The position numbers were made by a program, and so were the translations under genes. A stretch of DNA of 64,000 nucleotides, taken from sequence record MZ574431.2. The stretch is one strand, 5' to 3'. The notes under the pieces are model-generated. The model made no database searches. It had not been told where the DNA came from and saw only the letters and a list, made by a program, of their open reading frames with translations. The stretch's first letter is position 1. Each line of letters opens with the position of its first letter. This document shows, in pieces, positions 1-64,000 of the stretch.

Positions 1-63
1 CTCAACCACGCCAAGAAGAACCGCACCCGCTACGGCAGCCGCAAGATCACCAAGCATACCTGA
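1..63 (+). CDS. 3' end of upstream gene (partial)
   Basis: Frame 1 LNHAKKNRTRYGSRKITKHT*; its TGA overlaps the ATG at 63 (TGATG coupling). Confidence 0.45.
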   Translation, partial: LNHAKKNRTRYGSRKITKHT

Positions 64-503
64 TGAGCACCCTGGCCTACAAAGACGGCGTCCTGGCCGC
101 AGACACTCGCGTCACCGACGGAGGTGTCATTGTCGGCTCGGTGTCCAAAATCCGCCGTGTCGGACCGGTCCTGATCGCTGGCTGCGGGGACCTGCTGGAC
201 TTGGAACGTTTCCACGTCTGGGTGAAGGCGGGCCTGGAGGATGGCTTTGCAGTGGAAGACAGTGAGTGCTGGTTGATCGCACCGGGTCACCCGTTTCTGG
301 TCTTCGAGGCCACGGGCTTTCTGAGCCTGGAGGCGCCGTTTCATGCGGCGGGCTCGGGCGGCAAGTTCGCGCGCGGCGCCCTGTCGATGGGCGCAGATGC
401 GGTTGAGGCGATCCGATGCGCTCAGCAGCACGACACCCTAAGCGGTGGCCCCATCGACGTCCTCTACCTCGACGGCCGCCCCAGTCAACGGCTGGCCAGC
501 TGA
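63..503 (+). CDS. HslV/proteasome-beta-like Ntn-hydrolase
   Basis: N-terminus MSTLAYKDGVLAADTRVT and GSGGKFARGAL match the proteasome-beta/HslV pattern; paralog at 44529. Confidence 0.7.
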   Translation: MSTLAYKDGVLAADTRVTDGGVIVGSVSKIRRVGPVLIAGCGDLLDLERFHVWVKAGLEDGFAVEDSECWLIAPGHPFLVFEATGFLSLEAPFHAAGSGGKFARGALSMGADAVEAIRCAQQHDTLSGGPIDVLYLDGRPSQRLAS

Positions 504-622
504 CTTTGCGGCCTGTGGGCTGCGTTAACCATGTTTGTTTACCCTCTTCGCCGCGTTAACCTTAACAAAATCCCAGGTAGTACCCGGTATGGCCGGTACT
601 ACCGGCGGTATTACCGGAGAAA

Positions 623-1159
623 ATGCCCGTGTTTCGCTATCTGAGCGCCCTTTTCGACCACATCGTCCACTACAAGCTCGCCCCCGCCCACCTGAAGGTG
701 GAGAACCAGTACGCCCTGGAGCGCCTCAAGGCCGTCGACCGCGAAATCGCCGCTGGCCGCTATGAGGGCGCCGACCTCTATGGCTCGCGCTCCTGGACCT
801 TCTGGCGCCTGAGCCCCACCGAGCGGCTCAAGCGCGCCAACAAGGCCATCGAAGGCCGCTATGGCCGCTTCCACGCCGGCGTCAATCTGGCCGCCCCGAT
901 CACCCCGGCCCGTCCTGGCGCGCGCGATCGCCGCGTCCTAGGGCACAACGCCGCCTATGACGCTGATCTGGTCCTGGGCTTTCACGATGCGCGCGAGGCC
1001 GTCGATGTCGCCCCTGCTCGCATCGAGCGCTATCCGCGCTACAGCGAACTGCCCGCGACCCTGCCGGCCCACCTCGACAAGGACAGCTTCCTGGACTCCC
1101 ACCCGGCCGACACCGGCGGGGACCCCTTCGCCACGGCCTCAGGGACCCTGGCCAAATAG
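623..1159 (+). CDS. hypothetical protein
   Basis: 178-aa ORF, GGAG 4 nt before ATG, phage-like codon use. Confidence 0.7.
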   Translation: MPVFRYLSALFDHIVHYKLAPAHLKVENQYALERLKAVDREIAAGRYEGADLYGSRSWTFWRLSPTERLKRANKAIEGRYGRFHAGVNLAAPITPARPGARDRRVLGHNAAYDADLVLGFHDAREAVDVAPARIERYPRYSELPATLPAHLDKDSFLDSHPADTGGDPFATASGTLAK

Positions 1160-1196
1160 CGTCAGGGACCCTGGCCCAAACCGGTCAGGGACCCTG
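1139..1196. repeat. 3 x TCAGGGACCCTG (palindromic core) at exact 23-bp period
   Basis: Copies at 1139-1150, 1162-1173, 1185-1196. Confidence 0.9.
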
Positions 1197-1220
1197 CGAC
1201 TTTTCGTTTCCAAGGCCGCC

Positions 1221-1358
1221 ATGAATTTGCTTCCCATCCTTGCCTTCTGCGCCACCCTGATCGTCCTGACCCTGGTCTGCGCCTCCTTGCGCCTGTTCCG
1301 CGCCCAGGGCGATCTGCACACGCTCGCCCACGATCTGGCCGGCCTACCCCGGTCATAG
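1221..1358 (+). CDS. small membrane protein (45 aa)
   Basis: MNLLPILAFCATLIVLTLVCASLRLF, one hydrophobic helix; AAGG upstream. Confidence 0.5.
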   Translation: MNLLPILAFCATLIVLTLVCASLRLFRAQGDLHTLAHDLAGLPRS

Positions 1359-1967
1359 TTCAGGGCAATCATGACAGGGTTTGATTTCATTGAGGAATTT
1401 CGGCCGCTGTCATCTTTCAGAGTGTTTCACGCATGCCCCGCGCCCTCGAAATCCACCCATTTTGGGCGAAATCGCTCGATCTCCTGATCTGGACCATCGC
1501 CTGGATCATGCTGGCCAAGGACGAGGTGCTCGGACCACCCACCAAGAGGCCGTGGTTGTCAAGACCCGCCTGAAATCGTGTCATAGATGGGCGGATTCGT
1601 GACAGAGTGGGCGAAAATAAACCCAAAAAGCCTACCAAGGCCCTGAAATCACAGCGAGAATCCTATTCTCCGCCGTTTCTGCGGCGATTGGGCCGCCTAT
1701 TCGCCGCATGTCGCCCCCGATGGCGCCGTACCGCAGCGCTTGACACGCCATTCGCCGCCGATTAGACGAAAGGCTCGGGACCGGCGAGGGGATGTCCACC
1801 CTCTCGCGCAGGACCTGCCCTGGAGCTAGGCTTAAGCCGCCTTCTAGCCTCGCGCTCCAGGGGACCTCGTCGAGCGGCAGGCCCCCATGCAGAGCCGCTC
1901 GACCCTGACGCCCGCCCTGGCCGCCCCCCGCGCGCCTCGGCGGGCGTCTTGCATTTGGGACCTTAAC

Positions 1968-2200
1968 TTGACGTCGGATCATTTCCCCCAGGCGCCGGGC
2001 CGGCCGATGTCGACGATCCTCGACATTGACAGGTGTCACCGATCGTCGACTTGACGTCGGATCATTTCGCCCAGACTTGACGCAAGCGCATTTTGCCGGG
2101 CGACTTGACGCGAGCGCATTTTTCAAATTTGACGCGAACGCATTTCGAATTTGACGCGCAAGCATTTCGTTTCCAAACTTGACTTGACGTCATTTCATTT
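1968..2200 (+). repeat. 7 x TTGACG-N6-CATTT iteron-like direct repeats
   Basis: TTGACG at 1968, 2051, 2077, 2105, 2129, 2151, 2184, each followed 6 nt later by CATTT. Confidence 0.85.
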
Positions 2201-2228
2201 CTTGACCTGACCGCGTTCCGATTCCCCT

Positions 2229-2503
2229 GGTTAACGAAGAAGGTTAACGGCCGGTTAACCATTGGGCCGTTAGGGTTAATTTTTAGGGTTAACACCCATG
2301 GTAAACAAACATGGTTAACGCGCCTTAAGGTTAACCGTTAGGGTTAATGCGCGTTAAGGTTAACGCCCTTAGGGTAAAGGGGCCGTTAGGGTTAACGCCC
2401 AGGCCCGCAGCGTTAAGGTTAACCCCGCCAGGGCGCGCGTTAGGGTTAATCCCGAGGCCCTGAGGCGTTAAGGTTAACGAAAAGGGCCAAAAATTAGGGT
2501 TAA
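2229..2503. promoter_or_regulatory. Dense array of GTTA(A/G)GGTTAA(C/T) / GGTTAAC motifs (CtrA half-site-like)
   Basis: More than ten copies in 275 bp of non-coding DNA. Confidence 0.7.
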
Positions 2504-2885
2504 GACGCGGAAAATCGCCCAAAATCGTGGATTTTGGGGTCAAAATGGCCATTTTTAGCGGTTTTTCGGCCGATTTTGGGCCTTCTAGCCCGTTTTTGGG
2601 TTAATTTCGGCGAGTCGCCCGGTTTTGGGTGTGCCCTGAGCGGCGGCGCGCGACCTGTCGTGATCCCAGGTCGCGCGCGGGTCAATGCAGGAGCCAGAGC
2701 AGGAACGCCAGCGTCAGCAGTGACCATCCGTTCAAAAGCTTCAGGCGCTCGCCTCCTTGGTTGCCGTGGCCGCTCGCCACGTTCAGACCCTAGCGCATAA
2801 GAAAAGTGTTGCCAAGCCCAACAATGCAGTTGACAGCATAATTCTGCTATGCGACAAAGGCTCATCGAAACGAGGAGCCGCCCAC

Positions 2886-3026
2886 ATGTGGGAAGTCAAG
2901 ACCTTCAAGACCCGCCTCGCCAAGGAGGCCTGGATCGCCCGCAATGAGGCGCGTTACCAGATCGTCGAGATCGTGGTCGCCAACGCCTACGGCGTCGAAT
3001 TCAAGCCCCTGCGACGCATCGGCTAG
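2886..3026 (+). CDS. hypothetical early protein (46 aa)
   Basis: GAGGAG SD, first gene after promoter 2830. Confidence 0.75.
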   Translation: MWEVKTFKTRLAKEAWIARNEARYQIVEIVVANAYGVEFKPLRRIG

Positions 3027-3045
3027 ACACGAAAGGAAAGCCCCC

Positions 3046-3237
3046 ATGATTCCGCCCGAGGTCCTCAACCCGCGCGACTACTGGACCCCCATCGCCACGC
3101 GTCAGAAAGCCGAGGCCCTCGCCGAACGCTACGCGGTGGACGACTACGAGGCGCCCGGAACCTACACCGTCGAAGAAAAGGGCGCGGCCTTCGCCATCGC
3201 CTATTACGAAGACGGCGAATTCATCGCCTACGTCTAG
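3046..3237 (+). CDS. hypothetical early protein
   Basis: AAGGA SD; followed by terminator. Confidence 0.75.
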   Translation: MIPPEVLNPRDYWTPIATRQKAEALAERYAVDDYEAPGTYTVEEKGAAFAIAYYEDGEFIAYV

Positions 3238-3243
3238 GCCAGA

Positions 3244-3276
3244 CCCGGCGCCCCCTCCCCAGGGCGCCGGGTTTTT
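3244..3276 (+). terminator. intrinsic terminator
   Basis: CCCGGCGCCC/GGGCGCCGGG stem plus T5. Confidence 0.85.
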
Positions 3277-3450
3277 CCTGGCGCCCAGCCGTTAAGGTTA
3301 ACCCGGCGTTAAGGTTAACGCCCCATTAGGGTTAACGCCGCGTTAGGGTTAATCGGCCATTAACCCTCCAGGCGAAAATAGTGCAAGAAAGCGGTTGACT
3401 GCATATCAGGCCTATGCGACAAGAGGGCGTCCCCAACGAGGAGGCCTCTC

Positions 3451-4086
3451 ATGGCTCTGCCGGAACACCTTTTCATCGCCGATCACGGCGACCTCTACGA
3501 TACCAGCGTCGAAGGCTGGAGCGCCAAGGCGCCCCTGCGCCGCGCCTATCGCGTCGCCCTGCCCAAAATCGAGAGCATGGGCCACGTCAAGGCCGCGCTG
3601 CGCTATGGCGACACGACTGACCTGGGCGGCTATCCGCTCTACTTCGTCACGCGCGATGGCGCGGCGCTGTCGTTCGAGAGCGCCCGCAAGATGCTCTATC
3701 AGATCGCGCTCGACTTCCAAGCCGACGCCTCGACCGGCTGGCGCATCGCCGCCGTCCAGATCAACTATGAGGACGGCGACTTGCGTTGCGATCATAGTGG
3801 CGAGCGCATCCCCTGCGCCTACAATGACCCCGAAGTCATGGCCTGGGCGAGCGGCTCCAACGTGTCGGGCTTCATGCCGGACAACGAGCCTTCCCATCAT
3901 GCGACCTGGGAAGAGGCCCGCGACGCGCTCAAGCAAGACATCGAATTCGCGCGCGAGGCCTGCGAGGAGGGGAGCGAGGAGGACGGCCAATTCGCCCACG
4001 TCCTCGACGTCCTGGCCACGCTCCAAGAGGGCGCGGAATTCAACTACGGCGCCAACGGTTACCGTTGGTGGGTCGAAAAGCTCTAG
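3451..4086 (+). CDS. hypothetical early protein
   Basis: GAGG SD after promoter 3395; contains GGYPLYFVTRDG motif. Confidence 0.85.
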   Translation: MALPEHLFIADHGDLYDTSVEGWSAKAPLRRAYRVALPKIESMGHVKAALRYGDTTDLGGYPLYFVTRDGAALSFESARKMLYQIALDFQADASTGWRIAAVQINYEDGDLRCDHSGERIPCAYNDPEVMAWASGSNVSGFMPDNEPSHHATWEEARDALKQDIEFAREACEEGSEEDGQFAHVLDVLATLQEGAEFNYGANGYRWWVEKL

Positions 4087-4100
4087 CGAAAGGAACGCCC

Positions 4101-4247
4101 ATGTTCATCCTGATTGTCGGCAATCCCGTCGATGGCTACGCCTATTATGGTCCCTTCCATGACCATGACGATGCGACCAACTATGCCGAGAACACCGGCA
4201 CGGAAGGAAACCCTTGGTGGGTCGCGCCGCTTGAAGAGGCCGAGTAA
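4101..4247 (+). CDS. hypothetical early protein (48 aa)
   Basis: AAGGA SD, MFILIVGNPVDGY. Confidence 0.75.
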   Translation: MFILIVGNPVDGYAYYGPFHDHDDATNYAENTGTEGNPWWVAPLEEAE

Positions 4248-4284
4248 CCCCGCGATCTAAACCCCCTTTAAGAGGAGACCGCCC

Positions 4285-4587
4285 ATGGGCGCCGACTGTT
4301 TTGTGACCACCGCCAAGGGCAAGAACGCCAAGGAAGCGTTTCGCGACGCCGTGGACGAAGCCCAGTATAAATATGGCCATGGTGGCTATACCGGAACCAT
4401 CGCCGAAAAGCACGAATTCGCCATGGACAAGGGTTTCAAGCCCGACCCCGCGAGCGAAAAGACGGTGATCGAGCAAGCCCAAGACTACGCCTGGACCAAG
4501 GTCGAGGACGAAGACAAATATGGGCCTGCCGTGTGCCTGGACCTGGGCGAAGGTCAATTCCTGTTCTACGGCGTCGCCAAATGCTAG
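4285..4587 (+). CDS. hypothetical early protein
   Basis: GAGGAG SD; YGHGGYTGTIAEK motif. Confidence 0.85.
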   Translation: MGADCFVTTAKGKNAKEAFRDAVDEAQYKYGHGGYTGTIAEKHEFAMDKGFKPDPASEKTVIEQAQDYAWTKVEDEDKYGPAVCLDLGEGQFLFYGVAKC

Positions 4588-4590
4588 GCG

Positions 4591-4617
4591 AGTCCAGGCC
4601 TTCGCGGCCTGGGCTTT
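4591..4617 (+). terminator. probable intrinsic terminator
   Basis: CCAGGCC/GGCCTGG stem then CTTT. Confidence 0.6.
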
Positions 4618-4765
4618 GCCCTCCCGCCGGCGTTAACCTTAACGCGGCATTAGGGTTAACGCCGGCCGCCCAGGCTGTTAACCACCTTGCGAAAATAGTG
4701 CAAGAAAGCTGTTGACTGCATCAAAGCCCCATGCGACAAGAGGTCATCGAAACGGGAGACACCCC

Positions 4766-5317
4766 ATGACCGACAAGACCACCGACCTGCTCTATCCGCA
4801 AACCCTGCTGGCCCAGAACCTGCCGGGTCGCCCCGGCATGCTGCCGGCCTGGATCGTGCTGCGCGACATGGGGCCGAAATCCCATCACCGCTACGTCACC
4901 CATATGCGGCTCGAATATCCGGCCATTGACGAGGCCGGCCCGAAATACGGCTTTGACCATGGCCATTATTTCGCCGACCTGCGCGAGGCGATCGAAGACT
5001 ATAGCCAGCGCTGCGCCGATAAGGTCATGAGCGCCATGCGCCAAGCCTACGACGTACCGCGCGCGCCGGACAAGCCGCGCACCGTGACCCTGCCGCTGGG
5101 CGTGGTCCAGGCCGCCTATGGCCTGATCGACGGCAACACCTTCGACCTCAACGCCGCCACCGAGGACAAGGACTTGGTGAACGCCACCGAGGAGGCGCTT
5201 CGCGAGGCCCTGGGCTCCGATCGCTTTTTCCGCGATGTCGAAGCCGCCTCCAAGGCGCTCGCCGACGCCTACCGCGCCGCCAATCAACCGCCGGCCGAGG
5301 AGACCGCCCATGGCTGA
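4766..5317 (+). CDS. hypothetical early protein
   Basis: GGGAGACACCCC-ATG leader after promoter 4712. Confidence 0.85.
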   Translation: MTDKTTDLLYPQTLLAQNLPGRPGMLPAWIVLRDMGPKSHHRYVTHMRLEYPAIDEAGPKYGFDHGHYFADLREAIEDYSQRCADKVMSAMRQAYDVPRAPDKPRTVTLPLGVVQAAYGLIDGNTFDLNAATEDKDLVNATEEALREALGSDRFFRDVEAASKALADAYRAANQPPAEETAHG

Positions 5318-5825
5318 TTATGAGGCCTATGTGGTCTTGGACAAGCGCCGTCGCCATGTGGCGACGGTGACGTTCAAATTCACCGAAAGCCAAGTGACGG
5401 CCACCGTCGTCACGCCGTGGTCGGCGCCGGAGTCCCTGGCGCGCATCGCCAAGGTCAAGGGCTGGGTGATCGATCAAAACCGGCTCATCGATCCTGCGAC
5501 CGGCAAGGCCGTGGCCTATGTCTCCAAGGTCCAGGAGCAGACCGGCAAGGCCGGCGGCTACGGCTACGACAAGCGCGCCGCCTCGCTCGCCGGCCTCTAT
5601 GTCGATGGCCACGAGATGGGCGACCATTCGTCCAGCCTCGGCGCCCCGAAAAAGCCCAAAGGCGCCGACCTCTACCCGGCCGACTTCACCCCGCCCAAGG
5701 GCTACCGGCTGGCCAACTACCAGAGCGCCACCGAGACCAAGGAAGCCGGCTATATGTCGTGTTTCCGCGAGCAAGGGCTGAACTACCTGACCGCCCTGGG
5801 CTACGACGTTATCCAGGCGCTCTAA
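5310..5825 (+). CDS. hypothetical early protein
   Basis: GAGGAG SD, overlaps previous stop; GKAGGYGYDKRAAS motif. Confidence 0.85.
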   Translation: MADYEAYVVLDKRRRHVATVTFKFTESQVTATVVTPWSAPESLARIAKVKGWVIDQNRLIDPATGKAVAYVSKVQEQTGKAGGYGYDKRAASLAGLYVDGHEMGDHSSSLGAPKKPKGADLYPADFTPPKGYRLANYQSATETKEAGYMSCFREQGLNYLTALGYDVIQAL

Positions 5826-5829
5826 GGCG

Positions 5830-5854
5830 AAGGCCCGCCACACCGGCGGGCTTT
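5830..5854 (+). terminator. intrinsic terminator
   Basis: GCCCGCC/GGCGGGC stem plus TTT. Confidence 0.7.
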
Positions 5855-6040
5855 CTGCTGGCCCTAGGCGTTAACCTTAACCGGGCGTTAGGGTTAACGG
5901 GGCGTAAACAAACATGGTTAACGCGGCCCATGGTCAGCCCAGGCGAAAAGGTGCAAGAAAGCTGTTGACAGCATTTCGACCCCATGCGACAAGGGGGCTC
6001 CAAACAACGCCAACGCCCCAAGCGGGCAGGGAGACACCCC

Positions 6041-6622
6041 ATGGCCCTGGTCACCGAATCCTTCGCCGTCGACATCGACTGCACCCGCGCCCTGACCCCT
6101 GCCGAGCGGCGCGGTCTGGCCGCCGCCATCGCCCATCTGCTGGCCATCAACATCGATAAGGTCGAGCCCGAGCCGGGCGGCTACCTGACCGCCAATATCG
6201 GCCGCGTTCGCCCGGCCGGCATGACCGGCGAGGCCGGCCGCGAGGCGCGGATCAGGACCGAGGCCCTGACCAGCCTCGACCATGACGCCCCGGTCGCCCT
6301 GACCCTGGAGTGTGGCGGCAGCGTCGATGTCATCGCCCGCTTCTACACCATGGCCGACGCCGAAACCTACCTCAACGAAAACCCGGAAATCGACCCGGTG
6401 TCGCTGAACCTGGGCTGCTACGGCATCGACGCCCCCTATGGCGTGGCCAGCGATGCCGACGCTGATAAGCTGCTCTACGACCTGGGCTATCGCCTGCACG
6501 CCACGGCCGGCGGCTCCTGGACCTTCACCGACCCGAAGGGCTATCTCTGGGACGGCGGCGCCAAGCGTGAGGCCGTGGTCATGATCGCCCTGGCGCAAGC
6601 CGCCCAAATCGAGGAGGCGTAA
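6041..6622 (+). CDS. hypothetical early protein
   Basis: GGGAGACACCCC-ATG leader. Confidence 0.85.
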   Translation: MALVTESFAVDIDCTRALTPAERRGLAAAIAHLLAINIDKVEPEPGGYLTANIGRVRPAGMTGEAGREARIRTEALTSLDHDAPVALTLECGGSVDVIARFYTMADAETYLNENPEIDPVSLNLGCYGIDAPYGVASDADADKLLYDLGYRLHATAGGSWTFTDPKGYLWDGGAKREAVVMIALAQAAQIEEA

Positions 6623-6627
6623 ACGCC

Positions 6628-7053
6628 ATGACCCGCTATTCGATCATGGTCGAGGTCCAGACCCTCGCCGACAGCGAAACCCAGGCCCGCAAGGACGTTG
6701 AATTCGCCATCATTGAGGGCCGGTTCCCCGAGCACATGAATTGGATGGTTCGCCAGAGCGCCCCTTGCGCCGGCGAGACCGTCCAGGCCGATGACACCCC
6801 CACCCGCTGGGCGACCTTTGTCGGTCAAGCCTGGGTCCAGGGCCACAGCATGGAGGTGGACGACGCGCGCGTGCGCTACGGGATCACCGACGCCGAATTC
6901 AACGCCAATGGCGGCGATGAGCCCGCCGACTTCGACGCCCTGGCCCAAGCCGCCCGCGCCCCGCAATGGGTCAAGGACTGGTCAGGCCCGTTCGACGTCT
7001 ATATTTCCGACATCGAGGACGGGGAAGACCCCGAGGAAGTGCGCCAGCTATGA
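6628..7053 (+). CDS. hypothetical early protein
   Basis: GGAGG SD, acidic 141 aa. Confidence 0.85.
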   Translation: MTRYSIMVEVQTLADSETQARKDVEFAIIEGRFPEHMNWMVRQSAPCAGETVQADDTPTRWATFVGQAWVQGHSMEVDDARVRYGITDAEFNANGGDEPADFDALAQAARAPQWVKDWSGPFDVYISDIEDGEDPEEVRQL

Positions 7054-7600
7054 AACGCCGCCACAGCCTTTATTTGCTGGTGATCAACACCGGCCCCTGG
7101 TGATCCTCCAGGCGCCGGCCGATTTCCTGCGCTGGGACATCCACCGCGCCGCCATCCTGCGCATGATGCGCCGTGACCATGGCGTCAAGGCCAAGGACGT
7201 TCACGCCATCGAAGGCCTCGCCGGCTCGCCCTACGGCGCCGACGATGACCGCGAGGCCCTGGGCAAGCTCAAGGAAACCTTCGCGGGCCTGCGCCACGGC
7301 TTCGCCGCCTTCCACCTCTACACCTGGGACGGCAAGGACTATCAGCCCTTGCGCGAGCCCCTGACGCGCCCGCAAGGCCTTGTTCGCCTCCTAGGCCCCT
7401 ATCCGCCGCCGAGCGGCGTCTATGGGCCGCACGCGCGCAAGACCGCCTCCCACGTCTATCAGGTCTTCAACGCCGATGGCGTCAAGCTGGTGGGCGGCTC
7501 GTTCGGCCCCGATCCTGACGCGGCCCTGGCCTATGCCCGCGCCCAAGCCGCCGCCAAGGGCTACCCTGACCCGGCGGTCGAGATCGTCACCCCGAATTAA
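7050..7600 (+). pseudogene. hypothetical protein split by an apparent 1-nt deletion in the C-run at 7094-7097
   Basis: ATG 7050 frame stops at 7101-7103; one extra C gives continuous MKRRHSLYLLVINTGPLVILQAPADF...EIVTPN. Confidence 0.6.
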
Positions 7601-7685
7601 ATGCAAGAAAACTGTTGACAGCCTTTCGGGGCCATGCGAGAACAAGGCTCAAGACGAGACAAGAGACAGCCAAGAGGAGGACATC

Positions 7686-7694
7686 ATGAAGTAG
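7686..7694 (+). CDS. Met-Lys-stop minigene
   Basis: AGGAGG-ACATC-ATG AAG TAG directly after promoter 7615; twin at 33972-33980 (-). Confidence 0.55.
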   Translation: MK

Positions 7695-7715
7695 CGACAA
7701 TCTGGAGCACACCTC

Positions 7716-8174
7716 ATGAATGTATTCGTCCGCGACGATCTTTTTCAAACCGATCTCGACGAGTGTGGTGACCCGCTTCTGGGTCGCGTCTTCTACGTCG
7801 TTGTCGAGGATCAGAACGGCGCCCGCATCGCCCACGATCGTTGTTTCTACGATCACCGGCGCGTCACCGATGAGGATGGCTTCGCCTTCTGGCAAGCCCT
7901 CTCTTACGAAGACGTCGCCGCCGAGGAAGCCAAGGCGAAAGCCCTGGCCGCCAAGATCGAGAGCCATCTGGCGCGGGGCGGCGCCCTGGACCCCGAGCAC
8001 TGGCGAGACATCGACCCGTGCTATGGCTCCAAGGCCTATGCCGATCTCGACCGGTTCGGCTACTTCCTGGCCAAGGAACGGGCCGCCGACCGCGATCGAG
8101 GCGAGAACGTCCCTGACAGCCCTTGGGACGGCATCGCCGCCATGGTCGATGGCCCCAACTGGTTCGACCGCTGA
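7716..8174 (+). CDS. hypothetical early protein
   Basis: GGAG SD; 152 aa. Confidence 0.8.
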   Translation: MNVFVRDDLFQTDLDECGDPLLGRVFYVVVEDQNGARIAHDRCFYDHRRVTDEDGFAFWQALSYEDVAAEEAKAKALAAKIESHLARGGALDPEHWRDIDPCYGSKAYADLDRFGYFLAKERAADRDRGENVPDSPWDGIAAMVDGPNWFDR

Positions 8175-8178
8175 TCTT

Positions 8179-8206
8179 AAGGCCTCGCCACCCGGCGGGG
8201 CCTTTT
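8179..8206 (+). terminator. intrinsic terminator
   Basis: GGCCTCGCC/GGCGGGGCC stem plus T4. Confidence 0.7.
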
Positions 8207-8347
8207 GACCACCGCCTGGGCGTTAACCTTAACCGCCCGTTAGGGTTAACCCCGTCGCGCCCGGCGTTAACCCTGTGGCGCAAGAAAGCTGTTGACAGCA
8301 TATCAGCCCCATGCGACAAGAGCCCATCACAACGAAGGAGGTCGCCC

Positions 8348-9025
8348 ATGGGCGCCGGCATTTCAAAGACCGCACTGAACGCCCGCGTTCGGCGCCGCCT
8401 GCAAAACTTCGCCCACGCCAACGGTGGGACCTACGCCAAATATCAGGCCCAAGGCGTCAAGGACGGCCTGCCCTGGACCAAGGGCGTCAACGTACTTCGC
8501 GCCTCCAATGGCGAGACCTTTGGCCTTGACTGCATCGTCATCGGTCAGGGCGAGGCCGCCCGCCCCTACGGCTTTTCCGACCTCGATAGCGCGATCCTGG
8601 CCTATCGCCTGGACGAGGCCGAAACCGGCGCGGCGATCTTCGCGGGCCAGCGCGGCGATTACAAGCGCTTGATCGGCCGGCGTAGCCCGTTCATCCAGAC
8701 CTGGGGCTTTGACTATTGCCTCGCCCTGGAGTTGGACGACGGCGGGTTTACGCTCTTTCGCCCGAACGGGACCATGCTTCCCTTCCGGGGCGAGGCCGCC
8801 GACAGTTGGGCGCGTGAGCTTTGGGTTCTGTTGCCCAAGGTCTACCGCCGCCACGACGAGCGCAAGCCGCTCTATCGCAGCGAGGCGATCGCCCAAGCCC
8901 AGGCCCTGGACCTGTGGGCCAGCCAGTTCGCCGACGAGGATTGGACCACCGCCGGGGATGACTGGCGCGGCAAGCCCGACCACTACAAAGGCCCCCGCAA
9001 CCTGCCCCACGGCGACCCGCTCTAG
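8348..9025 (+). CDS. hypothetical early protein
   Basis: AAGGAGG SD after promoter 8292. Confidence 0.8.
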   Translation: MGAGISKTALNARVRRRLQNFAHANGGTYAKYQAQGVKDGLPWTKGVNVLRASNGETFGLDCIVIGQGEAARPYGFSDLDSAILAYRLDEAETGAAIFAGQRGDYKRLIGRRSPFIQTWGFDYCLALELDDGGFTLFRPNGTMLPFRGEAADSWARELWVLLPKVYRRHDERKPLYRSEAIAQAQALDLWASQFADEDWTTAGDDWRGKPDHYKGPRNLPHGDPL

Positions 9026-9179
9026 CCAGAGGATCACCCAGGCCCCGCGCCTGGGTTCGATCCTTGCCGCGTCCGTTAACCCTAACACGGCGTTAAGGTT
9101 GACAAAAATAAATGCAAGAAAGCTGTTGACAGCATCGAAGCCACATGCGACAAGAGGTCATCGAAACGGGAGACACCCC

Positions 9180-9680
9180 ATGAACGACCAATATCCGCCC
9201 CTGACCGATGGCCAGCAAGCGGCCCTGGTCGCCTTCGCCGACCAGCATGGCGGCCTGGGCGAGGCCTGGAAGGAAGCCCTCGGCGACGCCTGGAGGACGT
9301 GCAGCGAGCCCGAGGCCCTCAAGGCCGACCTGCGAACCATCCGCAACACCTATGGCCCCTCCTGGCTCTATGATGAATATGCCTGGGGCTGGCGCCCGAC
9401 CCTGCCGGAGTGGGAGCGCGCCGGGCGCTGGACCGACACCCCGCCGCAGCCGACGCCGGGCAAGGCCCGCTGGAGCGCGTCGTTCGACCCGCCGGCCATC
9501 GGCGAGCGCGTCCGGGTGACCACCAACGGCCTGGGCTGGGCGAGGGTCACCGGCTACTTCGTCGAAGGCGACTGGCTGGGCGTGATCGTCAAGCTTGAAG
9601 CCCCGGCCGACTGGTATGTCAAGCAGAACGGCGGCAACGTCCCCGGCCACAGCTTCGGAACCGAAATCGCCCTGGATTAA
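9180..9680 (+). CDS. hypothetical early protein
   Basis: Leader identical to that of gene 4766; WKEAL...IRNTYGPSWL motif. Confidence 0.85.
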   Translation: MNDQYPPLTDGQQAALVAFADQHGGLGEAWKEALGDAWRTCSEPEALKADLRTIRNTYGPSWLYDEYAWGWRPTLPEWERAGRWTDTPPQPTPGKARWSASFDPPAIGERVRVTTNGLGWARVTGYFVEGDWLGVIVKLEAPADWYVKQNGGNVPGHSFGTEIALD

Positions 9681-9892
9681 CCATCTGGGACTAGCCTGGG
9701 CGGCCCTGGCTGGGAAACCAGCCGGGGCGCAAGGCCGCCGGCCGGCGTTAAGGTTAACCTCTCTCGCCCGGCAGTTAAGGTTAAACCCGCCGCCCAGGCC
9801 GTTAACCAAGGCGCCCAAGAAAGTGCAAGAAAGCTGTTGACAAGCATCTAGGCCACATGCGACAAGAGGGCATCACAACGGGAGACACCCCC

Positions 9893-10746
9893 ATGACCAC
9901 CGCCCCGCGCCTGTTCGCCGATCTCGACGACCTCGCCAAGACCACCTATGTCGTCCGCATCGTCGACAACGGCGGCGAGAGCGCCGACCGTTACACGATC
10001 GTCACCGCCGACGGCGACTATTACGCCTACAGCGCCAACCCCGGCCATCCCCAAGGCGTGGGCCTGTCGGGCGAAGGCATCGACCCCAAGTGCTGGCCAC
10101 CTGGGTTGAGCGCGGCGAGGCCGTGGACCTCACCCTAGGCGAGCTTCCCGAGGCCGCCGCAAGGTGCCTGCTGGGCTCGCTGAACCAGTCTTTCGAGGAC
10201 TTCCTGAAAGCCGTCGAGGACGGCGCCCGCGACGCCGTGGCCCCGACTCGCGAAAAGGCCTCGATCCATGACGGCTCTTACGACTCGTTCGGCAAGGGCC
10301 TCTATCGGGTCGGTGAGGCCCTGGCCATCCGCCGCGACGGCGACGACGCGGGCGACGATCTAGGCCCCTACATGACCGCCGTCGAGGCGGTCAAGAACAC
10401 CCTCCCCGATGAATACGCCTTCGCCGGCGAGGAATATCTGTCGCCCCGCGACATGACCTTGACCGAGCCGGTCGCCAAGCCGCTGGCCCTGGTCCACGCC
10501 CTGGAGGCCATTCGTGACTATGAATATCAGCGCGACAACCCCGGCTCGTTCTTCGACGGCCTCAACGAGGACGACACTGACGCGGGCCTGGGGACCGATC
10601 GCCGTATCGCCTACCTCAACGCCGTGACCAGTGATGCGCGCATCGTGTCGCGGATCGGCGAGGCCGACGCCCTGGCCCTGGCCCATGAGTGCCTCGCCGA
10701 ACTGTGGACCCTCGCCCAAGAGCGTTGGGAAGAGGCCAAGGCCTAA
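9893..10746 (+). pseudogene. hypothetical protein split by an apparent 1-nt deletion in the C-run near 10084-10087
   Basis: GEGIDP in frame 9893 continues as QVLATWVERGEAVD in frame 10090 if one C is added. Confidence 0.65.
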
Positions 10747-10757
10747 GACTCCTGCAT

Positions 10758-10788
10758 CGCCCCGGCCTCATCGCCGGGGCGTCTTTTT
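10758..10788 (+). terminator. intrinsic terminator
   Basis: CGCCCCGGC/GCCGGGGCG stem plus T5. Confidence 0.8.
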
Positions 10789-10934
10789 GACCACCGCCTG
10801 GGGTTAACCCTAACGCGACGTTAAGGTTAACCCCGGCGGCCCAGGCCTTAACCATCTTTTCCCGCAAGAAAGCTGTTGACGGCATGGCATGGACATGCGA
10901 TGTCACAGAAACACCGAACGGGAGACACCCCCTC

Positions 10935-11900
10935 ATGACCACCTATCGGACGACCACCCGCCCCGACCGCCTGACGCAGATGGCGTTTTTCTCGTTCGAC
11001 GCCCTGCGCTCGGACTCGCCCTTCGCCGTCAAGCCCGCCTGTGGCAAGGCGCCGCGCGAGCGCGCCCTGGAGGACTTCGACCCGGCCGTGATGTTCACCA
11101 TCAAGCCGCGCGATCGCGGCGACGGCTACACCGCCCATGCCAATTTCGGCGGCTCTGAGGTGTCGTGGATCAGCATCGCCGGCTATGGCCTCACCGAGGA
11201 GGCCGCCCGCGCTGATCTCCTCGCCCGGTTCATCGCCGATCGCAACGGCGAGGGCAAATATGGCCCTCATGAGCCGCTGCATGGCTATGCCTGGACCAGC
11301 CAACTGGCGCCGTACTGGGATTTGCTGGAGCGTGAGGCGGCCATTCGCCAGCCCTTCGCCCGCACTCTCTATCTGGGCAAGCTCAAGTCGGGCCGCCCCA
11401 ATCCCAAGGGCTTTGACGTGTTCGTCGATGTCACATGGACCGGCGAGCGCCTGACGCTGTCGGGCGTCATTGGCCCCAAGGCTAACGGCAATTCCTGGGG
11501 CGGCTGTGGCCAGATCATCGACAGTCTGGAGCGCAAGGCCTTCCTCGAATTCGCCCCGTCCTGGCATTATGACAGCGCCCTGACGGGCCTTGTGCAGGCC
11601 TGGACGCGCTGGCATTTGAACGACCTTCGCGCCGGCTCGCCGGCTCAGGAAAAGCACCTGCGCCACTATCAGGCCAAGCTCAACATTGAGCAGGCCATGA
11701 CCGCCGGCGCCCATCATCTGGACGCCACCCGCGCCGAACTGGCGCGCGTGGGCCTGGAGCCTGACCCCTACCACCGCCACGGCGTCGGCTCCAAGGCCTA
11801 CAGCTACGGCAGCGGCTGGCTGAAAGAGGAGGTTCCAACCCACGTTCTGGACTTCCTGCGCAACCTACCCGCCCCCATCAAACAAAGCCCCTGGAGGTAA
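10935..11900 (+). CDS. hypothetical early protein (321 aa)
   Basis: GGGAGACACCCCCTC-ATG; GGCGQI and WHLNDLRAG motifs. Confidence 0.85.
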   Translation: MTTYRTTTRPDRLTQMAFFSFDALRSDSPFAVKPACGKAPRERALEDFDPAVMFTIKPRDRGDGYTAHANFGGSEVSWISIAGYGLTEEAARADLLARFIADRNGEGKYGPHEPLHGYAWTSQLAPYWDLLEREAAIRQPFARTLYLGKLKSGRPNPKGFDVFVDVTWTGERLTLSGVIGPKANGNSWGGCGQIIDSLERKAFLEFAPSWHYDSALTGLVQAWTRWHLNDLRAGSPAQEKHLRHYQAKLNIEQAMTAGAHHLDATRAELARVGLEPDPYHRHGVGSKAYSYGSGWLKEEVPTHVLDFLRNLPAPIKQSPWR

Positions 11901-11904
11901 TCGC

Positions 11905-12293
11905 ATGGCCCTAAACACCGCCGGCCTCGTCGCCCGTCTGCGCGAGGTTCTCGCCGCCGCCCGTCCCTGACCGAATGGGCCAAGGGGCGCGGTCTACAGC
12001 ATCAAAACGTGTCCGCCGTGGCGCGTGGCGACACCGTGCCGCAAACCTCGATCGCCACGGCCCTGGGCTTGCGCCGGGTGACCATCCAAGCCTATCTGGC
12101 GCCCAGTGAAGCCCTGCCCCTGCTTCCGCCGGGCTGGGAAGAGGTGCAGCCCGGATCGGCGACCCCGGTCGGCTGGACCCCTCGCGACAAGGCCGCCCAA
12201 CCCATCCCGCAAAGCGGTTCGGCCGATCGCGCCGCCCGCGCCATCCGCCTGGAGCGGCTGCGAAACGAAAAAGAAATGCGAGAAAGCCGTTGA
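11905..12293 (+). pseudogene. Cro/XRE-like helix-turn-helix protein split by an apparent 1-nt deletion at 11960-11962
   Basis: GGAGG SD; MALNTAGLVARLREVLAAA joins PSLTEWAKGRGLQHQNVSAVARGDTVPQTSIATALGL (HTH pattern) with one extra C. Confidence 0.6.
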
Positions 12294-12343
12294 CAGCATA
12301 ACAAGGCCATGCGACAAAGCCTCATCAACTGAGGAGCGCCGCC

Positions 12344-12562
12344 ATGGCCTATGCTCAAGCCTTCGTCGTCAACGCCTACATCAACGCTCATGTCGAGGAA
12401 ATCGCCTATAGCGCCATGATGGAAGACCGCGCCGCCGAGGAACTCGACGGCCTGGACTTTGGCGACCGCTGTTACTACGGCGACCGCGCTTATACGGAAC
12501 AAAGGATGCTGGAGCGCTACGCCCTGGCCGCCGCTGATCTTCACCCCATCCTCTACGCCTGA
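12344..12562 (+). CDS. hypothetical early protein
   Basis: GAGGAG SD after promoter 12290. Confidence 0.8.
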   Translation: MAYAQAFVVNAYINAHVEEIAYSAMMEDRAAEELDGLDFGDRCYYGDRAYTEQRMLERYALAAADLHPILYA

Positions 12563-12576
12563 AAGGAGGGCGTTCC

Positions 12577-12969
12577 ATGGCTAAGAAAAAGCTTCCGACG
12601 CCAAACCCGTATCGCCGCTACAGCGTCGAGGGCCTGGACGCGGCGACGAAGGCCGCCCGCCGTCCTTCGCGCGCCTGCATCCGCCATCACGTGGAAGAGG
12701 CCGCCAAGCGCCGCGCCGACGCCCTGGCCGCCCTGGCCAGCAAGACCCGCGTTTCGCGCGCCTCGACGATGAGCCTCCAGATGTGGCAAGAGGCCGCCAC
12801 CGTCTCGCTCCACATCCTGGCGCGCAAGGCCCTGGAATACCATCGCATGAGAGCGTTCGCCGTCTCCAGCGGCGGCGGCTCCTACGCCCCGAGCGGCTGG
12901 CCTCTCGACCGCCACGCCCGCGACCAATGGGCCGCCCTCAACCCTCAAGCTTTCAGCGAGGCCGCATGA
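12577..12969 (+). CDS. hypothetical basic Ala/Arg-rich protein
   Basis: AAGGAGG SD. Confidence 0.8.
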   Translation: MAKKKLPTPNPYRRYSVEGLDAATKAARRPSRACIRHHVEEAAKRRADALAALASKTRVSRASTMSLQMWQEAATVSLHILARKALEYHRMRAFAVSSGGGSYAPSGWPLDRHARDQWAALNPQAFSEAA

Positions 12970-13178
12970 CCCTGACCTATCGCACCGACTACACGCCCGA
13001 CGACGGCAAGACCATCGAGGTCAGCGACCCGATGACGCGTGAGCAGGCCATGCGGCAAGCCGCCTACCTGTCGCGCACCTACGGGACCGCCTACGCCATC
13101 GCCAGCGACGGCAAACGCGACACCGGCCAAAGGGTCTATCAAGACGGCCGGTTCGCCTACCAAGACGACAAGTTCTAA
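12966..13178 (+). CDS. hypothetical early protein
   Basis: ATGA overlap with previous gene. Confidence 0.8.
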   Translation: MTLTYRTDYTPDDGKTIEVSDPMTREQAMRQAAYLSRTYGTAYAIASDGKRDTGQRVYQDGRFAYQDDKF

Positions 13179-13180
13179 GG

Positions 13181-13207
13181 AAGGGCCTGGAGCGATCCGG
13201 GCCTTTT
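13181..13207 (+). terminator. intrinsic terminator (near-identical copy at 15923-15949)
   Basis: AGGGCCTGGAGCGATCCGGGCCTTTT present twice. Confidence 0.8.
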
Positions 13208-13348
13208 CATCGCCGGCCGGCGTTAACCCTAACGCGGCGTTAAGGTTAACCCTGGGACGCGGGGCGTAAACCAAGGAAAATGCAAGAAAGCTGTTGACAC
13301 GCATCGAAGGACCATGCGACAAAGGCTCACCAACAACGGAGAGCCCCG

Positions 13349-13906
13349 ATGCTCGACCACCCGCTGATCGTCACCGCCCTGGCCAATCTTCGCGAAGGCC
13401 CCGGCATGACCAATTCCGCCGATCGTCAGACCAAGGTCACGAGTCATCAACTGACCACGGCGATCATGCTCAAGGCCGCCGACCAGATCGCCCAAGCCCT
13501 GGGCGACCTCACCCCGCCGCCCTGCCTGGGCTATTTCCTCGCCAACGAGTTTGATCGCCTGGGAGACACCTGGGGCGACTTCATGACCGCCTTCGACGAA
13601 GGTCAGGCCCTTGCGGATGCTGACGAGGTGCTGGCGTGGTATCGCCGCACCGTCCGCGACGATCCCGAGGGCTACGCCGAGCGCATGGACGGCGCCTTGC
13701 CCAACGCCGCCACCCGAGCCCAGATCGAATCCGACTACGCCGCCGCCAAGGCCGGCGGCCGGTTCATCGTGGTTCACGGCAAGACCGGCTCGCAGTACGG
13801 CGACCGCCTGTCGCAACGCTTCGCCACCTACGAGGCGGCCGAAGAAGCCTGCGCCCCCTACCGCAAGCCCGGAACCTGGGCTTATGTCGATGAGGCCGCC
13901 TCGTGA
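13349..13906 (+). CDS. hypothetical early protein
   Basis: GGAG SD after promoter 13294. Confidence 0.85.
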
Positions 13907-14304
13907 CCAAGTTCGAGCGCCTGGACGGCTTCACGCAAGCCTTCATTTCGTCGATGGTGACGGGCAAGCCCTACGGCTTCGCCGACCTGTCGCCCGACGC
14001 CCTGGCCCGCATCATCGCCGATTGCGAGGCCTTCCAATGCGGGCGCCTGGACAAGCCCGCCCGCATGGTCTTTGGCCGCACGCCGCCGGCCACCACCGCC
14101 GTCATGGCCGTGGTCCGGGGCTCCCTGTGCTGGCACGCCGGCCGGCACTTCTGGTTGTCGCGCCAAGGCCTGCCCGACGGCTTCGACCAGAGCGAGGCCT
14201 TCGCCGGGACCTGGGCGCCGCTGCTGCACAAGCTGGCCCTGACCTTCCCGCCCCTCACCGTTCACCAAGACGCCCAAGGCGTCGTCACCGTCTCGGAGGC
14301 CTGA
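13903..14304 (+). CDS. hypothetical protein, paralog of 21884..22540
   Basis: GTGA overlap; shares IIADCEAFQ and [11 protein letters not shown] motifs. Confidence 0.8.
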
Positions 14305-14306
14305 CC

Positions 14307-14942
14307 GTGGACCGCATCGAATCCGCCACCCGCGCCGTGGACACCTTCGTAGGCGCCACGTGCGCCCCCGCCTCCATGTTCGGGCATCTGCGAGACGACG
14401 ACGCCCGCGACGGCGCGCTCTGCGAACTGCTGCGCAATCTGCGCCACTTCGCCGACACCTACGGCCTGGACTTCGCCGCCCTGGACGCCCGCGCCGGCCG
14501 GCTCTACGAGGGCGACACCGCCCAACTCGGGACCCTCGTTCTCGACGAGTCGGCCTGGAGCGCCTACGGCGACACCCTGGACACGCGCCGCGCGGCGATC
14601 GCCGCCGCCCTGCTGGCCAAGGACCACGCCGAACCGTCCGCCAGCCGCGAGGAGGCCGAAACCGAGGCCATGACCGATCACGCCGCCGTCGTCGGAACCG
14701 TGATCCGGGTAAACGACATCACCGGCTATTACGGCGAGACCGGGCAAGAGGACTTGCGCCCCCATGACGGCGCCCCGCCCTTCGCCGTCGTCGTCATGCC
14801 CTCGCCGCGCGATGATGTCATCTACTGGAATGACGAGCATCTGGACGCGCGATGGAACGTCGAGCCCGCGCCGGGCGAAACCCGCCTCTATGGCCTGCGC
14901 TCGCTCTGGGTCTTTGGCCGCTCTTTCGTCGTGGAGGGCTGA
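14307..14942 (+). CDS. hypothetical early protein
   Basis: GGAGG SD, GTG start within track ORF 13611..14942. Confidence 0.8.
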   Translation: MDRIESATRAVDTFVGATCAPASMFGHLRDDDARDGALCELLRNLRHFADTYGLDFAALDARAGRLYEGDTAQLGTLVLDESAWSAYGDTLDTRRAAIAAALLAKDHAEPSASREEAETEAMTDHAAVVGTVIRVNDITGYYGETGQEDLRPHDGAPPFAVVVMPSPRDDVIYWNDEHLDARWNVEPAPGETRLYGLRSLWVFGRSFVVEG

Positions 14943-14944
14943 TC

Positions 14945-15088
14945 ATGACCAGCCTGCAACGCGCCGGCTACGAGGCCCAGCGCGCTGGCGTCAAGTGGTG
15001 GCACAACCCGCACCCGTCGGGCTCCCCCGCCGCCTATCAATGGGACGAGGGCCACACCTTCGCCCGCCGTTCGATCACCCCCGTCTAG
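14945..15088 (+). CDS. Rmf/CrpP-like small protein (47 aa)
   Basis: GGAGG SD; RAGYEAQRAG..NPHPSGSPAAYQWDEGH resembles the Rmf-type GY.A...G...PY...W..GW pattern. Confidence 0.5.
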   Translation: MTSLQRAGYEAQRAGVKWWHNPHPSGSPAAYQWDEGHTFARRSITPV

Positions 15089-15100
15089 GAAAGGCCACCC

Positions 15101-15397
15101 ATGACCGAAGAACCGATTCGCCTGCGCTCCGAGCCCGCCAACATGACCACCGTCGCCGTGGGCGGGGTGCTGCTGTACTTCTCATATCTGACCCTGGTGG
15201 GCTTCCGCTGCCCGCGCCTGGGAACCGTCGTCAATCCCGAGGGCCGGGCCAAGTCCAAGACCACCGCCGCCCACATGACCCACTTTGGCCTCAACGCGCT
15301 GGGAACGGGTCAATGCAGCACTGAAGAAGACTTTCAGACCCTGGCCATGGGTGCGGTCATGGGTTCGAGCGGCCCTGATCACCTGTTGCTCAACTAA
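15101..15397 (+). CDS. hypothetical early protein
   Basis: AGGAAAGG SD. Confidence 0.8.
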   Translation: MTEEPIRLRSEPANMTTVAVGGVLLYFSYLTLVGFRCPRLGTVVNPEGRAKSKTTAAHMTHFGLNALGTGQCSTEEDFQTLAMGAVMGSSGPDHLLLN

Positions 15398-15512
15398 AGA
15401 CCTCTCCAAGGTCTTGGGCTGTCATCTTCCCGTTAGACTATGACAGCCCAGCCCCCGCGAACACTTCCCAACACTCGAAAACACAACCCTGTGTAGAAAG
15501 CGATTCCAAGTA

Positions 15513-15575
15513 ATGCGTTTGATCGAAGGCGGCGGCTTCCTGGCTTTGTGCTTCCTGCTGTGGCTGCTGCACTGA
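15513..15575 (+). CDS. possible 20-aa hydrophobic peptide
   Basis: MRLIEGGGFLALCFLLWLLH*; no clear SD. Confidence 0.25.
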   Translation: MRLIEGGGFLALCFLLWLLH

Positions 15576-15650
15576 GAAAACTGCAAGAAGGCTGTTGACA
15601 GCATCGAGAGCCCATGCGACAAAGGCCCATCGCAACCGGAGACCGCCGCG

Positions 15651-15917
15651 ATGGCCACCGACTACGACGATTACGGGCAAGACGCCTACGACAATTACGA
15701 AGGCTCTGTCATTGACGAGGCTTTCGAGCGCAACGCCGAAGACGCCTATGAGGACGACCTGGGCGCCGAAGACCCCGACCTCGAATTCCCCGACGAGGAG
15801 GACGACGAGGCCGACCTTCGCCGGGCCGAAGGGCTCATGCCCTGGGCCACCCCCGAGGGCGTGGAGCCGGGGCAGTTCCCCCGCCGCGCCTACGACGACG
15901 ACGAAATCCCGTTCTAG
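15651..15917 (+). CDS. very acidic protein ending in an SSB C-terminal-like tail (DDDEIPF)
   Basis: About 32 of 88 residues are D/E; GGAG SD after promoter 15595; no OB-fold-like sequence. Confidence 0.8.
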   Translation: MATDYDDYGQDAYDNYEGSVIDEAFERNAEDAYEDDLGAEDPDLEFPDEEDDEADLRRAEGLMPWATPEGVEPGQFPRRAYDDDEIPF

Positions 15918-16119
15918 CGGGGAGGGCCTGGAGCGATCCGGGCCTTTTTCGCGCCGGCCAGCGTTAACCTTAACGCGCGCTTAAGGTTAACCCCGCCCGG
16001 ACCGTTTTTCGTTTTGGCTGTCGGGCGGGATTTCGTTTTGTCTGTCGAGTGCAAGAAAGCTGTTGACACGCATCGCAGCCCCATGCGACAAAGGCTCATC
16101 ACCAACGGAGGCCTTTTTC

Positions 16120-16419
16120 ATGGCCAGCTACGAGATCACCATTTCGGTTGACGTGTCGGTCGAGGACATCGAACTCCTTTACGCCGCCGCCCTGGCCCGC
16201 GCCAAGCAAGAGGGTCAACCCGACGACAACGCCGTCGCCCTGCTGACCAATAGCGACCCGCTGGGCCGCCCTGACGTGCCGTCCTGCCTCATGATGCTGT
16301 TCGATCCGGGCGTGAGCCCTGACGGCACCTCGATCAACAACACCGCCGCCAAGCGCGCGGAGTACGACGAGGACGAGGACATGGACGCCTACGAGGAATC
16401 CCTGGAGGACGACAAGTGA
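16120..16419 (+). CDS. hypothetical early protein
   Basis: GGAGG SD after promoter 16063. Confidence 0.8.
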   Translation: MASYEITISVDVSVEDIELLYAAALARAKQEGQPDDNAVALLTNSDPLGRPDVPSCLMMLFDPGVSPDGTSINNTAAKRAEYDEDEDMDAYEESLEDDK

Positions 16420-16871
16420 GCTATTCCGGCCCCATCACCATCAGCCAAGGTCTGCGCTGGCGCCTCGATAGCTACGGCAACGGCGCGGCCTATGCCTTCT
16501 ACGACCTTTCGGCCGGCGCCAGCGTCTGGCTTGAGGGCGACGACGCCAGCGCCTTCCGCGAGGCCCTCGATACGGTCGAGACCCTGCGTCCGCAAGACGA
16601 GCCTGACGAAATCCTGGGTCATCTCTGGGACGAGCACGACTATGGCGCCGCCGCCACGGTGCAGGTTGTCGTCGTGCGCCGGGTGATCCGTGAAGACACC
16701 GTCATCGCCTTGCGCCCTGGCGAGACCGAAGCGCAAGCCAAGGAACGGGCGATTTTCAATCAATCCTCCCTCAAGTGGGATACCTACGACTGCGAATATA
16801 GCGCCGACCCCGTCACCACCGAGCCGGCCGCCGAATACGACTATCTGCGCCAACTGCCCGGCGCCATCTAA
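16416..16871 (+). CDS. hypothetical early protein
   Basis: GTGA overlap; GGAGG SD. Confidence 0.8.
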   Translation: MSYSGPITISQGLRWRLDSYGNGAAYAFYDLSAGASVWLEGDDASAFREALDTVETLRPQDEPDEILGHLWDEHDYGAAATVQVVVVRRVIREDTVIALRPGETEAQAKERAIFNQSSLKWDTYDCEYSADPVTTEPAAEYDYLRQLPGAI

Positions 16872-17036
16872 GGCCCTGGCCCGCCCTGACCCGGCGGGCC
16901 TTTCTTTCGCCGATCGCCGTTAACCCTAACCGCCCGTTAGGGTTAACGCCAAAGAAACTACAAGAAAGCTGTTGACACGCATAGCGGCCCTATGCGAGAA
17001 CGTCCCTGCCGCATTGGCGGCCTGGAGACCTATGCC

Positions 17037-17615
17037 ATGACCCGCGATTTCGTTCCGCACGTCATCACCGCCCGCACCATCGACGGCGCCTGCTATTTCA
17101 TCGGCGGCCAGACCTATGGCGATCACCTGGGCCACGCCCGCGTCATGACCAAGGACGACGCCGAACGCCGCGTCGGCGCCCTCCAGCGCCTGGAGCGCGC
17201 CAGCGCCGAGACCCGCCGCGCCAACGACCCCCATGAGGACGACTTTTCGGGCGTCTATGGGCTCGCCGTCGTGGCCACGACCTGGGAAGCCCTGGACAAG
17301 GCCGCCGAGGCGGTCAAGACCTGGGAAGAGGCCGACCTTGCCGCCGAGGAGGCTCACGACGCCCTTTATGACGACTATGACCCGAACGAGGGCATGAGCG
17401 CCGAGGAGATCGCCGCCGAAAGCGCGTGGTGGCGCGAGCAGATGGCCAAGGACCAGCCTTTCGCCCCTGGCCAGTCGGTGACCATCACCGATGAGCTTCA
17501 CCCCGACCACGGCGCCAGCGCCCGCGTCGTCGAAGCCGAGCAATCGGGCTATCTGGTGCTTGCCCTGGGCGAGCGCCTGACCTGGGGCTTGGCCAAGGGC
17601 GTGGCCGCCGCCTAA
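17037..17615 (+). CDS. hypothetical early protein
   Basis: GGAG SD after promoter 16972. Confidence 0.8.
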   Translation: MTRDFVPHVITARTIDGACYFIGGQTYGDHLGHARVMTKDDAERRVGALQRLERASAETRRANDPHEDDFSGVYGLAVVATTWEALDKAAEAVKTWEEADLAAEEAHDALYDDYDPNEGMSAEEIAAESAWWREQMAKDQPFAPGQSVTITDELHPDHGASARVVEAEQSGYLVLALGERLTWGLAKGVAAA

Positions 17616-17617
17616 AG

Positions 17618-17647
17618 AAAAAGGCCCTGGCGAGCGCCGGGGCCTTT
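17618..17647. terminator. bidirectional intrinsic terminator
   Basis: A5-GGCCCTGGC-GAGC-GCCGGGGCC-TTT between convergent genes. Confidence 0.75.
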
Positions 17648-17686
17648 CGATCGTAAGCTGTGATTAACCCTAACGCCGCCTTAAGG

Positions 17687-17923
17687 TTAATCCTTGGCCG
17701 AGCGCCGATGCGGGTTCGAGCGAAGCCATGTGTCGGCTTCGGTGCGGGTCGAGAACGGCGCCCCGCCAATGCCCGTGGTTCCGTCATCCCATTGGATCGT
17801 CCAGCCGACCTGAATGACTTCCCAGTCCTGGGAGACGCCGAACGGGATCGTAGCATGGATAGGGATACGGTTATGGGGCGGGCGCTTGAGTTGGCGCACC
17901 CGCGCCGGGATCACTTGCGGCAT
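17687..17923 (-). CDS. hypothetical protein, the only leftward gene in the early region
   Basis: AGGA SD; own TTGACA-N16-TACTTT promoter; bidirectional terminator downstream. Confidence 0.6.
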   Translation of the reverse strand: MPQVIPARVRQLKRPPHNRIPIHATIPFGVSQDWEVIQVGWTIQWDDGTTGIGGAPFSTRTEADTWLRSNPHRRSAKD

Positions 17924-17965
17924 TGGGATTTCCTGTAGGTCAAGCGGAGGCTTGGGCCATCGAGG

Positions 17966-17993
17966 AAAGTACCACGCCGCCGGCCCATGTCAA
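17966..17993 (-). promoter_or_regulatory. sigma70-type leftward promoter
   Basis: Minus strand TTGACA (17993-17988), 16 nt, TACTTT (17971-17966), with TG extension. Confidence 0.55.
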
Positions 17994-18097
17994 GAACGGC
18001 GCCACGGGTCAAGAATCGCGACTCAAGGCGCAAGAAAACTGTTGACACGCATCGCGCCGCCATGCGACAAAGGCTCAGCACAACAGGGACACCCGCC

Positions 18098-18541
18098 ATG
18101 AACCTCGAAGACTGGTTTTACCCTTCCTCCGACATCTCCAACTCTGACCAGACCATCGACTCCCGCGACGTCATCAAGCGGGTCGATGAACTGCAAGCCG
18201 CTTTCGATGACGCCGAGATCGATCCTGATCAGGTGCTCGCCGACGACGAGCTAGACCTGGGCAAGGACGCCGAGGAAATCCGCGACGCCGCCCAAGAGCT
18301 TAAGGCGCTCAAGGACTTCGCCGAGGAGGGCGAGAACTACGCCGCCGACTGGACGAGCGGCGAAACCCTGATCCGAGAAAGCTATTTCGTCGAGTATGCC
18401 GAGCAGCTTTGCAAGGACATCGGCGACCTGCCCGACAACATCCCCGGCTATCTGGCCATTGACTGGGAAAAGACCGCCAACAACATCAAGGCCGATTACT
18501 CCGAAATCGAGTTTGACGGCGTCACCTATCTGGTCCGCTAA
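18098..18541 (+). CDS. acidic protein with ArdA-like C-terminus (putative DNA mimic)
   Basis: YFVEYAEQLCKDIGDLPDNIPGYLAIDWEKTANNIKADY resembles the ArdA C-terminal pattern; strongly D/E-rich. Confidence 0.5.
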   Translation: MNLEDWFYPSSDISNSDQTIDSRDVIKRVDELQAAFDDAEIDPDQVLADDELDLGKDAEEIRDAAQELKALKDFAEEGENYAADWTSGETLIRESYFVEYAEQLCKDIGDLPDNIPGYLAIDWEKTANNIKADYSEIEFDGVTYLVR

Positions 18542-18855
18542 GGCGAGCGGCCGGCGTCCCCTGGGCGCCGGCCTTTCCCTGGCCACGATCGGTTAACCTT
18601 AACGCCTGGGGCCAGACGGTTAAGGTTAACGCAAGGCCCTGGCGAGGGAACGTCAAGGCCGCGAGCTAGGATTACTCGCGAATGGCTTAGCCGGCGTCCA
18701 GCCGGCGGCGCCTTCGACCACCGCGAGGCGGCCTTGACCCTGACAGTCTCGCCCAAGCGCCGCGCCATGTCAACCGATTTCTTATGTGCAAGAAACCTGT
18801 TGACAGCATGTCCGCCCCATGCGAGAAAGCCTCATCATTCACTGGGAACGACCCC

Positions 18856-19515
18856 ATGCCCCGCACCGTCACCAAACAGGTCTACAAGTTCACCGAACTG
18901 AGCGACAAGGCCAAAGCCAAGGCCGTCGAGTGGTATCGCGAGCTTGAGATGCAAGAAACCGGCTGGTGGGATTACGTCTATGAAGAGGCCGACCGCATCG
19001 CCGACGCCTTCGGGATCACGCTCAATCGCAGCGAAGCCGGCAAGCCCATGTCCGGCCCCGACATCCTGTTCAGCGGCTTCTACAGCCAAGGCGACGGCGC
19101 CTGTTTCCAAGGCCGCTACGCCAGCCCCCAAATCCCGGCCGTGGAGGGCTTCGCCGCCCTCGGGATCGAAGACGACAACCTCAAGGCCCTCGCCGTGCGC
19201 CTGGACGCTCTGAGCGCCAAGACCGGCGGACGCCTGACGACCGTGGTTCGCCACAGCGGTTACTATTATCACGAGTATTGCACCGCCTTCGAAACCGAAC
19301 TGACCGACCCTGAAGACGGTTCGGACTTCGACCCCTACGCCTATGACGTGGAGGATGAAAAGGAACTGGTCGACATCCTGCGCCGGTTCATGAAGTGGAT
19401 TTATCGTCAGCTTGAAGAGGCCGATGAGGCCCGCCTGTCTGACGAGACGATCACCGAAGCCCTCGCCGACTCCGACTACGAGTTTGAGGCCAGCGGGGCG
19501 CCGACCAGAGACTAG
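18856..19515 (+). CDS. conserved-looking phage protein
   Basis: VYKFTELSDKAKAKA and FSGFYSQGDGACF motifs; after promoter 18800. Confidence 0.85.
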   Translation: MPRTVTKQVYKFTELSDKAKAKAVEWYRELEMQETGWWDYVYEEADRIADAFGITLNRSEAGKPMSGPDILFSGFYSQGDGACFQGRYASPQIPAVEGFAALGIEDDNLKALAVRLDALSAKTGGRLTTVVRHSGYYYHEYCTAFETELTDPEDGSDFDPYAYDVEDEKELVDILRRFMKWIYRQLEEADEARLSDETITEALADSDYEFEASGAPTRD

Positions 19516-19705
19516 GCCAAGACGGCGCCCGGCCCTCCCGCCGGGCGCCGATCGTGGTTAACGCCGTGTCGGGTTTTTGTAACCTTAACCCTCTGTTAAG
19601 GTTAATGAAAAAGGCCCTTTCCGTTAACCACGAATAATGCGAGAAAGCTGTTGACACGCATCGCAGCCCCATGCGACAAAGGGCCATCGCAACGGGAGAC
19701 ACCCC

Positions 19706-19993
19706 ATGACGAAACAAGCCCCAAAGCGCCGCAAGCGCTACCCGCCCAAGAGCGACGCGGCCAAGGCCCGCGCCGCCGCCAAGAGCAAGGCGTTTTTCGC
19801 CCGCCACGCCCTCAAGGCCACCGAGGCGGCTATCGCCGCCATGGCGGCGGGCGATCAAAAGGCCGTCCAACGCCACGCCAAGGACGCCCGGCGCCTCAAT
19901 CGCTGGATGTGCCACAAGCGCGACATCGCCGCCGCCTTCAAGGCCGTGTTCGACATCCGCGCCGCCGCTCAAGCCCTGCGAACCGCCGCATGA
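19706..19993 (+). CDS. basic Ala-rich hypothetical protein
   Basis: GGGAGACACCCC-ATG leader. Confidence 0.85.
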   Translation: MTKQAPKRRKRYPPKSDAAKARAAAKSKAFFARHALKATEAAIAAMAAGDQKAVQRHAKDARRLNRWMCHKRDIAAAFKAVFDIRAAAQALRTAA

Positions 19994-20205
19994 TCCGCCG
20001 CCCCGCCCTCATGACCTGCATCGCCGGCGCCGCCCTCATCCTGTCGGGCGTGGCCGTTTCGGCCGCCAGCGCCCCGGAAAAGCGGGTTCTCGTCGGTCAA
20101 TACTGCGACGGCGACCCCGTGCGCCTCTATGGCCTGGAGGACGGCGAGGAAGCCGCCCAAGCCTGCGCCATCGTCGAGGTCCACGCCCTGCCGAAAGGAC
20201 TCTGA
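19990..20205 (+). CDS. small protein with N-terminal signal-like segment
   Basis: ATGA overlap; MIRRPALMTCIAGAALILSGVAVSA. Confidence 0.7.
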   Translation: MIRRPALMTCIAGAALILSGVAVSAASAPEKRVLVGQYCDGDPVRLYGLEDGEEAAQACAIVEVHALPKGL

Positions 20206-20207
20206 CC

Positions 20208-20666
20208 ATGCCCGGACATCCCGCCTTCGATCTTGATGAGCGCGAAGCCGCCGCCGTCATTGCCGGCCTGCGCCTGCTGCAACGCATCGGCGTGCCGGTC
20301 GAGCTAGAAGACGTCGCCACCAACGGCGGCGCCTTCGACGTGCTCGATGACACCGCCATCGACGCGCTCTGCGAGCGCATCAATCTGGACCTGACCACCA
20401 CGCCGCCGCCCGTGCTGATCGAGAGCCGCGAGGAGCCGGTTCGCGTCGAGGACCTCAAGGGCGGCATGATGTGCGACCTTGAGGGCGACATGTTCGCCGA
20501 CAACGCCGGCCGTTACCCCGAATTCGAGTTCGCCTATGCCGTCGTTGTCGAGGTGCAGGTCAACCCGAAGGGCGAGCCGCCTGGAACCGTGATCGTCGAG
20601 TTCGACAAGATCACCGTGGCCTTTCCCATCGGCCACACCCTGCCGACCATCAAGGACCCGCAATAA
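20208..20666 (+). CDS. hypothetical early protein
   Basis: AAGGA SD. Confidence 0.8.
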   Translation: MPGHPAFDLDEREAAAVIAGLRLLQRIGVPVELEDVATNGGAFDVLDDTAIDALCERINLDLTTTPPPVLIESREEPVRVEDLKGGMMCDLEGDMFADNAGRYPEFEFAYAVVVEVQVNPKGEPPGTVIVEFDKITVAFPIGHTLPTIKDPQ

Positions 20667-20747
20667 AACGCAAGAAAGCTGTTGACAGCATAATCAGCCT
20701 ATGCGAGAAAGGATCGTCAAAGGCGATCCCGCCTCGTGGAGACACCC

Positions 20748-21092
20748 ATGAAACTGGTCAAGTCCAACATCATCGACAACCACCGCATGACGGCGCTGCG
20801 CAACTGCATCACCGTCGCCATCGAGCGCTTTCAAGAGCACGTCGATGAGATGAAGCCGGCCGCCGAGCAATACGAGGCCGCCGACGACGCGGGCAAGAAG
20901 GCCCTGGAAGCGGCCACGCCCATGGTTCACCCTCGCGTCTATCGCCAGCTTTCCGACCAGTTCGAGGGCCAGATCGAAGAAGCCCGCAAGCTGCTGGACT
21001 GGCTGGACGGCGACGCCTACCAAGACGCCTCGGGCGAGTTCCCCGAAGGCACCGATTTCGTCGTCGTCGCCGGCCTCGTCCGCGACTACTGA
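20748..21092 (+). CDS. hypothetical early protein
   Basis: GGAGACACCC-ATG leader. Confidence 0.85.
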   Translation: MKLVKSNIIDNHRMTALRNCITVAIERFQEHVDEMKPAAEQYEAADDAGKKALEAATPMVHPRVYRQLSDQFEGQIEEARKLLDWLDGDAYQDASGEFPEGTDFVVVAGLVRDY

Positions 21093-21099
21093 CCAAGCC

Positions 21100-21126
21100 A
21101 AGGCCCGCCTCACCGGCGGGCCTTTT
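21100..21126 (+). terminator. intrinsic terminator
   Basis: AAGGCCCGCC/GGCGGGCCTTTT. Confidence 0.85.
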
Positions 21127-21268
21127 CCTCGCCAGCCCACGTTAACCTTAACGCCGCGTTAGGGTTAACGGCGGGCCGGTTTTCGTTAACCAAAGAAAAT
21201 GCAAGAAACCTGTTGACTGACATCTTGGTTCTATGCGACAAAGGCCCATCACCAACGGGAACGCTCCC

Positions 21269-21667
21269 ATGACCCAAGACCTGACCACCGAAGAACGCAA
21301 CGCCAAGCTCGCCGAAATGGCCGATCACTGGCGCGAGCAACTCAAGGTCGCCCAGGCTCGCCTTGACATGACCGTGCTGGTCGGCAAGGGCTTTATCTGC
21401 GCCCTGGACCGCGATCAATCGATGGCGATCCGCGCCGATGGTCCCGACCGCTATCGCCTGTGGCCGGTGTCGGCGCACCTGACCCACCTCCTCCACTTCA
21501 CCAAGCTTGACGCCATGCGGGTCGCCGCCCATTGGAACGCGCGCCTCCCCGACGACAAGCAAGACCTGCGAGTGAGCGCCATCCACTACCGCGACGCGCT
21601 CAAAACCTTCGTGGAAGTGGCCAAGTCGCAAATCGCCTGGATCGAAGGCGGCTGCAAGGCGGCCTGA
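21269..21667 (+). CDS. hypothetical early protein
   Basis: GGGA SD after promoter 21213. Confidence 0.8.
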   Translation: MTQDLTTEERNAKLAEMADHWREQLKVAQARLDMTVLVGKGFICALDRDQSMAIRADGPDRYRLWPVSAHLTHLLHFTKLDAMRVAAHWNARLPDDKQDLRVSAIHYRDALKTFVEVAKSQIAWIEGGCKAA

Positions 21668-21883
21668 TCTTGACGCCCTCCGGCTCCGGCCGGAGGGTTA
21701 ATTTTTGGCCAGCCTGCATTAACCTTAACGCGCAACCGTTCTCAGGTTAACCTTAACGTGAAAACGGTTGCAGGTTAACCTTAACCCCGCCCGCCCAGGC
21801 CTTAACCAAACCTCGCGAGAAAACTGTTGACTCGCATCGAGGCCCCATGCGACAAGGTGACATCGACAACCGGAGGCCCTTCC

Positions 21884-22540
21884 ATGGCCAGCCCTGAAGA
21901 CATCGCCACCGTCCAAGCCGCCGCCGTCTCTTTCGACCTGGAAGCGTGGGAAGCGGAAAAAGGCGAGTATGCCGAGGCTCATTGGCGTTATCTGAACTAC
22001 GCCTTTGAAATCGAGACCTATTCGCACATGTTCAGCCAAGCCGAACGCGACGCCGCGCGCCGTCTCATCGAAGAATATGAGACCGCCCAGACCGACCATC
22101 AAGGCACCTATGTTGACGAGAGCGCCGCGCTCATCGCCAGCGCCGACGCCTTCACCCGCCAATATATCGCCAGCGCCCTTTGGACCGGCGTCGAGTTGCC
22201 CTATGGCGACGACCGCGCCGACAGCGGCGGCGCCTATGACCTCGAAGAGGATTCGATCATCCCCGCCACGCTGCGCGACATGATCGAAGATTGCGCCACC
22301 TTCCAACGCGACAACGCCGACACCCTGGCCAAGGCCTATGAGTCGGACGTGTATATTCAAGGCGAGCGCTACAACGCCAGCAACGCGGGGCACGATTTTT
22401 GGCTGACCCGCAACGGCCATGGCGCGGGCTTTTGGGATCGCGGCCTAGAAGAGGTCGGCGAGGCCCTGACCAAGGCCTGCAAGGCGTTCGGGGAATACTA
22501 TCTCGCCATGAGCGACAACGGCGAAATCTCCAAGATGTGA
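21884..22540 (+). CDS. hypothetical protein with AGHDFWLTRNGHGAGFWDRG motif
   Basis: GGAGG SD; paralog of 13903..14304. Confidence 0.85.
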   Translation: MASPEDIATVQAAAVSFDLEAWEAEKGEYAEAHWRYLNYAFEIETYSHMFSQAERDAARRLIEEYETAQTDHQGTYVDESAALIASADAFTRQYIASALWTGVELPYGDDRADSGGAYDLEEDSIIPATLRDMIEDCATFQRDNADTLAKAYESDVYIQGERYNASNAGHDFWLTRNGHGAGFWDRGLEEVGEALTKACKAFGEYYLAMSDNGEISKM

Positions 22541-22545
22541 CGATC

Positions 22546-22573
22546 AAGGCCCGCGCTTGACGCGGGCCTTTTT
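22546..22573 (+). terminator. intrinsic terminator
   Basis: AAGGCCCGCG/CGCGGGCCTTTTT. Confidence 0.85.
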
Positions 22574-22700
22574 CTGCCCCGTCCGGGTTAACCTTAACGC
22601 CGGGCGACTTTCCGTTAACCGAAGAAAATGCAAGAAAGCTGTTGACTCGCATCTTCGTTATATGCGAACTTGACGACATCGGAAATCAAGGAACGCCGAC

Positions 22701-23075
22701 ATGGCTAAGACCGAAACCGTCGACCTCGCCCTGGTCATGCTCGATGAGAGCAAGGCCGCCAAGGGCGCCCCGCGCGCCTTCACGTTCGGCGAAGTCCGCG
22801 AGGCCTTCACCGACGCGCACGCCTTGACGTTGCTTCAAGCGCGCTTGCGCCAGATCAACGAAAACGAGTGCAACGGCTATCGCGACGAAACCGCCGAACG
22901 CCTGGACGCGCGCCGCGAGGAGCGCGCTAAGGCCGCCGTCGCCGAGATCGCCAAGCGCTACGGCCTGACCTTCCATTTCAACGGCGATCCGCGCGGGTCG
23001 GCGCTGAAGCTGAAGACGCCTCACACCGGCCGTTATAACGGCTTTGGCGGCCGTGAGGATGGTTGGGCCGTCTAG
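22701..23075 (+). CDS. hypothetical early protein
   Basis: AAGGA SD; ENECNG and NGDPRG motifs. Confidence 0.85.
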   Translation: MAKTETVDLALVMLDESKAAKGAPRAFTFGEVREAFTDAHALTLLQARLRQINENECNGYRDETAERLDARREERAKAAVAEIAKRYGLTFHFNGDPRGSALKLKTPHTGRYNGFGGREDGWAV

Positions 23076-23143
23076 GCCCAACTTGACGCCGCTTCACCCC
23101 CTGTAACGCGTCCCCTTCCACCCCTAGGCCTTGGAGACACACA

Positions 23144-23353
23144 ATGGCCCGCACTGCCGATCACACCACCGCCGACCGTACCCGCGCCCCTCGCGACCTC
23201 GCGCCGTGGGAACTCGACGCCGAACGCCGCCGCGCGCGCAAGGCTTCCAAGTCCTGGCGCGCCGAACGCAAGGGCGTGCGCTCGATGGGCGACTATGCCC
23301 AGGGCGACGACATGCGCACCCTCGCCGATGGGGCCGATTTCTACCCGAACTAG
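23144..23353 (+). CDS. hypothetical early protein
   Basis: GGAGACACACA-ATG. Confidence 0.75.
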   Translation: MARTADHTTADRTRAPRDLAPWELDAERRRARKASKSWRAERKGVRSMGDYAQGDDMRTLADGADFYPN

Positions 23354-23455
23354 GGCGCGCCCTGGCCAGCGAAAAAAAGTGCCGTCAACGCAAGAAAGGC
23401 GTTGACGGCATAATCGCCATATGCGACAAAGGCTCATCGGCAACGGAGACACGCC

Positions 23456-23650
23456 ATGACCTTCCACCACAACCTGATGAGCAAGCTGGACGCGGCCCAA
23501 ATGGCGGGCGAAATGACCTACGCCCAACACGCCGACATGCGCGCCACGCTGCGGGCCTCCAACATGCGCGGTCAAGTCTTCACCTCGATGGATGAACTGC
23601 GCAAGGCCTGCAAGGGCGCCGGTCGCGACTTCCAAGGCCGGTTCGCCTAA
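23456..23650 (+). CDS. hypothetical protein, duplicate of 24341..24535
   Basis: 53 of 64 aa identical to the paralog. Confidence 0.9.
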   Translation: MTFHHNLMSKLDAAQMAGEMTYAQHADMRATLRASNMRGQVFTSMDELRKACKGAGRDFQGRFA

Positions 23651-23666
23651 GACCCCCTCCCCTGAG

Positions 23667-23692
23667 AGGCCCGCCCTAGAGGCGGGCTTTTT
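23667..23692 (+). terminator. intrinsic terminator
   Basis: GCCCGCC/GGCGGGC plus T5. Confidence 0.85.
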
Positions 23693-23880
23693 CTTGGCCG
23701 TTAGCCTACCGTTAAGGTTAACCCCCAGGCCCTCTGGGGTTAACCCTAACGCCGCGTTAAGGTTAACCCCGGCGGCCCAGGCCTTAACCATGACAAGGAA
23801 AAAAGATCGCTTTCCTGCGAGAAAGCTGTTGACCGCATAAAGGCGATATGCGACAAAGGGTCATCAACGGAGCAAGTCCA

Positions 23881-24051
23881 ATGTCCTTCCGCCTCGCCCT
23901 TACCGAAGACGCCCGCTTCACCGCCGCCCGTGGCGCGGTCCGCACCGTCCGCGAGCAAGCCCGCCCGGCGCCGCACAAGGACATTGACGGCAAGGCCCTG
24001 CTGGCGCCCGCCTCGGCGCTGGACCGCATCCGCGCCGTTCTCGGGAACTGA
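23881..24051 (+). CDS. hypothetical early protein
   Basis: GGAG SD after promoter 23829. Confidence 0.75.
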   Translation: MSFRLALTEDARFTAARGAVRTVREQARPAPHKDIDGKALLAPASALDRIRAVLGN

Positions 24052-24054
24052 GTC

Positions 24055-24246
24055 ATGAAGGTCATCGCGCACTATGCCAACGGCCTGCAACGGGTCATCC
24101 CCTGCGAGACCTCGCAAGAGGCTGTGGCCGCGATCAAGGCGGCTCTGACCTATGATCGCGCCGCCAAGTTCACGCTTGACAAGCGCCTTGCCTCGGCGAT
24201 CCCGACCCGCGCCGCCTCCGAACGGGTTTGGCTGTTGAGCGCGTGA
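24055..24246 (+). CDS. hypothetical early protein
   Basis: Follows previous stop by 3 nt. Confidence 0.75.
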   Translation: MKVIAHYANGLQRVIPCETSQEAVAAIKAALTYDRAAKFTLDKRLASAIPTRAASERVWLLSA

Positions 24247-24340
24247 GGGCGATCGAAAAAAGATCGCCTCACCGCAAAAAACCTGTTGACTCGCATAAGG
24301 CCCCTATGCGATAAAAGGTCATCGGCAACGGAGACACGCC

Positions 24341-24535
24341 ATGACCTTCCACCACACCATGATGAGCAAGCTGGACGCGGCGATGATGTCGGGCGAACTG
24401 ACCTACGCGCAACACAGCGACATGCGCGCGGCCCTCCGCGCCGCCAACATGAGCGGCCAAGTCTTCACCTCGATGAACGAGCTTCGCGCCGCTTGCAAGG
24501 GCGCGGGCCGCGACTTCCAAGGCCGGTTCGCTTAA
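24341..24535 (+). CDS. hypothetical protein, duplicate of 23456..23650
   Basis: Same CATCGGCAACGGAGACACGCC-ATG leader; 53/64 identity. Confidence 0.9.
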   Translation: MTFHHTMMSKLDAAMMSGELTYAQHSDMRAALRAANMSGQVFTSMNELRAACKGAGRDFQGRFA

Positions 24536-24558
24536 GAGCCGGCAACCTTACTGACCAG

Positions 24559-24584
24559 AGCCCGCCCTTCGAGGCGGGCTTTTT
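24559..24584 (+). terminator. intrinsic terminator ending the early region
   Basis: AGCCCGCC/GGCGGGCT plus T4. Confidence 0.85.
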
Positions 24585-24677
24585 CGTGCGCGCCGCTAAG
24601 GGAGGCTCCAAGGCCGGCGCCCCGGCCGGTATGACCATAAGAAGGTTCCAAGAAAGTATGGCCCTACCAAAAGGGTC

Positions 24678-25092
24678 CAGGGACCCAAGGCCGGGGTTTG
24701 TTGCATTTCTGCAACAGGCCCTCAGGCGCCTCTGAATCACATTGAAAAATCCAGATACCAAAGGTCTCTGAAAATCGAAGGCCCTGTTTTCCGGCCGGCG
24801 ATCGCCTAAATCCAGGACCCCTGTCTCTAAAAATTTTATAAAAAATTCAAGCACTTGGAAAGGGGTCCCTGTTTTCCGGCAGGGTAAAAATAATTCTCAA
24901 GTACCACTTCTAAAAATTTTTTATAAAAATGCAGTTTAAGGTAAAGTACCACTATAAGTTGCATATCCGGCCATTTGCCGGACATTTGCCGGACATGTCC
25001 AGCGCGCACCAGTATCAATGAATTCAAAGGCTTAGGTGAAAAGCTGGACATTTGCCGGACATCATCCGGCCAAATCCGGCCAAATCCGGCCA
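24678..25092. repeat. AT-rich non-coding zone with several repeat families (candidate terminal-repeat boundary or origin)
   Basis: CTAAAAATTTT..ATAAAAA x2 (24827, 24910); CCCTGTTTTCCGGC x2 (24782, 24867); AAGTACCACT x2 (24899, 24944); CATTTGCCGGA x3 (24972, 24983, 25049); ATCCGGCCA(A) x3 (25064-25092). Confidence 0.85.
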
Positions 25093-25105
25093 GAGCCCCA
25101 CAACC

Positions 25106-25438
25106 TTAGCGGATGACACCCGAGGTCATCAGGTCCTGGCAGGCGTCTTCGACCGGCGGCGCGGCGGTATAGGCCTGGGTGTGATCGCGCATCGACAGCG
25201 CCGGCAGGGCGTCCAGATAGAGGCGATTGAACCGCGCGGCCTTGAGCATGTAGTCCTGGGTGAGCGCCGCGCGCCCGACAGTGCCGGCTGGCGCCTCGCA
25301 GACCTTGAGCGCTGCGTCCATCCACTGGCGCTGGGCCAGATTGAGCGCCTCGATCTGGCGATTGTGACGATCCCACGGCGTGGCCAGTATCACGACCACG
25401 ACGATGACGCCAAAGAGGATCACGGAAAGGCGCATCAT
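25106..25438 (-). CDS. membrane-anchored hypothetical protein
   Basis: MMRLSVILFGVIVVVVILATPW N-terminal helix; ATGA overlap. Confidence 0.75.
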   Translation of the reverse strand: MMRLSVILFGVIVVVVILATPWDRHNRQIEALNLAQRQWMDAALKVCEAPAGTVGRAALTQDYMLKAARFNRLYLDALPALSMRDHTQAYTAAPPVEDACQDLMTSGVIR

Positions 25439-25659
25439 CGGTGTCTCATCCAATCGAGCAGCGGCGGCAGGAAGCCGTCATAGAAGGCAAAGACCATCAG
25501 CACCAGGAACACCAGCCACAGCACGATCCCGGCGATGTCGGCCAGCAGGTTGGGCTCCTCGCCCATCGGCTCCCAGCCGGTGCCGTCGCACTCGCCCATC
25601 TGGCAGAGGATGCAGTCCTCGTGGTGGTGGTAGAGGACCTTGTCAGGCTTGGACGCCAT
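25435..25659 (-). CDS. small membrane protein with His/Cys motif
   Basis: HHHEDCILCQMGEC plus hydrophobic C-terminal helix. Confidence 0.65.
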   Translation of the reverse strand: MASKPDKVLYHHHEDCILCQMGECDGTGWEPMGEEPNLLADIAGIVLWLVFLVLMVFAFYDGFLPPLLDWMRHR

Positions 25660-25876
25660 CGTCGTCCTCGTCGTCGGGGTTTTCCTCGTCATAGACGCAG
25701 TCGGGGCAGGTCAGGTCGCCGTCCATGTTCACCCGCCAGCCATTGACCTCCAGTTCGGTCTTGGCCTCTTCCAGCGACAGGGTCAGCGGCCCGCCGGCGC
25801 GGAAGGCCTCCACCGGCTCGCTCTCGGTCTTGCACTTGTCGCACGACACGTCGACCATGGCTCGATCAAACCCCAT
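25643..25876 (-). CDS. small Zn-ribbon-like protein
   Basis: CDKC...CPDC, acidic tail; GAGGAG SD. Confidence 0.7.
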   Translation of the reverse strand: MGFDRAMVDVSCDKCKTESEPVEAFRAGGPLTLSLEEAKTELEVNGWRVNMDGDLTCPDCVYDEENPDDEDDDGVQA

Positions 25877-26447
25877 GGGCCTCACTCCTCTCACTTTCGG
25901 CAAGGTGCGCCAGCACCGTCGGATACCGCTTGGCCATCTCGGCGGCGAACGACTTGGCGTCGATGCGCCCATCGGGCGTGGCGCGCCCGGCCGCCAGCTT
26001 GTCGAGCCGCTCGATCAGCGCGTAGGCGCTCGCCTCGCAGCCGTTATAGTAGGCTTCCATCATCCCGATCAGCGAGTCCAACTCCGAGATCACCTCGTCG
26101 AGGACGCTGGCCTTGACCACCACCATGCGCTCGGCGCGGAACGCGGCTTCCTGCGCCTCGGCCTGCTTGCGCGCCCGGCGCTCCTCGTTGACGGCATGAC
26201 ACACCCGGTCGATCGCCTTGTCAAAGCCGGTGACCTCGGGATGCGACGAGCGCACGTGATCGCGCAGCGGGGCAAACAGGCGATGGTAGTGATAGCCGTC
26301 GCGCTTCCAGGTCTTCTCGCAGAACGGGCAGAACATGCGCCCGCCGCCGGCCATGGCGCTGAGCGCGGTGATCGTGCCGGTCGCCATCGACGGCGGCGCC
26401 TTCAGCATCGCCTGGGCGTGGCGCTGGTAGTCGCAGGCCTCAAACAT
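25866..26447 (-). CDS. hypothetical protein with Zn-finger-like motif
   Basis: CPFC...DHVRSSH. Confidence 0.75.
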   Translation of the reverse strand: MFEACDYQRHAQAMLKAPPSMATGTITALSAMAGGGRMFCPFCEKTWKRDGYHYHRLFAPLRDHVRSSHPEVTGFDKAIDRVCHAVNEERRARKQAEAQEAAFRAERMVVVKASVLDEVISELDSLIGMMEAYYNGCEASAYALIERLDKLAAGRATPDGRIDAKSFAAEMAKRYPTVLAHLAESERSEAHGV

Positions 26448-27156
26448 CGCGGCGCTCCCAGGTGGCGATGACCTCGCGCACCAGGGCGTGCAGCACGTGG
26501 CGGCGATTGCGGTCCATGAAGAGGTATTGGCGTTCGGCCGCGTCCTGGGCCGGCATCGGGCCTAGCAAGAGGTTCTGGCGCGTGACGACGTCATTGCCGA
26601 ACACGAAGTCGGACTTGGCCTCGGCCAGTTGCGCCTGGGCCGCCGCGACCTGGGTCGTCTCATCGGCGCCGGCCGTGGTCTTGAAGCCCACCGCGATCAC
26701 GTCGGGACGGTGGTTCTTGATCTTGCCCAGGAGCTTGGTCGCCGGCGTCAGCCGCATGGTCTGCTCGCCGTGACGGCTTTTCAGGCGCTCGGCGTGAGAC
26801 CCTGACGGCGTCGGCTGCCCATCCTCCAGGATCGTGCCGTTGTAGTCGCACAAGGCCACGTTCATGATCACCACGGCGGTGGCCGGATCATCCAGGATCG
26901 CTTCGAGCCGGTAGTTGACGTCGCGGTTGGTGATCAGCGTGCTTCTGTGGTCGGCCATCTTGGTCAGGTGCAGCTTGACCTCCGGCTGCCCAGGCAGGAT
27001 GAACCCCTCGACCGGGTGGCGCGTCTGGGGCAGGTAGAGATTGAAGAGAGCCGTCAGATCACGCGCCGTTCCGCCAAACGCCCGCGCCGCCAGCGACAGG
27101 TGACTGCGCACGTCGCTGAAGGTGCCGCCGCCCAGGATGTGGATGTTGCCGCGCAT
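26440..27156 (-). CDS. CoaB/Dfp-like (phosphopantothenate-cysteine ligase domain) protein
   Basis: ILGGGT..VR N-terminus, VIMNVALCDY, LTPATKLLGKI, AVGFKT, SDFVFGND line up in order with CoaB motifs. Confidence 0.65.
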   Translation of the reverse strand: MRGNIHILGGGTFSDVRSHLSLAARAFGGTARDLTALFNLYLPQTRHPVEGFILPGQPEVKLHLTKMADHRSTLITNRDVNYRLEAILDDPATAVVIMNVALCDYNGTILEDGQPTPSGSHAERLKSRHGEQTMRLTPATKLLGKIKNHRPDVIAVGFKTTAGADETTQVAAAQAQLAEAKSDFVFGNDVVTRQNLLLGPMPAQDAAERQYLFMDRNRRHVLHALVREVIATWERRDV

Positions 27157-27160
27157 GATC

Positions 27161-27340
27161 TCAGACCCATTCCGCATAGAGGATGTTGCCGGGGCAGTCT
27201 GCCCCATCGCCGCCTTTGTGCCGGCGCGGGAACCGTTCGCTGCCATCGCCCACATGGCGGCCTTCACGCGGCAGCCGACCCGCCGACAGCTTGCCGCAGA
27301 CGACGCACTTGAACCGCGTGGGCTGGCCGGCCTCAGTCAA
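27161..27340 (-). CDS. small Cys/His protein (59 aa, TTG start)
   Basis: MTEAGQPTRFKCVVCGKLSAGRL...RRHKGGDGADCPG fills the gap between flanking genes. Confidence 0.6.
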   Translation of the reverse strand: MTEAGQPTRFKCVVCGKLSAGRLPREGRHVGDGSERFPRRHKGGDGADCPGNILYAEWV

Positions 27341-27776
27341 GTCGATCCACGATGCTCACGCCATGGAACATCGCCGTCGGATAGACCTTGGCCATGTACT
27401 GGCCGTGCAGGTCCTCCTCGATCTCCTCGGTCAGGACCTTGGCCACCTCCAGGTCGGCGCTGGCCTGCCGCCCGCGCAGCAGCGCGATCGTCACCCGGAT
27501 CAGCGCGCGCAGCAGCAGAGCGTGACGATCTCTCGACCCGGCCGCGTCGAGCAGCAATTCCATGCCTTCCAGTCGCATGGCGGCGCGGTACGACGTCTCA
27601 TAGTAGGGGCGCGAGCCCTCGGCTGGCGCGATCGTATCGAGCAGCATCACGAACGTCGAAGGCGTGGCGTTGTCGCTCGTCCCGAGCAAGAGCTTCCAGG
27701 CGCGCGCGACGCGGTCGATCAGGTCGACGACCGGCGCAAGGCGGATCGGATCATGACCTTCGATAGCATCGATCAT
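27333..27776 (-). CDS. hypothetical protein
   Basis: ATGA overlap in leftward operon. Confidence 0.75.
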   Translation of the reverse strand: MIDAIEGHDPIRLAPVVDLIDRVARAWKLLLGTSDNATPSTFVMLLDTIAPAEGSRPYYETSYRAAMRLEGMELLLDAAGSRDRHALLLRALIRVTIALLRGRQASADLEVAKVLTEEIEEDLHGQYMAKVYPTAMFHGVSIVDRLD

Positions 27777-28240
27777 GCCGCACCCGCCTTCTCGGTGCTC
27801 AGCGGCAGCACGACCTCACCACACGGGGCCTCGGCCGGCGCATCCACGGGTGGGAAGACCGACAGGTCCACATAGGTCCAGGTCTTGATCCACCAGCACC
27901 AGCACAGGCGCCCGTGAGGCTTGGGACGGTCGCGGTTGGGCGCCACCTCATCGCTGAGCCCGTAGAGTTTCTTCAGTTCATGGCGGATGGCTCTGGCCAG
28001 CGTCTCGGGCGCGACGGCCTCGGCGGTCCAGGGCACGGCGACCAGATCGATGTCGCGCTCGCGGCTGCCATGCACCGCCAGGGCATAGCCCAGCTTCCGC
28101 GCCTCACGCCGCAGCGGGCGGATCAGGCGGCGCGCCAGGGCCTTGACCTTCTTGGGGTCGGCCGCGTCGGTGGAGTAGCCCCCATTGTGGACCTTGATCG
28201 GCTCGACCGACTTGTCGGGCGACTTCTTCTTCATGCTCAC
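27773..28240 (-). CDS. minimal nucleotidyltransferase-fold protein (Pol-beta superfamily)
   Basis: GYALAVHGSRERDIDLVAVPW has the GS-x3-D-x-D signature; later YVDLSV provides a third Asp. Confidence 0.6.
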   Translation of the reverse strand: MSMKKKSPDKSVEPIKVHNGGYSTDAADPKKVKALARRLIRPLRREARKLGYALAVHGSRERDIDLVAVPWTAEAVAPETLARAIRHELKKLYGLSDEVAPNRDRPKPHGRLCWCWWIKTWTYVDLSVFPPVDAPAEAPCGEVVLPLSTEKAGAA

Positions 28241-28656
28241 TTCCAGGCATCCTTCGGCAGCAGCGGGCGCAGGATGCGGCTGATCGTCGAGGTGGCGGCA
28301 TACAGCAGGTCCCGCACGCCGCTGGGATTGTTGTCGCCGGCAAAGCGGCTCTCACGCACGACCTGATCGCTGTATTCGAGATTGCCCAGCGCGCGATGCA
28401 GGTCCTTGACCTGATAGGCCGGCAGCGTCACGGTCACCGCGCCGTCACGGGGCATGTCGCTGATCGCGTCGAAGACCCGGTCGACCCACTGGGCGAACCG
28501 CGCCGCCGTCTCAGCGTCCGTGAACGACACGGACTTGACGAACATGCGGTTGAGCAACGCCAAGTCCTCATTCTCCTCGATCAGCTTCGACAGGCGCACC
28601 AGATGCGTCACGGGCTCGATCTCGTCGATGGAGGCCCAGGTCGTGTACTCGGTCAT
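28237..28656 (-). CDS. hypothetical protein
   Basis: Coupled overlaps both sides. Confidence 0.75.
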   Translation of the reverse strand: MTEYTTWASIDEIEPVTHLVRLSKLIEENEDLALLNRMFVKSVSFTDAETAARFAQWVDRVFDAISDMPRDGAVTVTLPAYQVKDLHRALGNLEYSDQVVRESRFAGDNNPSGVRDLLYAATSTISRILRPLLPKDAWK

Positions 28657-28904
28657 CAGTAGCTCTGTTTTCTGTCCCGAGGCGTGAACTGCCCCGGATT
28701 GAGATCAGCGTTCGGCTCGCGCTTGATCGACAGCAGGCGCGAGCCGTCATCGGCCTCATGCCAGTCGTCAAGATCGCCAGCGTCCAGCCGCGCGCGGGCC
28801 TCGGCCTCCGAGGTCGCCTCGACATACTGGATGATCTCGCGGCGCACGGCCACGCGGTAGGCGTACTGCTTGATCAGCTTGGGCGCCGGCTCAGTCCTGC
28901 TCAC
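28656..28904 (-). CDS. hypothetical protein
   Basis: Coupled overlaps. Confidence 0.7.
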   Translation of the reverse strand: MSRTEPAPKLIKQYAYRVAVRREIIQYVEATSEAEARARLDAGDLDDWHEADDGSRLLSIKREPNADLNPGQFTPRDRKQSY

Positions 28905-29278
28905 GTGTCCTGGTCCCCTGACTTGAGGCCATGCAGGCGGGTCATCAGGTTGGCCGCGAGCAGTTCCGGGAACAGCTTTGGATGATTCCAGCGGGTATCA
29001 GGCGGGAACAGCACCAGTTTCTCGCCGCTGAGATAGGTGAAGACCCGATCGACGATCTCGATCATCAGCGACTTCATCTCTTCGTCCGAGATGCGGCTAA
29101 GATCGTTCCAGGCGATCTCGCCATAGGGCGAGACCACCTTCACGTCGCTGTAATCGCCCGTCTTGGAGGACGGGAAGATACCGGCGTGGAGGTCTTCTAG
29201 CTGCGTGTTGCGCACGCAGTTGAGCACCAGCGACAGGACGTCGAGTTCATCGGCGTTCCAGCCGTCATAGAGGCCCAT
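28901..29278 (-). CDS. hypothetical protein
   Basis: CVRNTQLEDLHAG..GDYSDVKVVSPYGEIAW motif; coupled overlaps. Confidence 0.8.
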   Translation of the reverse strand: MGLYDGWNADELDVLSLVLNCVRNTQLEDLHAGIFPSSKTGDYSDVKVVSPYGEIAWNDLSRISDEEMKSLMIEIVDRVFTYLSGEKLVLFPPDTRWNHPKLFPELLAANLMTRLHGLKSGDQDT

Positions 29279-29523
29279 CAGTAGTCCCTCGGCGGATCAT
29301 AGGCGCGCTGGTTGTGCATGATCACCGCCTCGTCCATGAACTCGTCGACGAGATCGGCGAACGCCTCGGCCGACTCCCTGGTCGGGAACGTCGTGGCCAG
29401 CGCCAGCCCGTGGCGGAAGCGCTCGGTCTCGATGGGCGTCAGCCGCACGTACCAGATCAGGCGTTGCAGAGCCGGATCGACGTCCGAATAGACCAGGGTC
29501 CAGTCGCTCTCACGATGTTGCAT
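29278..29523 (-). CDS. hypothetical protein
   Basis: TGATG coupling. Confidence 0.7.
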   Translation of the reverse strand: MQHRESDWTLVYSDVDPALQRLIWYVRLTPIETERFRHGLALATTFPTRESAEAFADLVDEFMDEAVIMHNQRAYDPPRDY

Positions 29524-30088
29524 TATAGACCTGCTTGAGCGTCCTGCGGCGGGGGAAGTGCGGGGTCAGGAACCAGCCGACCTCGTGATCGCCCGGCCGG
29601 GAGAACCCCGGAACGATGACGAAGCGGGCCTCGCCGCCGATCACGTCCCAGTCGCCCACGTGCTCGGGCTTGACCCCGCGCCCAGGCACGATGCGCACCT
29701 GGGCCACGGCGCGGAAGAGGAGGTAGTGGCTGCGCGGCAGGGTGATGCGCAGGTCCGCCGGCCCCACCTCGGGATCGAACCCAAACAGCATGTCGACGCC
29801 AGGATAGTGCTGATCCAGCGTCTCGCCGCGCACCAGTTCCAGCACCACCGCGCCCAGGTCGTCGCGCCCGTCGGACAGCACGTACCAGTAGCTGGAGTAG
29901 ATGTGCGGGATCGTCGGGTCGTCGAACACCTGGGCGATGACCATCACCCCGTCTTCGAGGATGGTGTTGATCTCGCCCAGCGTCGTCGTGCCGATGATGT
30001 CGCCCAGGGCGCCGACGTCATCGTCGCCGTGCGGGAACGTCAGCACGAGGTTGACTTCGTCCTCGGGATTGCCCTTCAGGTGTCGCAT
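29510..30088 (-). CDS. hypothetical protein
   Basis: TGATG coupling with upstream gene. Confidence 0.75.
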   Translation of the reverse strand: MRHLKGNPEDEVNLVLTFPHGDDDVGALGDIIGTTTLGEINTILEDGVMVIAQVFDDPTIPHIYSSYWYVLSDGRDDLGAVVLELVRGETLDQHYPGVDMLFGFDPEVGPADLRITLPRSHYLLFRAVAQVRIVPGRGVKPEHVGDWDVIGGEARFVIVPGFSRPGDHEVGWFLTPHFPRRRTLKQVYNATS

Positions 30089-30354
30089 CACCACGCCTCG
30101 CCGTACCAGCCGCCATGATCCTCGTCGGCCGGCGGGCGATAGTCCAGCAGCAGCGTCAATTCGTCATCGGCGTAGGGGTGGATGTACCAGTCGCCCCAGT
30201 AGTCCTCGCCCAGGTCATAGTCATGCCCTTCCCAGACTTCCAGCTTCCCCTCGGCGATCGCCGCATGGAAGTCGGCGGCCGGCAGCGTCACGCGCGTGTC
30301 GTCCAGGCCGATGTGGTCGGCAAAGCGCAGATGGGCTGTGATGGTCTCGGACAT
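30088..30354 (-). CDS. acidic hypothetical protein
   Basis: 88-aa ORF in operon. Confidence 0.75.
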   Translation of the reverse strand: MSETITAHLRFADHIGLDDTRVTLPAADFHAAIAEGKLEVWEGHDYDLGEDYWGDWYIHPYADDELTLLLDYRPPADEDHGGWYGEAW

Positions 30355-30363
30355 GGATGGCGC

Positions 30364-30696
30364 CTAGCGAGCGACGGACGCGGCGATCACCGGCCGGCGG
30401 TGCGTCGGCGTCCAGCCTTCGGGCTTGGGCGCGCCGTAGTCCACCGAGCAGTCGCCGGTGAGTTCCTGAGTGCGGCCCGAGGTCTGGCTGGTGTAGTAGA
30501 AGCCGTCGCTCTCGCCGTGCTTGGACACCTTGCCGGTGGAGAAGTCGTCGACCGTGATGTACCCGCCGCTGAAGCAGGTGATCCGCGCGGGCTTGCCGTA
30601 GTTGCTGAAGCTGTAGTCGGCTTCGGCTTGGGTGCAGGCCGACAGGGCCGCAAGGCTCAGCGCCGAGGCGCCGGCGATCAACAGGGTCTTGAGCAT
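30364..30696 (-). CDS. lipoprotein
   Basis: Signal peptide with lipobox LSAC; GAGGA SD; ITCFSGG motif. Confidence 0.8.
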   Translation of the reverse strand: MLKTLLIAGASALSLAALSACTQAEADYSFSNYGKPARITCFSGGYITVDDFSTGKVSKHGESDGFYYTSQTSGRTQELTGDCSVDYGAPKPEGWTPTHRRPVIAASVAR

Positions 30697-30724
30697 GGTG
30701 TCCTCGTGCTGTGATGTTGCATGA

Positions 30725-30758
30725 CACCTACGGCGTCACCATGTCACTGTCAACAGCA
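30725..30758 (-). promoter_or_regulatory. internal leftward promoter
   Basis: Minus strand GCTGTTGACA (TTGACA 30753-30748) followed by GTGACATGG. Confidence 0.5.
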
Positions 30759-30995
30759 TTATGGCGCCAGCACCAGCCCCGCTTCCATCCAGGCGTCATC
30801 GACCTCGCCGTTCACCGCCACCGGCTCGTTGAGATAGATGATCCGCACCACTGGATCGTCGACCAGTCGCCGCCGCCGGCCGTCAAAGGCCAAGCGCTGG
30901 AACGGCGAGGCGCCCTCGACGATCCGCGTCGTCCCGGCCGGCCATTCGGGATGGGTGACGACGTCGCCGGTGTTAAGGGAATGGGGCTCAGCCAT
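30759..30995 (-). CDS. hypothetical protein
   Basis: 78-aa ORF in operon. Confidence 0.65.
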   Translation of the reverse strand: MAEPHSLNTGDVVTHPEWPAGTTRIVEGASPFQRLAFDGRRRRLVDDPVVRIIYLNEPVAVNGEVDDAWMEAGLVLAP

Positions 30996-30998
30996 GGG

Positions 30999-31289
30999 TC
31001 ACCACATCGAGCGCTCGGGATCGAAGTCTCGCGTCAGCGCATGCACCGACATCGATTCCACCACCGCGTCGTCCCAGCGGAACATGCCGATGACGTCCTT
31101 GAACACCTCGGTGATCTCGATGGTCCACACGCCGGCCGGCAGGTCATCCTCGTCCCTGGACCGGAAGGTCAGGACATCGCCCTTGCGCAGGGTCAGCGCG
31201 TCGCCGCGCGTCCAGTTGTCGCTCCAGACCTTGTGGACCGTGTCCCCGTGGCCGATGTGGAACTGGATGTTGATCTGCTTGTCGCTCAT
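30999..31289 (-). CDS. hypothetical protein, paralog of 31286..31582
   Basis: ALTLRKGDVL..DDLPAG motif; ATGA overlap. Confidence 0.75.
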   Translation of the reverse strand: MSDKQINIQFHIGHGDTVHKVWSDNWTRGDALTLRKGDVLTFRSRDEDDLPAGVWTIEITEVFKDVIGMFRWDDAVVESMSVHALTRDFDPERSMW

Positions 31290-31582
31290 GCGCACATCTC
31301 GTCTTCGGGATCGTAGCCGATCAGCGTTGCGAACACCTCAAGGTGCCAGAGCGCGGCGGCGGCGGGGTGATCGAAATCGTCGGCGACCTTGATCACCGAG
31401 ATCAGGTGGAGGAGATGGCGCCCGGCGGGCAAATTATCGACCCCGTGGACGAACACCTGCTTGAGGTAGTCGCCGCCTTTGAGCGACAGCGCCAGATCGG
31501 TCGGCCAGCGCCCGGAGATCACCGTGGCCACGGGATCGCCTTCACCATCGCGGATGATCAGCTTGACAGTACAGGTGCTCAC
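31286..31582 (-). CDS. hypothetical protein, paralog of 30999..31289
   Basis: ALSLKGGDYL..DNLPAG motif. Confidence 0.75.
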   Translation of the reverse strand: MSTCTVKLIIRDGEGDPVATVISGRWPTDLALSLKGGDYLKQVFVHGVDNLPAGRHLLHLISVIKVADDFDHPAAAALWHLEVFATLIGYDPEDEMCA

Positions 31583-31854
31583 GGTCGGTTTCCTCTCAAC
31601 TCTTCGCGCCGCGCCTGGGCGACAAGATCGCAGGCGGTCCCGTGGATTTGCTCCAGCACCGCCAAACTGACCTGCGCCTCGGCGATACCATCTGTGATCC
31701 GGCTAATCTCCTCGAAGAAGCGAGGATCATCAGGGTTCAGCATCAACTCGCAGTAGCGCAGCGACAGGTTCTCGATGTGCTGGCGGATCGCCACCTTCTT
31801 GGAACCGATCGACGCGGCGACACGACTGCGCTCCGCCAGCGACACGCTAGTCAT
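31579..31854 (-). CDS. hypothetical helical protein
   Basis: Coupled overlaps. Confidence 0.7.
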   Translation of the reverse strand: MTSVSLAERSRVAASIGSKKVAIRQHIENLSLRYCELMLNPDDPRFFEEISRITDGIAEAQVSLAVLEQIHGTACDLVAQARREELRGNRP

Positions 31855-32125
31855 GCGGCGGCGCCCACAGATCGTTGTTGACCGCTTCGGCGCCGCGCAG
31901 CACCTCCCGCAGGAGCGCCTCATCCGAGATCGCCGAGCGCAGGTCCGCGCCCATGGTCGCCATGAGACAAGCGACCGCCATTGGCGAGCTACCCTTGGCC
32001 TTGAGCATGCGCAGACCGATCGCCTTGGACAGCGACTTCACCCGCCCCTCGGCGGCGCGAAGCTGCGAGCGCAAGGTCGCGACCAGTTCGGAGGCCTCGC
32101 GCTGCTCGTCGGTCATCTCGATCAT
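31847..32125 (-). CDS. hypothetical helical protein
   Basis: Coupled overlaps. Confidence 0.7.
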   Translation of the reverse strand: MIEMTDEQREASELVATLRSQLRAAEGRVKSLSKAIGLRMLKAKGSSPMAVACLMATMGADLRSAISDEALLREVLRGAEAVNNDLWAPPHD

Positions 32126-32355
32126 CAGCCCTGCTTTCCCATCGGCGTCACGTCCGCGCGGATGTCGCTGACCACGATGCCGGCCGGCGCGCCGTGCTGC
32201 TCGACCGTCTCGATGTCGCGCACCACCTGACCGACCACCCAGAAGGCGCCGGCCTGCTTGAAGGTCGAGCCCTCCTCGATCGTCAGGGCCGCCTCCTGCT
32301 GGGTGTGGAACGACGCCACGCGCGTGCCTTCGTGCCAGAACTCAACCCGCGTCAT
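32125..32355 (-). CDS. hypothetical protein
   Basis: TGATG coupling. Confidence 0.7.
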   Translation of the reverse strand: MTRVEFWHEGTRVASFHTQQEAALTIEEGSTFKQAGAFWVVGQVVRDIETVEQHGAPAGIVVSDIRADVTPMGKQG

Positions 32356-32761
32356 GCGCCGCCTTTCGTTCAGCCCGCAGCCGCTCCATGGTCGAGGCGA
32401 CAAGCTCGCGGTCGAGCCAGATCACCATGCCGAACTTGTCCAGGCCCCTGTCGAACGAGATGGTGTTCTCCGTCTCGAACGACACGATCGTCGAGCCCCG
32501 CGAGGCGCTCCAGTCCAGGTCGCGCACGCAGGTGTCCAGCGGCTGGAAGCCGATCGCCGCATCGCCCACGGCGTTGAGCAGCGTCGTCATCGTGATCGGA
32601 CCCTTCGGGGCCGGCACGACATCGTCGACGATCGACATCAGGAAGAGAGCTTCCTTGGCCTCGTCCATCGCGACCTGGAGCGTCGGGCTCCAGGCCTCGC
32701 CGGACTTGACGGCGCTGGCCAGCATCGCCAGGGCCGCGCCGATCTTGGCGCTGTGGCTCAT
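32342..32761 (-). CDS. hypothetical protein
   Basis: ATGA overlap. Confidence 0.75.
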   Translation of the reverse strand: MSHSAKIGAALAMLASAVKSGEAWSPTLQVAMDEAKEALFLMSIVDDVVPAPKGPITMTTLLNAVGDAAIGFQPLDTCVRDLDWSASRGSTIVSFETENTISFDRGLDKFGMVIWLDRELVASTMERLRAERKAAHDAG

Positions 32762-33093
32762 TCCGTAGGGTCTCCCGGCCGATGGGTGATCAGCACCTTG
32801 ATGTCGACCGAACTGACGAAGCCTTCCCAGCCCTTTTGTCCATTCTTGGTTTCGAACGGCGTCGTGATGACGGTCTTAGCCAGATCGATGATGCGACCGA
32901 CATAGCCGCCGGCCTCCAGCCGATGGCCATCAAAGTCCCCGCCCATGGCGTGGAAGCTGATCTCCTCGCCGATGCGCAGCGACAGAGCATGGCCCTCAGG
33001 CATCGGCCCCAGGCTGTACTCGGTCGGCCACAGCTTCACACCCCTGGTCGGGTAGTGAAGCTCGGCAAAGACCATCATGGTGTCCTTGGCCAT
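32758..33093 (-). CDS. hypothetical protein
   Basis: Follows YqeY-like gene. Confidence 0.7.
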   Translation of the reverse strand: MAKDTMMVFAELHYPTRGVKLWPTEYSLGPMPEGHALSLRIGEEISFHAMGGDFDGHRLEAGGYVGRIIDLAKTVITTPFETKNGQKGWEGFVSSVDIKVLITHRPGDPTE

Positions 33094-33094
33094 G

Positions 33095-33850
33095 TCAGCC
33101 CCCGTTGGCGATCTGCGACGCCAGCTTGCCGTCGAAACGGCCGGCATGATGCGTCTTCAGGTACGCCATGATCTCGCCGATCTTGGCGTCGGCCTTGGCC
33201 GCCTTGAACGCAGCGATCACGCCACGCAGTTCGTCCTCGGTCAGCGGCGTCGGCGCGGCCGGCAGATAAGTGCCCAGGAGCGCGGCTTCCATCAGCGCCT
33301 TTTCGGCGCCGGCCTTGTCGCCGCGCTTCTCCAGGGCGATGGCCGAGGCCTGCGCGCCCTTGTAGAAGTTGCGCACGACCTCGATCACCTCCTCGTCGGT
33401 CGGGTCTTCCTTGGCCTTCTGGGCCAGATCATACAGCGCCTGCTCCAGACGACCCAGCGGCCAGCCCTCGGCTTCGGCCTGCTGCTCGGCGGCGGCGATC
33501 GCGCTGCCCTCCATGGCGGCGAACTCGTCGTTGACGACGTTGATGGCGTCAAGCACCACCTGCTCGCCCCGGCCGGCATAGTCGGCCTGCACCTTTTCCA
33601 GGGCGGCGGCGCGCAGCGGCTTGAAGAAGGCGATCGTGTCCTTGCGGGCTTGTTCGAGTTGACCCAGCGGCCACTTCTCGACCTCGGCCTGCTTGCGGAT
33701 GGGCTTGGCGCCCTCATTGTACTTGGTCGCCGCGACCGAGTTGGTCAGTTCCGAAAGCAGCAGCGACAGCAGCGTGGCCTCGGCCACCCGCGCGGGTTTT
33801 TCGGACTTGGCGCTGGCGAGGTCGGCGCGGATTACATTGATGAGGCTCAT
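33095..33850 (-). CDS. GatB/YqeY-domain protein with internal insertion
   Basis: TDEEVIEVVRNFYK, E..LL.TYLP..LTEDEL, IGEIMAYLK..GRFDGK.AS match YqeY. Confidence 0.75.
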   Translation of the reverse strand: MSLINVIRADLASAKSEKPARVAEATLLSLLLSELTNSVAATKYNEGAKPIRKQAEVEKWPLGQLEQARKDTIAFFKPLRAAALEKVQADYAGRGEQVVLDAINVVNDEFAAMEGSAIAAAEQQAEAEGWPLGRLEQALYDLAQKAKEDPTDEEVIEVVRNFYKGAQASAIALEKRGDKAGAEKALMEAALLGTYLPAAPTPLTEDELRGVIAAFKAAKADAKIGEIMAYLKTHHAGRFDGKLASQIANGG

Positions 33851-33971
33851 GAAAACTCCCGATTGCGGGACGCAGTAGGCCCCAACTTAAAATAGAATAC
33901 GCGCGCCGCCTTCATCATTCTCGGCGGCGCGCTGGCTCTGATCGGCCGGATTGGCTCCGGTGGGCGAAAGA

Positions 33972-33980
33972 CTACTTCAT
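33972..33980 (-). CDS. Met-Lys-stop minigene
   Basis: Minus strand AGGAGG-CGGTC-ATG AAG TAG, first start signal after the leftward promoter. Confidence 0.55.
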   Translation of the reverse strand: MK

Positions 33981-34049
33981 GACCGCCTCCTGGGTGGCTC
34001 TGTAGCCGCGCCCTCGTCGTTATGGAGCGCAGCCTGGATCAAGATGACG

Positions 34050-34084
34050 GAACCTCTACCGATCCGAGCAGGGTGTCAACAGAA
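34050..34084 (-). promoter_or_regulatory. leftward promoter for the 25-34 kb operon
   Basis: Minus strand CTGTTGACA (TTGACA 34079-34074), back to back with the portal promoter. Confidence 0.6.
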
Positions 34085-34092
34085 AAATCGCG

Positions 34093-34130
34093 GTGACGTA
34101 ATTCTTGACACGTGTCGTTAACCATGTCAC
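34093..34130 (+). promoter_or_regulatory. late-type promoter upstream of portal
   Basis: GTGACGTAATTCTTGACA-CGTGTCGTTAACCATGTCA; related motifs at 51020, 53935, 57484. Confidence 0.7.
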
Positions 34131-34265
34131 ACCGGCCTCACGGTCGAGCCGCATCCCGCGACCCGATCGTTCTTTCGTCATCGGCCTTGGGCGGGGCCAG
34201 TAAAGCCGGATCAGCATGCCGGCCTGAATACCCCGCCTCTTTTTTCAGACCGCGAACCGACCAAT

Positions 34266-36074
34266 ATGGCTGGCCAATCCGCCAACTCCGTCAATATCGA
34301 ACGCGTCTCGCGCGCCGTGTCCAACACGACGAACGCGATCGTCCACCCGGAGTACCAGTATTGGCTGCCCGACTGGGTCAAGCTACGCGACACCCTGGCT
34401 GGCCAGCGCGTCGTCAAGTCCAAGGGCGAGGCCTACCTGCCCCGGAACCTCGGCGCTGAAGCCCTGGAATACAAGGCCTATCTCGACGGCGCAATCTTCT
34501 TCAACATGGTCGATCAGACCCTGAACGGCATGACCGGTCAGGTCTTCCGGCGCGCGCCGGTGATCCGCAACCTGCCCGAAAAGCTCCAGGACAAGATCAT
34601 CCACCTGGGCCAGGACGGCTCCAGCCATGTCGCCTTCACCAAGACCGTCGTGCGCGAAGTCTGCGCCATGGGCCGCTACGGCGTCCTTGTCGACGCGCCC
34701 AAGACCTCCGGCGACAGCTACGCCGTCGGCTACCGCGCCGAGGACATCCTGGACTGGACCATCGAGAGCATCGGTGGCGTCCAGCGTCTGACCCGCGTGC
34801 TGCTGCGTGAATTCAAGCGCGTCCAATCGACCCTGACCGGCCGCGCCAAGGTGCGCAGCGGCGGCCAGACCTACCAGTACGAGACCGTCTACCGCGAACT
34901 GGTCCTGGAATTCGTCGACGGCCGCTGGACCTACTTCCAGAACATCTACGACAAGGGCGGCCCCCAGGGCGTGCCGACCGACATCATCCGTCCGGTCATC
35001 AACGGCAACCCGCTGACGGCGATCCCGTTCGTCTTCTTCGGCCCGACGGGCAACACGCCCGACTGCGAAAAGCCGCCGCTGATCGACATCGCCGAACTGA
35101 ACCTGTCGCACTACGAAGACTATGCCGACTTCCAGCACGGCAAGAAGTACACCTCCCTGCCGATCTACGTCGTGCCGGGCGGCAGCGAAGGCGGCGCCGA
35201 CGAGTACAAGATCGGTCCCAACACCATTTGGGAAGTGCCGATCAACTCCAAGCCCGAAATCCTGGAGTACAAGGGTGACGGCCTGAAGACCCAGGCCAAC
35301 GCCCTGTCGACCAAGGAGCGCCAGATCGCCGCGATCGGCGGCCGGCTGCTGCCGGGCATGGGGCAGGGCATCTCGGAGTCGAGCGAGCAGGCGACCATGC
35401 GCGGCGCCTCCGAGCAGTCGATCCTGCTCAACGTCATCCTGTCCGTCCAGGACGGCATGTCGCTGGTCCTGCGCTACTGGGCCGCGTGGCGCGACGTGCC
35501 CATGGCCACCACCGCCCAGGTCCGCTACGTCATCAATTCCAACTTCCTGGTCGGTCACGTCGACGCCCGCGTGCTGCGCGCCCTACAGATGCTGTGGGAA
35601 GCCGGCCTCGTGCCGATCGAGGTGCTGTTCGACAACCTGCGCGACCTGGAGGTCCTGTCCGACGACTGGACCCTGGAGATGTTCATCGAGCGCATGCAGG
35701 ACCCGACCGCCTTCGTCAACAACCCCGACGCCCAGGCCAAGACGCGCGGCTACGCCAGCCGCAAGCAGGAACTGGACGAGGCCGCCCGCAAGATCGAGCA
35801 AGGCCAGCAGGACCGCGCCCTGGACATCCAGGAAGAGAGCATCGACGGCCTGGACGACGGCGACGTGCTGCGCAAGCGCGAGGACCAGCAGATGGACTTC
35901 GAGCGCCAGCAGCACGAGGACCAGATGCAGTTCCAGTACGACAAGCTGGCCTCCGACGAGGCCCTGGCCAAGCAGAAACTGGCGACCCAGAAGGCGATCG
36001 CGGCCAAGGCCGCCCAACGCCCGGCCGTCCCGGCGCAACAACCCAGCCGGCCGCCGGCCGGTGGTCAAACCTAA
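34266..36074 (+). CDS. portal protein (DUF4055-type)
   Basis: 602 aa; HPEY..W..W..RD..AG...VK..GE.YLP, Y..Y...A.F.N....TL.GM.G.VFRR, IPFVF, PPL.DIA.LN.SHY motifs. Confidence 0.85.
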   Translation: MAGQSANSVNIERVSRAVSNTTNAIVHPEYQYWLPDWVKLRDTLAGQRVVKSKGEAYLPRNLGAEALEYKAYLDGAIFFNMVDQTLNGMTGQVFRRAPVIRNLPEKLQDKIIHLGQDGSSHVAFTKTVVREVCAMGRYGVLVDAPKTSGDSYAVGYRAEDILDWTIESIGGVQRLTRVLLREFKRVQSTLTGRAKVRSGGQTYQYETVYRELVLEFVDGRWTYFQNIYDKGGPQGVPTDIIRPVINGNPLTAIPFVFFGPTGNTPDCEKPPLIDIAELNLSHYEDYADFQHGKKYTSLPIYVVPGGSEGGADEYKIGPNTIWEVPINSKPEILEYKGDGLKTQANALSTKERQIAAIGGRLLPGMGQGISESSEQATMRGASEQSILLNVILSVQDGMSLVLRYWAAWRDVPMATTAQVRYVINSNFLVGHVDARVLRALQMLWEAGLVPIEVLFDNLRDLEVLSDDWTLEMFIERMQDPTAFVNNPDAQAKTRGYASRKQELDEAARKIEQGQQDRALDIQEESIDGLDDGDVLRKREDQQMDFERQQHEDQMQFQYDKLASDEALAKQKLATQKAIAAKAAQRPAVPAQQPSRPPAGGQT

Positions 36075-36092
36075 GCTAGATCAGACAGTTCC

Positions 36093-36257
36093 ATGACTAC
36101 CCCGCGTTACGAGTCCTACGAAGACTTCGTCCATGACCTGGACCAGTCCGGCCATCTCTCCGACGATCCCTTCGGGATCGATCTGGACATCGGGGCGCTC
36201 GACGACGCTGACCTCGAACTGCTGATCCCCACCGCCAAGAAGAAGAAGGCGACCTGA
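36093..36257 (+). CDS. small acidic protein with basic tail (54 aa)
   Basis: MTTPRYESYEDF...AKKKKAT*. Confidence 0.6.
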   Translation: MTTPRYESYEDFVHDLDQSGHLSDDPFGIDLDIGALDDADLELLIPTAKKKKAT

Positions 36258-36259
36258 TC

Positions 36260-36394
36260 ATGAGCACCACCACCGACGCCCTGGGCGCCAAGGCCGAGAC
36301 CGCCATCGGCAAGGCCGCCGCCTGGGTCCAGGCCCACACCACCATGGTGCTGGTCTTCATCCTCGGCTTCGCCGCCGGCGTCCTGTTCGTCTGA
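36260..36394 (+). CDS. small membrane protein (44 aa)
   Basis: C-terminal helix MVLVFILGFAAGVLFV. Confidence 0.65.
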   Translation: MSTTTDALGAKAETAIGKAAAWVQAHTTMVLVFILGFAAGVLFV

Positions 36395-36568
36395 TCCCGA
36401 CGCGGTCCCTGAAACGATAGGGGACCTCTGGCCGCGCCCTTTTGAAAAACGCCCGCGCGGGGGCGAGCCTGAGACCCTCCACCGTCTCCAGCCCTGGCTG
36501 CTTTTGAAACCTGATCGGTCGCCAGGGCGCCGGCCAGACCAACAATCCCACCCGACGGGAACATTCCG

Positions 36569-36805
36569 ATGACCTTCCATTACGACGCGCTCGACGAGTG
36601 CGTGAACTCGTGCGCGCCGGCTCCGACGATCTCGGTGGTGCGCGGCCTCTTCATCGACGACGGTGACAAGGCCCTGGGCAGCCCGCGCTTTGTCGCCTCC
36701 GAGGCTGGCCGCTTCATCGACATCACCACGCCGGCCTTCGAAGGCGTGCTGCATGAGGACGAGGCCTATCCGCTGCTCAAGCAACTGACGGCGGTGCTCC
36801 TGTGA
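36569..36805 (+). CDS. hypothetical protein
   Basis: GGGA SD, first of a coupled operon. Confidence 0.7.
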   Translation: MTFHYDALDECVNSCAPAPTISVVRGLFIDDGDKALGSPRFVASEAGRFIDITTPAFEGVLHEDEAYPLLKQLTAVLL

Positions 36806-37011
36806 GCCCCTTCATCACCCTGACCCTGGCGGTTGAATACGACGACGTCGAGGTGACGCTGAACGCCATCATGGTCGAGGCCTTCTTCGCCAGCGCCAGC
36901 ATCGCGGGCGTCACCGAGGTCCGCACCACGAGCGGCAAGGGCTACAACGTCCGTGAGACCTACGAGGTCGTCAAGGAGCGCGTGGCCGCCGGCCTGCGCT
37001 GGGAGGCGTAA
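36802..37011 (+). CDS. FlbD/SwrD-like small protein 1
   Basis: ITLT..VTLNAIMVEAF..T.V.T.SGKGYNVRETYEVVKERVAA parallels the SwrD family pattern. Confidence 0.6.
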   Translation: MSPFITLTLAVEYDDVEVTLNAIMVEAFFASASIAGVTEVRTTSGKGYNVRETYEVVKERVAAGLRWEA

Positions 37012-37017
37012 AGCCCC

Positions 37018-37275
37018 ATGTTCGTCAAGCTCACCCACGCCCATGGCAGCGAGGCCACCGAGGACCTCTACGTCAACCCGCTCAACATCATCGCGATCCG
37101 AGCCGACGGCGCCAACGCCCGGCTCTACGCGACCGATGGCGGCCTTTATCCGGTCGCCGAGAGCGCCGGCGACGTGGCCGAGGTCTTCGCCCAGGCGCTC
37201 GACACCAACCGTGAAAGCAACGACGCCATGCAGACGCTGCTGTCGCTGTTCGTCCAGAGGAGCCCCGCGTCGTGA
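37018..37275 (+). CDS. FlbD/SwrD-like small protein 2
   Basis: MFVKLT..G..LYVNPLNIIAI..L..TDGGLYPVAESAGDV. Confidence 0.55.
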   Translation: MFVKLTHAHGSEATEDLYVNPLNIIAIRADGANARLYATDGGLYPVAESAGDVAEVFAQALDTNRESNDAMQTLLSLFVQRSPAS

Positions 37276-37610
37276 TCATCCTGCATCGCAAGCACCCGGT
37301 CGGCGGCGGCCAGTTCACCATCCAGCGCATCGCCATTCGACCGAGCGCCCTGGACTTGATCATCGAGACCGCCCCCGACGCCCCGGCCACCATCGAAGTC
37401 AGCGGCGACCGCTATGACGTCGTCGAGACCTTCGAGCAGATCACCGGCCTGATCGGCTGCTGGAAGCACAGCGACATCCTGATCAGGGGTCACGCCCTGG
37501 CCAAGGGCGAATCGCTCCAGGACTTCCATCTGGCCGGCATCGAGTACGAGCCCGGCGCCGCTGAGAAGCACGAAGAGATGGTTCTGGTCTTGAACCCCTG
37601 GACCGAATGA
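37272..37610 (+). CDS. FlbD/SwrD-like small protein 3
   Basis: IAIRPSALDLIIETAPD..TIEVSGDRYDVVETFEQITGLI. Confidence 0.5.
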   Translation: MIILHRKHPVGGGQFTIQRIAIRPSALDLIIETAPDAPATIEVSGDRYDVVETFEQITGLIGCWKHSDILIRGHALAKGESLQDFHLAGIEYEPGAAEKHEEMVLVLNPWTE

Positions 37611-37882
37611 TCGTCGTTCACTGCCATTTCGCGCCCAACGAGGCGATCTTCCTCCACCCCGAGCGGATCACCAAGTTGCACAAGCCCTCGACCACGCAAC
37701 TGTGGGTCGAAGGCTATGAGTGCTGCCTTCAGATCAAGGAGACCCCCGAACAGGTCGCCAAGCTCTGCGCGGCCTGGGCCGATCGCTGGCGGTGGGAAGA
37801 CTTCAACAACGCAACCGCCAACTACGCCGTCTTCGACAAGGAAGCCGGCGTGGTGGTCTTCAACTTCAGCGAAAGACCCTGA
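37607..37882 (+). CDS. FlbD/SwrD-like small protein 4
   Basis: IFLHPERITKL..STTQLWV..LQIKETPEQVAKL. Confidence 0.5.
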   Translation: MIVVHCHFAPNEAIFLHPERITKLHKPSTTQLWVEGYECCLQIKETPEQVAKLCAAWADRWRWEDFNNATANYAVFDKEAGVVVFNFSERP

Positions 37883-38130
37883 TGAGCAAGCACACCGACA
37901 GCCTCATGGCTGACTGCCAGAAGCTGGTCGCCCTGACCGAGAAGATCACCGAGGCCTCCGACGGCCTGCGCGACCTGATCGTCCAGATTCCGAGGAGCCG
38001 CGAGGGCGCCCTGGCCCTGACCAAGCTCGACGAGTTGGACTACTGGGCCGGCCGCGCCATGCGCGAAATCCTCGAACCGATCCTGGGCGAGCTTCAGGAA
38101 GCCGGCCTCGTCAAGATCACCGAAGCCTAA
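37882..38130 (+). CDS. Acb2/Tad1-like helical hairpin protein
   Basis: PRSREGALALTKLDELDYWAGRAM resembles the SRE.(S/A).A.TK.EEA..W motif of these sponge families. Confidence 0.5.
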   Translation: MSKHTDSLMADCQKLVALTEKITEASDGLRDLIVQIPRSREGALALTKLDELDYWAGRAMREILEPILGELQEAGLVKITEA

Positions 38131-38188
38131 CTGGCCACATTTGGCCAGTTAGCCCCGGTTCTCCCTCACATCTGGCCACATTTGGCCA
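38131..38188. repeat. 2 x CTGGCCACATTTGGCCA
   Basis: 38131-38147 and 38172-38188, intergenic. Confidence 0.9.
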
Positions 38189-38214
38189 CTTAAGCCTAAG
38201 CCAAAGACCACGCT

Positions 38215-39039
38215 ATGACCCTCACCTACACCAAGGCGCTCGTCTGCGCCGCTGAGCACGCGCTTGCCGAAGCCATGGCCACCAAGGCCATCTATCCCGG
38301 CAACGAGCACATGACCGCCGCCATGGGCGAGGAGTTTGGCGAGGTCTGTCAGGCCCTCCTCGACGCCAGCCGCGCCCCCAAGAGCGAGACCGCCCAGGCC
38401 AAGGTCTACGCCGAGGCCATGCAACTGGCCGCCATGGCCCTGCGCATCGCCATCGAAGGCAGCGCCGAATTCCCCTATGCCTTCAAGGACGACTACGCCG
38501 CCGCCTTCAAGCCGACGACGTCCAAGAAGTCCGCGCCGGCCGACAAGCCCAAGAAGGTCAAGGAGCAGGACAAGGCCCAGGCCGACGCCGAGGCCCTGAA
38601 GAAACTCTTCGACGAACTGCGCCGGTTCGAACAGGTCAAGAAGACCGAGCCCTGGGAATATGACATCCGCTATGGCGCCGCACCAGCGCCCCGCGCCATG
38701 TGGGCCGGAGGTGGCTCGGGCACGCCGGGCGTCGGCCTGGGCGTCAGCAGCCAAGGCGCTGCGAGCGGAGGCCACTGCGTTGGTGGCGCGGGCGGAGCCT
38801 ACAGCTACAACGGCGCCGCCGAAACCGACCGACTGGTCGCCGAGACCCTGGCCAAGGCTAAGGCAGCCGCCGCCGTCAGCAAGAAGATCGCCGCCAAGAC
38901 CGACGGAGCCTTGACCGTCGACAAGGACCCCGCCCCGCCGACGGGTGACGACGCCCTGTCGGCCACGCTCGACATCATCGGCGGCCTTTTCGGCGCGATC
39001 GCCGACAACATCCCCGATCTGGACATCGACTTCTCGTGA
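38215..39039 (+). CDS. MazG-like NTP pyrophosphohydrolase domain plus low-complexity C-terminus
   Basis: GEEFGEVCQAL...EAMQLAAMALR. Confidence 0.6.
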   Translation: MTLTYTKALVCAAEHALAEAMATKAIYPGNEHMTAAMGEEFGEVCQALLDASRAPKSETAQAKVYAEAMQLAAMALRIAIEGSAEFPYAFKDDYAAAFKPTTSKKSAPADKPKKVKEQDKAQADAEALKKLFDELRRFEQVKKTEPWEYDIRYGAAPAPRAMWAGGGSGTPGVGLGVSSQGAASGGHCVGGAGGAYSYNGAAETDRLVAETLAKAKAAAAVSKKIAAKTDGALTVDKDPAPPTGDDALSATLDIIGGLFGAIADNIPDLDIDFS

Positions 39040-39212
39040 CCGAGCGCCCCACCATCCAAGTCCTGGCCATGCACGAGGACGAGCACGCCGTCTTCGTCCC
39101 CACGCCCGAGCAGGCCGCCGCGATCGCCAACGGCTCCTTGCGCATCGGCATCATCCGCTACGCGCCCAACCCCGACTATGTGCCGCCCGCCGGCCAGGAC
39201 GCCGCCCCGTGA
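39036..39212 (+). CDS. hypothetical protein (58 aa)
   Basis: GTGA overlaps at both ends. Confidence 0.65.
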   Translation: MTERPTIQVLAMHEDEHAVFVPTPEQAAAIANGSLRIGIIRYAPNPDYVPPAGQDAAP

Positions 39213-40528
39213 TCTCCATCACCATCGACAAGATCGCCCAGGAGCTTTCCCTGGACGAGACCGCCTCGGTCCCCGCCCGCTTCCTGGCCAACGCCATCCT
39301 GCTGCGCGCGATCGAGGACGACGACCTGCGCGCCGAGCATGAAGCGCTCGAACGCGTCGTCGAGAGCCTGCGCGACAAGCTCGAAGACGCCGAGCGCAAG
39401 ATCGATCGCGCTTTCGAAACCGGCCGCGACGCGGTCATGGTCACCACCCAGATCGAGCGCGCCAAGCAGCGCGAACTGCTCGACGAGATCGGCGACCTGA
39501 AAGCCAAGCTCGTCGTCGGCGATCCCGACCTGATCGCCAAGCTGCGTCGCGACATCCGCGACTACCAGACCCGCGAAACCCGCGCCGACACCAAGCTGGC
39601 CGAGTTCCGCGACAACAACATCGGCCTCTTGAAGGACCGCGAGGCGCTCGTCGAGGAAAACGACGCCCTGGTCGAGGAACTGAGGCTCGCCGACGAAGCG
39701 CGTGGCGCGGCCGAGGAACTGAGCCATGGTCTCTTGGCGCGCGCCCGCGCCGCCGAGGACGCCCACGATGCGCTCCAGGAGGCGCTGAAGAAGGCGCAAG
39801 GCGAGATCGCCACCGCCAGGGTCCGCTACGACGACCTGCTCAAGTCCAGGGCCAACCTCCAGAGCCGCGTCGACAACGCCCTCCAGGCCCAGGAAGACGG
39901 CGAGCGCGAGCGCCGCATCATGCTGGCCAATCAGCGTGACATCGAAGCGCGCATGAACCAGTACAAGCGCGTCGCCGAGAAGCTCGAACAGACCGCCGAC
40001 GTGGCCTATGTCGACAAGCTGATCCGCGAGAACGAAAAGCTCACCGCGCGCGACCGCGAACTGTCCACGACCCTGTTCGACCGCGATCGCACCATCGCCG
40101 AACTCAAGGCCCGGCTCAACGAGCCCGAAAATCGCCCCGCCAAGGACCTGATCGACACGATCAACGCCCAGGCCAAGCGAATGGGCGAGCTTGAGGCCAA
40201 GCTGGCCCGTGGCGATGGCTTCGAGGCCGCCAGCATCGAGCGCACCACCGCCGAGGTCCCCGTCCTGGTCGCCTGCGAGAGCGAAGTCGACCTCCTGAGC
40301 CTGCGCAACAGCTTCTGGCGCACCTCCCTGGCCGGCCATCTGGTCTTCCGCGTCATCGGCCACGACGAAGTGCCCGATCACCCGCTCGGCGGCATCATCG
40401 TCATGCCCGAGCAGGCCAAGCGCCTCAAGCGCGCCGCCGCCAAGGGCCAGGACCGCAACGAATGGCTGGCCAAGGCCCAAGCCCAACTCGTCGACGGCGC
40501 CGTGCAAGTCACGATCGCCAAGAACTAG
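39209..40528 (+). CDS. long coiled-coil protein
   Basis: Heptad-rich E/R/K/L/A sequence; GTG start inside track ORF 38945. Confidence 0.8.
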   Translation: MISITIDKIAQELSLDETASVPARFLANAILLRAIEDDDLRAEHEALERVVESLRDKLEDAERKIDRAFETGRDAVMVTTQIERAKQRELLDEIGDLKAKLVVGDPDLIAKLRRDIRDYQTRETRADTKLAEFRDNNIGLLKDREALVEENDALVEELRLADEARGAAEELSHGLLARARAAEDAHDALQEALKKAQGEIATARVRYDDLLKSRANLQSRVDNALQAQEDGERERRIMLANQRDIEARMNQYKRVAEKLEQTADVAYVDKLIRENEKLTARDRELSTTLFDRDRTIAELKARLNEPENRPAKDLIDTINAQAKRMGELEAKLARGDGFEAASIERTTAEVPVLVACESEVDLLSLRNSFWRTSLAGHLVFRVIGHDEVPDHPLGGIIVMPEQAKRLKRAAAKGQDRNEWLAKAQAQLVDGAVQVTIAKN

Positions 40529-40543
40529 AAAAGAAAGACGCCG

Positions 40544-40744
40544 ATGACCTCTCCGACCCTCTCCCTGACCGTCTCGGGCGCCCGCAGCGCCGGCAAGACC
40601 GTCTTGATCCGCAAGATCGCCCAGTTCCTGCGCGAGCAGGGCTACACCGTCGACACCGAGCGCCTGCCGCGTGGGACCGACTACGCCTTCGACGGCGTCA
40701 AGGCCGACGGCCGCGCCGTCACCCTGTTCGAAGGCGGCCTCTGA
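40544..40744 (+). CDS. 66-aa protein with isolated Walker A motif
   Basis: LTVSGARSAGKTVLIRKIAQFL. Confidence 0.7.
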   Translation: MTSPTLSLTVSGARSAGKTVLIRKIAQFLREQGYTVDTERLPRGTDYAFDGVKADGRAVTLFEGGL

Positions 40745-41094
40745 TGGGACGCTATCGCAAGACCACGGTGATCGATGCGGTCCAGTACATCGCCGGCGAG
40801 ACCCTGCCCGACGGCGTCCACGTTTCTCCCGACGGCGTGGCCTTCCTGATCACCCTCCAGGGCTCGACCATCGTCTATTCGGGCGACTGGGTCTGCACCG
40901 GGCCGGGCGATCAGCAGTGGGTGGTGCGCAAGGCCGTCTTCGCCGCCAACTACGAGCAAGTTCCCGACGAGCCGGCCGCCGGCGTCCCCATCGACGAGGT
41001 CCGCGACGACCTGCGTTACGCCGATCCGCTCGCCTGGGCGATCGCCAACCGTCCTGGCCTGATCATCGGCCGCGACCCCATTCCGCACGGCTGA
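40744..41094 (+). CDS. hypothetical protein (PGDYG-like pattern)
   Basis: YRK..VIDAVQY, TLQG, GDWV, VF..NYE. Confidence 0.7.
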   Translation: MGRYRKTTVIDAVQYIAGETLPDGVHVSPDGVAFLITLQGSTIVYSGDWVCTGPGDQQWVVRKAVFAANYEQVPDEPAAGVPIDEVRDDLRYADPLAWAIANRPGLIIGRDPIPHG

Positions 41095-41097
41095 TCC

Positions 41098-41490
41098 ATG
41101 ACCCTTCCCGACCCGACCAATGTCGGCCAGATGCAGATCACCGCTGCCCTGGAAGGCTATAACCCCAACGACCACTATCCGCCCAAGGGCACGCCCAACA
41201 CCTGCCTGATCCTGGCCCTGACGTGCGACAACTTCACCGTCCTGGGACACACCGGCCGCTATCTGCATGCCATGATCAACTGCGCCGGCTTCAACGGCGA
41301 GGAACTGGGCCTGGAGAACGTCCCCGACGAGCCCGGCTACTGGGTCTGCGAGAACGGCGACGTCAACGCCGGCACCGACAGCTTCACCGGCGAGGGCTAT
41401 GCGGAGATGTATGGCGATTGGCGTCGCGCCCGCCTGAGCGACTTTGCGCGCTTTGAGGTCGACATGCCGCTGGACCTCTCGGAGGCCTGA
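41098..41490 (+). CDS. hypothetical protein
   Basis: 130-aa ORF in operon. Confidence 0.75.
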   Translation: MTLPDPTNVGQMQITAALEGYNPNDHYPPKGTPNTCLILALTCDNFTVLGHTGRYLHAMINCAGFNGEELGLENVPDEPGYWVCENGDVNAGTDSFTGEGYAEMYGDWRRARLSDFARFEVDMPLDLSEA

Positions 41491-41759
41491 TGGGCTACGC
41501 CTACCGCTATCGCACCACCCGCGCGATCCCGCAACGCAAGCCCTCCTCGGCCAACTTCCATCGCTACAAGCCCCAGGCGAGCAAGCCGCCGGCCGCCAAG
41601 CTGAGCGTGACCAAACCTCCGATGCGGCCCAAGCGCCCCAGCCCCGTCATCGAAGGCGGCTTGAACCTGTCGCCGGTCTGGACCCGCATCGCCGAGATCG
41701 CCGGCTCCGCCCTGGGCGGCTGGCTGGGCGTCTGGGCCTATCACGCGGTGTTTGGATGA
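41490..41759 (+). CDS. basic protein with C-terminal hydrophobic segment
   Basis: GGAGG SD, TGATG coupling. Confidence 0.7.
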   Translation: MGYAYRYRTTRAIPQRKPSSANFHRYKPQASKPPAAKLSVTKPPMRPKRPSPVIEGGLNLSPVWTRIAEIAGSALGGWLGVWAYHAVFG

Positions 41760-42070
41760 GCAGCTATTCCGACTACGCCGCCTATCGCGAGAAGGAATTG
41801 CGGCTGGCCAAGCTGGTCGGCGGTGAAAGCGAACTGAGGCGCCTGCTCCAGGAGGGTCGCCGCATAGGCCCTGGCGCCATTCTTCGCCGCGATCCCTACA
41901 CCCACAAATACCACTACGCCCATCCTGGCTCCTCGGTCCAGAAGCCGGCCAAGCCCCGAGGCCTGTCGGTCGCCAAGCCTCCCGCTCCCAAGCCACCCGC
42001 GCCCCAACCGCCGCCTCGGCGAACCTTTCTGCAATCACTACGGGAATTCCTCCTCTATCTCTCCACCTAA
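41756..42070 (+). CDS. Pro-rich hypothetical protein
   Basis: ATGA overlap. Confidence 0.7.
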   Translation: MSSYSDYAAYREKELRLAKLVGGESELRRLLQEGRRIGPGAILRRDPYTHKYHYAHPGSSVQKPAKPRGLSVAKPPAPKPPAPQPPPRRTFLQSLREFLLYLST

Positions 42071-42092
42071 AGCCGCCTTCGGGCGGCTTTTT
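42069..42092 (+). terminator. intrinsic terminator
   Basis: AAAGCCGCC-TTCG-GGCGGCTTTTT. Confidence 0.9.
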
Positions 42093-42093
42093 C

Positions 42094-42162
42094 GTGACGC
42101 GTCCATTTTCTTGGTGCTGTTTTTCTTGACGCATGACGTGATCCATGACACGACATGGTTAA
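42094..42162 (+). promoter_or_regulatory. promoter region
   Basis: GTGACG at 42094, TTCTTGACG at 42123, GACATGGTTAA half-site. Confidence 0.5.
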
Positions 42163-42175
42163 TCACGAGGTTCAC

Positions 42176-42889
42176 ATGAACGCCCTCCTCTCCCAAGACG
42201 AAATCGACGGCCTCTTCGACGACGAACCGGCCGTCTACACCCTCACCGGCGTCACTCACGTGCCGACCCTCAAGCCGGGCGTCTACCAGACCGGCTACGA
42301 GACCACCGCCAACATGAACTACGCCCCCGGCGTCTCCCAGACCGAGATCAGCACCCTGACCGTGCCGGGCATCCACACCACCGCCCGCTATCTGAGCGCC
42401 ACGGTCCCGACCGACGCGCTGCTGCATGGCGTCGGCGACACCATGGTCGGCGCGCCGATCTTCTCGGACGTGTTCGTCATCGACGAGGCGGCGCCGCTGC
42501 TGTCGCGCGATCTGGTCGCCAGCCTGGGCCTGGAAGGCTACTATGGCGACATCGCTCCGCTGCAAGCCCCCGGCCCTGGCCGCGTGATCGATGGCGGCGA
42601 CGTCACCTTCACCGTCAACACCTTCTCCTGGCCCAAGGCCGCGCCCCTGGCCGGCGACCTGGACGATGAGGAGGAATTCTTCCTCGACGAAAGCCCCGAC
42701 GGCTTTAGCTGGTGCCTGATCCCCGACGCCAAGCGCACCGCCTGGAACGCCTTCTGCGCCGGCTTCGAAGCCACTGCCTTCGACGATCCCGATGATCCGC
42801 CGTCGGCGCATCTGCCCGACTGGGTCAAGGTCATTGAAGGCCACCCGCGCTGGACCGTCTTCAAGCGCCCCCGCCAGAAGTTCTCGTAA
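42176..42889 (+). CDS. hypothetical protein with FliM-N-like N-terminus (LLSQDEIDGLF)
   Basis: GAGG SD; first gene after own promoter. Confidence 0.8.
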   Translation: MNALLSQDEIDGLFDDEPAVYTLTGVTHVPTLKPGVYQTGYETTANMNYAPGVSQTEISTLTVPGIHTTARYLSATVPTDALLHGVGDTMVGAPIFSDVFVIDEAAPLLSRDLVASLGLEGYYGDIAPLQAPGPGRVIDGGDVTFTVNTFSWPKAAPLAGDLDDEEEFFLDESPDGFSWCLIPDAKRTAWNAFCAGFEATAFDDPDDPPSAHLPDWVKVIEGHPRWTVFKRPRQKFS

Positions 42890-42911
42890 CCCCCGCGTCC
42901 GAGTAGCCGAC

Positions 42912-43193
42912 ATGACCACGACCGCCAAGACCGTCGATCAGTTCGCCGCCAACGAGCGTGAAAAGATCGCCGACCAACTCAACCCCTTCGCCCGCGAGCG
43001 CTTCCTGGCCGGAAAGCTGCCGCTGGACGTCATCGAATACCGTGGCGAGGGCGTGCGCTCGATGGAACGCGCCATCGCCGCCAAGCGCCGCAACGGCCAG
43101 AGCGTCACCAAGGACGAACTGGAAGAACTGGCCTTCGTCAAGAAGTGGACGGCCGATCCGATCATCGTCATCCCCACCGATCTGGCGGCCTGA
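42912..43193 (+). CDS. hypothetical protein
   Basis: ATG at 42912 in track ORF. Confidence 0.7.
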   Translation: MTTTAKTVDQFAANEREKIADQLNPFARERFLAGKLPLDVIEYRGEGVRSMERAIAAKRRNGQSVTKDELEELAFVKKWTADPIIVIPTDLAA

Positions 43194-43411
43194 TGATCCC
43201 GTACGATCTTCGCCAGCAGCATGACGAGTGGGGCAACAGCCCCGCCCTGCTGTCGGCCGAGGATCGTGCGGCCCTCGACCTCGGCGCCTGGAAGCGGGCG
43301 GGTCATGAAACCCTCTGCCAGACCTGCGACCGCCCCTACTGGAAACACCCCGAGGTCATCGGCGCCCTGTGGCTCCATCGCCTCTGCGACAACACCCTGG
43401 TGAAGCTATGA
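43193..43411 (+). CDS. small Cys/His protein
   Basis: CQTCDRPYWKHP..HRLC; TGATG coupling. Confidence 0.7.
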   Translation: MIPYDLRQQHDEWGNSPALLSAEDRAALDLGAWKRAGHETLCQTCDRPYWKHPEVIGALWLHRLCDNTLVKL

Positions 43412-43656
43412 GCAAGATCAACGGCCCCTTCTGGGCCATCACCTACAAGACCGAGAGCGGCGACGAGGGCTTCTACGGCGTCTTCAACGAGGAGCCGACC
43501 GACGAGCACTTCATGGCCATCGCCATGGAGGACTTTCCCGACGAGGTGATCGAGGAAGAGAACGACGAGGGCGAGACCATCCGCAGCCTCTACATCTACT
43601 TCCGCGCCCACGAGATCGAGAGCATCGTCGATCTGCCCGAACCGGTGGAGGTCTGA
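43408..43656 (+). CDS. acidic hypothetical protein
   Basis: ATGA overlap. Confidence 0.75.
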   Translation: MSKINGPFWAITYKTESGDEGFYGVFNEEPTDEHFMAIAMEDFPDEVIEEENDEGETIRSLYIYFRAHEIESIVDLPEPVEV

Positions 43657-43658
43657 TC

Positions 43659-43964
43659 ATGGCCCTCATCCAAGCCTCCGAGGCCCTGCGACTGGTGGCC
43701 GGAACCACCGCCGACGAACTGCTCGAAAAGCTGAACGCCGAGATCACCAGCGCCGCCAAGGCCGGCCGCCGCGCGATCACCATCGGCCAGAGCTTGGTCC
43801 GCCAGACCCTGATCGACGATCACGTCAACGGCAAGAGCAAGCCCGGCGATCTGCTGGTGGTGATCGAAAACCGCCTCAACGCCGCCGGCTACACCCTGAC
43901 CAAGAACAAGGGCTACTCCGATCCGCGCGAGTACCAGTCGCCCTACCTGTCCGTGACGTGGTGA
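43659..43964 (+). CDS. hypothetical protein
   Basis: GGAGG SD. Confidence 0.8.
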   Translation: MALIQASEALRLVAGTTADELLEKLNAEITSAAKAGRRAITIGQSLVRQTLIDDHVNGKSKPGDLLVVIENRLNAAGYTLTKNKGYSDPREYQSPYLSVTW

Positions 43965-43969
43965 GCATC

Positions 43970-44236
43970 ATGCCCGAGCAAGCCATCATCTGTCTCGACG
44001 ACGAGGCCCTCGACCAGGAGATCGCCGCCGCCGCCCAGGTGGAGACCTGCCCCTTCTGCTGCTCGACGCGCATCGAGGCGCCGATGGAAGGACACCCGTC
44101 CGGCTACGGCGCGATGATGCAGACCGGTCCGACCGTCTGCTTCGATTGCGAGGCCTACGAGATGTCGCACTGGCGCGACTATCCCGAGGCCACGCCCGAG
44201 GAGAAGCAAAAGGGCTGGATCAGGGGCACGGTCTGA
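43970..44236 (+). CDS. small Zn-ribbon-like protein
   Basis: CPFC...CFDC. Confidence 0.7.
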   Translation: MPEQAIICLDDEALDQEIAAAAQVETCPFCCSTRIEAPMEGHPSGYGAMMQTGPTVCFDCEAYEMSHWRDYPEATPEEKQKGWIRGTV

Positions 44237-44508
44237 TGAGCGCGCCGCTGATGATCGAATACAGCAACGCCCAGACGGGCTTGCGTGGCTTCATCTCGCC
44301 CGAGCATGTCATCCAGGCCTTCTGGAGCAACGGCCGGCGCTACATCGTCCTGGCCCACGACAAGTCGGCCATGGAGATCGACCAAGCCCCTGACGTGATC
44401 GCCGCCCTACGGCGCGTCGCTCTGCGGGGGACGGGCGGGCAGCCTCAAGACTACGCGGTTCGTTGGGACGGCCGCGCTGGAAACATCCGGTTCGTCGGCC
44501 CTCAGTAG
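44236..44508 (+). CDS. hypothetical protein, weak FlbD/SwrD-like pattern
   Basis: FISPEHVIQAF..YIVL..AMEIDQAPDVI; TGATG coupling. Confidence 0.6.
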   Translation: MSAPLMIEYSNAQTGLRGFISPEHVIQAFWSNGRRYIVLAHDKSAMEIDQAPDVIAALRRVALRGTGGQPQDYAVRWDGRAGNIRFVGPQ

Positions 44509-44528
44509 CTTTTTCGGAGTACCCTCGC

Positions 44529-44960
44529 GTGACCACCATCGTCTTCAAGGACGGCGTCGTCGCCGCTGACCGTCTCGTGACGGAACGCGGCGCCAGCCTT
44601 GGCTACAAGACCAAGATCGTCAAGAAAGGTGGGGCGATCGCGGCGGGCGCGGGCTCCTCTATCGTCTGCCGCCAGTTCACCGACTGGTTCCTGGCCGGCA
44701 TGCGAGGCAACCCGCCGGCCATGCGCACCGATCCACAGCGCCCGGCCTCCGAGTGCGTCATCTATTTCGGCAAGGACCGCTTCGTCACCTTCGATGGTGA
44801 CGGCGTCAGCGAAATCTTCGCCGACCACCACACCCTGGGCTCGGGGGCTCCGTTCGCGCGGGGCGCCCTGGCCGCCGGCGCTGATCCGCGTCGCGCCGTG
44901 GAGATCGCCATGCAGTTTGATCTCTACAGCGGCGGCGCGATCGACGTCCTTTCCCTCTGA
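44529..44960 (+). CDS. HslV/proteasome-beta-like Ntn-hydrolase
   Basis: GGAG SD, GTG start giving (M)TTIVFKDGVVAAD (Thr1); TLGSGAPFARGAL. Confidence 0.72.
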   Translation: MTTIVFKDGVVAADRLVTERGASLGYKTKIVKKGGAIAAGAGSSIVCRQFTDWFLAGMRGNPPAMRTDPQRPASECVIYFGKDRFVTFDGDGVSEIFADHHTLGSGAPFARGALAAGADPRRAVEIAMQFDLYSGGAIDVLSL

Positions 44961-44969
44961 GCCAAGCCC

Positions 44970-45758
44970 ATGTCCTCCTGCATCGTCTGCCGTCCCAAGC
45001 CCAAGGACGGAAAACCCGTCCCCAAGCTGAAGGCCTACAAGGTCCTGGAGGTCGACGAACACACTGGTGGGATCGTCTTCGCCGCGCACCACGCCGTCGC
45101 CCGCCGGGCCGGCGCCAACGAATGGGGTGACGGCGAATGGGACTATGTCGAGTGCAGCCGCGCGCCGCAGTTCGACGCCATCGGTCCCGAGGGCATGAAC
45201 GATCTGGTGCTGTGGCGCGATGGCTGGTGGTTTGAGTGCCACTGCGGCGCGCGGATCGACGACAGCTTCCCCAAGCGGTCCAGCGACATGGTCTGGGACC
45301 CCGCAGAAGGGGACTTCGTCCAGCGCAAGCATCCGCTCAAGCGCCTCTACTGCGCGCCGGCCAGGGACGAGCCGGTCCTGCACAAGGGCTCGCTCTATTG
45401 CGACCCCTGGTGCGTGTTGACGCGCAAGGACTTCATGCTCCAGCGCGCCCAGGAAGCCCGTCTGGCCCTGACCATGGCGCGCCTGACGGGCAAGCTCGAA
45501 GGCTGCACCCACCTGTCGGGCCGCGCCTACCACGAGACCCTGTACGACGAGGACGAAGAGTTCATCGATCGCTATGGCCGCCCGCGCCGCCGGCGTCGGG
45601 AAGTCAAGGTCTACGAGGTCACGTTCAGATTTCCGGGGTCCAAGTTCAACGGCTCCTGGAAGCACACCGATCCGACCAAGGTCTATGTCAGCAAGACCGA
45701 CATTGAGGCTTGGCACAAGTTCGAGGAGACGCGCCGTGCCGCGAGTTCAACTGGATGA
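44970..45758 (+). CDS. Cys-rich hypothetical protein
   Basis: CIVC, FECHCG, YCDPWC motifs. Confidence 0.75.
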   Translation: MSSCIVCRPKPKDGKPVPKLKAYKVLEVDEHTGGIVFAAHHAVARRAGANEWGDGEWDYVECSRAPQFDAIGPEGMNDLVLWRDGWWFECHCGARIDDSFPKRSSDMVWDPAEGDFVQRKHPLKRLYCAPARDEPVLHKGSLYCDPWCVLTRKDFMLQRAQEARLALTMARLTGKLEGCTHLSGRAYHETLYDEDEEFIDRYGRPRRRRREVKVYEVTFRFPGSKFNGSWKHTDPTKVYVSKTDIEAWHKFEETRRAASSTG

Positions 45759-46347
45759 CTATGACGACGAAGAAGACGACCTGAGCTACGGCGGCGCGGT
45801 CCGCCCGCTCAAGCCCAAGTTCTCCAAGATCAAGGACGGCTCCAAGCGCCGCAACTACGAGAAGTACGTCAAGCGCGAATTCGAGATCAAGAACATCGCT
45901 CCGATCTGCATCGAGTGCGGCTCCCTGGCCAAGCTCACCAGTGGCGCGATCGCCTTCCCCCGCCGACCCGAGTTCCACCGCGAGCAGGCCTATCTCTGCG
46001 ACTGCGGCGCACGGGTCCGCTGCCACCCCGGCACCACCATCGCCCAAGGCTTCCCGGCCAAGCACCGGGTCTCCGAGGCGCGCTGGAGCGCCCACAACGC
46101 CTTCGACGCCCTGTGGCGCGATGGTCCCTTCACCCGGTTCCTGAACGCCCGCTCTCGCGCCTATGCGTGGCTGGCCGAGGAACTGGAGATGGACATCGAA
46201 GACTGCCACTTCGGCATGTTCGATCTCAACACCTGCCGCCGGGCGACCACCCTGTGTGAGACCCTGGCCCGAACCGGAACCGTGTCATGGCCGATTGGCG
46301 CCGCACCCGCTACGTCGACGACATCCTCAAGCGCCTGGAGACCATGA
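45736..46347 (+). CDS. DUF3268-like zinc-finger protein
   Basis: CIECG, CDCGARVRCH, AHNAFDALW, AYAWLAEEL..CHFGMFD. Confidence 0.7.
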   Translation: MPRVQLDDYDDEEDDLSYGGAVRPLKPKFSKIKDGSKRRNYEKYVKREFEIKNIAPICIECGSLAKLTSGAIAFPRRPEFHREQAYLCDCGARVRCHPGTTIAQGFPAKHRVSEARWSAHNAFDALWRDGPFTRFLNARSRAYAWLAEELEMDIEDCHFGMFDLNTCRRATTLCETLARTGTVSWPIGAAPATSTTSSSAWRP

Positions 46348-46487
46348 CCATCCGCGAGATCGCCGAGGCGATCGACGATCTCGAAGTCAAGGTCGAGGAC
46401 CTGGAGTCCGAGGTCGTCCGGCAGGCCAACGAGATCGACGACTACCACTACCAGACGTCGATGGGAGACAGCGATGCGTCGGACTGA
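46287..46487 (+). CDS. small coiled-coil protein
   Basis: IDDLEVKVEDLESEV heptads. Confidence 0.65.
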   Translation: MADWRRTRYVDDILKRLETMTIREIAEAIDDLEVKVEDLESEVVRQANEIDDYHYQTSMGDSDASD

Positions 46488-46800
46488 CCGCGAGATCAAA
46501 CCCACCGACCTCTTCCCGTCGGCGTTCACCGGCGGCCTCAACCGCTACCTGCCGATCAGCATGGCCTCCTACGACTATGACGGGCCAGCGCCCGACGAAG
46601 CCGTGGTCAAGGTCGAGCGCGAGCAGCACTACAAGATCAAGGTCTGGATCGACGACCTCGTCGACAAGACCAACGATGTCATCTGGGTCCGATGCCTGGG
46701 TGATCAGGTCCTTCAGGACCATCCATGGCTTCTGCTGCGTTTCACCAACCACGCACACCGAAGCAAATTCCTCAACGATTTCAAGGAGTACCTCTGTTGA
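46474..46800 (+). CDS. hypothetical protein
   Basis: GGGAG SD. Confidence 0.7.
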   Translation: MRRTDREIKPTDLFPSAFTGGLNRYLPISMASYDYDGPAPDEAVVKVEREQHYKIKVWIDDLVDKTNDVIWVRCLGDQVLQDHPWLLLRFTNHAHRSKFLNDFKEYLC

Positions 46801-46997
46801 GCAAGATCATCTCTTTCCAGGACGTGACCAACGAACTGGGCAACCGCATTTCGCTGAAGGTGCTGTTGAACGACGACGCCACCCTGACGATCGAGATCAC
46901 CGGTCCCGACAGCCAGTCGACCAACACCCTGACGCCGACCGAGTTCAAGGCCCTGGCCGGCGTGCTGCGCACCGCCCTGCCCAGCATCACCTTCTAG
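46797..46997 (+). CDS. hypothetical protein
   Basis: AAGGAG SD, TTGA overlap. Confidence 0.7.
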   Translation: MSKIISFQDVTNELGNRISLKVLLNDDATLTIEITGPDSQSTNTLTPTEFKALAGVLRTALPSITF

Positions 46998-47009
46998 GGC
47001 GCTCCAGCC

Positions 47010-47525
47010 ATGACGTCGCAGATCAGCACTGAACGGATCGCTCAGATCATGCGCGAGCAGACCCTGCGGCGTCTGGCCTTGGAAAACCCCTGCCGTCCGT
47101 GTGGCGCCCTTGGTCGTGTCAAGATCGACGACACCGAGGACGCCGACGGCTACTACGAGACCAAGGACTGCGAGCACTGCAAGGGCCGAGGCTGGTTCAA
47201 AAAGACGCTGGACGAGGTCATGGCCATGCGCTTTGGCCCCGAGTGGCCGACCCGCCTGACCCTAGAGCAGAAGCTTCGGGCCTTGGAGAACCGCTTCTAC
47301 AACCGAGCGACCTGGGAGCCCAAACCCGGCGATCTCTACACCACCAGCCGCGCCGATTTGGAGCTTTACGAGGTCGTCGATGTTGCCGACGGACATATTT
47401 GCACACGCTACCGGACGCAACCGGACGGGGCGATCTCGCGGTGGCCGGCGGAAGAGTTCCTCGCCGAGCACACCTTCGGACACGCAAGGACCCACGTACC
47501 CAATTGGGTCATCGCCTTTTCCTAG
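47010..47525 (+). CDS. hypothetical protein with CxxC pairs
   Basis: CRPCGALG, CEHCKGRG (DnaJ-like CxxCxGxG repeats). Confidence 0.75.
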   Translation: MTSQISTERIAQIMREQTLRRLALENPCRPCGALGRVKIDDTEDADGYYETKDCEHCKGRGWFKKTLDEVMAMRFGPEWPTRLTLEQKLRALENRFYNRATWEPKPGDLYTTSRADLELYEVVDVADGHICTRYRTQPDGAISRWPAEEFLAEHTFGHARTHVPNWVIAFS

Positions 47526-48033
47526 GGGACAGCATCGCGTCTGGCCGGGCAAGTTTGCCCCGTTCGAGCGCGGCTGCTGCCGCTGGTGCGGCGCCACTAT
47601 CCTGCGGGCCGACGGCACGGTCAACCGGCGCAAGCAGTTTTGCGATCGCCACTGCGTCAACGAGTTCCTGCTGCGGACCGATCCGCAGCGCTGGCGGCGC
47701 AACTGCTACAAGGAGTCGATGGGCATCTGCCATCGGTGCAGCGAGGTCTTCGACTATTACGAGGACGACGGATGGGAGGCCGATCACATCGTGCCCCTCT
47801 ACCACGCCCACCGGATCGGCGACTGGACCGCCTGGGACCCCGAGAACCTCCAGCTTCTCTGCATCCCCTGTCACAAGGACAAGACGCAGGAAGACTACGA
47901 CACCTACGGCCGGCCCTGGCTGGACGAAAGCCCCGACGTGCTGCCCACCAGCGACCAGCCGCACCCGGATGATCTGCCTGACTTCGGCGAAGAAGACGAA
48001 ATCGACTTCGACGCCGATGAAATCCCATTCTAA
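47380..48033 (+). CDS. HNH endonuclease with SSB-tail-like C-terminus (true start uncertain, probably near 47534)
   Basis: CRWC, CHRC, EADHIVP, ENLQLLCIPCHKDKT; ends DFDADEIPF. Confidence 0.8.
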   Translation: MLPTDIFAHATGRNRTGRSRGGRRKSSSPSTPSDTQGPTYPIGSSPFPRGQHRVWPGKFAPFERGCCRWCGATILRADGTVNRRKQFCDRHCVNEFLLRTDPQRWRRNCYKESMGICHRCSEVFDYYEDDGWEADHIVPLYHAHRIGDWTAWDPENLQLLCIPCHKDKTQEDYDTYGRPWLDESPDVLPTSDQPHPDDLPDFGEEDEIDFDADEIPF

Positions 48034-48049
48034 GACAAAGACTTAAGCT

Positions 48050-48934
48050 ATGATCATCGACCGCTTGCAAAAGGACGGCCTGATTGCGCCGCCCAAGTGG
48101 CTGCCGGCCAACACCCACTACCTGACCCAGATGGGCTCGATCGCCTATGCGGTCCACACGCCCGAGAGCGACATCGACGTGGTGGGCTTCGCCATCCCGG
48201 CCAAGACCGAGGTCTTCCCGCATCTGGCCGGCCACATCGAAGGCTTCGGCGCGCCGCGCAACCCGTTCTCGTCCTGGGCGCAGCATCACGTCCAGCCGCC
48301 GGGCGGCCAGGAATACGACTTCACCGTCTACTCGATCATCAAGTTCTTCCAGCTTTGCCTGGAGAACAACCCCAACATGATCGACACCCTGTTCACCCCG
48401 CGCCGCTGCGTGCTGCACGCCTCCAACATCGGCAACTACGTGCTGGAGAACCGGCGCCTGTTCCTGCACAAGGGAAGCTGCCGCAAGTTCCGGGGCTATG
48501 CCTTCTCGCAACTGGCCAAGATCAGGTCCAAGACCGCCTCCCAGAACCCCAAGCGCCAAGCCTCGATCGACGCCCACGGCTACGACGTCAAGTTCGCCTA
48601 TCACGTCGTGCGGCTGGCGCTCGAAGCCGAGCAAATCCTGACCGAGCACGACCTGAACCTGGAGGCCAACGCCCCCATCCTGCGCGACATCCGCGCCGGC
48701 AACTGGTCGCTGGATCACCTGGAAAAGTGGTTCGAGGTCAAGGAGATCGCCCTGGAGGAACTGCTGGGCAAGTCCGACCTGCGCGCCACGCCCGACGAGG
48801 ACGCCATCCGCACGGTCCTGCTCAACGCCCTGGAGATGCACTACGGCACCATCTCCCAGGCGATCGCGCGCGAGACCAATGTCGAGCGGGTCCTGAGCGA
48901 GATGCGGGCGGTCATCGACCGGCACGCCGCATGA
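48050..48934 (+). CDS. RlaP/Nuc-transf-family nucleotidyltransferase
   Basis: GSIAYAVHTPESDID, NNPNMIDTLF, FRGYAFSQL, YDVKFAYHVVRL. Confidence 0.8.
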   Translation: MIIDRLQKDGLIAPPKWLPANTHYLTQMGSIAYAVHTPESDIDVVGFAIPAKTEVFPHLAGHIEGFGAPRNPFSSWAQHHVQPPGGQEYDFTVYSIIKFFQLCLENNPNMIDTLFTPRRCVLHASNIGNYVLENRRLFLHKGSCRKFRGYAFSQLAKIRSKTASQNPKRQASIDAHGYDVKFAYHVVRLALEAEQILTEHDLNLEANAPILRDIRAGNWSLDHLEKWFEVKEIALEELLGKSDLRATPDEDAIRTVLLNALEMHYGTISQAIARETNVERVLSEMRAVIDRHAA

Positions 48935-49512
48935 GCGCCATCCCCACCTCCAAGCGCGACATCGTCGACGCCATCCTCGCGGACATCCCGGCCTGGATGG
49001 CGCCGGCCATGACCGCCCAGTTCGGTGACGACCCCGAGGATGGTCCGATCGTCGACCACACCGCCCCGTCCAGCCTGCGCAAGCTGCTGGAGGAGACCGT
49101 GCCCTTCGCCGCCGTCGAGGAGAGCGAGTTCTGGTATCGGATCGGTGTCGTCCACGGCGTCCTGGCCCACGGCTCTGGCCGCTTTGACTGGCCGGCCGCC
49201 TTCGAGGAGGCCAAGCTGATCATGAAGGCGCGACGCGGCGACATCCCGCCCGAGCGTGTCCAGAACCGCACCTATACCCACCCCGACTGGTACACCGGCG
49301 ACTGCCCCCACTTGGCGCCCTACCGCACGGCCGGCGGCTACGACGGCGCGGTCCTGCCGCGCTATCCGCTGCGCTACGGCAGCGCCGAGGTCGAGGTCTG
49401 CAACGCCTGTGAGGCCTACCGCCTCAACGTCCACAGCCCCAAGCAGTGGTGGAAGGGACCGTACCTCGAAAAATACCGCCAAGCCATGCAGGACATAGAA
49501 GACGAATGTTAA
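48931..49512 (+). CDS. hypothetical protein
   Basis: ATGA overlap. Confidence 0.75.
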   Translation: MSAIPTSKRDIVDAILADIPAWMAPAMTAQFGDDPEDGPIVDHTAPSSLRKLLEETVPFAAVEESEFWYRIGVVHGVLAHGSGRFDWPAAFEEAKLIMKARRGDIPPERVQNRTYTHPDWYTGDCPHLAPYRTAGGYDGAVLPRYPLRYGSAEVEVCNACEAYRLNVHSPKQWWKGPYLEKYRQAMQDIEDEC

Positions 49513-49904
49513 GCGCCGCCGAATCCCGCATCGAAATCCTTGAAGAAGACCTGGAGCAGACCAAAGAAGCCCTGTCCATAACCAAGGTCTGGCTCACCGA
49601 GGACAAGCAGCGTTTCGCCGACCTGTCCAAGGACTTTGACCGGCTGGTCGAGCAGGACGCCCTCAAGGCGGCCGAAATCCGCGATCAGGAAGCCCAGATC
49701 GAGGCCCTGACCGAGGCGCTGCAACAGGCCGAAGACGCCCGCGACAACTGGCAGGAAGCCTATCAGGACGTCGCCACGCGCCTGGAGGACATCGCCGACT
49801 ATCTGCGTGAGCATCTGCCGATCGGGCACCTTCAGCGAAAGGCCAAGCAGATCAACGCCGTCCTGGCGCTGTTCGCCGCCGACGACCCCCTCACCGAAAT
49901 CTAA
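49506..49904 (+). CDS. coiled-coil protein
   Basis: Heptad-rich acidic sequence. Confidence 0.75.
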   Translation: MLSAAESRIEILEEDLEQTKEALSITKVWLTEDKQRFADLSKDFDRLVEQDALKAAEIRDQEAQIEALTEALQQAEDARDNWQEAYQDVATRLEDIADYLREHLPIGHLQRKAKQINAVLALFAADDPLTEI

Positions 49905-49921
49905 CCGACGAAAGACCTTCT

Positions 49922-50380
49922 ATGCCCATCCTTACCTACGGCTCGCTTCCCGAGGTTCCCGAAGCGCTCCGCTCGATCGCCAAGTCCTGCGCCTTCCCCG
50001 TCGGCGGCTATCAGGTCGAAGTCGTCCCCGCGCTGCGACTGGACGAATTCCGTGAGGCCAACATCGCCATCACCAAGGAAAATCACACCCTCAAGACCGA
50101 GAACGCCGCGCTCAAGCTGATCGACGAGGCCGCCGAGTCCGTCGCCGCCAAGCTGCGCGAGGTCCAGAACGCCTTTGAGATCGCCTGCGCCGAACGCGAC
50201 ACCTACAAGGCCGCCTGCAAGGAACACCAGGACACGGCCAACGAGGCCCTGAGCGAAGTGGCGCTGCTGGCCGAGTTCATCCGCGCGCGCATCGGCCTTC
50301 AGGGCCTGCGCCAGGAAGCCGCCGCCATCGACATGGTCCACGACATCGTCATCGACATCACCGGCGAGGACGACCAGTGA
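49922..50380 (+). CDS. scaffold-N-terminus paralog with coiled coil
   Basis: MPI..L..VPEALRS.AK..V.VVP..L.EFR..NI..TK.N shared with 51196. Confidence 0.8.
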   Translation: MPILTYGSLPEVPEALRSIAKSCAFPVGGYQVEVVPALRLDEFREANIAITKENHTLKTENAALKLIDEAAESVAAKLREVQNAFEIACAERDTYKAACKEHQDTANEALSEVALLAEFIRARIGLQGLRQEAAAIDMVHDIVIDITGEDDQ

Positions 50381-50781
50381 CTAGCATCCTCTACGCCACC
50401 AAGGCCGACGTTCCCGTCGAACTGAGCGCCTACGCCAAGCCCTACCGCGATGAGCAGCATTTCGGCGCCGCCGTCATCACCACTGAGGGCTTGGCCGTCG
50501 AGGTGGTCGCCAAGGCCGAGTACGATGCGACCAAGGCCGCGCTCGATCTGCTGGACAGCGCCTATGGCGCCCTGGCGGCCGATCACAAGGCCCTCACCGC
50601 CGAGCGCGCCCGCCTGATCTACCAGAACGAGCAGATGAGCGCTGAGCATGCTCGCCTGACGGCCCAGGCCGAGGAGCGCGCCCTGCTCAAGGCCTTCGTC
50701 CTCGACCACATCGCCGAGAGCGACATCGAAGATCGCATCCTCGACCTCAAGGCGGTCCGGGACGTCGTCTTCCGTCACTGA
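50377..50781 (+). CDS. coiled-coil protein, weak scaffold-N similarity
   Basis: VPVELSAYAK..VEVV; GTGA overlap. Confidence 0.75.
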   Translation: MTSILYATKADVPVELSAYAKPYRDEQHFGAAVITTEGLAVEVVAKAEYDATKAALDLLDSAYGALAADHKALTAERARLIYQNEQMSAEHARLTAQAEERALLKAFVLDHIAESDIEDRILDLKAVRDVVFRH

Positions 50782-50804
50782 TTTCGCTTAAAATACAAAC
50801 GATT

Positions 50805-50839
50805 AGGCCCGCCATGACCGACATCATGGCGGGCCTTTT
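50805..50839 (+). terminator. intrinsic terminator
   Basis: AGGCCCGCCATGA/TCATGGCGGGCCTTTT. Confidence 0.9.
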
Positions 50840-51019
50840 CTGTCGTCATGGGCCTTGGGAGACACCAACGGCGGAGGACCTGCGGAGACACCCGGAGCCC
50901 TCCGCCGCTTCGCGTCCAGAGGCCGGCGGGGCCTGTGATCTGAACGCCCCCGAAGAGTGCCGAAAAACATTTCCGTCGTCAACTCAACAAAAAGCTTGAC
51001 AGACGCGAGAAATGGCGCC

Positions 51020-51060
51020 GTGACGCAATTCTTGACATTAGGAATGTTTTCCTATACGTT
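51020..51060 (+). promoter_or_regulatory. capsid-operon promoter with internal palindrome
   Basis: GTGACGCAATTCTTGACA then TAGGAA-N4-TTCCTA (51039-51054). Confidence 0.7.
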
Positions 51061-51195
51061 GCGCCACATCCCGACAACCGGTGGTGGCTACCGAAAGCCA
51101 CAGCCTACAAGTGTGTCTTAGCTCGACTGCACGAGACGGGTCGTCACGCGCGCTCCCCAGGGTGGGGAAGCCCAACCGAGAAAGTCTAAAGTTTC

Positions 51196-52014
51196 ATGCC
51201 CATCATTTCGTTCGAGGACCTGAACGCGGTCCCGGAAGCCCTTCGCTCCTTCGCCAAGACCGAGGAAGCCACGGGTAAGGTTACCGTCAACGTCGTTCCC
51301 GAGGTCAAGCTGTCGGAGTTCCGTGACAAGAACATCGAACTGACCAAGAGCAACGAAGACCTGAACGCCCGAGTCACCATGCTTGCTGGCATCGTCGGTG
51401 AAGACCCCGACAAGTTCAAGCAAGAGATCGAAGACATGCGCGCCGTGCGGCAGCGCGTCGCCGACGGTGAACTGCGTGAAGGCCGGCAGATCGAAGAAGC
51501 GATCGCCAAGCGGACCGAGGAGATGCGCAAGGGCTACACCGACCAACTCGCCTCCGAGAGCCGTGAAAAGGCCCTCTGGAAGCAGAAGTGGGAACAGGAG
51601 AACAACAAGTACAAGGAACAGATCGTCGTCGGCGCGATCAAGGATGCGTGTATGGACCCCGCCCTGGGCGTGGTCACGTCGGCCATCGGCGACATCACGC
51701 AGCGCGCCAAGTCGGTCTTCCGGGTTTCGGACGACGGTCGTCTGACGGCCTACAACGGCGAAGCGGTCATCTACGGCGGCGACGGCACCTCGTCGATCAC
51801 GCCGAAGGACTGGGTCGTCAAGCTGAAGGACGAAGCCGACTACTTCTTCAAGGGCAGCCACGGTGGTGGCGCCGGCGGTGAAGGCGGGCGTAGCTCGTCG
51901 ACCGACAAGAAGGTCGCCGGCAAGTACACGCCCGAGCAGTGGGCCAAGATGGACGCTCGCGCCCGTCTCGCCGCCGCCAACGGTCAAGACCCCAACGCCG
52001 CGTTGGGCTTCTAA
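51196..52014 (+). CDS. capsid scaffolding protein
   Basis: Directly upstream of major capsid; coiled coil; C-terminal YFFKGSHGGGAGG motif. Confidence 0.75.
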   Translation: MPIISFEDLNAVPEALRSFAKTEEATGKVTVNVVPEVKLSEFRDKNIELTKSNEDLNARVTMLAGIVGEDPDKFKQEIEDMRAVRQRVADGELREGRQIEEAIAKRTEEMRKGYTDQLASESREKALWKQKWEQENNKYKEQIVVGAIKDACMDPALGVVTSAIGDITQRAKSVFRVSDDGRLTAYNGEAVIYGGDGTSSITPKDWVVKLKDEADYFFKGSHGGGAGGEGGRSSSTDKKVAGKYTPEQWAKMDARARLAAANGQDPNAALGF

Positions 52015-52213
52015 GAACTACCCGGTTGCAGGCCCGCGCGGTGATCCGCTGCGGGCCGCACCACCCACGAGTTTCGTACGCGGCTCTCACGACCTCAAGT
52101 CGGAGGGCTGTATGCGCAAAGAATACCCTCGGTGTCGCTGACGGCCGAGGGGCGATCCGAGGCGGGGGCCGTCTCTCAACTGTCAGTATTTTTCACCAAG
52201 AGGAGCTAGCCCA

Positions 52214-53149
52214 ATGGCTGCTTTGACCCTTCTGCAAGCCGCCGAAATGGCGAACGGCCGCGACGAAGTTAAGCGCGGCGCCATCATCGAACTGTTCGCG
52301 GAGCCCGATCTGCTGCGCGTCCTGCCGTTCATGAACGTGACCGGCTCGGCCTACTCGTACATCCAAGAAGGCCAACTGCCCGGCGTCGCCTTCCGTGGTA
52401 TCAACGAGTCGTACACGACCACGACCGGCGTCGTCAACCCCCAGACCGAACGCCTGCGCATCGCCGGCGGCGACCTGGACGTCGACAAGTCGCTGATCAA
52501 GACCCACGGCGCCGACGTTCGCGGCACCCAGGAAGCCATGAAGGTCAAGGCTCTGGCCCTGTACCTCGCTGGCAAGATCGTCAACGGCGACAGCGAAGCC
52601 GATCCGCGTGAGTTCGACGGCCTGCGCAAGCGCATCGTCGGCGACCAACTGATCGCGGCCGGCGCTTCGGCCGGTGGTGACGCCCTGAGCCTGACGGTGC
52701 TGGACACCGCCATCGACCAAGTCGACGGCGCGACCCACATCATCATGTCGAAGAAGATGCGTAACCGTCTGAACGCGGCCTCGCGTCAGACCGGCGTCGC
52801 GGGCTTCATCACCTGGGACAAGAACGAGTTCGGCACCCGCATCGCGTTCTACAACGACCTGCCGATCCTCGTCACCGACTACGACGACAAGAACCAGCAA
52901 GTCATCGCCTTCAACGAAGCCTGCCCTGGCGGCGGCGCTACGGTCGGCACCTCGATCTACGTCGTGAACATCTCGGAAGCCGGCGTCGTCGGTCTCCAGA
53001 ACGGCGTGATGGACGTCACCGACCTGGGCGAAGTCCAAGACAAGCCGGTGCTCCGCACCCGCGTCGAGTGGCTGATCTCGCTCGCCGTCCTGAACGGCCG
53101 CGCTGCGGCCCGTATCTGGGGCATCAAGGACGCGGCGGTGGTGGCCTAA
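52214..53149 (+). CDS. major capsid protein
   Basis: 311 aa; LLRVLPF, GVAFRGINE, NGDS..P.EFDGL, RTRVEW motifs; GAGGAG SD; strong codon bias. Confidence 0.9.
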   Translation: MAALTLLQAAEMANGRDEVKRGAIIELFAEPDLLRVLPFMNVTGSAYSYIQEGQLPGVAFRGINESYTTTTGVVNPQTERLRIAGGDLDVDKSLIKTHGADVRGTQEAMKVKALALYLAGKIVNGDSEADPREFDGLRKRIVGDQLIAAGASAGGDALSLTVLDTAIDQVDGATHIIMSKKMRNRLNAASRQTGVAGFITWDKNEFGTRIAFYNDLPILVTDYDDKNQQVIAFNEACPGGGATVGTSIYVVNISEAGVVGLQNGVMDVTDLGEVQDKPVLRTRVEWLISLAVLNGRAAARIWGIKDAAVVA

Positions 53150-53184
53150 CGGTCACCCCCACCTACTCCTTCTAGGATTGTGAT

Positions 53185-53204
53185 GGGAGGGCTTCGGCCC
53201 TCCC
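53185..53204 (+). other. GC hairpin with UUCG loop, no U-tract (attenuation or mRNA stabiliser)
   Basis: GGGAGGGC-TTCG-GCCCTCCC between the capsid genes. Confidence 0.6.
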
Positions 53205-53249
53205 TCCCACCGTCCACCTTCAACCTCTTTTTCTAGGGAAGCTCCTGAT

Positions 53250-53690
53250 ATGGAATCCGCCGTCCGTCACCAATACGACGCCCTGCTCGCGCTGCAAGCC
53301 ATCGGCTCGGCCGCTGTCACCGCCACCGCCGTCGGCAGCAACAAGATCAGCCTGCAACGCCTGACCGCCGGTCGCGGCGACCTCAATGGCCGCTACGGCC
53401 AAGGCGCCTTCGACGTGGTTGTCTACGTCTCGGCTCTCGACGCCACCTCGGGCAACGAGACCTACGAACTCCAGTTCGTGACCTACGACGCCGCTGGCGC
53501 CAACGAGACCGTCATCGAGAAGGCCACGATCACGTCGGCCCAGGTCGGTGAAGTCCTGGAATTCAAGTTCCAGCCGATCACCATCGCCAAGCTCGATGCC
53601 GACGCCGCCCAGTTCGGCGTCAAGATGGTTCTCGCCGGCACCACGCCGTCGGTCACCTACTACGCCTTCGCCTCGCAGGACACCCACTAA
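53250..53690 (+). CDS. minor capsid/decoration protein
   Basis: 146-aa beta-rich protein directly after the major capsid gene. Confidence 0.7.
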   Translation: MESAVRHQYDALLALQAIGSAAVTATAVGSNKISLQRLTAGRGDLNGRYGQGAFDVVVYVSALDATSGNETYELQFVTYDAAGANETVIEKATITSAQVGEVLEFKFQPITIAKLDADAAQFGVKMVLAGTTPSVTYYAFASQDTH

Positions 53691-53727
53691 CACTGGGTCC
53701 CTGCCCGAGAGGGCATCGACGATCAAG

Positions 53728-53757
53728 AAGCCGCCAGCCAAAAACTGGCGGCTTTTT
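53728..53757 (+). terminator. intrinsic terminator
   Basis: AAGCCGCCAG/CTGGCGGCTTTTT. Confidence 0.9.
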
Positions 53758-53808
53758 GCTGCCTGAACTCCGCCGCCCATAGCCTCCAAGCTATAGTGGC
53801 ATCAGGCA

Positions 53809-53882
53809 TTTATGCTCTTTAGGACATAAATCTGGTTTATGCTCTTTAGGACATAAATCTGGTTTATGCCCTTTCGGGCATA
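53809..53882. repeat. 27-bp tandem hairpin repeat (2 exact plus 1 variant)
   Basis: TTTATGCTCTTTAGGACATAAATCTGG at 53809 and 53836; TTTATGCCCTTTCGGGCATA at 53863. Confidence 0.9.
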
Positions 53883-53934
53883 TCGTGACGCCGATCCTGT
53901 CATGTGACACGCATGCTATCTTAATGCAGCGTTT

Positions 53935-53960
53935 CTTGACATGCGTCGTTAACCATGTCA
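53935..53960 (+). promoter_or_regulatory. late-type promoter
   Basis: CTTGACATGCGTCGTTAACCATGTCA, 24/26 identical to 34104-34129. Confidence 0.75.
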
Positions 53961-54041
53961 TCAAGGACGCCTCTTCTCGCACGCCTTTGTGGCGTTGCGT
54001 CGGCCCGTTGGTGGCCCACCCTCCTCCACATTGAGAGCCCC

Positions 54042-54461
54042 ATGACGATCCCTTACGTTACCGTCTACACGCCGGACGGCGATGCCGAGACCCACAGCCG
54101 CCTGAACGCCGTCGATCTGGTCCGCAACAACGGCTATACCTACAAGCCCGGCCGCGCCTACACCCCGGTCGAGTCCGCGCCCTACGCCCAGCACGCCGCC
54201 CCCAACACGCCCGAGCCGGCTCATGCCGTCCTGGCCTCGGTCGGCAGCGGTTCGGCCATCGGCGCGATGGACGCCGCCCCCGTCGCGTTCAACGCCCCGG
54301 CCGCCGCTGTCGCCACCCCGGCTCCGACCGAAATCTTCGACGCCGGCAAGGAAGCCGAAGCGCCGGTGATCGCCACCGAGAGCAAGCCGGCCGTGCGCCG
54401 TGGCCGTCCCTCGAAGGCCCAACTGGAAGCTGAAGCCGCCGCCGCCGCTGGCGACGAATAA
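54042..54461 (+). CDS. Ala/Pro-rich hypothetical protein
   Basis: GAGAG SD; ends RRGRPSKAQLEAEAAAAAGDE. Confidence 0.75.
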   Translation: MTIPYVTVYTPDGDAETHSRLNAVDLVRNNGYTYKPGRAYTPVESAPYAQHAAPNTPEPAHAVLASVGSGSAIGAMDAAPVAFNAPAAAVATPAPTEIFDAGKEAEAPVIATESKPAVRRGRPSKAQLEAEAAAAAGDE

Positions 54462-54512
54462 TCCCTGGGCCTTGGCCGGAAGAGTACCCGGCTAGGCCGC
54501 GTTCCCAAGATC

Positions 54513-54540
54513 AAAGCCCGCCGACTACTCGGCGGGCTTT
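54513..54540 (+). terminator. intrinsic terminator
   Basis: AAAGCCCGCCGA/TCGGCGGGCTTT. Confidence 0.8.
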
Positions 54541-54566
54541 GTCGTATCTCAGCAGGACAACCTTAA

Positions 54567-54857
54567 ATGGACACTCGCATCCTTCTGCTCGGCCCGACCG
54601 ACAAGCAGACCCTGGTCGAAGGCGCGGCCAATACCTTCGAGGCCCAGCGCCCCTATTCGTCGGTGGTCATCCACAGCGATCGCAACCTCTATGTGCGCAC
54701 CGGCGGCGGCGACGCCACCCCCGCTGATTTCTACTGGCTCAAGGACGCCTACCTGACCCTGGCGTCCGACGAGGGCATGGAAATCTCCGTGCTGGTGGCG
54801 GCCGACCAGGACAGCGGCGGCGTGGTGCGTTTCACTCAGGCAGGCGTGGCGGGCTAA
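54567..54857 (+). CDS. putative virion protein
   Basis: AGGA SD; beta-rich 96 aa. Confidence 0.7.
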   Translation: MDTRILLLGPTDKQTLVEGAANTFEAQRPYSSVVIHSDRNLYVRTGGGDATPADFYWLKDAYLTLASDEGMEISVLVAADQDSGGVVRFTQAGVAG

Positions 54858-54864
54858 CCCACGG

Positions 54865-55260
54865 ATGCCATCGCTTTCCTACCCGGTCCACGCCAAGCTT
54901 TTCAACTGGATGAAGGGCGCAAGCTTCGGCGCTGCGCCCACCTCGCTCAAGGTCGGTCTTCTGACCGCTCCGCCCAATCCCGACGGCACCGGCATCGTTG
55001 AACCCGTCGGTGGCGGTTATGCCCGCCAGACCCTCGTCCTGGGCGCGATCGCCGTCGCCGACGGCATTTCCACCGCCAAGAACGACAACGCCGTGATCTT
55101 CGGCGCCGCCACCGTGCAGTGGCCGGCGGTCACCCACCTGGGTGTCTTCGGCAGTGACGGCACGCTCCTCTTCTATGGCCCCCTGGCGGCCTCGCGCGTC
55201 TGCACGGTCGGCGACAGCATCGCCTTTGGCATCGGGGCGATCCAACTGCGTCTGCGGTGA
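54865..55260 (+). CDS. putative virion structural protein, paralog of 57701
   Basis: PNPDGTG..EP..GYARQ..QW.AVT..G.F motifs. Confidence 0.75.
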   Translation: MPSLSYPVHAKLFNWMKGASFGAAPTSLKVGLLTAPPNPDGTGIVEPVGGGYARQTLVLGAIAVADGISTAKNDNAVIFGAATVQWPAVTHLGVFGSDGTLLFYGPLAASRVCTVGDSIAFGIGAIQLRLR

Positions 55261-55736
55261 CGGTCCTTTCCGTCAAATACACCGGCAACGGTGGCGCCAT
55301 ACCGGACCAGCCCCTGGCGCGTCCGGTATTGCTGCTTCAGGTCTCTGCCGACCTGATCATGGACACCACCGGCTGGGCCGGCACGTCCTGGACCCTCGAC
55401 AGCGGCGCTGTGCTGTTTTCGGATACCTCCGGGTCGGTCTGGGAACGCGCCGCTTACGGTGGCTGGGCCAGCCTCTACGCGGGCCTGCAACCCAACGACG
55501 CCTTCTGCGACGACGTCATCGCCGTCATTGATGATCCGGCCAGCGCCGTCGTCTTCGAGGTAGGCGCGATCGACGAATCGATCGAGCCGATCCTTGATCT
55601 CCCCAAGCTCCTGGCCATCACCGAGGCCCAGGTCGCAGAACTCGAAGCCGCGTTCCAACGCGCCGGCATCGATCCCGACACCCCTGACGTCCCCGACGAC
55701 GTCGACTTCGTCCTTATCTTCAACGCCGGTCTCTAG
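55257..55736 (+). CDS. putative virion protein
   Basis: GTGA overlap; ends DVDFVLIFNAGL. Confidence 0.7.
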   Translation: MTVLSVKYTGNGGAIPDQPLARPVLLLQVSADLIMDTTGWAGTSWTLDSGAVLFSDTSGSVWERAAYGGWASLYAGLQPNDAFCDDVIAVIDDPASAVVFEVGAIDESIEPILDLPKLLAITEAQVAELEAAFQRAGIDPDTPDVPDDVDFVLIFNAGL

Positions 55737-55742
55737 GAACCC

Positions 55743-56249
55743 ATGGCAACTCTCGTCACACGCATTTCCGATCTCGCCAGCCGCATCTCGGCCGAGATCA
55801 AAGCCCTTCGCACCCTGGTCAACGGCAACGCCGCCGATCTCTCGGCTCTGACGACCACCGACAAGTCCAGCCTTGTCGCCGCCCTCAACGAACTGCGCAC
55901 CTACACCGCCTCGGTCATCGACGACACCGCCACCTCGGCGGCGACGGCCAAGACGTGGTCGGCCAGCAAGATCACTGGCCAGATCAACGCCGCCGTCAGC
56001 GCCCTGGTCAATGGCTCGCCCGGCGCGCTCGACACGCTGAAGGAACTGGCCGACGCCCTGGGCAACGACCCCAACTTCGCCGCCACCCTGACCACGGCCC
56101 TGGGCAACCGCGTCCGTGTCGACGCGGCCCAGACCTTCACCGCCCCGCAGATGACCCAGGCGCGCGCCAACATCGACGCGGCCCAGGCCAGCGCCATCGG
56201 TGATCCCGACACCAACTTCGTCGCCGTCTTCAACACCGGCCTGACCTGA
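55743..56249 (+). CDS. fibre-like virion protein
   Basis: DKSSLVAALNEL, TWSASKI and ALDTLKELADALGNDPNFAAT motifs typical of phage fibre proteins. Confidence 0.75.
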   Translation: MATLVTRISDLASRISAEIKALRTLVNGNAADLSALTTTDKSSLVAALNELRTYTASVIDDTATSAATAKTWSASKITGQINAAVSALVNGSPGALDTLKELADALGNDPNFAATLTTALGNRVRVDAAQTFTAPQMTQARANIDAAQASAIGDPDTNFVAVFNTGLT

Positions 56250-56253
56250 TCCC

Positions 56254-56664
56254 ATGACCCTGGCGGCCCGGATTAGCGCCCTCGCCGGCGCGGTCCGCGA
56301 CAAGCTCAACACCATGACCCCGCGTCTCCTGCCTGCTGGTGGGAGCGTGGGTCAGGTGCTGACCAAGACCGCAGGGACCGACTACGCCGCTGGCTGGGCA
56401 GGCCCCGCGCCCGCCACGCCAGCGACGGTCACCGTGCCCTTCCCGCCCCGCTACGAGTGGGAAGAAGCCGTGGCCAACACCAGCCTCACCGGAGCCGAGG
56501 TTCTGGCGGTCTGGCTGGCGCCCACGACGTCGAGCGATGAGAACGAAAGCGACATGCTCGATCTCGTCACCCTGACGGCCCAGGCCAGCGCCGGCGTCGT
56601 CACCTTCAAGCTCTCCTTTTCCGAACCCACGAGCGGCCCCATCAAGCTGCTCTACAAATCCTGA
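56254..56664 (+). CDS. fibre-associated virion protein
   Basis: LPAGGSVGQVLTK...DYAAGW motif. Confidence 0.7.
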   Translation: MTLAARISALAGAVRDKLNTMTPRLLPAGGSVGQVLTKTAGTDYAAGWAGPAPATPATVTVPFPPRYEWEEAVANTSLTGAEVLAVWLAPTTSSDENESDMLDLVTLTAQASAGVVTFKLSFSEPTSGPIKLLYKS

Positions 56665-56667
56665 TCC

Positions 56668-57408
56668 ATGGCGCGCCTTTCCAAAGACCAGTCCGCTGGC
56701 ACCTTACATCCTCGCGAAAACTACGTCGCCAATGGCACGCTCGGCAGCGTCAACGCCGAGATCGTCCTGGAGACCCATGGCAACTCCATCGTCACCCTGG
56801 ACCTGCGCGGCACCTTCAACCTGACCGTCGAGCTTCAAGGCTCGGTGGACCTGATCAACTGGGTGGCCCTGCCTACCCTGCCGTTGATGGAAAACAGCGG
56901 TCTGTTGATGAACATCGCCGGCTCCACGCCCGGTAGCTGGATGGCGCGGTGCGCCGGCTTCCAGCGGCTGAAGGCCAAGGTGACGGGCTACACCTCGGGC
57001 GCGGCGACCGCGACCATGGTGGCGTCCACGGCCCCCTTCGGCCTGGGCGCGGAGCCCACGACCCCCAACATCGTCACCGCCACGGGCTCGGCCGGCGCGG
57101 CGGTCACCCTGACCCTGCCGACCGCCGCGCCCCTGACCCACCACATCACCTTCATCTCGATCACGCGCTTTGCCGCCATCGCGCTCACCGCCAACGGCGC
57201 GCCCTCGATCGTGACGACGACCAACCTTCCTGGCGGCTTGGCCTACAGCCTGCCGCGCGAGGCCGCCGCCCTGGGCACGGCGTTCAGCATGCGCGAGGAC
57301 TACTCCAACGCCTTGCGCGCCTCCGACGTTGGACCCACCACCATCGTCCTGCCGGCCACGACCGGTGTCATCTGGCGTGTCACGGTCGGCTACTACAACG
57401 CCCCCTGA
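56668..57408 (+). CDS. beta-rich putative virion protein
   Basis: Thr/Ala/Gly-rich 246 aa in structural block. Confidence 0.7.
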   Translation: MARLSKDQSAGTLHPRENYVANGTLGSVNAEIVLETHGNSIVTLDLRGTFNLTVELQGSVDLINWVALPTLPLMENSGLLMNIAGSTPGSWMARCAGFQRLKAKVTGYTSGAATATMVASTAPFGLGAEPTTPNIVTATGSAGAAVTLTLPTAAPLTHHITFISITRFAAIALTANGAPSIVTTTNLPGGLAYSLPREAAALGTAFSMREDYSNALRASDVGPTTIVLPATTGVIWRVTVGYYNAP

Positions 57409-57483
57409 TCGCCAGAGGCCTTCTAAACCGCTGCAAACCGTCGCCACCGAGGCCCTGGTCTCGGTGACGCGAACCCTTGCGCG

Positions 57484-57527
57484 GTGACGCAATCCTTGAC
57501 ACGCGGCACATCTTGTGGCACATGTCA
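57484..57527 (+). promoter_or_regulatory. late-type promoter
   Basis: GTGACGCAATCCTTGACA; downstream CATGTCAA forms an inverted repeat with TTGACA. Confidence 0.65.
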
Positions 57528-57562
57528 AGATCATTTTCCCCCAAAAATTTGGAGAGCGCTCC

Positions 57563-57679
57563 ATGCGTCGTCCCATCGTGCTTCGCGACGGTTTCAGCGG
57601 CCTGGGTGACGGGGGCGGCGGCTGCATCGGCGATGGCGGCAGCGAAGGCCTCACCGGGGACGGCGGCACCCAGATTTAA
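57563..57679 (+). CDS. 38-aa Gly/Asp-rich peptide
   Basis: GGAG SD; MRRPIVLRDGFSGLGDGGGGCIGDGGSEGLTGDGGTQI*. Confidence 0.5.
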   Translation: MRRPIVLRDGFSGLGDGGGGCIGDGGSEGLTGDGGTQI

Positions 57680-57700
57680 CCTTAACCAGCGGACCTCCTC

Positions 57701-58072
57701 GTGCCGAATTTCACCTACCTCATTCATGACGAACTGGTCGATCGCCTCGCGGGCGCCAAGGCCGGCGTCCTGACGGGTGCGCCAAACCCGGACGGCACGG
57801 GCGTGTTCGAGCCCAACGTCGCCGACGGCTACGCGCGACAGGACTTCGTGTTCAACGTCACCAAGTCCCAGGGCGTCACCACCATCTCCAACAGCCAGCC
57901 CCTCGTCTTCGGCCCGGCGCTGAACCAATGGCTGGCGGTCACCTATTTTGGCCTGTTCGACGGCGTGTCGGGCGACCTGCTGCTCTATGGCCGCCTGCGC
58001 TCCACGCGCGTGGCCAATGCCGGCGACTCCCTCTCGTTCCAGGTGGATGCGATCAACATCGGACTGCGCTAG
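57701..58072 (+). CDS. putative virion structural protein, paralog of 54865
   Basis: PNPDGTGVFEP..GYARQ..QWLAVTYFGLFD..AGDSLSF. Confidence 0.75.
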   Translation: MPNFTYLIHDELVDRLAGAKAGVLTGAPNPDGTGVFEPNVADGYARQDFVFNVTKSQGVTTISNSQPLVFGPALNQWLAVTYFGLFDGVSGDLLLYGRLRSTRVANAGDSLSFQVDAINIGLR

Positions 58073-58075
58073 TCC

Positions 58076-59959
58076 GTGGCCGTCGCGCAGCTTCAATCCA
58101 ATGCCAAGCTGGAAGTTGTGGTCGACGCCAATCTGGCCGTCTTCCTCGACAATCCGGCTGATGGCGACAGCGAACTGCGCTGCAACACCTTCGACATGTG
58201 GTTGGAGGTGGGCGAGGACATCAACATCCGCCACGCCCAGCCGCTGGTGTTTGGCACCCAGCCCGAGGACGAAGGTCCTACGGCCGGCGTCCTGGAAGCC
58301 TGCGATGTGGAGACCTTCTGCGGGCCTTGCGGCACGGGTGGGTCGACGGGTGGCGGCGGCGGCGAGTTCGACGGCACGGGCTTTGACATCGTCCTTGGTC
58401 CGGTCGCCCAGCAGGGCGATGGCTCCTGGGATGGCGCCGCGCCCCTGAACGACAGCACGCCGGTTTCAGAGGCCATCGACCGCCTCAACGAAATCCTCGG
58501 CCGGCTGGTGCCCAGCGCGCCGCCGGAATTCCCCAACGGGACCCTGTCGGTGTCCAACGCCAGTGGCGCCTCGCCAAGGCTGGCCTCGGGCGTCTCCGAC
58601 AACAGCGGCGATGCGCCCTACGCGCCCGGCGCGAGCGTCACGCGGATCACCGCCTCGGGCGTCTCGTGCTTCACGTTCAACGACGTGGGTCCGGGCAACA
58701 GCGGCGCCATCCAGGTGCTGGTCAACGGCGCGATCGCCGCGACCCGGACGCTGACGGGCGCCGACGAGGGCAACTACGCCGGCTTGGTCATCTCCGACCA
58801 GAAGGACTACCCGGTCGCCACGCCGGGCTTCTACAAGTCGCTGGACGCGACCGCCTCGGGCGTCGCCGCGCCTGTCGGCGTCAACAAGTTCCAGATGAAG
58901 CACACGGGCGCGGGCCAGACCAACACCGTCTACTTCGTCCGTGACGCCTTCACTGCCTCGCCGCAGGTGACCTCCCCGTCCCTGGCGCTCCAGGCTCTGG
59001 GCACGCCGGCCTACTCGTCCAGCGTGCCCCACTTCGGTACGGGCGGCCAGCTTCTGGTCGGCGCGTCGAGCAACAACTTCTCGGGTGAGACCTACTATGG
59101 TGGGTCTGACCCGTTCAGCGTTTCGGGCTCGGGCGGCATCATGTCCACCCAGAGCTTCGGCTACGGCGCCTTGGGTCTTTCGGTCCCGTTCGCCCGCAAC
59201 ACCACGGCCGCCGCCGCCCTGACCCCGCAGGTGGTCAACATCGACGGCTCGGTCCATGGCGTGGGGCAGGTGTCGGGCACGGCCCGCAACGTCAATGGCT
59301 CGGGCAGCGCGCTTCTGGCCTCGACCCTGATCCTGGTCAAGCGCGGGGGCGCCGGCGGCCGGATCGACGAGATGAACGTGCCGGTCTCGGGCCTGGGGTC
59401 GAGCCCCAATGGTCTTGCCGCCGTCCGCGTCGGCCTAGGCAATGGCGACACGCCCGGCGGCGCGGCGCAGGCCTGGGACAGCAGTGCTGGGCTGGACGCC
59501 TGGGAAGCGGCGGTCGTGGCCGGCGTCCTGGCCCACAACCAGACGGACTATTCCTCGGGCGTCTACCTGCCGCAAGGCCCCGACCTCTCGATCGGCCGCA
59601 GCGGCGCCCAGTACGTCACCTTCCTGTTCCAGCGCGCGCCGCTGTCGCAGTTCAAGATCGCGGTGACCGGCTCCTACGCCGGCTGCTGGACCAAGCTCCC
59701 CGGCGTGTCGGACGCGACGCCCAATGCGCCCAACGGGTGGTGGAACGGCTTCAAGGCCTACGACGGCGCAGGCGTGCCGGGTGAGGCGGGTGACCCAGAC
59801 GCCGGCTGCGCCACGGGCGCGGTCATGACCGGCGGCTCGGGCACCTTCACCATGACCTTCGGGACCCAGTCCTCCACCAACGCGGCCGGCAACACGATCC
59901 TGGTCCGCTTCAAGCTCAACCCAGGGCAGTCGATCACTGCCCTCTCCTTCACCGCCTAG
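58076..59959 (+). CDS. large virion structural protein (domain X + B)
   Basis: C-terminal ~500 aa strongly similar to 59968 protein. Confidence 0.8.
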   Translation: MAVAQLQSNAKLEVVVDANLAVFLDNPADGDSELRCNTFDMWLEVGEDINIRHAQPLVFGTQPEDEGPTAGVLEACDVETFCGPCGTGGSTGGGGGEFDGTGFDIVLGPVAQQGDGSWDGAAPLNDSTPVSEAIDRLNEILGRLVPSAPPEFPNGTLSVSNASGASPRLASGVSDNSGDAPYAPGASVTRITASGVSCFTFNDVGPGNSGAIQVLVNGAIAATRTLTGADEGNYAGLVISDQKDYPVATPGFYKSLDATASGVAAPVGVNKFQMKHTGAGQTNTVYFVRDAFTASPQVTSPSLALQALGTPAYSSSVPHFGTGGQLLVGASSNNFSGETYYGGSDPFSVSGSGGIMSTQSFGYGALGLSVPFARNTTAAAALTPQVVNIDGSVHGVGQVSGTARNVNGSGSALLASTLILVKRGGAGGRIDEMNVPVSGLGSSPNGLAAVRVGLGNGDTPGGAAQAWDSSAGLDAWEAAVVAGVLAHNQTDYSSGVYLPQGPDLSIGRSGAQYVTFLFQRAPLSQFKIAVTGSYAGCWTKLPGVSDATPNAPNGWWNGFKAYDGAGVPGEAGDPDAGCATGAVMTGGSGTFTMTFGTQSSTNAAGNTILVRFKLNPGQSITALSFTA

Positions 59960-59967
59960 GAACTCCA

Positions 59968-62148
59968 GTGGCCATCAGTGACAGCGAAAAGGTCGACTTC
60001 CTCTGGAAGAAGATCATCTACGGCGCCACCAAGACGGCGAGCGCGGCCAACAAGGCTGGCTCGAACGAAGCCATCCCCTCGCCGGTGGTGGCCTTCTCCG
60101 ACTACGTCTGGACGCAGTCCAATCTGATCCCGCTGAGCCCGCCGACCAATTCGACCCCGATCGTCGAGGTCTATACCGGCGTCCACCGCATCCAGATGAC
60201 CAACGACCCGACCTCGCCGGTCAATCAGTCCTGGCTGGCCACGGTCCTGCCGCCTGATCTGGCCAGCCGCGTCGGCGACTTCATCCCGCCCGCGTTCGGC
60301 ACCGGCTACGCCGTCAAGGTCTTCATCGGCGATCCGGCGACGGGTCCGGCCGCGCGTATCTTCCCCGAGACGACCAACGAAGAGTGGGTGTTCGACTACT
60401 CGGCGGGCGTGGTCACCTTCCCCAACAGCGTGCCGGCCGCCAAGACCGCCACCATCGGCTCGGGCACGGTGGCCGTGGGCACCCATGGCATCTTCGTCGA
60501 AGGCTACCAGTACATTGGCAAGACCGGCGGCGGCGCGGGCGAACTGGTCATCGAAAGCGGCTTTGACCTGCCGCTGGGCGAGACCGCCACGGCGGGCGAC
60601 GGCTCCTGGACGGACGGGGCCATCCCGTTCACCGACGACACCAAGGTCTCTGACGCCATCGACCAACTCAACGAGGTCCTGGGCCTGCTTGTCCCGGCCC
60701 AGCCGCCGGCCTTCCCCAACGCCGCCCTGAGCGTGGCCAACAGCACGGGTAGCAGCCCGCGACTGGCTGTGGGCGTGACCGACAACTCGACGACCTCGAC
60801 GATCACCGCCGGCTCGGCCGTCACACGCATCACCGCCGCAGGCGTCTCGTCCAACCTCTACAACGACGTCGGGCCGGGCAAGAACGGTAACGTCGCCCTC
60901 TTCGTCAACGGCGCGATCGTGGGCCAGCGCGCCCTGGTCGGCTCGGGCGACAACGGGACCTACAACGGTCTGGTCATCGCCGACCAGAAGGACTTCCCCG
61001 TCGCCACGCCGGGCTTCTGGAAGTCGGTCGACATCTCGGTCAACCTCGCCACCGTCCCCGACGGCGTCAACAGCTTCCAACTGGCCCACAGCGGCGCGGG
61101 CGCGACGGGCGTCGTCTACTTCGTCAAGGACAACATGACCGCCGTGCCGGCGCTGTCGACGACCTCGGTGGTCGAGGCCAGCCTGGGCACGGTCGCCTAT
61201 TCGTCCTCGATCCCGCACTACAACACCGGCGCGTCCCTGACCGTCCAGGCGTCGATGAACAACATCGCCGGCGAGACCTTCTATGGCGGCGCTGATCCCC
61301 TGACCCTCCAGGGCACCAACAGCATCGCCACGGCCCAGACCTACGACTACACCGCCCTGGGCATCACCACGCCGATCGCGCGCCAGACCACCACGCCGGT
61401 CATCCTCTCGCCCGTCACCATCCAGATCAACGGCGCCAACGTCCACGCCGCCGGCACGATCCAGGGCTACGGCAAGAACCCGGCCGGCCAGGGCGCGGCG
61501 GCCAACATGTCGCTGACCTCGATCCTGGTCAAGCGCGGTAGCGCCGGCGCCCGCATCGACGAGATGAGCGTCCCGGTCACGGGCCTGGGCTCCTCGCCCA
61601 ACGCCAACAACGCCGTGCGCGTCTCGGCGGGCTCGGGCGACACCCCGACCGGCTCGGCCACCGCCTGGAACAGCGCCAACGCCCTGGCTACCCATGAGGC
61701 GGCCGTGGTCGGCGGCGTGCTCAAGCACGACCAGACCAACTACACCACCGGCGTCCTGCCAGTCGGCCCGGACCTGTCGGTGGGACGCAGCGGCGCGCAG
61801 TACGCCACCTTCAGCTTCAACCGCTCGGCGCGCTCGGGCTTCAAGATCGTCATCGCCGGCAGCTACGCCGGCTGCTGGGTCAAGCTGCCGGGCGTTTCGA
61901 CGGCCCAGCCCAACGCGGCCGGCGGCTGGTGGAACGCCTTCCAGGCCTATGACGGCGCGGGCATCCCCGGCGAAGCGGGCGACCCCAACGCCGGCTGCGC
62001 CACCGGCGCGGTCATGAACGGCGGCTCGGGCACCTTCGCCATCACCTTCGGCACCGAGTCGTCCACCAACGCCACCGGCAACGAAATCATCGTCCGCCTC
62101 AAGCTGAACCCTGGCCAGTCGGTGACGGCGCTCAGCTTCACCAACTAG
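59968..62148 (+). CDS. large virion structural protein (domain A + B)
   Basis: AGGA SD; N-terminus shared with 62161, C-terminus with 58076. Confidence 0.85.
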   Translation: MAISDSEKVDFLWKKIIYGATKTASAANKAGSNEAIPSPVVAFSDYVWTQSNLIPLSPPTNSTPIVEVYTGVHRIQMTNDPTSPVNQSWLATVLPPDLASRVGDFIPPAFGTGYAVKVFIGDPATGPAARIFPETTNEEWVFDYSAGVVTFPNSVPAAKTATIGSGTVAVGTHGIFVEGYQYIGKTGGGAGELVIESGFDLPLGETATAGDGSWTDGAIPFTDDTKVSDAIDQLNEVLGLLVPAQPPAFPNAALSVANSTGSSPRLAVGVTDNSTTSTITAGSAVTRITAAGVSSNLYNDVGPGKNGNVALFVNGAIVGQRALVGSGDNGTYNGLVIADQKDFPVATPGFWKSVDISVNLATVPDGVNSFQLAHSGAGATGVVYFVKDNMTAVPALSTTSVVEASLGTVAYSSSIPHYNTGASLTVQASMNNIAGETFYGGADPLTLQGTNSIATAQTYDYTALGITTPIARQTTTPVILSPVTIQINGANVHAAGTIQGYGKNPAGQGAAANMSLTSILVKRGSAGARIDEMSVPVTGLGSSPNANNAVRVSAGSGDTPTGSATAWNSANALATHEAAVVGGVLKHDQTNYTTGVLPVGPDLSVGRSGAQYATFSFNRSARSGFKIVIAGSYAGCWVKLPGVSTAQPNAAGGWWNAFQAYDGAGIPGEAGDPNAGCATGAVMNGGSGTFAITFGTESSTNATGNEIIVRLKLNPGQSVTALSFTN

Positions 62149-62160
62149 GGGAGGGGATGA

Positions 62161-62853
62161 GTGACCATCACCATCGACCAGAAGGTCGACTTCCTCTGGA
62201 AGCGGTTGATCTACGGGGTCACCAAGACCGCGACGGCGGACGATAAGGCCGGCTCCAACGAGTCGATCCCTTCGCCGATCATCGTCTCGGCCAACGACGT
62301 CTGGTCCGATGTCGACCTGATCACCGCCAGCCCGCCCGTGGCGGACACTGCGGTGATCAAGCTGTGGACGGGCCTGACCCGTCTTCGGGCCTCCAGCGAT
62401 CCGACGGCTCAGCCGAACTTCACCTGGATCGCGACCAGCACCTTTGGCGATCTGGCCTCCCGCAAGGGCGAGTTCATCCCGCCCGGCTTCGGCTCTGGCT
62501 ACGCCGTCAAGGTCTACATCGGCGACCCGGCGACGGGACCCGCCGCCCGCATCTTCCCCGACACCACGGGCGAAGAGTGGGTCTTCGATTACGCCGCAGG
62601 TGTACTCAACTTCGCCGGCGCAGTGCCGGCCAATAAAACCGCCACGATCGGTAGTGGAACAGTCTCGGTAGCCAGTAATGGAATCTACTTCGAGGCCTAC
62701 CAGTACATCGGAGAAAAGGGCGGAGGCGGAGGCGTGGAACCCGAAGACTTGGGCACCATGGCTTACCAAGACTCCGACGACGTCAACATCACTGGTGGCA
62801 CTATCGCAAACGCCACTTTCATCAACGTCACCATCGATGGTGGCACTTTCTAA
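62161..62853 (+). CDS. virion structural protein (domain A + short tail)
   Basis: KVDFLWK..IYG.TKTA..KAGSNE.IPSP; tail LGTMAYQD..VNITGG..IDGGTF. Confidence 0.8.
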   Translation: MTITIDQKVDFLWKRLIYGVTKTATADDKAGSNESIPSPIIVSANDVWSDVDLITASPPVADTAVIKLWTGLTRLRASSDPTAQPNFTWIATSTFGDLASRKGEFIPPGFGSGYAVKVYIGDPATGPAARIFPDTTGEEWVFDYAAGVLNFAGAVPANKTATIGSGTVSVASNGIYFEAYQYIGEKGGGGGVEPEDLGTMAYQDSDDVNITGGTIANATFINVTIDGGTF

Positions 62854-62867
62854 GAGGAATTGCCGTC

Positions 62868-63284
62868 ATGGCCTCTCTCGTCTACAACTCGATGCTGGAT
62901 GATCTCGTCAAGGGCGCGATCAACTTCAACAGCGATACCTTCAAGGTTATGCTGGTGACTTCGGCCTACACGCCGAACAAGGACACCCACACCCGCAAGA
63001 ACCAAGTCACCAACGAAGTGACGGGCACCGGCTACACCGCCGGCGGTCAGGCCTCGGCCGTGACCATCACGCCCGACACCACCAACGACCGCGAAGACCT
63101 GTCGTTCGCCACGGTGACCTGGACCTCGGCCACGATCACCGCGCGCGCCGCCGTGATCTACAAGGACACCGGCACGGCGTCGACGAGCCCGCTGGTCGCC
63201 TATGTCGACTTTGGCTCGGACGTCTCGTCCACGAACGCCAACTTCGCCGTGTCGTTCTCCAGCCCGCTGCGCTTCCAGAACTAA
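62868..63284 (+). CDS. putative virion structural protein
   Basis: GAGGA SD; DTFKVML, EVTGTGYTAGG, ARAAVIY, YVDFG motifs. Confidence 0.8.
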   Translation: MASLVYNSMLDDLVKGAINFNSDTFKVMLVTSAYTPNKDTHTRKNQVTNEVTGTGYTAGGQASAVTITPDTTNDREDLSFATVTWTSATITARAAVIYKDTGTASTSPLVAYVDFGSDVSSTNANFAVSFSSPLRFQN

Positions 63285-63293
63285 GCGCGACCT

Positions 63294-63327
63294 GATGGCG
63301 ACGCCTTCGGGCGTCGCATCGGTTTTT
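63294..63327 (+). terminator. intrinsic terminator
   Basis: GCGACGCC-TTCG-GGCGTCGC then T5. Confidence 0.75.
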
Positions 63328-63353
63328 CTTCCGCCCTCAACCAGGATCGCCTA

Positions 63354-64000
63354 GTGGCCACCCTTCCCCTTGGAACGCCCGTCAGCGTCGCCTATTCAGG
63401 CGCGTCGGTGTCGTACGTTCCTACTGCGGACGGGCAAGTCACGATTCACCTGTGGGGTGGGGCCGGTTCTGGCGGTTATTACGCCGACGGTAGCGGCAAC
63501 CTCAACAAGTATGGTGGGGCGGGCGGCTATACCAACGTCCGTTTCATGGCTAAGGCCGGCGACACCATCGACATCGAGGTGGGCCAGGGCGGGCAGGTGC
63601 CGACTGGCACCGGCACGACCGCTTCCTCGGGCGGCGCGGGCGGCTGGCCTGACGGTGGTTACGGCGGACGCTCGACCACCGCCTATGTCGGTCTGGGCGG
63701 CGGCGGGGGCTCCTCTCGCGTCTATCTCAACGGCGAACTTATCGCTGTGGCGGGCGGCGGCGGTGGCGCAACTGGCTTCTATGCCGGGGGCAATGGCGGC
63801 GGTGGCATCGGCGTAACGTCGACCGACACCTCCTCGGGTGCCGGCGGCACTCAGCTTACGGGCGGCGTGGCCGGCTCGGGCACGCTTGCCGTGCAGAGCG
63901 GCGGCTACTTCAGCGGCGGTAAGGGCGGCGCAACGGCGGCCACGGCGCATGCCTATGCGGGCGGCGGCGGCGGCGGCGGCCTCTATGGCGGTGCGTCGAA
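63354..64000 (+). CDS. glycine-rich virion/fibre protein (partial, runs off window)
   Basis: AGGA SD, GTG start; IHLWGGAGSGG, GGAGGY, VGQGG, GGGGGSS, LIAVAGGGGG pattern; no stop before 64000. Confidence 0.7.
   Translation, partial: MATLPLGTPVSVAYSGASVSYVPTADGQVTIHLWGGAGSGGYYADGSGNLNKYGGAGGYTNVRFMAKAGDTIDIEVGQGGQVPTGTGTTASSGGAGGWPDGGYGGRSTTAYVGLGGGGGSSRVYLNGELIAVAGGGGGATGFYAGGNGGGGIGVTSTDTSSGAGGTQLTGGVAGSGTLAVQSGGYFSGGKGGATAATAHAYAGGGGGGGLYGGAS

Follow-up and report, generated by a model that had tools for sequence, protein, structure and literature searches.

A 24-unit array in the terminal repeat of Caulobacter phage J4 whose shared promoter-leader modules may act as recombination substrates

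The direct terminal repeat (DTR) of the giant Caulobacter phage J4 carries 24 units on the same strand that share a promoter-leader module, and we suggest, with a probability of roughly three in four, that it is an early-gene array of autonomous transcription units with a shared host-type promoter, CtrA-type sites, and modules that also act as recombination substrates. The analysed window, bases 1-64000 of MZ574431.2 (100% identity to the record), contains the left DTR, which is annotated in GenBank as a plus-strand repeat_region at 1-24723 (24,723 bp); the right copy (genome coordinates about 287.6-312.3 kb) is identical to it. The first-pass annotation had placed an array of 24 cassettes with one to five genes each inside a terminal repeat, and all three statements hold.

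The module spans about 75 nt and has the form AAGAAAGCTG-TTGACA-17/18 nt-TGcGACAAR-leader-GGAGA-ATG, with the consensus tGCAAGAAAGCTG TTGACA gcat...cATGCGACAAaggctCAtCa..aacgGGAGACaCCCC ATG. From 5' to 3' it is predicted to comprise the A-rich upstream element AAGAAAG, TTGACA as the -35, 17 or 18 bp of spacer with a GCAT...ATGC dyad, TGcGACAAR as an extended -10, and a leader of about 25 nt in which GGAGA is the putative ribosome-binding site. Fourteen units have a 17-nt spacer and ten an 18-nt one, with GCAT present in 22 of the 24. As judged from its sequence, the module fits a promoter of the host housekeeping sigma factor. A search for AAGAAAGCTGTTGAC with two or fewer mismatches gave 24 matches in the window, whereas shuffled sequence would be expected to give 0.04; 23 of them are array promoters (the promoter at 2830 is unmatched), the remaining one lies on the minus strand at 18769-18783, and there was none between 24.7 and 64 kb. 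A GC hairpin with a T-run closes 16-17 of the 24 units, and such an intrinsic terminator would end most of them. The 29-bp palindrome that had been described between terminator and promoter consists of two GTTAACCYTAAC 12-mers, the junction of which makes a TTAA-N7-TTAA-like CtrA box. Palindromes are indeed present, but their arms are usually non-identical, one in a CCT form and the other in a CCC form. Only 10 pairs of convergent 12-mers spaced by 17 nt exist for 24 units, and the proposed unit grammar of terminator, palindrome, and promoter applies to part of the units and fails for the rest.

All 24 promoter motifs are on the plus strand, and promoter coordinates refer to the first T of TTGAC. 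Cassette 1 (2810-3276; promoter 2830, gp005 and gp006) ends at 3276 in a hairpin with a T5 terminator and has no 12-mer in the 140 nt upstream. Cassette 2 (3291-4617; promoter 3395, gp007-gp009, terminator to 4617) begins with four tandem 12-mers at 3291-3353 with a 17-nt period. Cassette 3 (4632-5854) has a palindrome at 4632-4660, a TTAACC half-site, a promoter at 4712, gp010-gp011, and a terminator to 5854. Cassette 4 (5870-7600; palindrome 5870-5898, promoter 5965, gp012-gp014) has no terminator and is followed after a gap of just 15 nt by the promoter of cassette 5 (7595-8206; promoter 7615, no 12-mers, gp015, terminator to 8206). Cassette 6 (8222-9025; palindrome 8222-8250 with a half-site, promoter 8292, gp016) is missing from the related phages CcrSC and CcrBL9, and cassette 7 (9075-9680) has a palindrome at 9075-9103, a promoter at 9126, and gp017. 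In cassette 8 (9747-10788; promoter 9837, terminator to 10788), two 12-mers at 9747 and 9774 (27-nt spacing) and a half-site precede a gene at 9892-10746. In J4 a 1-nt deletion near position 10084 splits this gene, of which only 10090-10746 is annotated, as gp018. Cassette 9 (10803-12293; palindrome 10803-10831, TTAACCAT half-site, promoter 10876, gp019-gp020) runs into cassette 10 (12270-13207; promoter 12290, no 12-mers, gp021-gp023), whose promoter overlaps the 3' end of gp020 and whose terminator includes 13182-13207. Cassette 11 (13222-15397) has a palindrome at 13222-13250, a promoter at 13294, and gp024-gp028, and cassette 12 (15575-15949) has a promoter at 15595, no 12-mers, gp029, and a terminator to 15949.

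The next unit is cassette 13 (15963-16903; promoter 16063, gp030-gp031, terminator to 16903), whose palindrome at 15963-15991 holds an exact TTAA-N7-TTAA at 15970. Cassette 14 (16919-17647; palindrome 16919-16947, promoter 16972, gp032, terminator to 17647) is followed by gp033c (17687-17923), the only minus-strand gene within the array. Cassette 15 (18022-18576; promoter 18042, no 12-mers, terminator to 18576) contains gp034, the true start of which is probably at 18092. In cassette 16 (18592-19578; promoter 18800, gp035, hairpin with T5 to 19578) the 12-mers at 18592 and 18619, spaced by 27 nt, lie about 170-210 nt upstream of TTGAC, whereas cassette 17 (19585-20666; promoter 19651, gp036-gp038, no terminator) has an exact TTAA-N7-TTAA at 19585, a 12-mer at 19595, and a half-site. 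Cassette 18 (20662-21130; promoter 20682, gp039, terminator at about 21099-21130) has no 12-mers, and cassette 19 (21141-21706; promoter 21213, gp040, terminator to 21706) has a palindrome at 21141-21169 and a half-site. Three tandem 12-mers at 21718, 21746, and 21774 (28-nt period) and a half-site open cassette 20 (21718-22573; promoter 21827, gp041, terminator to 22573), and one 12-mer at 22587 with a half-site is found in cassette 21 (22583-23353; promoter 22642, gp042-gp043). Cassette 22 (23382-23692; promoter 23402, no 12-mers, gp044, terminator to 23692) and cassette 24 (24266-24584; promoter 24286, no 12-mers, the gp044 paralogue gp047, terminator to 24584) are 85% identical over 23408-23655 and 24293-24540. 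Between them lies cassette 23 (23711-24246), with a 12-mer at 23711, a palindrome at 23739-23767, a TTAACCAT half-site, a promoter at 23829, and gp045-gp046.

The 12-mers are concentrated in the same region. With one or no mismatch, GTTAACCYTAAC occurs 46 times in the window, where chance would give 0.04; 45 of these matches fall within 555-23767, and the two DTR copies together account for 90 of the 94 genome-wide 12-mers. A non-coding stretch of about 680 nt ahead of the first cassette holds a cluster of about 10 TTAA 12-mers at 2244-2478 (no strand assigned; 17- and 27-nt spacings), with TTGAC(G) repeats before it at 2150-2205; a comparable cluster is found in phiCbK at 1920-2104. A 12-mer or half-site occurs within 140 nt upstream of 15 of the 24 promoters and is absent from this interval in the other nine. 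In the proposed arrangement, one to four 12-mer copies would stand ahead of each of these 15 units, and adjacent copies would form TTAA-N7-TTAA-like boxes or, one helical turn further, TTAA-N17. The presence or absence of sites agrees in 21 of 22 orthologous J4-CcrSC cassettes, despite a DNA identity of only about 70-80%. A second CtrA motif, TTAACCAT, was reportedly described by Laub et al. in 2002, and the TTAACC(A/C) half-sites of J4 resemble it.

For the phiCbK-like phages, among them CcrSC and CcrBL9, which share host and subfamily (Dolichocephalovirinae) with J4, CtrA sites have been predicted almost only in the DTR (the 'LPEG' signature), in intergenic positions upstream of small genes without assigned function, as in J4 (Mascolo et al. 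2022, PMC9437464). The CcrSC sites in the supplement of that study, such as GTTAACGGCGGATTAAC, are the same junctions of two 12-mers as in J4, and phiCbK gp005 and gp018 were bound and activated by CtrA (PMC9437464). The CtrA-box reading of the palindrome was overlooked in the first-pass annotation, although such sites had been published for these sister phages. Because the 12-mer spacing produces the kind of site that CtrA binds, the early units include a conserved subset that is probably linked to the activity of this host cell-cycle response regulator, a connection that we infer for J4 from the published work on its relatives.

It could also be proposed that the 12-mers are operators for a phage-encoded or a non-CtrA host factor and that their partial resemblance to TTAA-N7-TTAA is incidental. 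Their conservation far exceeds the need of a CtrA box, just five exact full boxes occur in the window, and in the palindromes one inner half-site is usually degenerate (CTAA or TTAG), with a single mismatch. The layout also differs from that of the validated phiCbK promoters, in which the CtrA box lies over the -35 or takes its place, whereas J4 retains an intact TTGACA and an extended -10 with the sites 25-110 nt upstream, and a 27-base palindrome pattern gave a single match, in Thalassovita, among 185,579 bacterial species genomes. However, precisely these 12-mer junctions of CcrSC are picked out by the published CtrA scoring matrix, with scores of up to 17.2. The spacings of 17 and 27-28 nt put the inner TTAA half-sites 11 and about 21-22 bp apart, approximately one or two helical turns, like CtrA boxes; TTAACC(A/C) half-sites lie 25-35 nt upstream of the -35; and searches of the DTR proteins revealed no DNA-binding domain. 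We consider such operators unlikely.

When the 47 DTR proteins were compared all-against-all by BLASTP, only two related pairs emerged, gp044/gp047 and, weakly, gp025/gp041; unrelated genes therefore do have flanks in common. The three exact flank repeats noted earlier were all recovered, namely a 39-nt leader (4731-4769 and 9145-9183, cassettes 3 and 7), a 26-nt terminator (13182-13207 and 15923-15948), and TTTTGACCACCGCCTGGG at 8203 and 10785, just 5' of the palindromes at 8222 and 10803. No function could be assigned to 46 of the 47 products, and the sole functional hint is a weak, below-threshold ArdA-like match of gp034. The array genes appear to be small accessory genes, one of them weakly ArdA-like, and the part in host takeover that the first-pass annotation had suggested for them is hypothetical.

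Because the modules are dispersed direct repeats, they would also be substrates for ordinary homologous, unequal recombination, which could yield the tandem duplication and amplification of cassettes seen with chimeric junctions in the sister phage BL47. The DTR of BL47 is 30,174 bp long, versus 24,723 bp in J4. It carries a 1429-bp duplication whose junction is a hybrid promoter and whose recombined repeat arms correspond to 21154-21238 (cassette 19) and 22583-22667 (cassette 21) of J4. An 885-bp unit made of cassettes 23 and 24 occurs five times in the assembled sequence, its three internal copies being 100% identical, and its junction is a chimera in which a gp047-type promoter passes into a gp044-type coding sequence within a shared leader of about 38 nt. 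A 454-bp tandem duplicate of gp027 and gp028 (14944-15397) has ends without homology. In poxvirus 'accordions', a small accessory-gene unit is amplified in tandem via recombination between flanking repeats; the five-copy unit can be likened to these, although no selective agent is known for BL47.

Over longer times, the same recombination may lead to permutation and replacement of whole cassettes, as in CcrSC and CcrBL9, where the cassettes [gp005-6], [gp007-9], [gp010-11], [gp012-14], and [gp015] occur intact but in a different order. In the left part of the array, the rearranged blocks of these two phages start 0-30 nt from the 5' edge of the module in six of six cases. Ends of homology blocks fall within -120 to +60 of a promoter in 13/32, 12/30, and 7/12 cases against a 20% background (P = 0.005, 0.009, and 0.004, respectively), the J4-CcrSC and J4-CcrBL9 comparisons being mutually non-independent and BLAST block ends leaning toward conserved promoter sequence. 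Breakpoints between relatives, as judged from the BL47 junctions, the permutations, and the block ends, therefore lie in the shared modules, as had been predicted for intergenic repeats, but in promoter and leader and not in the palindrome. The idea of modular shuffling is likewise sustained for whole-cassette duplication and permutation, but gains and losses within operons (gp009, 011, 013, 022, and 025 absent, gp027 relocated) are about as common, and the 454-bp duplication used no homology.

It might be argued that the layout is purely regulatory, with flank similarity reflecting promoter constraint, shuffling reflecting selection-filtered mosaicism at gene boundaries or assembly artefact, and no special part for the repeats in recombination. 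Selection for intact units could alone put the surviving breakpoints between units. Promoters are scarcely more similar between paralogues than between orthologues, which leaves little phylogenetic signal, and the numerous within-operon changes, the homology-free duplication, and the attraction of block ends to conserved sequence point the same way. This explanation seems quite improbable to us, considering that the two independent BL47 junctions are chimeric with switch points inside the shared module, that all six left-side blocks begin at or near the module edge, and that an identical 39-nt leader links two unrelated genes. An integron-like, site-specific system using the palindromes for cassette capture and reordering is hardly credible, since, despite the superficial likeness of the many flanking palindromes to attC sites, the mapped junctions lie in promoter or leader and are typical of homologous exchange, the nine units with no nearby 12-mer or half-site include one in the five-copy unit of BL47, and no integrase or recombinase domain was found in the DTR.

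The duplication and reordering of units at the shared modules resembles what has been described for related phages and, in T4-type phages, for the promoter-early stem-loop (PeSL) cassettes (Arbiol et al. 2010, PMC2839356; Comeau et al. 2014, PMC4122927). In both PeSL and J4, small composite terminator/promoter motifs recur among non-essential orphan genes, unrelated genes have identical flanks, and junctions of gain, loss, and replacement between close relatives fall in the motifs. Since the differences between relatives fall in shared intergenic modules, the parallel drawn earlier is apt in the sense of 'works like', but J4 lies outside the PeSL family, with unrelated motif sequence and phage lineage. 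Unlike PeSL, the J4 module, known here from its sequence, adds transcription-factor site arrays and a shared translated-region leader, and the array fills a terminal repeat, whereas PeSL cassettes occupy internal hyperplastic regions. From textbook knowledge and PMC3556154, J4 can also be compared with the pre-early (first-step-transfer) genes of T5: both have a long non-permuted DTR full of small host-promoter-driven genes presumed to be the first to act after injection. However, no homology to the T5 pre-early genes was found, T5 is not known to have a uniform repeated module, and two-step DNA entry is a T5 feature that is not evidenced for J4.

J4 was left out of the earlier survey (PMC9437464), in which neither the shared promoter-leader module nor its role as a recombination substrate is described. 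The adaptive design implied by the phrase 'recombination-driven library' finds no support in the data, and the plasticity of the cassettes may be either selected for or a by-product of promoter reuse.

The array lies in the genome of Caulobacter phage J4 (312,338 bp; Bertelyvirus, Dolichocephalovirinae; host C. vibrioides CB15), and the stretch corresponds to bases 1-64000 of the J4 record MZ574431.2, to which it is 100% identical. GenBank annotates the left direct terminal repeat (DTR) at 1-24723 with 47 genes, each labelled hypothetical, so the array spans almost all of the coding DTR. The location in the terminal repeat and the partition into units of one to five small genes, both proposed in the first-pass annotation, agree with the J4 record. 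A regular-expression scan and an anchored listing found 24 promoter motifs, all on the plus strand, from 2830 to 24286 (first T of TTGAC), and no such motif at 24.7-64 kb of the window. Allowing up to two mismatches, AAGAAAGCTGTTGAC has 24 matches in the window compared with 0.04 expected from shuffles, and the array of 24 units is thus well founded. An all-against-all BLASTP of the 47 DTR products found only the pair gp044/gp047 and the weak pair gp025/gp041. The same flanks are therefore common to essentially unrelated genes, as had been claimed, and the three exact identities quoted between such flanks were all recovered in the sequence.

The unit of resemblance is a promoter-leader module of about 75 nt, whose consensus over the 24 copies is tGCAAGAAAGCTG-TTGACA-gcat-N-cATGCGACAAaggctCAtCa..aacgGGAGACaCCCC-ATG. 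In our reading, an A-rich upstream element precedes a consensus -35 and an extended -10 made of TG and the hexamer GACAAR, followed by a short leader with a putative GGAGA ribosome-binding site. The -35/-10 spacer is 17 nt in 14 units and 18 nt in 10 units. The Caulobacter housekeeping promoter consensus is reportedly TTGACGS-N10-14-GCTANAWC, with which the module appears compatible. A generic scan for sigma-70 promoters and terminators failed to detect these promoters and the majority of the terminators, since the -10 element is not TATAAT and the T-runs are short. Between -35 and -10, 22 of the 24 promoters carry a GCAT-N8/9-ATGC dyad (for example at 9131-9147), which could be an operator for some regulator such as an early shut-off factor.

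The -35/upstream element AAGAAAGCTGTTGACA also occurs in about 14 further copies at 178-275 kb of the J4 genome, outside the window: four on the minus strand (178-185 kb) and ten on the plus strand (204-275 kb). They have no DTR-type -10 region (GCAT...ATGCGACAA), so the DTR promoters are a distinct class, and the sequences suggest that these copies form a second promoter class with the upstream half in common. We also compared each J4 promoter-leader with its orthologue in the sister phage CcrSC and with the J4 paralogue most like it. In 16 of 22 cases the paralogue was nearer, by small margins, and for just 7 of 22 did the orthologue rank first among the CcrSC matches. This test of concerted evolution is uninformative because functional constraint swamps the signal, the exception being the pair of promoters at 4712 and 9126, which are 91% identical.

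The "29-bp palindrome" of the first-pass annotation is best read as a pair of convergent CtrA-box-type 12-mers. The TTAA-containing unit, GTTAACCYTAAC, has 46 matches in the window compared with 0.04 expected, and 90 of its 94 matches in the 312-kb genome lie inside the two DTR copies. Spacing between the 12-mers is either 17 nt, in convergent (ten pairs) or tandem orientation, or 27-28 nt, which places the inner TTAA half-sites N7 apart or about one helical turn more (N17-18). The CtrA consensus is TTAA-N7-TTAA. It has 5 exact matches and 20 with at most one mismatch, all at 2-24 kb of the window, and the published matrix gives values of 9-17 for the equivalent CcrSC sites. The palindromes mostly yield a single box with one mismatch, one inner half-site usually being degenerate. 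A 27-base palindrome pattern had one match among 185,579 bacterial species genomes, an anecdotal intergenic occurrence that adjoins a LuxR-type regulator gene in Thalassovita taeanensis (NZ_FOEP01000004.1; L025:5670-5696).

A TTAA 12-mer or half-site is present within 140 nt upstream of 15 of the 24 promoters. In these 15 units the sites precede a TTGAC promoter by 25-210 nt, the exceptions to this placement being a site at 555 and a cluster at 2244-2478. An extra TTAACC(A) half-site often stands 25-35 nt before the -35 in J4, and the proximal TTAACC half-sites cluster 25-29, 34-37, and 45-54 nt upstream of the -35, a pattern suggestive of helical phasing in which orthologous promoters do not count as independent. 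A GC hairpin followed by a T-run ends 16-17 of the 24 units. The proposed grammar of terminator, palindrome, and promoter thus holds for some units but not for the rest, given the counts of convergent pairs, site-bearing units, and terminators.

The distribution of the sites over the units is conserved. Despite DNA identity of only about 70-80%, J4 and CcrSC agree in site presence or absence at 21 of 22 orthologous promoters. Every one of the 13 site-bearing J4 promoters that have an orthologue in CcrSC has kept its sites there, and eight of nine site-less ones are still site-less. This cassette-wise conservation speaks for two classes of early unit that differ in function, with and without CtrA-type sites. 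In phiCbK-like phages, including CcrSC and its sister phage CcrBL9, predicted CtrA sites have been reported to concentrate between the genes of the DTR (Mascolo et al. 2022, PMC9437464). The same study found CtrA to bind and activate the promoters of phiCbK gp005 and gp018 (PMC9437464), and binding with a change in expression has been demonstrated for these two, phage Delta, and Cp1R7A-A1 only. The CcrSC sites in the supplement of that study include GTTAACGGCGGATTAAC (PMC9437464), which is exactly one 12-mer junction.

A non-coding, AT-richer stretch of about 680 nt (2150-2830) separates a minus-strand ORF from cassette 1. Within it lie TTGAC(G)-type direct repeats (2150-2205), some ten TTAA 12-mers (2244-2478), and several T/A runs; phiCbK has a similar arrangement, a TTTTGACG-repeat with a 12-mer cluster at 1830-2104. 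The stretch may serve as a regulatory hub, or be related to replication or packaging.

Recent rearrangements of the array are visible in BL47, a near-identical relative whose common DTR is about 99.5% identical to that of J4. The BL47 DTR is 30,174 bp long, the size difference resulting from three tandem duplications. The 454-bp duplication comprises exactly gp027 and gp028 and has no junction homology. The 1429-bp duplication covers J4 cassettes 19-20, between 85-nt repeats at 21154-21238 and 22583-22667, and its junction is a mosaic of both promoters. The 885-bp unit (cassettes 23-24) is present in five copies, of which the three internal ones are 100% identical; at the internal junction a gp047-type promoter is joined to a gp044-type coding sequence, and the switch point lies within about 38 nt that both arms have in common (leader, ribosome-binding site, and the first codons). 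The mosaic and chimeric junctions identify two of the three BL47 events as homologous exchange inside the module, and none of the three duplications maps to a palindrome. In a search of sequencing runs for phage reads, the single match was a wastewater RNA run with 6% of words.

Older rearrangements were followed with tblastn and blastn in CcrSC and CcrBL9. The right two-thirds of the array is collinear with both phages, whereas in the left part entire cassettes are permuted: the J4 order [5-6][7-9][10-11][12-14][15][16][17][18][19..] corresponds to [10][7-8][15][12-14][17][18][5-6][19..] in CcrSC, from which cassette [16] is missing. The rearranged blocks start within 0-30 nt of the module's 5' edge, and in CcrBL9 the promoter context of J4 cassette 1 is joined, within the promoter-leader, to the gp010 orthologue. 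Compared with a background of 20%, ends of homology blocks fall at -120 to +60 of a promoter in 13/32 cases for J4-CcrSC (P = 0.005), 12/30 for J4-CcrBL9 (P = 0.009), and 7/12 for CcrSC-CcrBL9 (P = 0.004), figures to be read with two things in mind, the bias of BLAST ends toward conserved sequence and the use of J4 in two of the comparisons. A similar enrichment of block ends would also arise from selection for intact units; the chimeric junctions in BL47 point to exchange in the module itself. Given these junctions and the enrichment, breakpoints between relatives do fall in the repeats between genes. The suggestion that junctions lie in shared flanks therefore stands for the BL47 chimeras and the block ends, but many gains and losses within operons occur elsewhere and are about equally common (gp009, 011, 013, 022, and 025 are absent and gp027 is relocated).

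The first-pass annotation likened the array to the promoter-early stem-loop (PeSL) cassettes of T4-type phages, in which neighbouring motifs also recombine to give mini-circles. The PeSL motif is a composite of a strong sigma-70-like early promoter and a stem-loop terminator, represented in J4, on sequence criteria, by the near-consensus promoters and the hairpins with T-runs. In both systems, the motifs flank small orphan genes in a plastic region, the 47 small genes of J4 being variable in content, and the junctions of gain, loss, or replacement lie in the motifs, as in the BL47 chimeras and the block ends, from which the within-operon events deviate. However, J4 belongs to the Dolichocephalovirinae (Bertelyvirus) and is not a T4-like myovirus, the PeSL sequence is not common to J4, and the J4 motif was found in Caulobacter Bertelyvirus records only. 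The array is therefore an analogue and not a member of the PeSL family: the recombination works like that of PeSL cassettes (PMC2839356, PMC4122927), but the parallel does not extend to homology.

The nearest relatives of the J4 feature are the published CtrA-site-rich DTRs of CcrSC, CcrBL9, and phiCbK, of which J4 is another member. As in phiCbK-like (LPEG) phages, the CtrA-type sites of J4 are skewed to the DTR, intergenic, and promoter-proximal. They differ in layout, since the validated phiCbK box overlaps the -35, whereas J4 has a complete promoter with the sites upstream. A blastn search of the phage collection returned Caulobacter Bertelyvirus records only, and an exact-pattern scan of IMG/VR returned CcrSC, CcrBL9, and six low-GC single matches, which carry no other motif and were set aside as chance matches. 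No description of the DTR duplications of BL47 and J4 or of the shared promoter-leader module was found in the literature searched, the isolating laboratory's paper lying outside its coverage. An integron or other site-specific cassette system can be dismissed, as no recombinase domain was detected in the DTR products scanned (40 with Pfam, 20 with PHROGs) and the junctions lie in the promoter or leader.

The gene content of the array differs between relatives, and 46 of the 47 small DTR genes have no assignable function. Neither Pfam (40 DTR products) nor PHROGs (20 products) gave anything usable for function, and Rfam and tRNA scans over 1-26000 found no match. A PHROG match named "DNA ligase" was set aside, because it concerns a 98-residue family whose label probably stems from misannotation. 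The sole hint comes from gp034, so that the "host takeover" role once proposed for these genes is suggested by their position and size and by analogy with terminal repeats of the T5 type. For gp034, the annotated start (17987; the gene runs to 18541) is upstream of its own promoter (TTGAC at 18042). A ribosome-binding site, an ATG, and the alignment to its relatives, which begins at residue ~48, indicate that the true start is probably 18092. The protein scores 21.9 bits against Pfam PF07275 (ArdA; cut-off 27), and 19 of 36 homologues match ArdA at E <= 0.01. For the confident model of gp034 (pLDDT 91.5), the top Foldseek match was ArdA (2w82), weakly (E = 0.6, TM-score 0.29), with a second-look Z-score of 3.0, and a profile search of PDB sequences gave no match. 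With sequence and fold evidence both below threshold, the family is weakly ArdA-like.

Several other details of the annotation deserve mention. J4 is without one base near 10084 present in BL47 and RB23, which splits the cassette-8 gene (9892-10746); its product has 285 aa in BL47 (gp019), and J4 annotates the downstream part only (gp018, 10090-10746). Either the frameshift is genuine or the base was missed in sequencing. A 177-aa minus-strand ORF at 1632-2165 is annotated in BL47 and RB23 (gp005c) and missing from the J4 record. A possible unannotated hydrophobic ORF of 20 codons, MRLIEGGGFLALCFLLWLLH (15513-15575), lies in the 198 nt that separate gp028 from the cassette-12 promoter. At the right DTR boundary (24719-25171), 453 nt of J4 are not in RB23, whose DTR starts 701 nt further left than that of J4.

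At the level of sequence, 24 units on one module, site arrays confined to the DTR, chimeric junctions in the module, and cassette permutation in relatives form the basis of the following model. The units would be transcribed early by the host RNA polymerase, as expected from general phage biology, and CtrA, judging from published work on relatives, would bind the 12-mer junctions and modulate a subset of units. We tentatively propose, with a probability of about one in four, that the module is a selected "portable homology" device for fast amplification, deletion, and reordering of early accessory genes, of which the five-copy, sequence-identical 885-bp unit of BL47 would be an example. Such a device would permit accordion-like tuning of gene dosage to the defences of the host or to its stage in the cell cycle, with CtrA-linked units kept distinct from CtrA-independent ones by a conserved division. 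The plasticity may have been selected for, or it may be a side effect of reusing promoters.

The array is real, well defined, and largely accounted for by known biology. What it adds is modest and consists of the mapping of the crossover points, the recognition of two conserved classes of promoter, and a layout that differs from that of phiCbK. For annotation, two start or frame calls are corrected and one possible antirestriction gene is flagged. The array provides a testable non-T4 case in which reuse of one regulatory module may organise immediate-early expression and shape the gain, loss, and amplification of accessory genes in a jumbo phage. It also sharpens the CtrA story, since in Bertelyvirus the sites lie upstream of a complete host-type promoter and on a conserved subset of units only, which predicts two early-gene classes that could be separable in synchronised Caulobacter cultures.

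Follow-up and report, generated by a model that had tools for sequence, protein, structure and literature searches.

An inverted repeat in the promoters of the J4 terminal repeat

The window (the whole 64,000-nt stretch of MZ574431.2 that was analyzed) was the left end of the giant Caulobacter phage J4 (Bertelyvirus; 312-kb genome). Its left direct terminal repeat (DTR) raised the question of what reads an inverted repeat, GCAT-N9-ATGC, placed between the -35 and -10 elements of one promoter after another. The 24.7-kb DTR contained 24 promoter cassettes, each with a dyad site at this position (Table 1), and the promoters were presumed to be "early" from their position in the DTR only. A recount bore out the original prediction, with the exact dyad in 22 of the 24 promoters, one left-arm mismatch in each of the other two (-35 at 7615 and 21213), and the six-base arms TCGCAT/ATGCGA at the promoters with -35 at 21827, 22642, and 24286. 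The exact pattern matched the window 24 times against 1.0 expected (maximum of 3 in 100 shuffles); 22 of these matches were the DTR promoters, all on the + strand between 2836 and 24309, and the remaining matches (53799 and 53911) lay outside this promoter class.

Table 1. Promoters of the left DTR of phage J4 and the candidate regulator gene
Feature	Coordinates	Strand	Spacer (bp)	Dyad	Remarks
Left DTR, phage J4	1..24723	+			GenBank annotation of MZ574431.2; contains every dyad promoter
Promoter 1	2830..2858	+	17	exact, 2836-2852	
Promoter 2	3395..3423	+	17	exact, 3401-3417	
Promoter 3	4712..4740	+	17	exact, 4718-4734	
Promoter 4	5965..5993	+	17	exact, 5971-5987	
Promoter 5	7615..7643	+	17	one mismatch, 7621-7637	left arm GCCT
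Promoter 6	8292..8320	+	17	exact, 8298-8314	
Promoter 7	9126..9154	+	17	exact, 9132-9148	
Promoter 8	9837..9866	+	18	exact, 9844-9860	
Promoter 9	10876..10904	+	17	exact, 10882-10898	
Candidate regulator gene, Cro/XRE-type HTH	11905..12293	+			inside promoter array; frameshifted in J4
Promoter 10	12290..12318	+	17	exact, 12296-12312	
Promoter 11	13294..13323	+	18	exact, 13301-13317	
Promoter 12	15595..15623	+	17	exact, 15601-15617	
Promoter 13	16063..16092	+	18	exact, 16070-16086	
Promoter 14	16972..17001	+	18	exact, 16979-16995	
Promoter 15	18042..18071	+	18	exact, 18049-18065	
Promoter 16	18800..18828	+	17	exact, 18806-18822	
Promoter 17	19651..19680	+	18	exact, 19658-19674	
Promoter 18	20682..20710	+	17	exact, 20688-20704	
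Promoter 19	21213..21242	+	18	one mismatch, 21220-21236	left arm ACAT
Promoter 20	21827..21856	+	18	exact, 21834-21850	six-base arms
Promoter 21	22642..22671	+	18	exact, 22649-22665	six-base arms
Promoter 22	23402..23430	+	17	exact, 23408-23424	
Promoter 23	23829..23857	+	17	exact, 23835-23851	
Promoter 24	24286..24315	+	18	exact, 24293-24309	six-base arms

The dyad started 0 or 1 base after TTGAC(N), and the 22 exact sites were followed by GA(C/G)AAA. The spacer was 17 bp long in 14 promoters and 18 bp in 10, with the additional base always placed between TTGAC(N) and GCAT and the length of N9 unchanged. This fixed N9 had been taken as a sign of a dimeric protein site; the constant length held, but it represented fewer than 10 independent events because recombination swaps the 17- and 18-bp spacer classes between cassettes. 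Elsewhere in the 312-kb J4 genome the dyad was not above chance, and the dyad followed by GA occurred only in the two DTR copies. No stand-alone operator-like dyad was found outside promoters, and the TTGACA promoters of J4 outside the DTR had no dyad. A pattern scan of the contigs of all prokaryote genomes returned single chance matches only, the multi-match contigs in IMG/VR were CcrSC and CcrBL9 only, and a search of the literature revealed no paper on the motif. As a separate observation, TTAACCAT was present within the spacer of other J4 promoters (34105 and 53936), and TTAAC repeats were present upstream of the dyad promoters, the core of which was TTGACA with no TTAA.

It is very improbable that the arms act by pairing as a DNA or RNA hairpin, in the manner of an N4-type hairpin promoter or a processing signal. 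The arms were paired in the minimum-energy fold at 19 of the 24 sites, but the stems had 4-7 pairs (mostly 4 or 5) around loops of 5-9 nt, the mean energy was -4.3 kcal/mol against -2.3 in shuffles (RNA parameters), and the dyad lay upstream of the predicted start. Promoters of N4 have stems of 5-7 bp and loops of 3 nt, and the loop sizes and weak energies at the dyad do not match a promoter of this type.

Conservation of the dyad in related phages

The dyad was kept in CcrSC (23/23), CcrBL9 (23/23), and two metagenomic relatives. When the promoters of J4, CcrSC, and CcrBL9 were pooled (70 in total), each arm position was conserved in 69-70 of them, and positions 4-10 of N9 held less than 0.6 bit. 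Orthologous promoters of J4 and CcrSC differed at 2/80 positions (2.5%) in the left arm, 0/80 in the right arm, and 93/180 (52%) in N9; the spacer class differed in 6 of the 20 orthologous pairs, and in 18-bp spacers the left arm tracked the -10 side. The near-identical phages J4, C1, RB23, and BL47 had identical arms but 10 substitutions in N9, and they had both mismatched arms in common, namely the GCCT of promoter 5, which was GCAT in the CcrSC orthologue, and the ACAT of promoter 19, which was found again in the divergent contig L260. The arm variants of L260 affected only the outermost base of each arm, and these two bases mirror each other; two sites had ACAT, one had ATGT, and one combined the two. 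The right half-site extended to ATGCG because -12 was G in 69 of the 70 promoters, and this was mirrored by a C preceding GCAT in 36 of the 38 promoters with an 18-bp spacer. On these comparisons, selection on the left arm has been as strong as on the -35 box. The dyad is a mark of the DTR promoters alone.

Recent cassette duplication or homogenization by gene conversion would also make the arms alike. Identical N9 strings were shared by non-orthologous promoters, and BL47 had tandem cassette duplications; however, N9 differed at 52% of positions between orthologues against about 1% in the arms, and four lineages, with protein identity down to 44%, retained the arms. As the sole cause of the conservation, homogenization is scarcely credible and already contradicted by these comparisons of promoters across phages.

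The dyad and the promoter core

TTGAC was invariant in the 24 J4 promoters and in all 70 promoters of the three phages. Both the TTGACA-like -35 and the spacer of 17 +/- 1 bp of a sigma-70/sigma-73 housekeeping promoter were present, and a scan for E. coli-type (TATAAT) promoters did not call the DTR promoters. The Caulobacter sigma-73 consensus is TTGaCgS/GCtANAWC, with T at -12 (PMC8144410; PMC13004042). Similar to extended -10/sigma-73 promoters, the DTR promoters had TTGACA, a 17- or 18-bp spacer, T-A-T-G-C at -17 to -13, and A at -11, -9, and -8, so that GC and the three A residues agreed with the host -10. Unlike the host promoters, they had G at -12, A or G (mostly A) instead of T or C at -7, and GCAT at -29 to -26, which had no host counterpart. 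Among about 200 mapped Caulobacter RpoD sites beginning with TTGACN, GCAT came next in only one, and GCAT occurred in these host 25-mers at chance frequency (PMC4287350 S4 dataset). The right arm doubles as the extended -10 (TRTGn, with GC as in the host -10 consensus) and is fully explained by it; therefore, the left arm alone lacks an explanation, and the symmetry depends on a single block of 4 bases.

This block may have no regulator at all. GCAT would then be a spacer element that raises the intrinsic strength of the promoter for host RNA polymerase and mirrors the extended -10 by coincidence, which we consider somewhat unlikely. The 90-bp cassette was conserved throughout, including the upstream GCAAGAAAGC block, the -35, the extended -10, the discriminator, and the start region, and it looks as if very high promoter strength had been selected. 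The right arm is TRTGn in any case, and the prior chance that a conserved 4-mer mirrors ATGC at some spacing was estimated at a few percent. In addition, contig L262, from another phage, had a conserved block just 3' of the -35 box without a mirror partner, and therefore such blocks need not be dyads. Against these points, host promoters had no preference for GCAT, the position of the block was fixed relative to the -10 side rather than to sigma region 4 at the -35, the G at -12 departed from the host consensus, and the outer-position variation in L260 was mirror-symmetric. To our knowledge, RNA polymerase makes no base-specific contact at -29 to -26.

Other readings of the core and its flank were rejected. 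The GCAAGAAAGC block resembled the -10 block (0.49 in the best register, at most 0.34 in the others), but L260 shared AGAAAG only, and the likeness was treated as an A-rich similarity instead of an operator repeat. A sigma-32 reading of TTGAC...CCCCAT was dropped, as the spacing was about 3 bp shorter than sigma-32 requires. A MerR-type spacer operator needs a spacer of 19-20 bp, and the DTR spacers were 17 or 18 bp.

A putative operator

GCAT-N9-ATGC is a selected cis-element marking the DTR promoters of Bertelyvirus, and we tentatively regard it as most likely the operator of a phage-encoded dimeric protein. The original preference for such a protein over promoter geometry stood in part. Selection on the left arm, its register with the -10, and its absence from host promoters and other J4 promoters make a protein site the better fit, but the right arm is already accounted for by the extended -10. 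As in an operator, inverted half-sites were found at a fixed distance and were conserved beyond the needs of the polymerase. The half-site centers were 13 bp apart and not one helical turn (10-11 bp), the latter being the usual distance for Cro-type dimers. Also against an operator, the arms were only 4 bp long, the inner positions were asymmetric, with GCCC(T/C) on the right only, and no site of this kind stood alone outside the promoters.

We infer occupancy of the dyad by a protein, and likewise the identity of this protein and the sign and timing of its action. The putative operator would be centered near -21 and reach from the downstream end of the -35 box into the extended -10, and a dimer bound to it would block the host RNA polymerase-sigma73 and close all of the cassettes at once. 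The right arm would be read both by the regulator and by RNA polymerase (through TRTGn and the GC in the -10), and the left arm by the regulator alone, so that an operator half-site would be fused to an extended -10. If one protein reads the dyad, a single switch would govern roughly 24 transcription units (around 45 orphan genes) on the DNA that enters the cell first, and this in a jumbo phage whose host is a model bacterium. Such a switch would offer a simple handle for timing, silencing, or dissecting the early takeover program.

The opposite sign, in which the DTR promoters are switched on and the dyad-bound dimer is required for open-complex formation, is improbable. The -10 would be deliberately poor (G at -12 and no T at -7), and the dimer at -21 would be either a factor of the host or a protein that enters together with the DNA. 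The first-entering 24-kb repeat would then constitute one factor-dependent regulon, replacing the CtrA dependence of the sister genera.

The candidate regulator

The HTH protein encoded at 11905-12293, which had been proposed as the regulator, has a genuine Cro-type fold according to its structure model but stands as a candidate only; it is the best candidate for the dyad. The model, built on a 12-sequence alignment, had a pLDDT of 92-97 over residues 1-60 (50 for a single-sequence model), and its best fold matches were DdrO, 434 Cro, and HipB, with further matches to P22 c2 and the 434 repressor. Distant relatives matched Pfam YdaS_toxin/HTH_31/HTH_3. Pfam detected no DNA-binding domain in the annotated J4 DTR proteins, nor directly in the HTH proteins of CcrSC and CcrBL9; a PDB sequence search gave no match, and the HTH alignment retrieved no further relatives from metagenomes and IMG/VR. 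Each of the four lineages encoded a protein of the Cro/XRE fold inside the array, and remoter homologues (contigs L261, L262, L265, and L266) adjoined different promoters.

The gene carried a frameshift in the records of J4, where a C run was one base shorter near 11960, and of BL47, and it was intact in C1/RB23 (131 aa) and CcrSC/CcrBL9 (144 aa). The dyads were intact in J4 and BL47 despite the frameshift, which speaks against the operator reading. These natural alleles provide a ready contrast with C1 and RB23 for the role of the regulator. Promoter 9, which drives the HTH-gene cassette, had an unusual N9 (three CATG) and -10 (GATGTC), and its counterpart in L260 was ACAT...ATGT. A Cro-like negative feedback on the DTR cassettes is suggested because the best candidate gene sits in one of them.

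Comparison with known systems

Similar to the Cro/cI operators of lambdoid phages (lambda OR, 434 OR, and P22), the J4 sites are two-fold symmetric and lie over the -35/-10 region. The proteins that bind lambdoid operators and shut off early transcription are small HTH dimers of the Cro/XRE type, and the J4 candidate shares this fold in the model. Unlike their tripartite switch, J4 has 24 separate promoters with one putative operator each, 4-bp arms separated by N9, and a half-site distance of 13 bp, and no lysogeny module was seen in this virulent-type jumbo phage. The conserved inverted repeats of phiC31, the C1 operators of P1, and the stoperators of mycobacteriophage L5 are dispersed multi-copy phage operators, in which one site is repeated many times at or near promoters and coordinates many transcription units, as the putative operator of J4 would. 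Those phages are temperate and the sites serve immunity repressors, with asymmetric sites in L5 and P1, whereas the J4 sites occur only within the terminal repeat and merge with the extended -10. HipB operators (TATCC-N8-GGATA) are bound by an XRE-type HTH dimer and have the same 13-bp center distance, and HipB was among the best fold matches of the candidate; they differ in arm sequence, in their toxin-antitoxin context, and in the presence of four operators in one promoter.

The CtrA-box promoters of phiCbK-like phages (PMC9437464) also belong to small-gene cassettes in the DTRs of Dolichocephalovirinae and carry a bipartite motif inside the core promoter, but their motif is a direct repeat, TTAA-N7-TTAAC, which is read by host CtrA and replaces the -35, in contrast to the perfect TTGACA and inverted GCAT/ATGC pair of Bertelyvirus. 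A CtrA-box promoter of this kind over the -35 was rejected for J4, as the DTR core had no TTAA. By analogy, the dyad might be the site of a Caulobacter transcription factor through which the phage gates DTR transcription by the state of the host, although this is unlikely. The DTR promoters of CcrRogue and CcrColossus use CtrA-type boxes (TTAAC-N6-GTTAAGA) at the same cassette position, and predicted CtrA sites are concentrated in these DTRs (PMC9437464). The TTAACCAT spacers and upstream TTAAC repeats of J4 agree with such gating, and a host factor would already be there at DNA entry. On the other side, TTGAC-N1-2-GCAT-N9-ATGC was no more frequent than expected by chance in 151 Caulobacterales genomes, and GCAT-N8/N9/N10-ATGCGA gave 34/25/33 matches in 13 genomes and therefore no N9 excess, both being weak tests for a small regulon. 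We know of no Caulobacter factor with a GCAT-N9-ATGC motif. If a single protein reads the dyad, the contrast with the host CtrA boxes at the same position in the sister genera would be a clean case of regulatory rewiring.

Setting of the promoters in the terminal repeat

Bases 2000-24500 of the window were 100% identical to the Caulobacter phage J4 record (MZ574431.2; Bertelyvirus, 312 kb), with equal coordinates. The isolates C1, C2, RB23, BL47 and two others were at least 99% identical to J4 in this region, and the related phages CcrSC and CcrBL9 showed about 80% identity over part of it. In the record annotation, the left direct terminal repeat (DTR) spanned 1-24723 and contained 47 small hypothetical genes, nearly all on the plus strand. 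We infer that these are early genes from their position in the DTR, the analogy between these phages and T5 made in PMC3556154, and an ArdA-like hit, a weak one, at 17987-18541. This Pfam hit to the anti-restriction protein ArdA was under the curated cut-off (E 9.5e-5); it would be consistent with DTR genes that act early in taking over the host. The first DTR gene (63-503) gave a weak proteasome/HslV-like hit under the cut-off (E 6e-4), and a terminase fragment and an HslV-family peptidase were annotated at the start of the CcrSC repeat.

The intergenic boundaries of the DTR cassettes (3237-24286) ran from the stop codon through a GC-rich, terminator-like hairpin with a short T run and units of GTTAACCTTAAC to the promoter. 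This 12-bp unit was present in one to four copies per boundary, direct or reverse complemented, and the TTAAC density was 2.8/kb in the DTR versus 0.1/kb in the remaining window. These units are probably the CtrA sites predicted in PMC9437464, with a TTAA spacing of 6 bp compared with the canonical N7.

Architecture and conservation of the dyad

GCAT-N9-ATGC, the dyad, was found 24 times in the window versus 1.0 expected (maximum 3 over 100 shuffles), and 22 matches, all on the plus strand, were located between 2836 and 24309. From 5' to 3', the promoters consisted of an A-rich segment, tGCAAGAAAGCtg, TTGAC(N), at most one additional base, the dyad, GA(C/G)AAA, GG.TCATC, a ribosome site of the GGAG type and ATG. 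The spacer was 17 bp in 14 promoters and 18 bp in 10, with the extra base in every case between the -35 box and GCAT. The 22 exact dyads, the two with one mismatch and the spacer classes of the original prediction were all confirmed on recount. When the columns were anchored on GCAT, identity was 23-24 of 24 at each left-arm position and 24/24 throughout the ATGCGA block, and N9 positions 4-10 contained 0.3-0.6 bit.

Promoters of the window with a left-arm change, a different spacer or no dyad
Feature	Position	Strand	Detail
Single left-arm change	-35 at 7615	+	left arm GCCT
Single left-arm change	-35 at 21213	+	left arm ACAT
TTGACA promoter outside the DTR, different spacer	34105		carries TTAACCAT
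TTGACA promoter outside the DTR, different spacer	53936		carries TTAACCAT
TTGACA promoter without dyad, second class	50996	+	preceded by GTGACGCAAT(T/C)C
TTGACA promoter without dyad, second class	51032	+	preceded by GTGACGCAAT(T/C)C
TTGACA promoter without dyad, second class	57496	+	preceded by GTGACGCAAT(T/C)C
TTGACA promoter without dyad, second class	57528	-	same GTGACGCAAT(T/C)C class

The dyad is a genuine element under strong selection; it is specific to promoters of the DTR class and has been kept in four Bertelyvirus-like lineages. CcrSC and CcrBL9 each had 23 promoters of this class, every one with the exact dyad. Over the 70 promoters of J4, CcrSC and CcrBL9, the left-arm positions were conserved in 69, 70, 69 and 70, and each right-arm position in 70. 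Comparison of 20 orthologous J4-CcrSC promoter pairs, matched via their downstream genes, revealed differences at 2/80 left-arm, 0/80 right-arm, 93/180 N9, 24/120 -10 hexamer and 4/120 -35 hexamer positions. Neutral inheritance through duplication was excluded as the cause of arm conservation, since the arms were kept while N9 diverged. Among J4, C1, RB23 and BL47, which were 99.4-99.9% identical overall, the dyad windows contained about 10 substitutions in 216 N9 positions, one at a junction base and none in the arms; N9 was a hot spot of micro-diversity. Every promoter of C1 and RB23 still fitted the dyad pattern. The last two cassettes of BL47 were tandemly duplicated, giving 34 promoters per repeat.

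Two related metagenomic contigs also encoded a helix-turn-helix (HTH) protein. L259, whose protein was 61-62% identical to that of CcrSC, had one promoter, with an exact dyad. L260 (44% identical) had 19 promoters of the dyad class, 15 of them exact, and two additional TTGACA promoters without the dyad. Its variants were ACAT...ATGC (two), GCAT...ATGT (one) and ACAT...ATGT (one). In these small numbers, the changes tolerated in L260 were therefore only at the outermost, mirror-related positions (R-CAT...ATG-Y), with both changed in one promoter once, compared with about 0.08 such double variants estimated by chance.

The spacer class differed in 6/20 J4-CcrSC pairs, and one further switch was found between CcrBL9 and CcrSC. 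Because N9 strings of non-orthologous promoters can be identical and the base after GCAT tracked the class (A in 23/32 17-bp versus 4/38 18-bp promoters), the two classes are old alleles swapped between cassettes, not ten independent insertions. The length of N9 was invariant over about 90 promoters, although N8 or N10 would be tolerable to a promoter. The earlier argument that N9 stays fixed despite the change from 17 to 18 bp thus holds for the length, but not as ten separate events.

Specificity for the DTR promoters

Across the J4 genome, the two DTR copies were the only places where the dyad was followed by GA. The 263-kb unique part contained three bare dyads, as many as chance predicts. 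Two promoters of the second class, 57496 and 57528, formed a face-to-face pair. At 53780-53960, a direct repeat of about 27 bp was present in three copies, each with the inverted pair TTTATG...CATAAA; after these came ATGCCC-TTTC-GGGCAT, a perfect inverted repeat, and a TTGACA promoter whose spacer held TTAACCAT.

The dyad was absent from the DTRs of CcrRogue and CcrColossus, which belong to sister genera; their cassettes begin with CtrA-type boxes in its place, as described for phiCbK-like phages (PMC9437464). By analogy with this use of host CtrA at the same position, the dyad could be the site of a host factor, and J4 carries TTAACCAT in other promoter spacers. However, GCAT-N8/9/10-ATGCGA occurred 34/25/33 times in 13 Caulobacterales genomes, with no N9 excess, and a literature search found no paper containing or describing the motif; we regard a host factor site as rather improbable, slightly more so than a polymerase-only element.

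What RNA polymerase accounts for

With the -10 hexamer taken as GA(C/G)AAA, the right arm ATGC occupied -16 to -13 and the left arm GCAT -29 to -26. The base before the right arm, at -17, was T or C, giving T-A-T-G-C, equivalent to the extended -10 element TRTGn established for E. coli. The GC of the right arm also coincided with the first two bases of GCtANAWC, the Caulobacter -10 consensus (PMC8144410; PMC13004042). The right arm requires no regulator because it matches both elements. For the left arm, we know of no base-specific polymerase contact at -29 to -26. Among about 1,667 25-mers from mapped Caulobacter RpoD sites (PMC4287350, dataset S4), 204 contained TTGACN, which was followed by GCAT in one; GCAT occurred 111 times in the whole set, as expected from composition. 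The composite TTGAC-N1-2-GCAT-N9-ATGC gave 18 matches across 151 Caulobacterales genomes, around the chance level.

Conservation of the entire cassette, not just the dyad, would suit a spacer element read by polymerase only, with no regulator behind the left arm, as would the unrelated phage contig L262, which keeps CCCGAC directly after the -35 box with no mirror partner; the prior chance of a 4-mer mirroring ATGC is estimated at a few percent, and we regard this explanation as rather improbable. A hairpin formed by the arms is unlikely, as the stem had 4 to 7 pairs (mostly 4 or 5), the loop was 5 to 9 nt long and the energy averaged -4.3 kcal/mol. Position -12 was G in 69/70 promoters, versus T in the host consensus, which lengthens the right half-site to ATGCG, and C preceded GCAT in 36/38 promoters with 18-bp spacers, producing five-base arms. 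The original prediction of a dimeric protein site in place of promoter geometry must be divided: one half of the dyad is an ordinary extended -10, and for the other a protein contact is the best explanation.

Candidate regulator gene

The dyad may be the operator of a phage-encoded regulator, the most probable of the readings, to which we give slightly less than even probability, with a Cro-like protein as the first candidate. No DNA-binding Pfam domain was found among the annotated J4 DTR proteins. The J4 gene at 11905 started with ATG and stopped after 21 codons, and the -1 frame continued to 12293. The C run near 11960 (11955-11965) was CCC in the J4 and BL47 records and CCCC in C1 and RB23, where the gene was intact with 131 codons; it had 144 in CcrSC and CcrBL9. 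A sequencing error or else a recent mutation accounts for the one-base shortening.

Outside these phages, the gene family was found in no more than a few metagenomic contigs. Its distant members, some with the domain twice in tandem, matched the Pfam families YdaS_toxin (34 bits, over the cut-off), HTH_31 and HTH_3. The structure model from a 12-sequence alignment had four helices, with pLDDT 92-97 across residues 1-60. Its top PDB matches were all Cro/XRE folds (DdrO, 434 Cro, HipB, P22 c2, SinR and C.AhdI), with 434 Cro at probability 0.94 and TM 0.56, although every E-value exceeded 0.1; protein-atlas features were consistent with this type of domain. The prediction that the gene encodes a Cro/XRE-type HTH domain is reasonably supported. 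The HTH protein originally proposed at 11905 thus has a predicted Cro-type fold and is a candidate for binding the dyad; its gene is frameshifted in the J4 and BL47 records.

The GCCT and ACAT left arms of J4 were also present in C1 and RB23, and since the HTH gene is intact there, they do not represent decay after gene loss. The promoter of the HTH cassette was the odd one of its set in both J4 (10876-10904) and L260 (8995-9025), which would fit autoregulation as a possible sign of it. The J4 promoter had three CATG in and beside N9 and GATGTC as its -10, and that of L260 was the ACAT...ATGT variant, with both outer arm positions changed.

What the first reader, a model, noticed from the sequence alone, without database searches (positions are those of the whole stretch)
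7675..7694. Two identical SD-ATG-AAG-TAG (Met-Lys-stop) minigenes, each first behind a promoter
AGGAGG-ACATC-ATGAAGTAG at 7675-7694 (+) and AGGAGG-CGGTC-ATGAAGTAG at 33991-33972 (-): same strong SD, same 5-nt spacing, same three codons, 26 kb apart on opposite strands. Established: lambda bar minigenes cause peptidyl-tRNA drop-off and tRNA sequestration. Inference: a tRNA-Lys/ribosome sink or a translational sensor. The first is in frame with gene 7716, so amber readthrough would extend it by 10 codons.
Basis: partly seen in the sequence, partly recalled or inferred. Interest (0 to 1): 0.75.

Follow-up and report, generated by a model that had tools for sequence, protein, structure and literature searches.

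The report
Conserved two-codon leader minigenes in phage
A giant Caulobacter phage carries two tiny "genes" of only Met-Lys-stop behind very strong ribosome-binding sites. Related phages keep them carefully, even swapping one stop codon for another, so they are almost certainly translated control elements in mRNA leaders rather than chance strings.

Summary
The window is bases 1-64000 of Caulobacter phage J4 (Bertelyvirus, 312 kb). AGGAGG-N5-ATG-AAG-TAG occurs at 7675-7694 (+) and 33991-33972 (-). In the 287.6 kb unique genome these are the only intergenic, sense-oriented minigenes with a full AGGAGG.

Both are under selection. At site A, CcrBL9 and CcrSC keep the SD, the 5-nt spacing, ATG-AAG-TAG and 20 of the next 21 nt up to the gp015 start. 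The gp015 protein is only 38-44% identical and the surrounding leader about 45%. At site B the SD, spacing and ATG-AAG are invariant, but the stop is TAG, TAA or TGA in different lineages.

Site A lies in the leader of one member of a family of about 22 early promoters. Site B is followed by a conserved hairpin and a constitutive intrinsic terminator, then a YqeY-like gene.

Best reading: cis-acting ribosome-loading mini-cistrons, like the EHEC LEE1 and axe-txe two-codon minigenes.

A lambda-bar-like tRNA-Lys sink is not supported. AAG is the abundant Lys codon, and the downstream context and geometry are conserved. It is not excluded.

Amber read-through is unlikely.

This is a new member of a known kind. 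Function is untested.

The parts
7612..7643 (+). Early promoter upstream of site A: -35 CTGTTGACA (7612-7620), 14-nt spacer, -10 GCGAGAAC (7636-7643). The inferred TSS is near 7650.
   Evidence: It is one of about 22 near-identical promoters in the terminal repeat. It fits the Caulobacter sigma-73 consensus TTGACgS-N10-14-GCtANAWC (own knowledge). The -35 and -10 blocks are 14-16 of 16-18 identical in CcrBL9/CcrSC. The TSS has not been mapped.
7675..7680 (+). Shine-Dalgarno AGGAGG of minigene A
   Evidence: It is 6/6 conserved in CcrBL9/CcrSC, while the 27 nt before it are 11-13/27 identical. Only about a dozen of roughly 490 J4 genes have a full AGGAGG (with the annotation).
7686..7694 (+). 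Minigene A: ATG AAG TAG (Met-Lys-stop)
   Evidence: It is 9/9 conserved in CcrBL9 and CcrSC. The 50 nt around it are identical in all 7 J4-group phages. It is intact in a wastewater contig.
7695..7715 (+). 21-nt intercistronic block containing the gp015 SD (GGAG, 7704-7707). It lies 9 nt after the minigene stop and 8 nt before ATG 7716.
   Evidence: 20/21 identical in CcrBL9/CcrSC, although the first 45 nt of gp015 are only about 50% identical.
7716..8174 (+). gp015, a 152-aa early protein of unknown function; the gene downstream of minigene A
   Evidence: Annotation. Homologues in CcrBL9 (44%), CcrSC (38%) and distant jumbo phages align from residue 1. No Pfam family; phrog_1507, unknown function.
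34074..34082 (-). Putative -35 (CTGTTGACA) of the site B promoter; the -10 is not identified
   Evidence: TTGACA is conserved in CcrBL9/CcrSC. It resembles the other minus-strand promoter at 30756-30748. This is a prediction only.
33986..33991 (-). Shine-Dalgarno AGGAGG of minigene B
   Evidence: It is 6/6 conserved, while the 82 nt upstream are 32-33/82 identical.
33972..33980 (-). Minigene B: ATG AAG TAG
   Evidence: ATG-AAG is invariant. The stop is TAG in J4/RB23/BL47, TAA in C1/C2/CcrC3/CcrBL1 and TGA in CcrBL9/CcrSC.
33941..33968 (-). Conserved block after minigene B with a small hairpin (CCGGA 33960-33956 pairs with TCCGG 33950-33946; the loop is variable)
   Evidence: 15/15 and 10/10 identity in CcrBL9/CcrSC, with a divergent loop between.
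33889..33932 (-). Intrinsic terminator: 10-bp GC stem (33932-33923 / 33910-33901) followed by a U-rich tail (33900-33889)
   Evidence: The hairpin is kept in CcrBL9/CcrSC with a compensatory pair. It is predicted to form with or without a ribosome on the minigene.
33095..33850 (-). gp071c, first gene of the leftward operon (to about 25106); it has a C-terminal YqeY/GatB-like domain
   Evidence: PF09424, E=1.8e-11. phrog_1460 'tRNA amidotransferase', E=2.7e-24. Annotation.

Best explanation
Both elements are genuinely translated two-codon (fMet-Lys) leader mini-cistrons that selection maintains. They act in cis as high-affinity ribosome-loading sites near the 5' ends of two phage transcripts.

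Site A. A ribosome recruited by the perfect SD translates Met-Lys and terminates at 7692-7694. At that point its footprint already reaches the gp015 SD, which lies 9 nt downstream. The ribosome is therefore either handed on to the gp015 start 21 nt away (termination-reinitiation coupling) or gates access to it. Either way, the minigene sets the translation rate of gp015, and probably the stability of its mRNA.

Site B. The same device sits in a structured leader (5' hairpin, minigene, small conserved hairpin, constitutive terminator) ahead of the leftward operon, which starts with a YqeY-like gene. There it most likely keeps a ribosome on the leader, protecting the RNA or preventing premature termination. 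It does not control the terminator hairpin directly.

Shown: the sequence, its uniqueness in the genome, its conservation pattern and its context. Inferred: that it is translated, that it acts in cis, and the direction of the effect.
For: 1. ORF-type conservation at two non-homologous loci. The SD is 6/6 conserved, the spacer length is fixed at 5 nt while its sequence is free (1-2/5 identical), ATG-AAG is invariant, and a stop always follows. The flanking leader is only 39-48% identical.
2. Stop-codon turnover at B (TAG, TAA by a 1-nt insertion, TGA) preserves the two-codon length.
3. At A the 21 nt linking the minigene stop to the gp015 ATG are 20/21 conserved and in frame. The gp015 protein has diverged to 38-44% identity.
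4. In about 20 sibling early promoters the first SD-ATG after the promoter is the gene itself, roughly 25-30 nt from the -10. Leader A carries about 45 extra nt that hold the minigene.
5. These are the only intergenic sense sites of this kind in the 287.6 kb unique genome. Their SD is stronger than that of about 97% of the phage's genes.
6. There are experimental precedents for cis-acting two-codon leader minigenes whose effect depends on distance: axe-txe mg2 (15 nt from txe, in frame, no effect in trans, not toxic) and EHEC LEE1. A strong-RBS mini-ORF also protects LEE4 mRNA from RNase E (PMC8708949).
7. Closely spaced upstream and main RBS pairs act by coupling or occlusion in the alphaproteobacterium Sinorhizobium meliloti (PMC13285730).
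Against: There are no expression data of any kind. The TSSs, translation at either ATG, and the cis effect are all inferred.

The predicted RNA structure of leader A is no better than shuffled sequence (z = -0.2 to -0.7). The hairpin joining the two TCATGA start regions rests on one compensatory change only.

At B the minigene is 127 nt and a full terminator away from gp071c, so reinitiation cannot apply there. The promoter-minigene-terminator layout looks like a self-contained small RNA, which would fit a trans role as well.

Identical AAG at both loci is not required by a pure ribosome-loading model.

Only three diverged lineages exist, so the statistics are thin.
Confidence: 0.5

Rival explanations
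1. Trans-acting sink, like the lambda bar minigenes. Repeated translation of Met-Lys-stop releases fMet-Lys-tRNA or ties up ribosomes and release factors, depleting host tRNA-Lys(CUU) or translation capacity to the phage's benefit.
For: The two-codon ORF with a maximal SD is the anatomy of toxic minigenes. B is a promoter-5' hairpin-minigene-terminator unit that would yield a stable small RNA whose only ORF is the minigene. The same codon, AAG, is used at both loci in every lineage. The phage supplies its own, structurally odd, CUU-anticodon tRNA and a tmRNA.
Against: AAG is the major Lys codon (93% of Lys codons in 20 genes), so its tRNA is unlikely to be limiting. The phage's own genes depend on that tRNA too. 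The conserved downstream context and the fixed in-frame 21-nt distance at A are not needed for a sink. From my own knowledge, bar toxicity is known only in Pth-deficient hosts. The axe-txe two-codon minigene was neither toxic nor active in trans (PMC8708949). The GenBank annotation names no phage Pth, so no counter-measure is evident; this was not searched for specifically.
Confidence: 0.12
2. Translation-state sensor or attenuator at B. Occupancy of, or stalling on, the Met-Lys-stop ORF reports ribosome, Lys-tRNA or release-factor availability and sets read-through of the downstream terminator into the operon that starts with the YqeY-like (tRNA-binding-type) gene.
For: A leader ORF followed by a conserved intrinsic terminator, and then the operon with no room for another promoter. 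The first gene has a YqeY/GatB-C domain linked to tRNA. A 100% conserved block follows the minigene directly.
Against: No alternative antiterminator pairing was found. The terminator is the MFE element with or without a ribosome footprint in all three lineages. The stop lies 39 nt before the terminator stem, too far for a terminating ribosome to block it. All three stop codons are used, so this is not RF1- or RF2-specific sensing. There is a single Lys codon of the abundant type. The divergent portal leader has its own leader-terminator without a minigene, which suggests factor-dependent antitermination instead.
Confidence: 0.13
3. Programmed amber read-through at A, giving gp015 a 10-residue N-terminal extension driven by the strong SD.
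For: ATG 7686 is in frame with ATG 7716 and no further stop lies between them. TAG is invariant at A in all lineages.
Against: No suppressor tRNA among the tRNA genes ARAGORN reported across bases 1-290,000 of J4. gp015 homologues, including distant ones, align from residue 1 at ATG 7716. gp015 has its own family-typical RBS. The identical minigene at B is out of frame with gp071c and uses any stop codon.
Confidence: 0.03
4. Not a translational element. The shared string would be a protein- or RNA-binding site, or a remnant of decayed gene starts that resembles a minigene by coincidence.
For: At A the conservation is at the nucleotide level over 33 nt, which a binding site would also give. There is no direct evidence of translation.
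Against: At B the nucleotides of the stop change twice, once by an insertion that shifts everything downstream by 1 nt, yet a stop is always kept. The spacer sequence is free while its length is fixed. The conserved parts are exactly SD, start, one codon and stop, at two loci that are otherwise unrelated.
Confidence: 0.08

Closest known systems
Cis-acting two-codon leader minigenes: EHEC LEE1 (upstream of ler) and axe-txe mg2 (PMC8708949)
   Same: A two-codon ORF with a functional SD in the 5' leader. It sits a short fixed distance from the downstream RBS: 15 nt and in frame for mg2, 21 nt and in frame at site A. In the published cases the minigene acts in cis, the effect depends on distance, and it is not toxic.
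   Different: Here the host is a jumbo phage and the codon is AAG. Two convergent copies exist, and the evidence is evolutionary rather than experimental. Site B is far from its gene and is followed by a terminator, an arrangement not described for those systems.
Lambda bar minigenes (barI/barII, AUG-AUA-stop); details from own knowledge and from Hernandez-Sanchez 1998 as cited in PMC2490762
   Same: Phage-borne; two copies with the same single sense codon and differing stop codons; an SD-like sequence upstream; a two-codon length.
   Different: bar uses the rare AUA codon and its effect is seen in Pth-defective hosts. Here the codon is the abundant AAG, the downstream context is conserved, and no toxicity data exist.
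5' mRNA stabilisers that work through ribosome binding: the LEE4 six-codon mini-ORF (cited in PMC8708949), and B. subtilis STAB-SD and the phage SP82 polypurine leader (own knowledge)
   Same: A very strong SD near the 5' end that does not serve the main ORF. At B it is combined with a 5' hairpin.
   Different: STAB-SD elements need no ORF. Here a start, one codon and a stop are all conserved. Stabilisation has not been tested.
Bacterial start-stop sites and upstream-RBS occlusion or coupling (E. coli Ribo-RET, bioRxiv 10.1101/520783; S. meliloti uRBS, PMC13285730)
   Same: Minimal ORFs with an SD that modulate a neighbouring main ORF. At A the two RBSs are closer than one ribosome footprint.
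   Different: Start-stops have no elongation step. Those studied lie inside genes and have small effects.
Leader-peptide transcription attenuators (trpL type)
   Same: At B, a leader ORF is followed by an intrinsic terminator ahead of an operon.
   Different: There is no alternative antiterminator structure. There is one ordinary codon rather than a run of regulatory codons, and the stop is too far from the terminator.

Membership tests
Two-codon leader minigene acting in cis (LEE1 / axe-txe mg2 type) | ORF of start + one sense codon + stop, preceded by a properly spaced SD, inside the 5' leader of the regulated gene | tested here: met
   Both sites have AGGAGG, a 5-nt spacer and ATG-AAG-stop, and lie downstream of promoter motifs and upstream of gp015 / gp071c.
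Two-codon leader minigene acting in cis (LEE1 / axe-txe mg2 type) | Short, functionally constrained distance between the minigene stop and the downstream RBS | tested here: met
   Met at site A only: 9 nt to the SD and 21 nt to the ATG, 20/21 conserved and in frame in three lineages. Not met at site B: 127 nt with a terminator in between, and a 1-nt insertion after the codon is tolerated.
Two-codon leader minigene acting in cis (LEE1 / axe-txe mg2 type) | Minigene mutations change downstream expression in cis and are not complemented in trans | not testable with these tools
   Needs reporter fusions in C. crescentus.
Lambda bar-type toxic minigene (tRNA sequestration by peptidyl-tRNA drop-off) | Two-codon ORF with an SD on a phage transcript | tested here: met
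   Transcription itself is only predicted.
Lambda bar-type toxic minigene (tRNA sequestration by peptidyl-tRNA drop-off) | The last sense codon is read by a scarce tRNA, so that sequestration starves the cell (AUA in bar) | tested here: not met
   AAG accounts for 211 of 227 Lys codons in 20 J4 genes. The phage also encodes a CUU-anticodon tRNA.
Lambda bar-type toxic minigene (tRNA sequestration by peptidyl-tRNA drop-off) | Growth inhibition and peptidyl-tRNA accumulation when Pth is limiting | not testable with these tools
   Needs expression in Pth-depleted C. crescentus.
Leader-peptide transcription attenuator (trpL type) | Leader ORF followed by an intrinsic terminator upstream of the operon | tested here: met
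   Site B only. The terminator at 33932-33889 is conserved with a compensatory pair.
Leader-peptide transcription attenuator (trpL type) | Mutually exclusive antiterminator and terminator structures selected by ribosome position | tested here: not met
   Constrained folding in J4, CcrBL9 and CcrSC keeps the terminator with or without a ribosome footprint on the minigene. The stop is 39 nt from the stem.
5' mRNA stabiliser by ribosome binding (STAB-SD / LEE4 mini-ORF type) | Very strong SD near the 5' end that does not initiate the main ORF | tested here: met
   AGGAGG lies about 25 nt (A) and about 55 nt (B) from the inferred TSSs. Only about a dozen J4 genes have such an SD. The TSSs are not mapped.
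5' mRNA stabiliser by ribosome binding (STAB-SD / LEE4 mini-ORF type) | Longer half-life of the downstream RNA that depends on the SD | not testable with these tools
   Needs rifampicin-chase measurements with and without SD / AUG mutations.

The most novel reading that the evidence does not exclude
The phage makes dedicated 'minigene RNAs'. Site B would be a self-contained promoter-hairpin-minigene-terminator small RNA, and site A is present twice in the terminal repeats. Endless Met-Lys-stop cycles on these RNAs would deliberately reprogramme the host translation apparatus, by trapping host tRNA-Lys(CUU) as fMet-Lys-tRNA or by occupying ribosomes and release factors. The phage would bypass the block with its own unusual long-arm CUU tRNA, its tmRNA and its YqeY-like protein. 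That would be the first adaptive, wild-type role for bar-like minigenes.
Probability: 0.08. Interest if true: 0.85.

Novelty: new member of a known kind. Interest (0 to 1): 0.55.

Why it matters
Two-codon minigenes have been studied in only a handful of cases (lambda bar, LEE1, axe-txe). Almost always there was no evidence that selection maintains them.

Here two unrelated leaders in a jumbo phage have converged on the same SD-N5-AUG-AAG-stop device. Nine genomes show the signature of selection on the ORF itself: fixed spacing, free spacer sequence, and all three stop codons used in turn.

That makes this a clean natural system for asking what a two-codon ORF does in a wild-type context: ribosome hand-over, RBS gating, mRNA protection or tRNA trapping. 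It also flags unannotated regulatory elements that gene callers can never report.

It also adds to the picture of how Caulobacter jumbo phages organise early transcription, with a family of about 22 promoters and leader-terminator units flanking the portal gene.

Tried and rejected
- Wider relatives. No relatives were found beyond the nine sequenced Bertelyviruses, so no deeper comparison was possible. IMG/VR pattern scans returned only CcrBL9 and CcrSC themselves. A metagenome scan with the portal protein found nothing, as did one with a 22-nt conserved string. The 5.8-billion-protein search with gp071c gave only the same phages plus one weak hit.
- Rfam. No family matched 33700-34400.
- Exact motif across IMG/VR. 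There were 98 stretches with TAG and 48 with TGA, one per contig. 33 of the 146 lie outside ORFs of 70 aa or more, but many TGA cases are simply GTG gene starts overlapping the string. I drew no conclusion about a wider phenomenon. My ORF filter is also unreliable in GC-rich DNA.
- Homology between A and B. Beyond the motif the two leaders do not align convincingly, so I treat them as convergent rather than duplicated.
- RNA structure at A. It is not better than shuffles. The TCATGA/TCATGA pairing (CCATGA/TCATGG in CcrBL9/CcrSC) is a single covariation and remains only a lead.
- Attenuator model at B. Rejected by constrained folding.
- Function of gp015. No Pfam family, a PHROG of unknown function, and only low-scoring Atlas leads. 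Distant homologues (Erythrobacter phage XM05, GAP32) show no equivalent leader in their annotation; their upstream DNA was not inspected.
- Transcription evidence. Only wastewater 'RNA-Seq' metagenome contigs exist, and they are probably DNA. One 213-nt contig spans 7577-7787 with the minigene intact, but it starts upstream of the promoter and says nothing about transcripts.
- A phage-encoded peptidyl-tRNA hydrolase was not searched for systematically. None is named in the GenBank annotation.

Full report
IDENTITY OF THE WINDOW

The window is bases 1-64000 of Caulobacter phage J4 (MZ574431.2; Bertelyvirus, Dolichocephalovirinae; 312,338 bp; host C. vibrioides CB15), in the same coordinates. 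Bases 1-24723 are the left copy of the terminal repeat. Site A therefore occurs twice per genome.

OBSERVATION

AGGAGG-ACATC-ATG-AAG-TAG is at 7675-7694 (+) and AGGAGG-CGGTC-ATG-AAG-TAG is at 33991-33972 (-). The ATG at 7686 is 30 nt upstream of, and in frame with, the annotated gp015 start at 7716.

A shared 15-17-nt string in 128 kb of two-stranded sequence is not remarkable in itself. What makes the pair stand out is form and place.
- They are the only two-codon ORFs in the window with an SD of 5 or more bases.
- The 287.6 kb unique genome holds 212 AGGAGG sites. Only these two are intergenic, sense-oriented AGGAGG-N5-ATG-codon-stop.
- Only about a dozen of the roughly 490 genes have a perfect AGGAGG.
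- None of 20 sampled genes has AAG as its second codon.

CONTEXT OF SITE A

The terminal repeat carries a family of about 22 almost identical promoters. Their layout is ..GCAAGAAAG-CTGTTGAC(A/T)-about 14 nt-ATGCGA(C/G)AA.., and it fits the Caulobacter sigma-73 consensus (own knowledge). In almost all of them a short leader follows (..TCATC..GGGAGACACCCC-ATG), so the first SD-ATG is the gene itself.

The promoter at 7612-7643 belongs to this family. Its leader is about 45 nt longer, and the extra stretch holds the minigene. gp015 then has its own family-typical RBS (GGAG at 7704-7707, 8 nt before the ATG).

gp015 is a 152-aa protein of unknown function. It has homologues in CcrBL9, CcrSC and several distant jumbo phages, and all of them align from residue 1.

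CONTEXT OF SITE B

Site B lies in the divergent region between the portal gene (34266, +) and gp071c (33850, -). gp071c heads a leftward operon that runs to about 25106. A conserved TTGACA (34079-34074) is the only clear promoter element.

Downstream of the minigene come, in order:
- a 100% conserved block with a small hairpin (33968-33941);
- a GC-rich intrinsic terminator with a U-rich tail (33932-33889), conserved with a compensatory pair;
- the gp071c RBS.

gp071c has a C-terminal YqeY/GatB-like domain (PF09424, E=1.8e-11; phrog_1460).

CONSERVATION (THE DECISIVE EVIDENCE)

The only relatives anywhere are the seven near-identical J4-group phages and the two diverged species CcrBL9 and CcrSC.

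At site A, J4 compares with CcrBL9/CcrSC as follows.

| Segment | Identity |
|---|---|
| 5' leader | 11-13/27 |
| SD | 6/6 |
| SD-ATG spacer | 2/5, length kept at 5 |
| Minigene | 9/9 |
| 21 nt to the gene ATG | 20/21 |
| First 45 nt of gp015 | about 50% |
| gp015 protein | 38-44% |

At site B:

| Segment | Identity |
|---|---|
| 82 nt of leader | 32-33/82 |
| SD | 6/6 |
| SD-ATG spacer | 1/5, length kept at 5 |
| ATG-AAG | 6/6 |

At B a stop codon is always present but its identity changes. It is TAG in J4, RB23 and BL47. It is TAA in C1, C2, CcrC3 and CcrBL1, produced by a 1-nt insertion that is one of only two differences in 417 nt. It is TGA in CcrBL9 and CcrSC.

This is the pattern expected if the ribosome reads the element: SD, spacing, start, one codon and any stop are kept. 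It is not the pattern of a nucleic-acid binding site.

MECHANISM

I favour cis-acting ribosome loading.

At A the geometry is stop, 9 nt, SD, 8 nt, AUG. The two start codons are only 30 nt apart, which is less than one ribosome footprint. A ribosome on the minigene therefore necessarily interacts with the gp015 initiation region. It either passes on to it after termination or occludes it.

Published two-codon leader minigenes behave this way.
- axe-txe mg2 is in frame, 15 nt upstream of txe. It acts in cis only, is not toxic, and its effect depends on distance.
- In EHEC LEE1 the distance decides the sign of the effect.
- A strong-RBS mini-ORF protects LEE4 mRNA from RNase E (PMC8708949).
- Coupling and RBS occlusion by upstream RBSs have been shown in the alphaproteobacterium S. 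meliloti (PMC13285730).

At B reinitiation is impossible, because 127 nt and a terminator intervene. It is also not a trpL-type attenuator. In J4, CcrBL9 and CcrSC the terminator is predicted to fold with or without a ribosome on the minigene, and the stop lies 39 nt before the stem. I therefore infer that at B the minigene keeps a ribosome on a leader that also has a 5' hairpin. That would protect the RNA from decay or from premature termination. Read-through of the terminator would be controlled separately.

The divergent portal side has its own highly conserved leader that ends in a strong terminator just before the portal ATG. This suggests factor-dependent antitermination on both sides.

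RIVALS

The lambda-bar-like sink is weakened by three points.
- AAG is the abundant Lys codon (211 vs 16 AAA).
- The downstream context is conserved.
- bar has no known wild-type role (own knowledge).

Three observations keep the sink model alive, at about 0.1.
- B has a self-contained small-RNA layout.
- AAG is invariant at both loci.
- The phage encodes a CUU-anticodon tRNA, a tmRNA and a YqeY-like protein.

Amber read-through is unlikely. There is no suppressor tRNA, homologues of gp015 start at Met 7716, and any stop codon serves at B. A non-translational motif is hard to reconcile with the stop-codon turnover.

LIMITS

Nothing here shows transcription or translation. The only public runs holding the sequence are wastewater metagenomic libraries. 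One 213-nt contig covers 7577-7787 with the minigene intact, but it begins upstream of the promoter and is probably DNA. Conservation rests on three diverged lineages.

VERDICT

The element is under selection as a two-codon ORF. It is best filed as a new, well-supported member of the cis-acting leader-minigene kind, and site B has an unusual terminator-linked layout. The specific sink and read-through ideas are not supported. Interest is moderate to high (0.55), because it offers rare evolutionary evidence that two-codon ORFs are maintained, in an experimentally tractable phage-host pair.

Noticed in passing
window 2827-24291 (+), e.g. 5962, 7612, 8289, 9123, 9834, 13291, 15592, 16060, 16969, 18039, 18797, 19648, 20679: A family of about 22 near-identical early promoters fills the terminal repeat. 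Each has GCAAGAAAG-CTGTTGAC(A/T), about 14 nt, then ATGCGA(C/G)AA, and each sits in front of one or a few small genes with a stereotyped leader (TCATC..GGGAGACACCCC-ATG). There were 26 matches to CTGTTGACA with up to 1 mismatch, against 7 expected.
   Followed up: partly
window 34100-34245 (+): A 143-nt non-coding element is 92-94% identical between J4 and CcrBL9/CcrSC, much more than its surroundings. It has a possible TTGACA promoter at 34105 and a structured body. It ends in a strong hairpin plus T6 terminator about 20 nt before the portal ATG. It is a candidate small RNA or antitermination leader for the structural operon. No Rfam match.
   Followed up: partly
L008:27040-27126 (J4 genome 77040-77126, outside the window): The phage's only 'tRNA-Lys' is 87 nt long. 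It has a long variable arm, a Ser-like D-arm, a CUU anticodon and U at the discriminator position. This is a type-II body with a Lys (AAG) anticodon, so which amino acid it carries is an open question. AAG is also the minigene codon.
   Followed up: partly
L009:44533-44965 (J4 genome 144533-144965, outside the window): ARAGORN calls a phage-encoded permuted tmRNA with tag peptide VNASNDNDVVVSTMTSVKLAA. It lies next to two tRNA-Met genes and a tRNA-Cys gene and is not in the GenBank feature table.
   Followed up: no
window 33095-33850 (-): gp071c, annotated as hypothetical, has a C-terminal YqeY/GatB-like domain (PF09424; phrog_1460 'tRNA amidotransferase'). The phage also encodes a CCA-adding enzyme, an RNA ligase and a polynucleotide kinase, so it invests heavily in tRNA biology.
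   Followed up: partly
window 17024-17040 (+): A second kind of two-codon ORF, GGAG-ACCT-ATG-CCA-TGA. Its stop overlaps the annotated gp032 start (ATGA overlap at 17037) and it shares the gp032 SD. It resembles the B. subtilis ycbK arrangement and may be incidental.
   Followed up: no
window 30748-30756 (-) and 34074-34082 (-): The two minus-strand CTGTTGACA promoters share a different downstream element (about 14-15 nt, then GTAG..GT) from the early family. This may be a second promoter class serving the leftward operon.
   Followed up: no
L052 (IMG/VR contig 3300047445_000380) and L092 (3300036861_000916): Unrelated viral contigs carry intergenic AGGAGG-N5-ATGAAGTAG followed 21-30 nt later by the start of the next predicted ORF of 70 aa or more. 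This is the same layout as site A, so the device may recur in other phages.
   Followed up: partly
window 7577-7787: A 213-nt contig from a 2025 wastewater metagenomic 'RNA-Seq' run matches with 2 differences. The one reported is A>G at 7634, in the promoter spacer. J4-like phages therefore occur in wastewater with the minigene unchanged.
   Followed up: yes
window 7422-7694 (+): A mechanical 90-aa ORF ends at the minigene's TAG. It overlaps gp014 in another frame and crosses the promoter. CcrBL9/CcrSC have a different upstream gene. I judge it spurious.
   Followed up: partly
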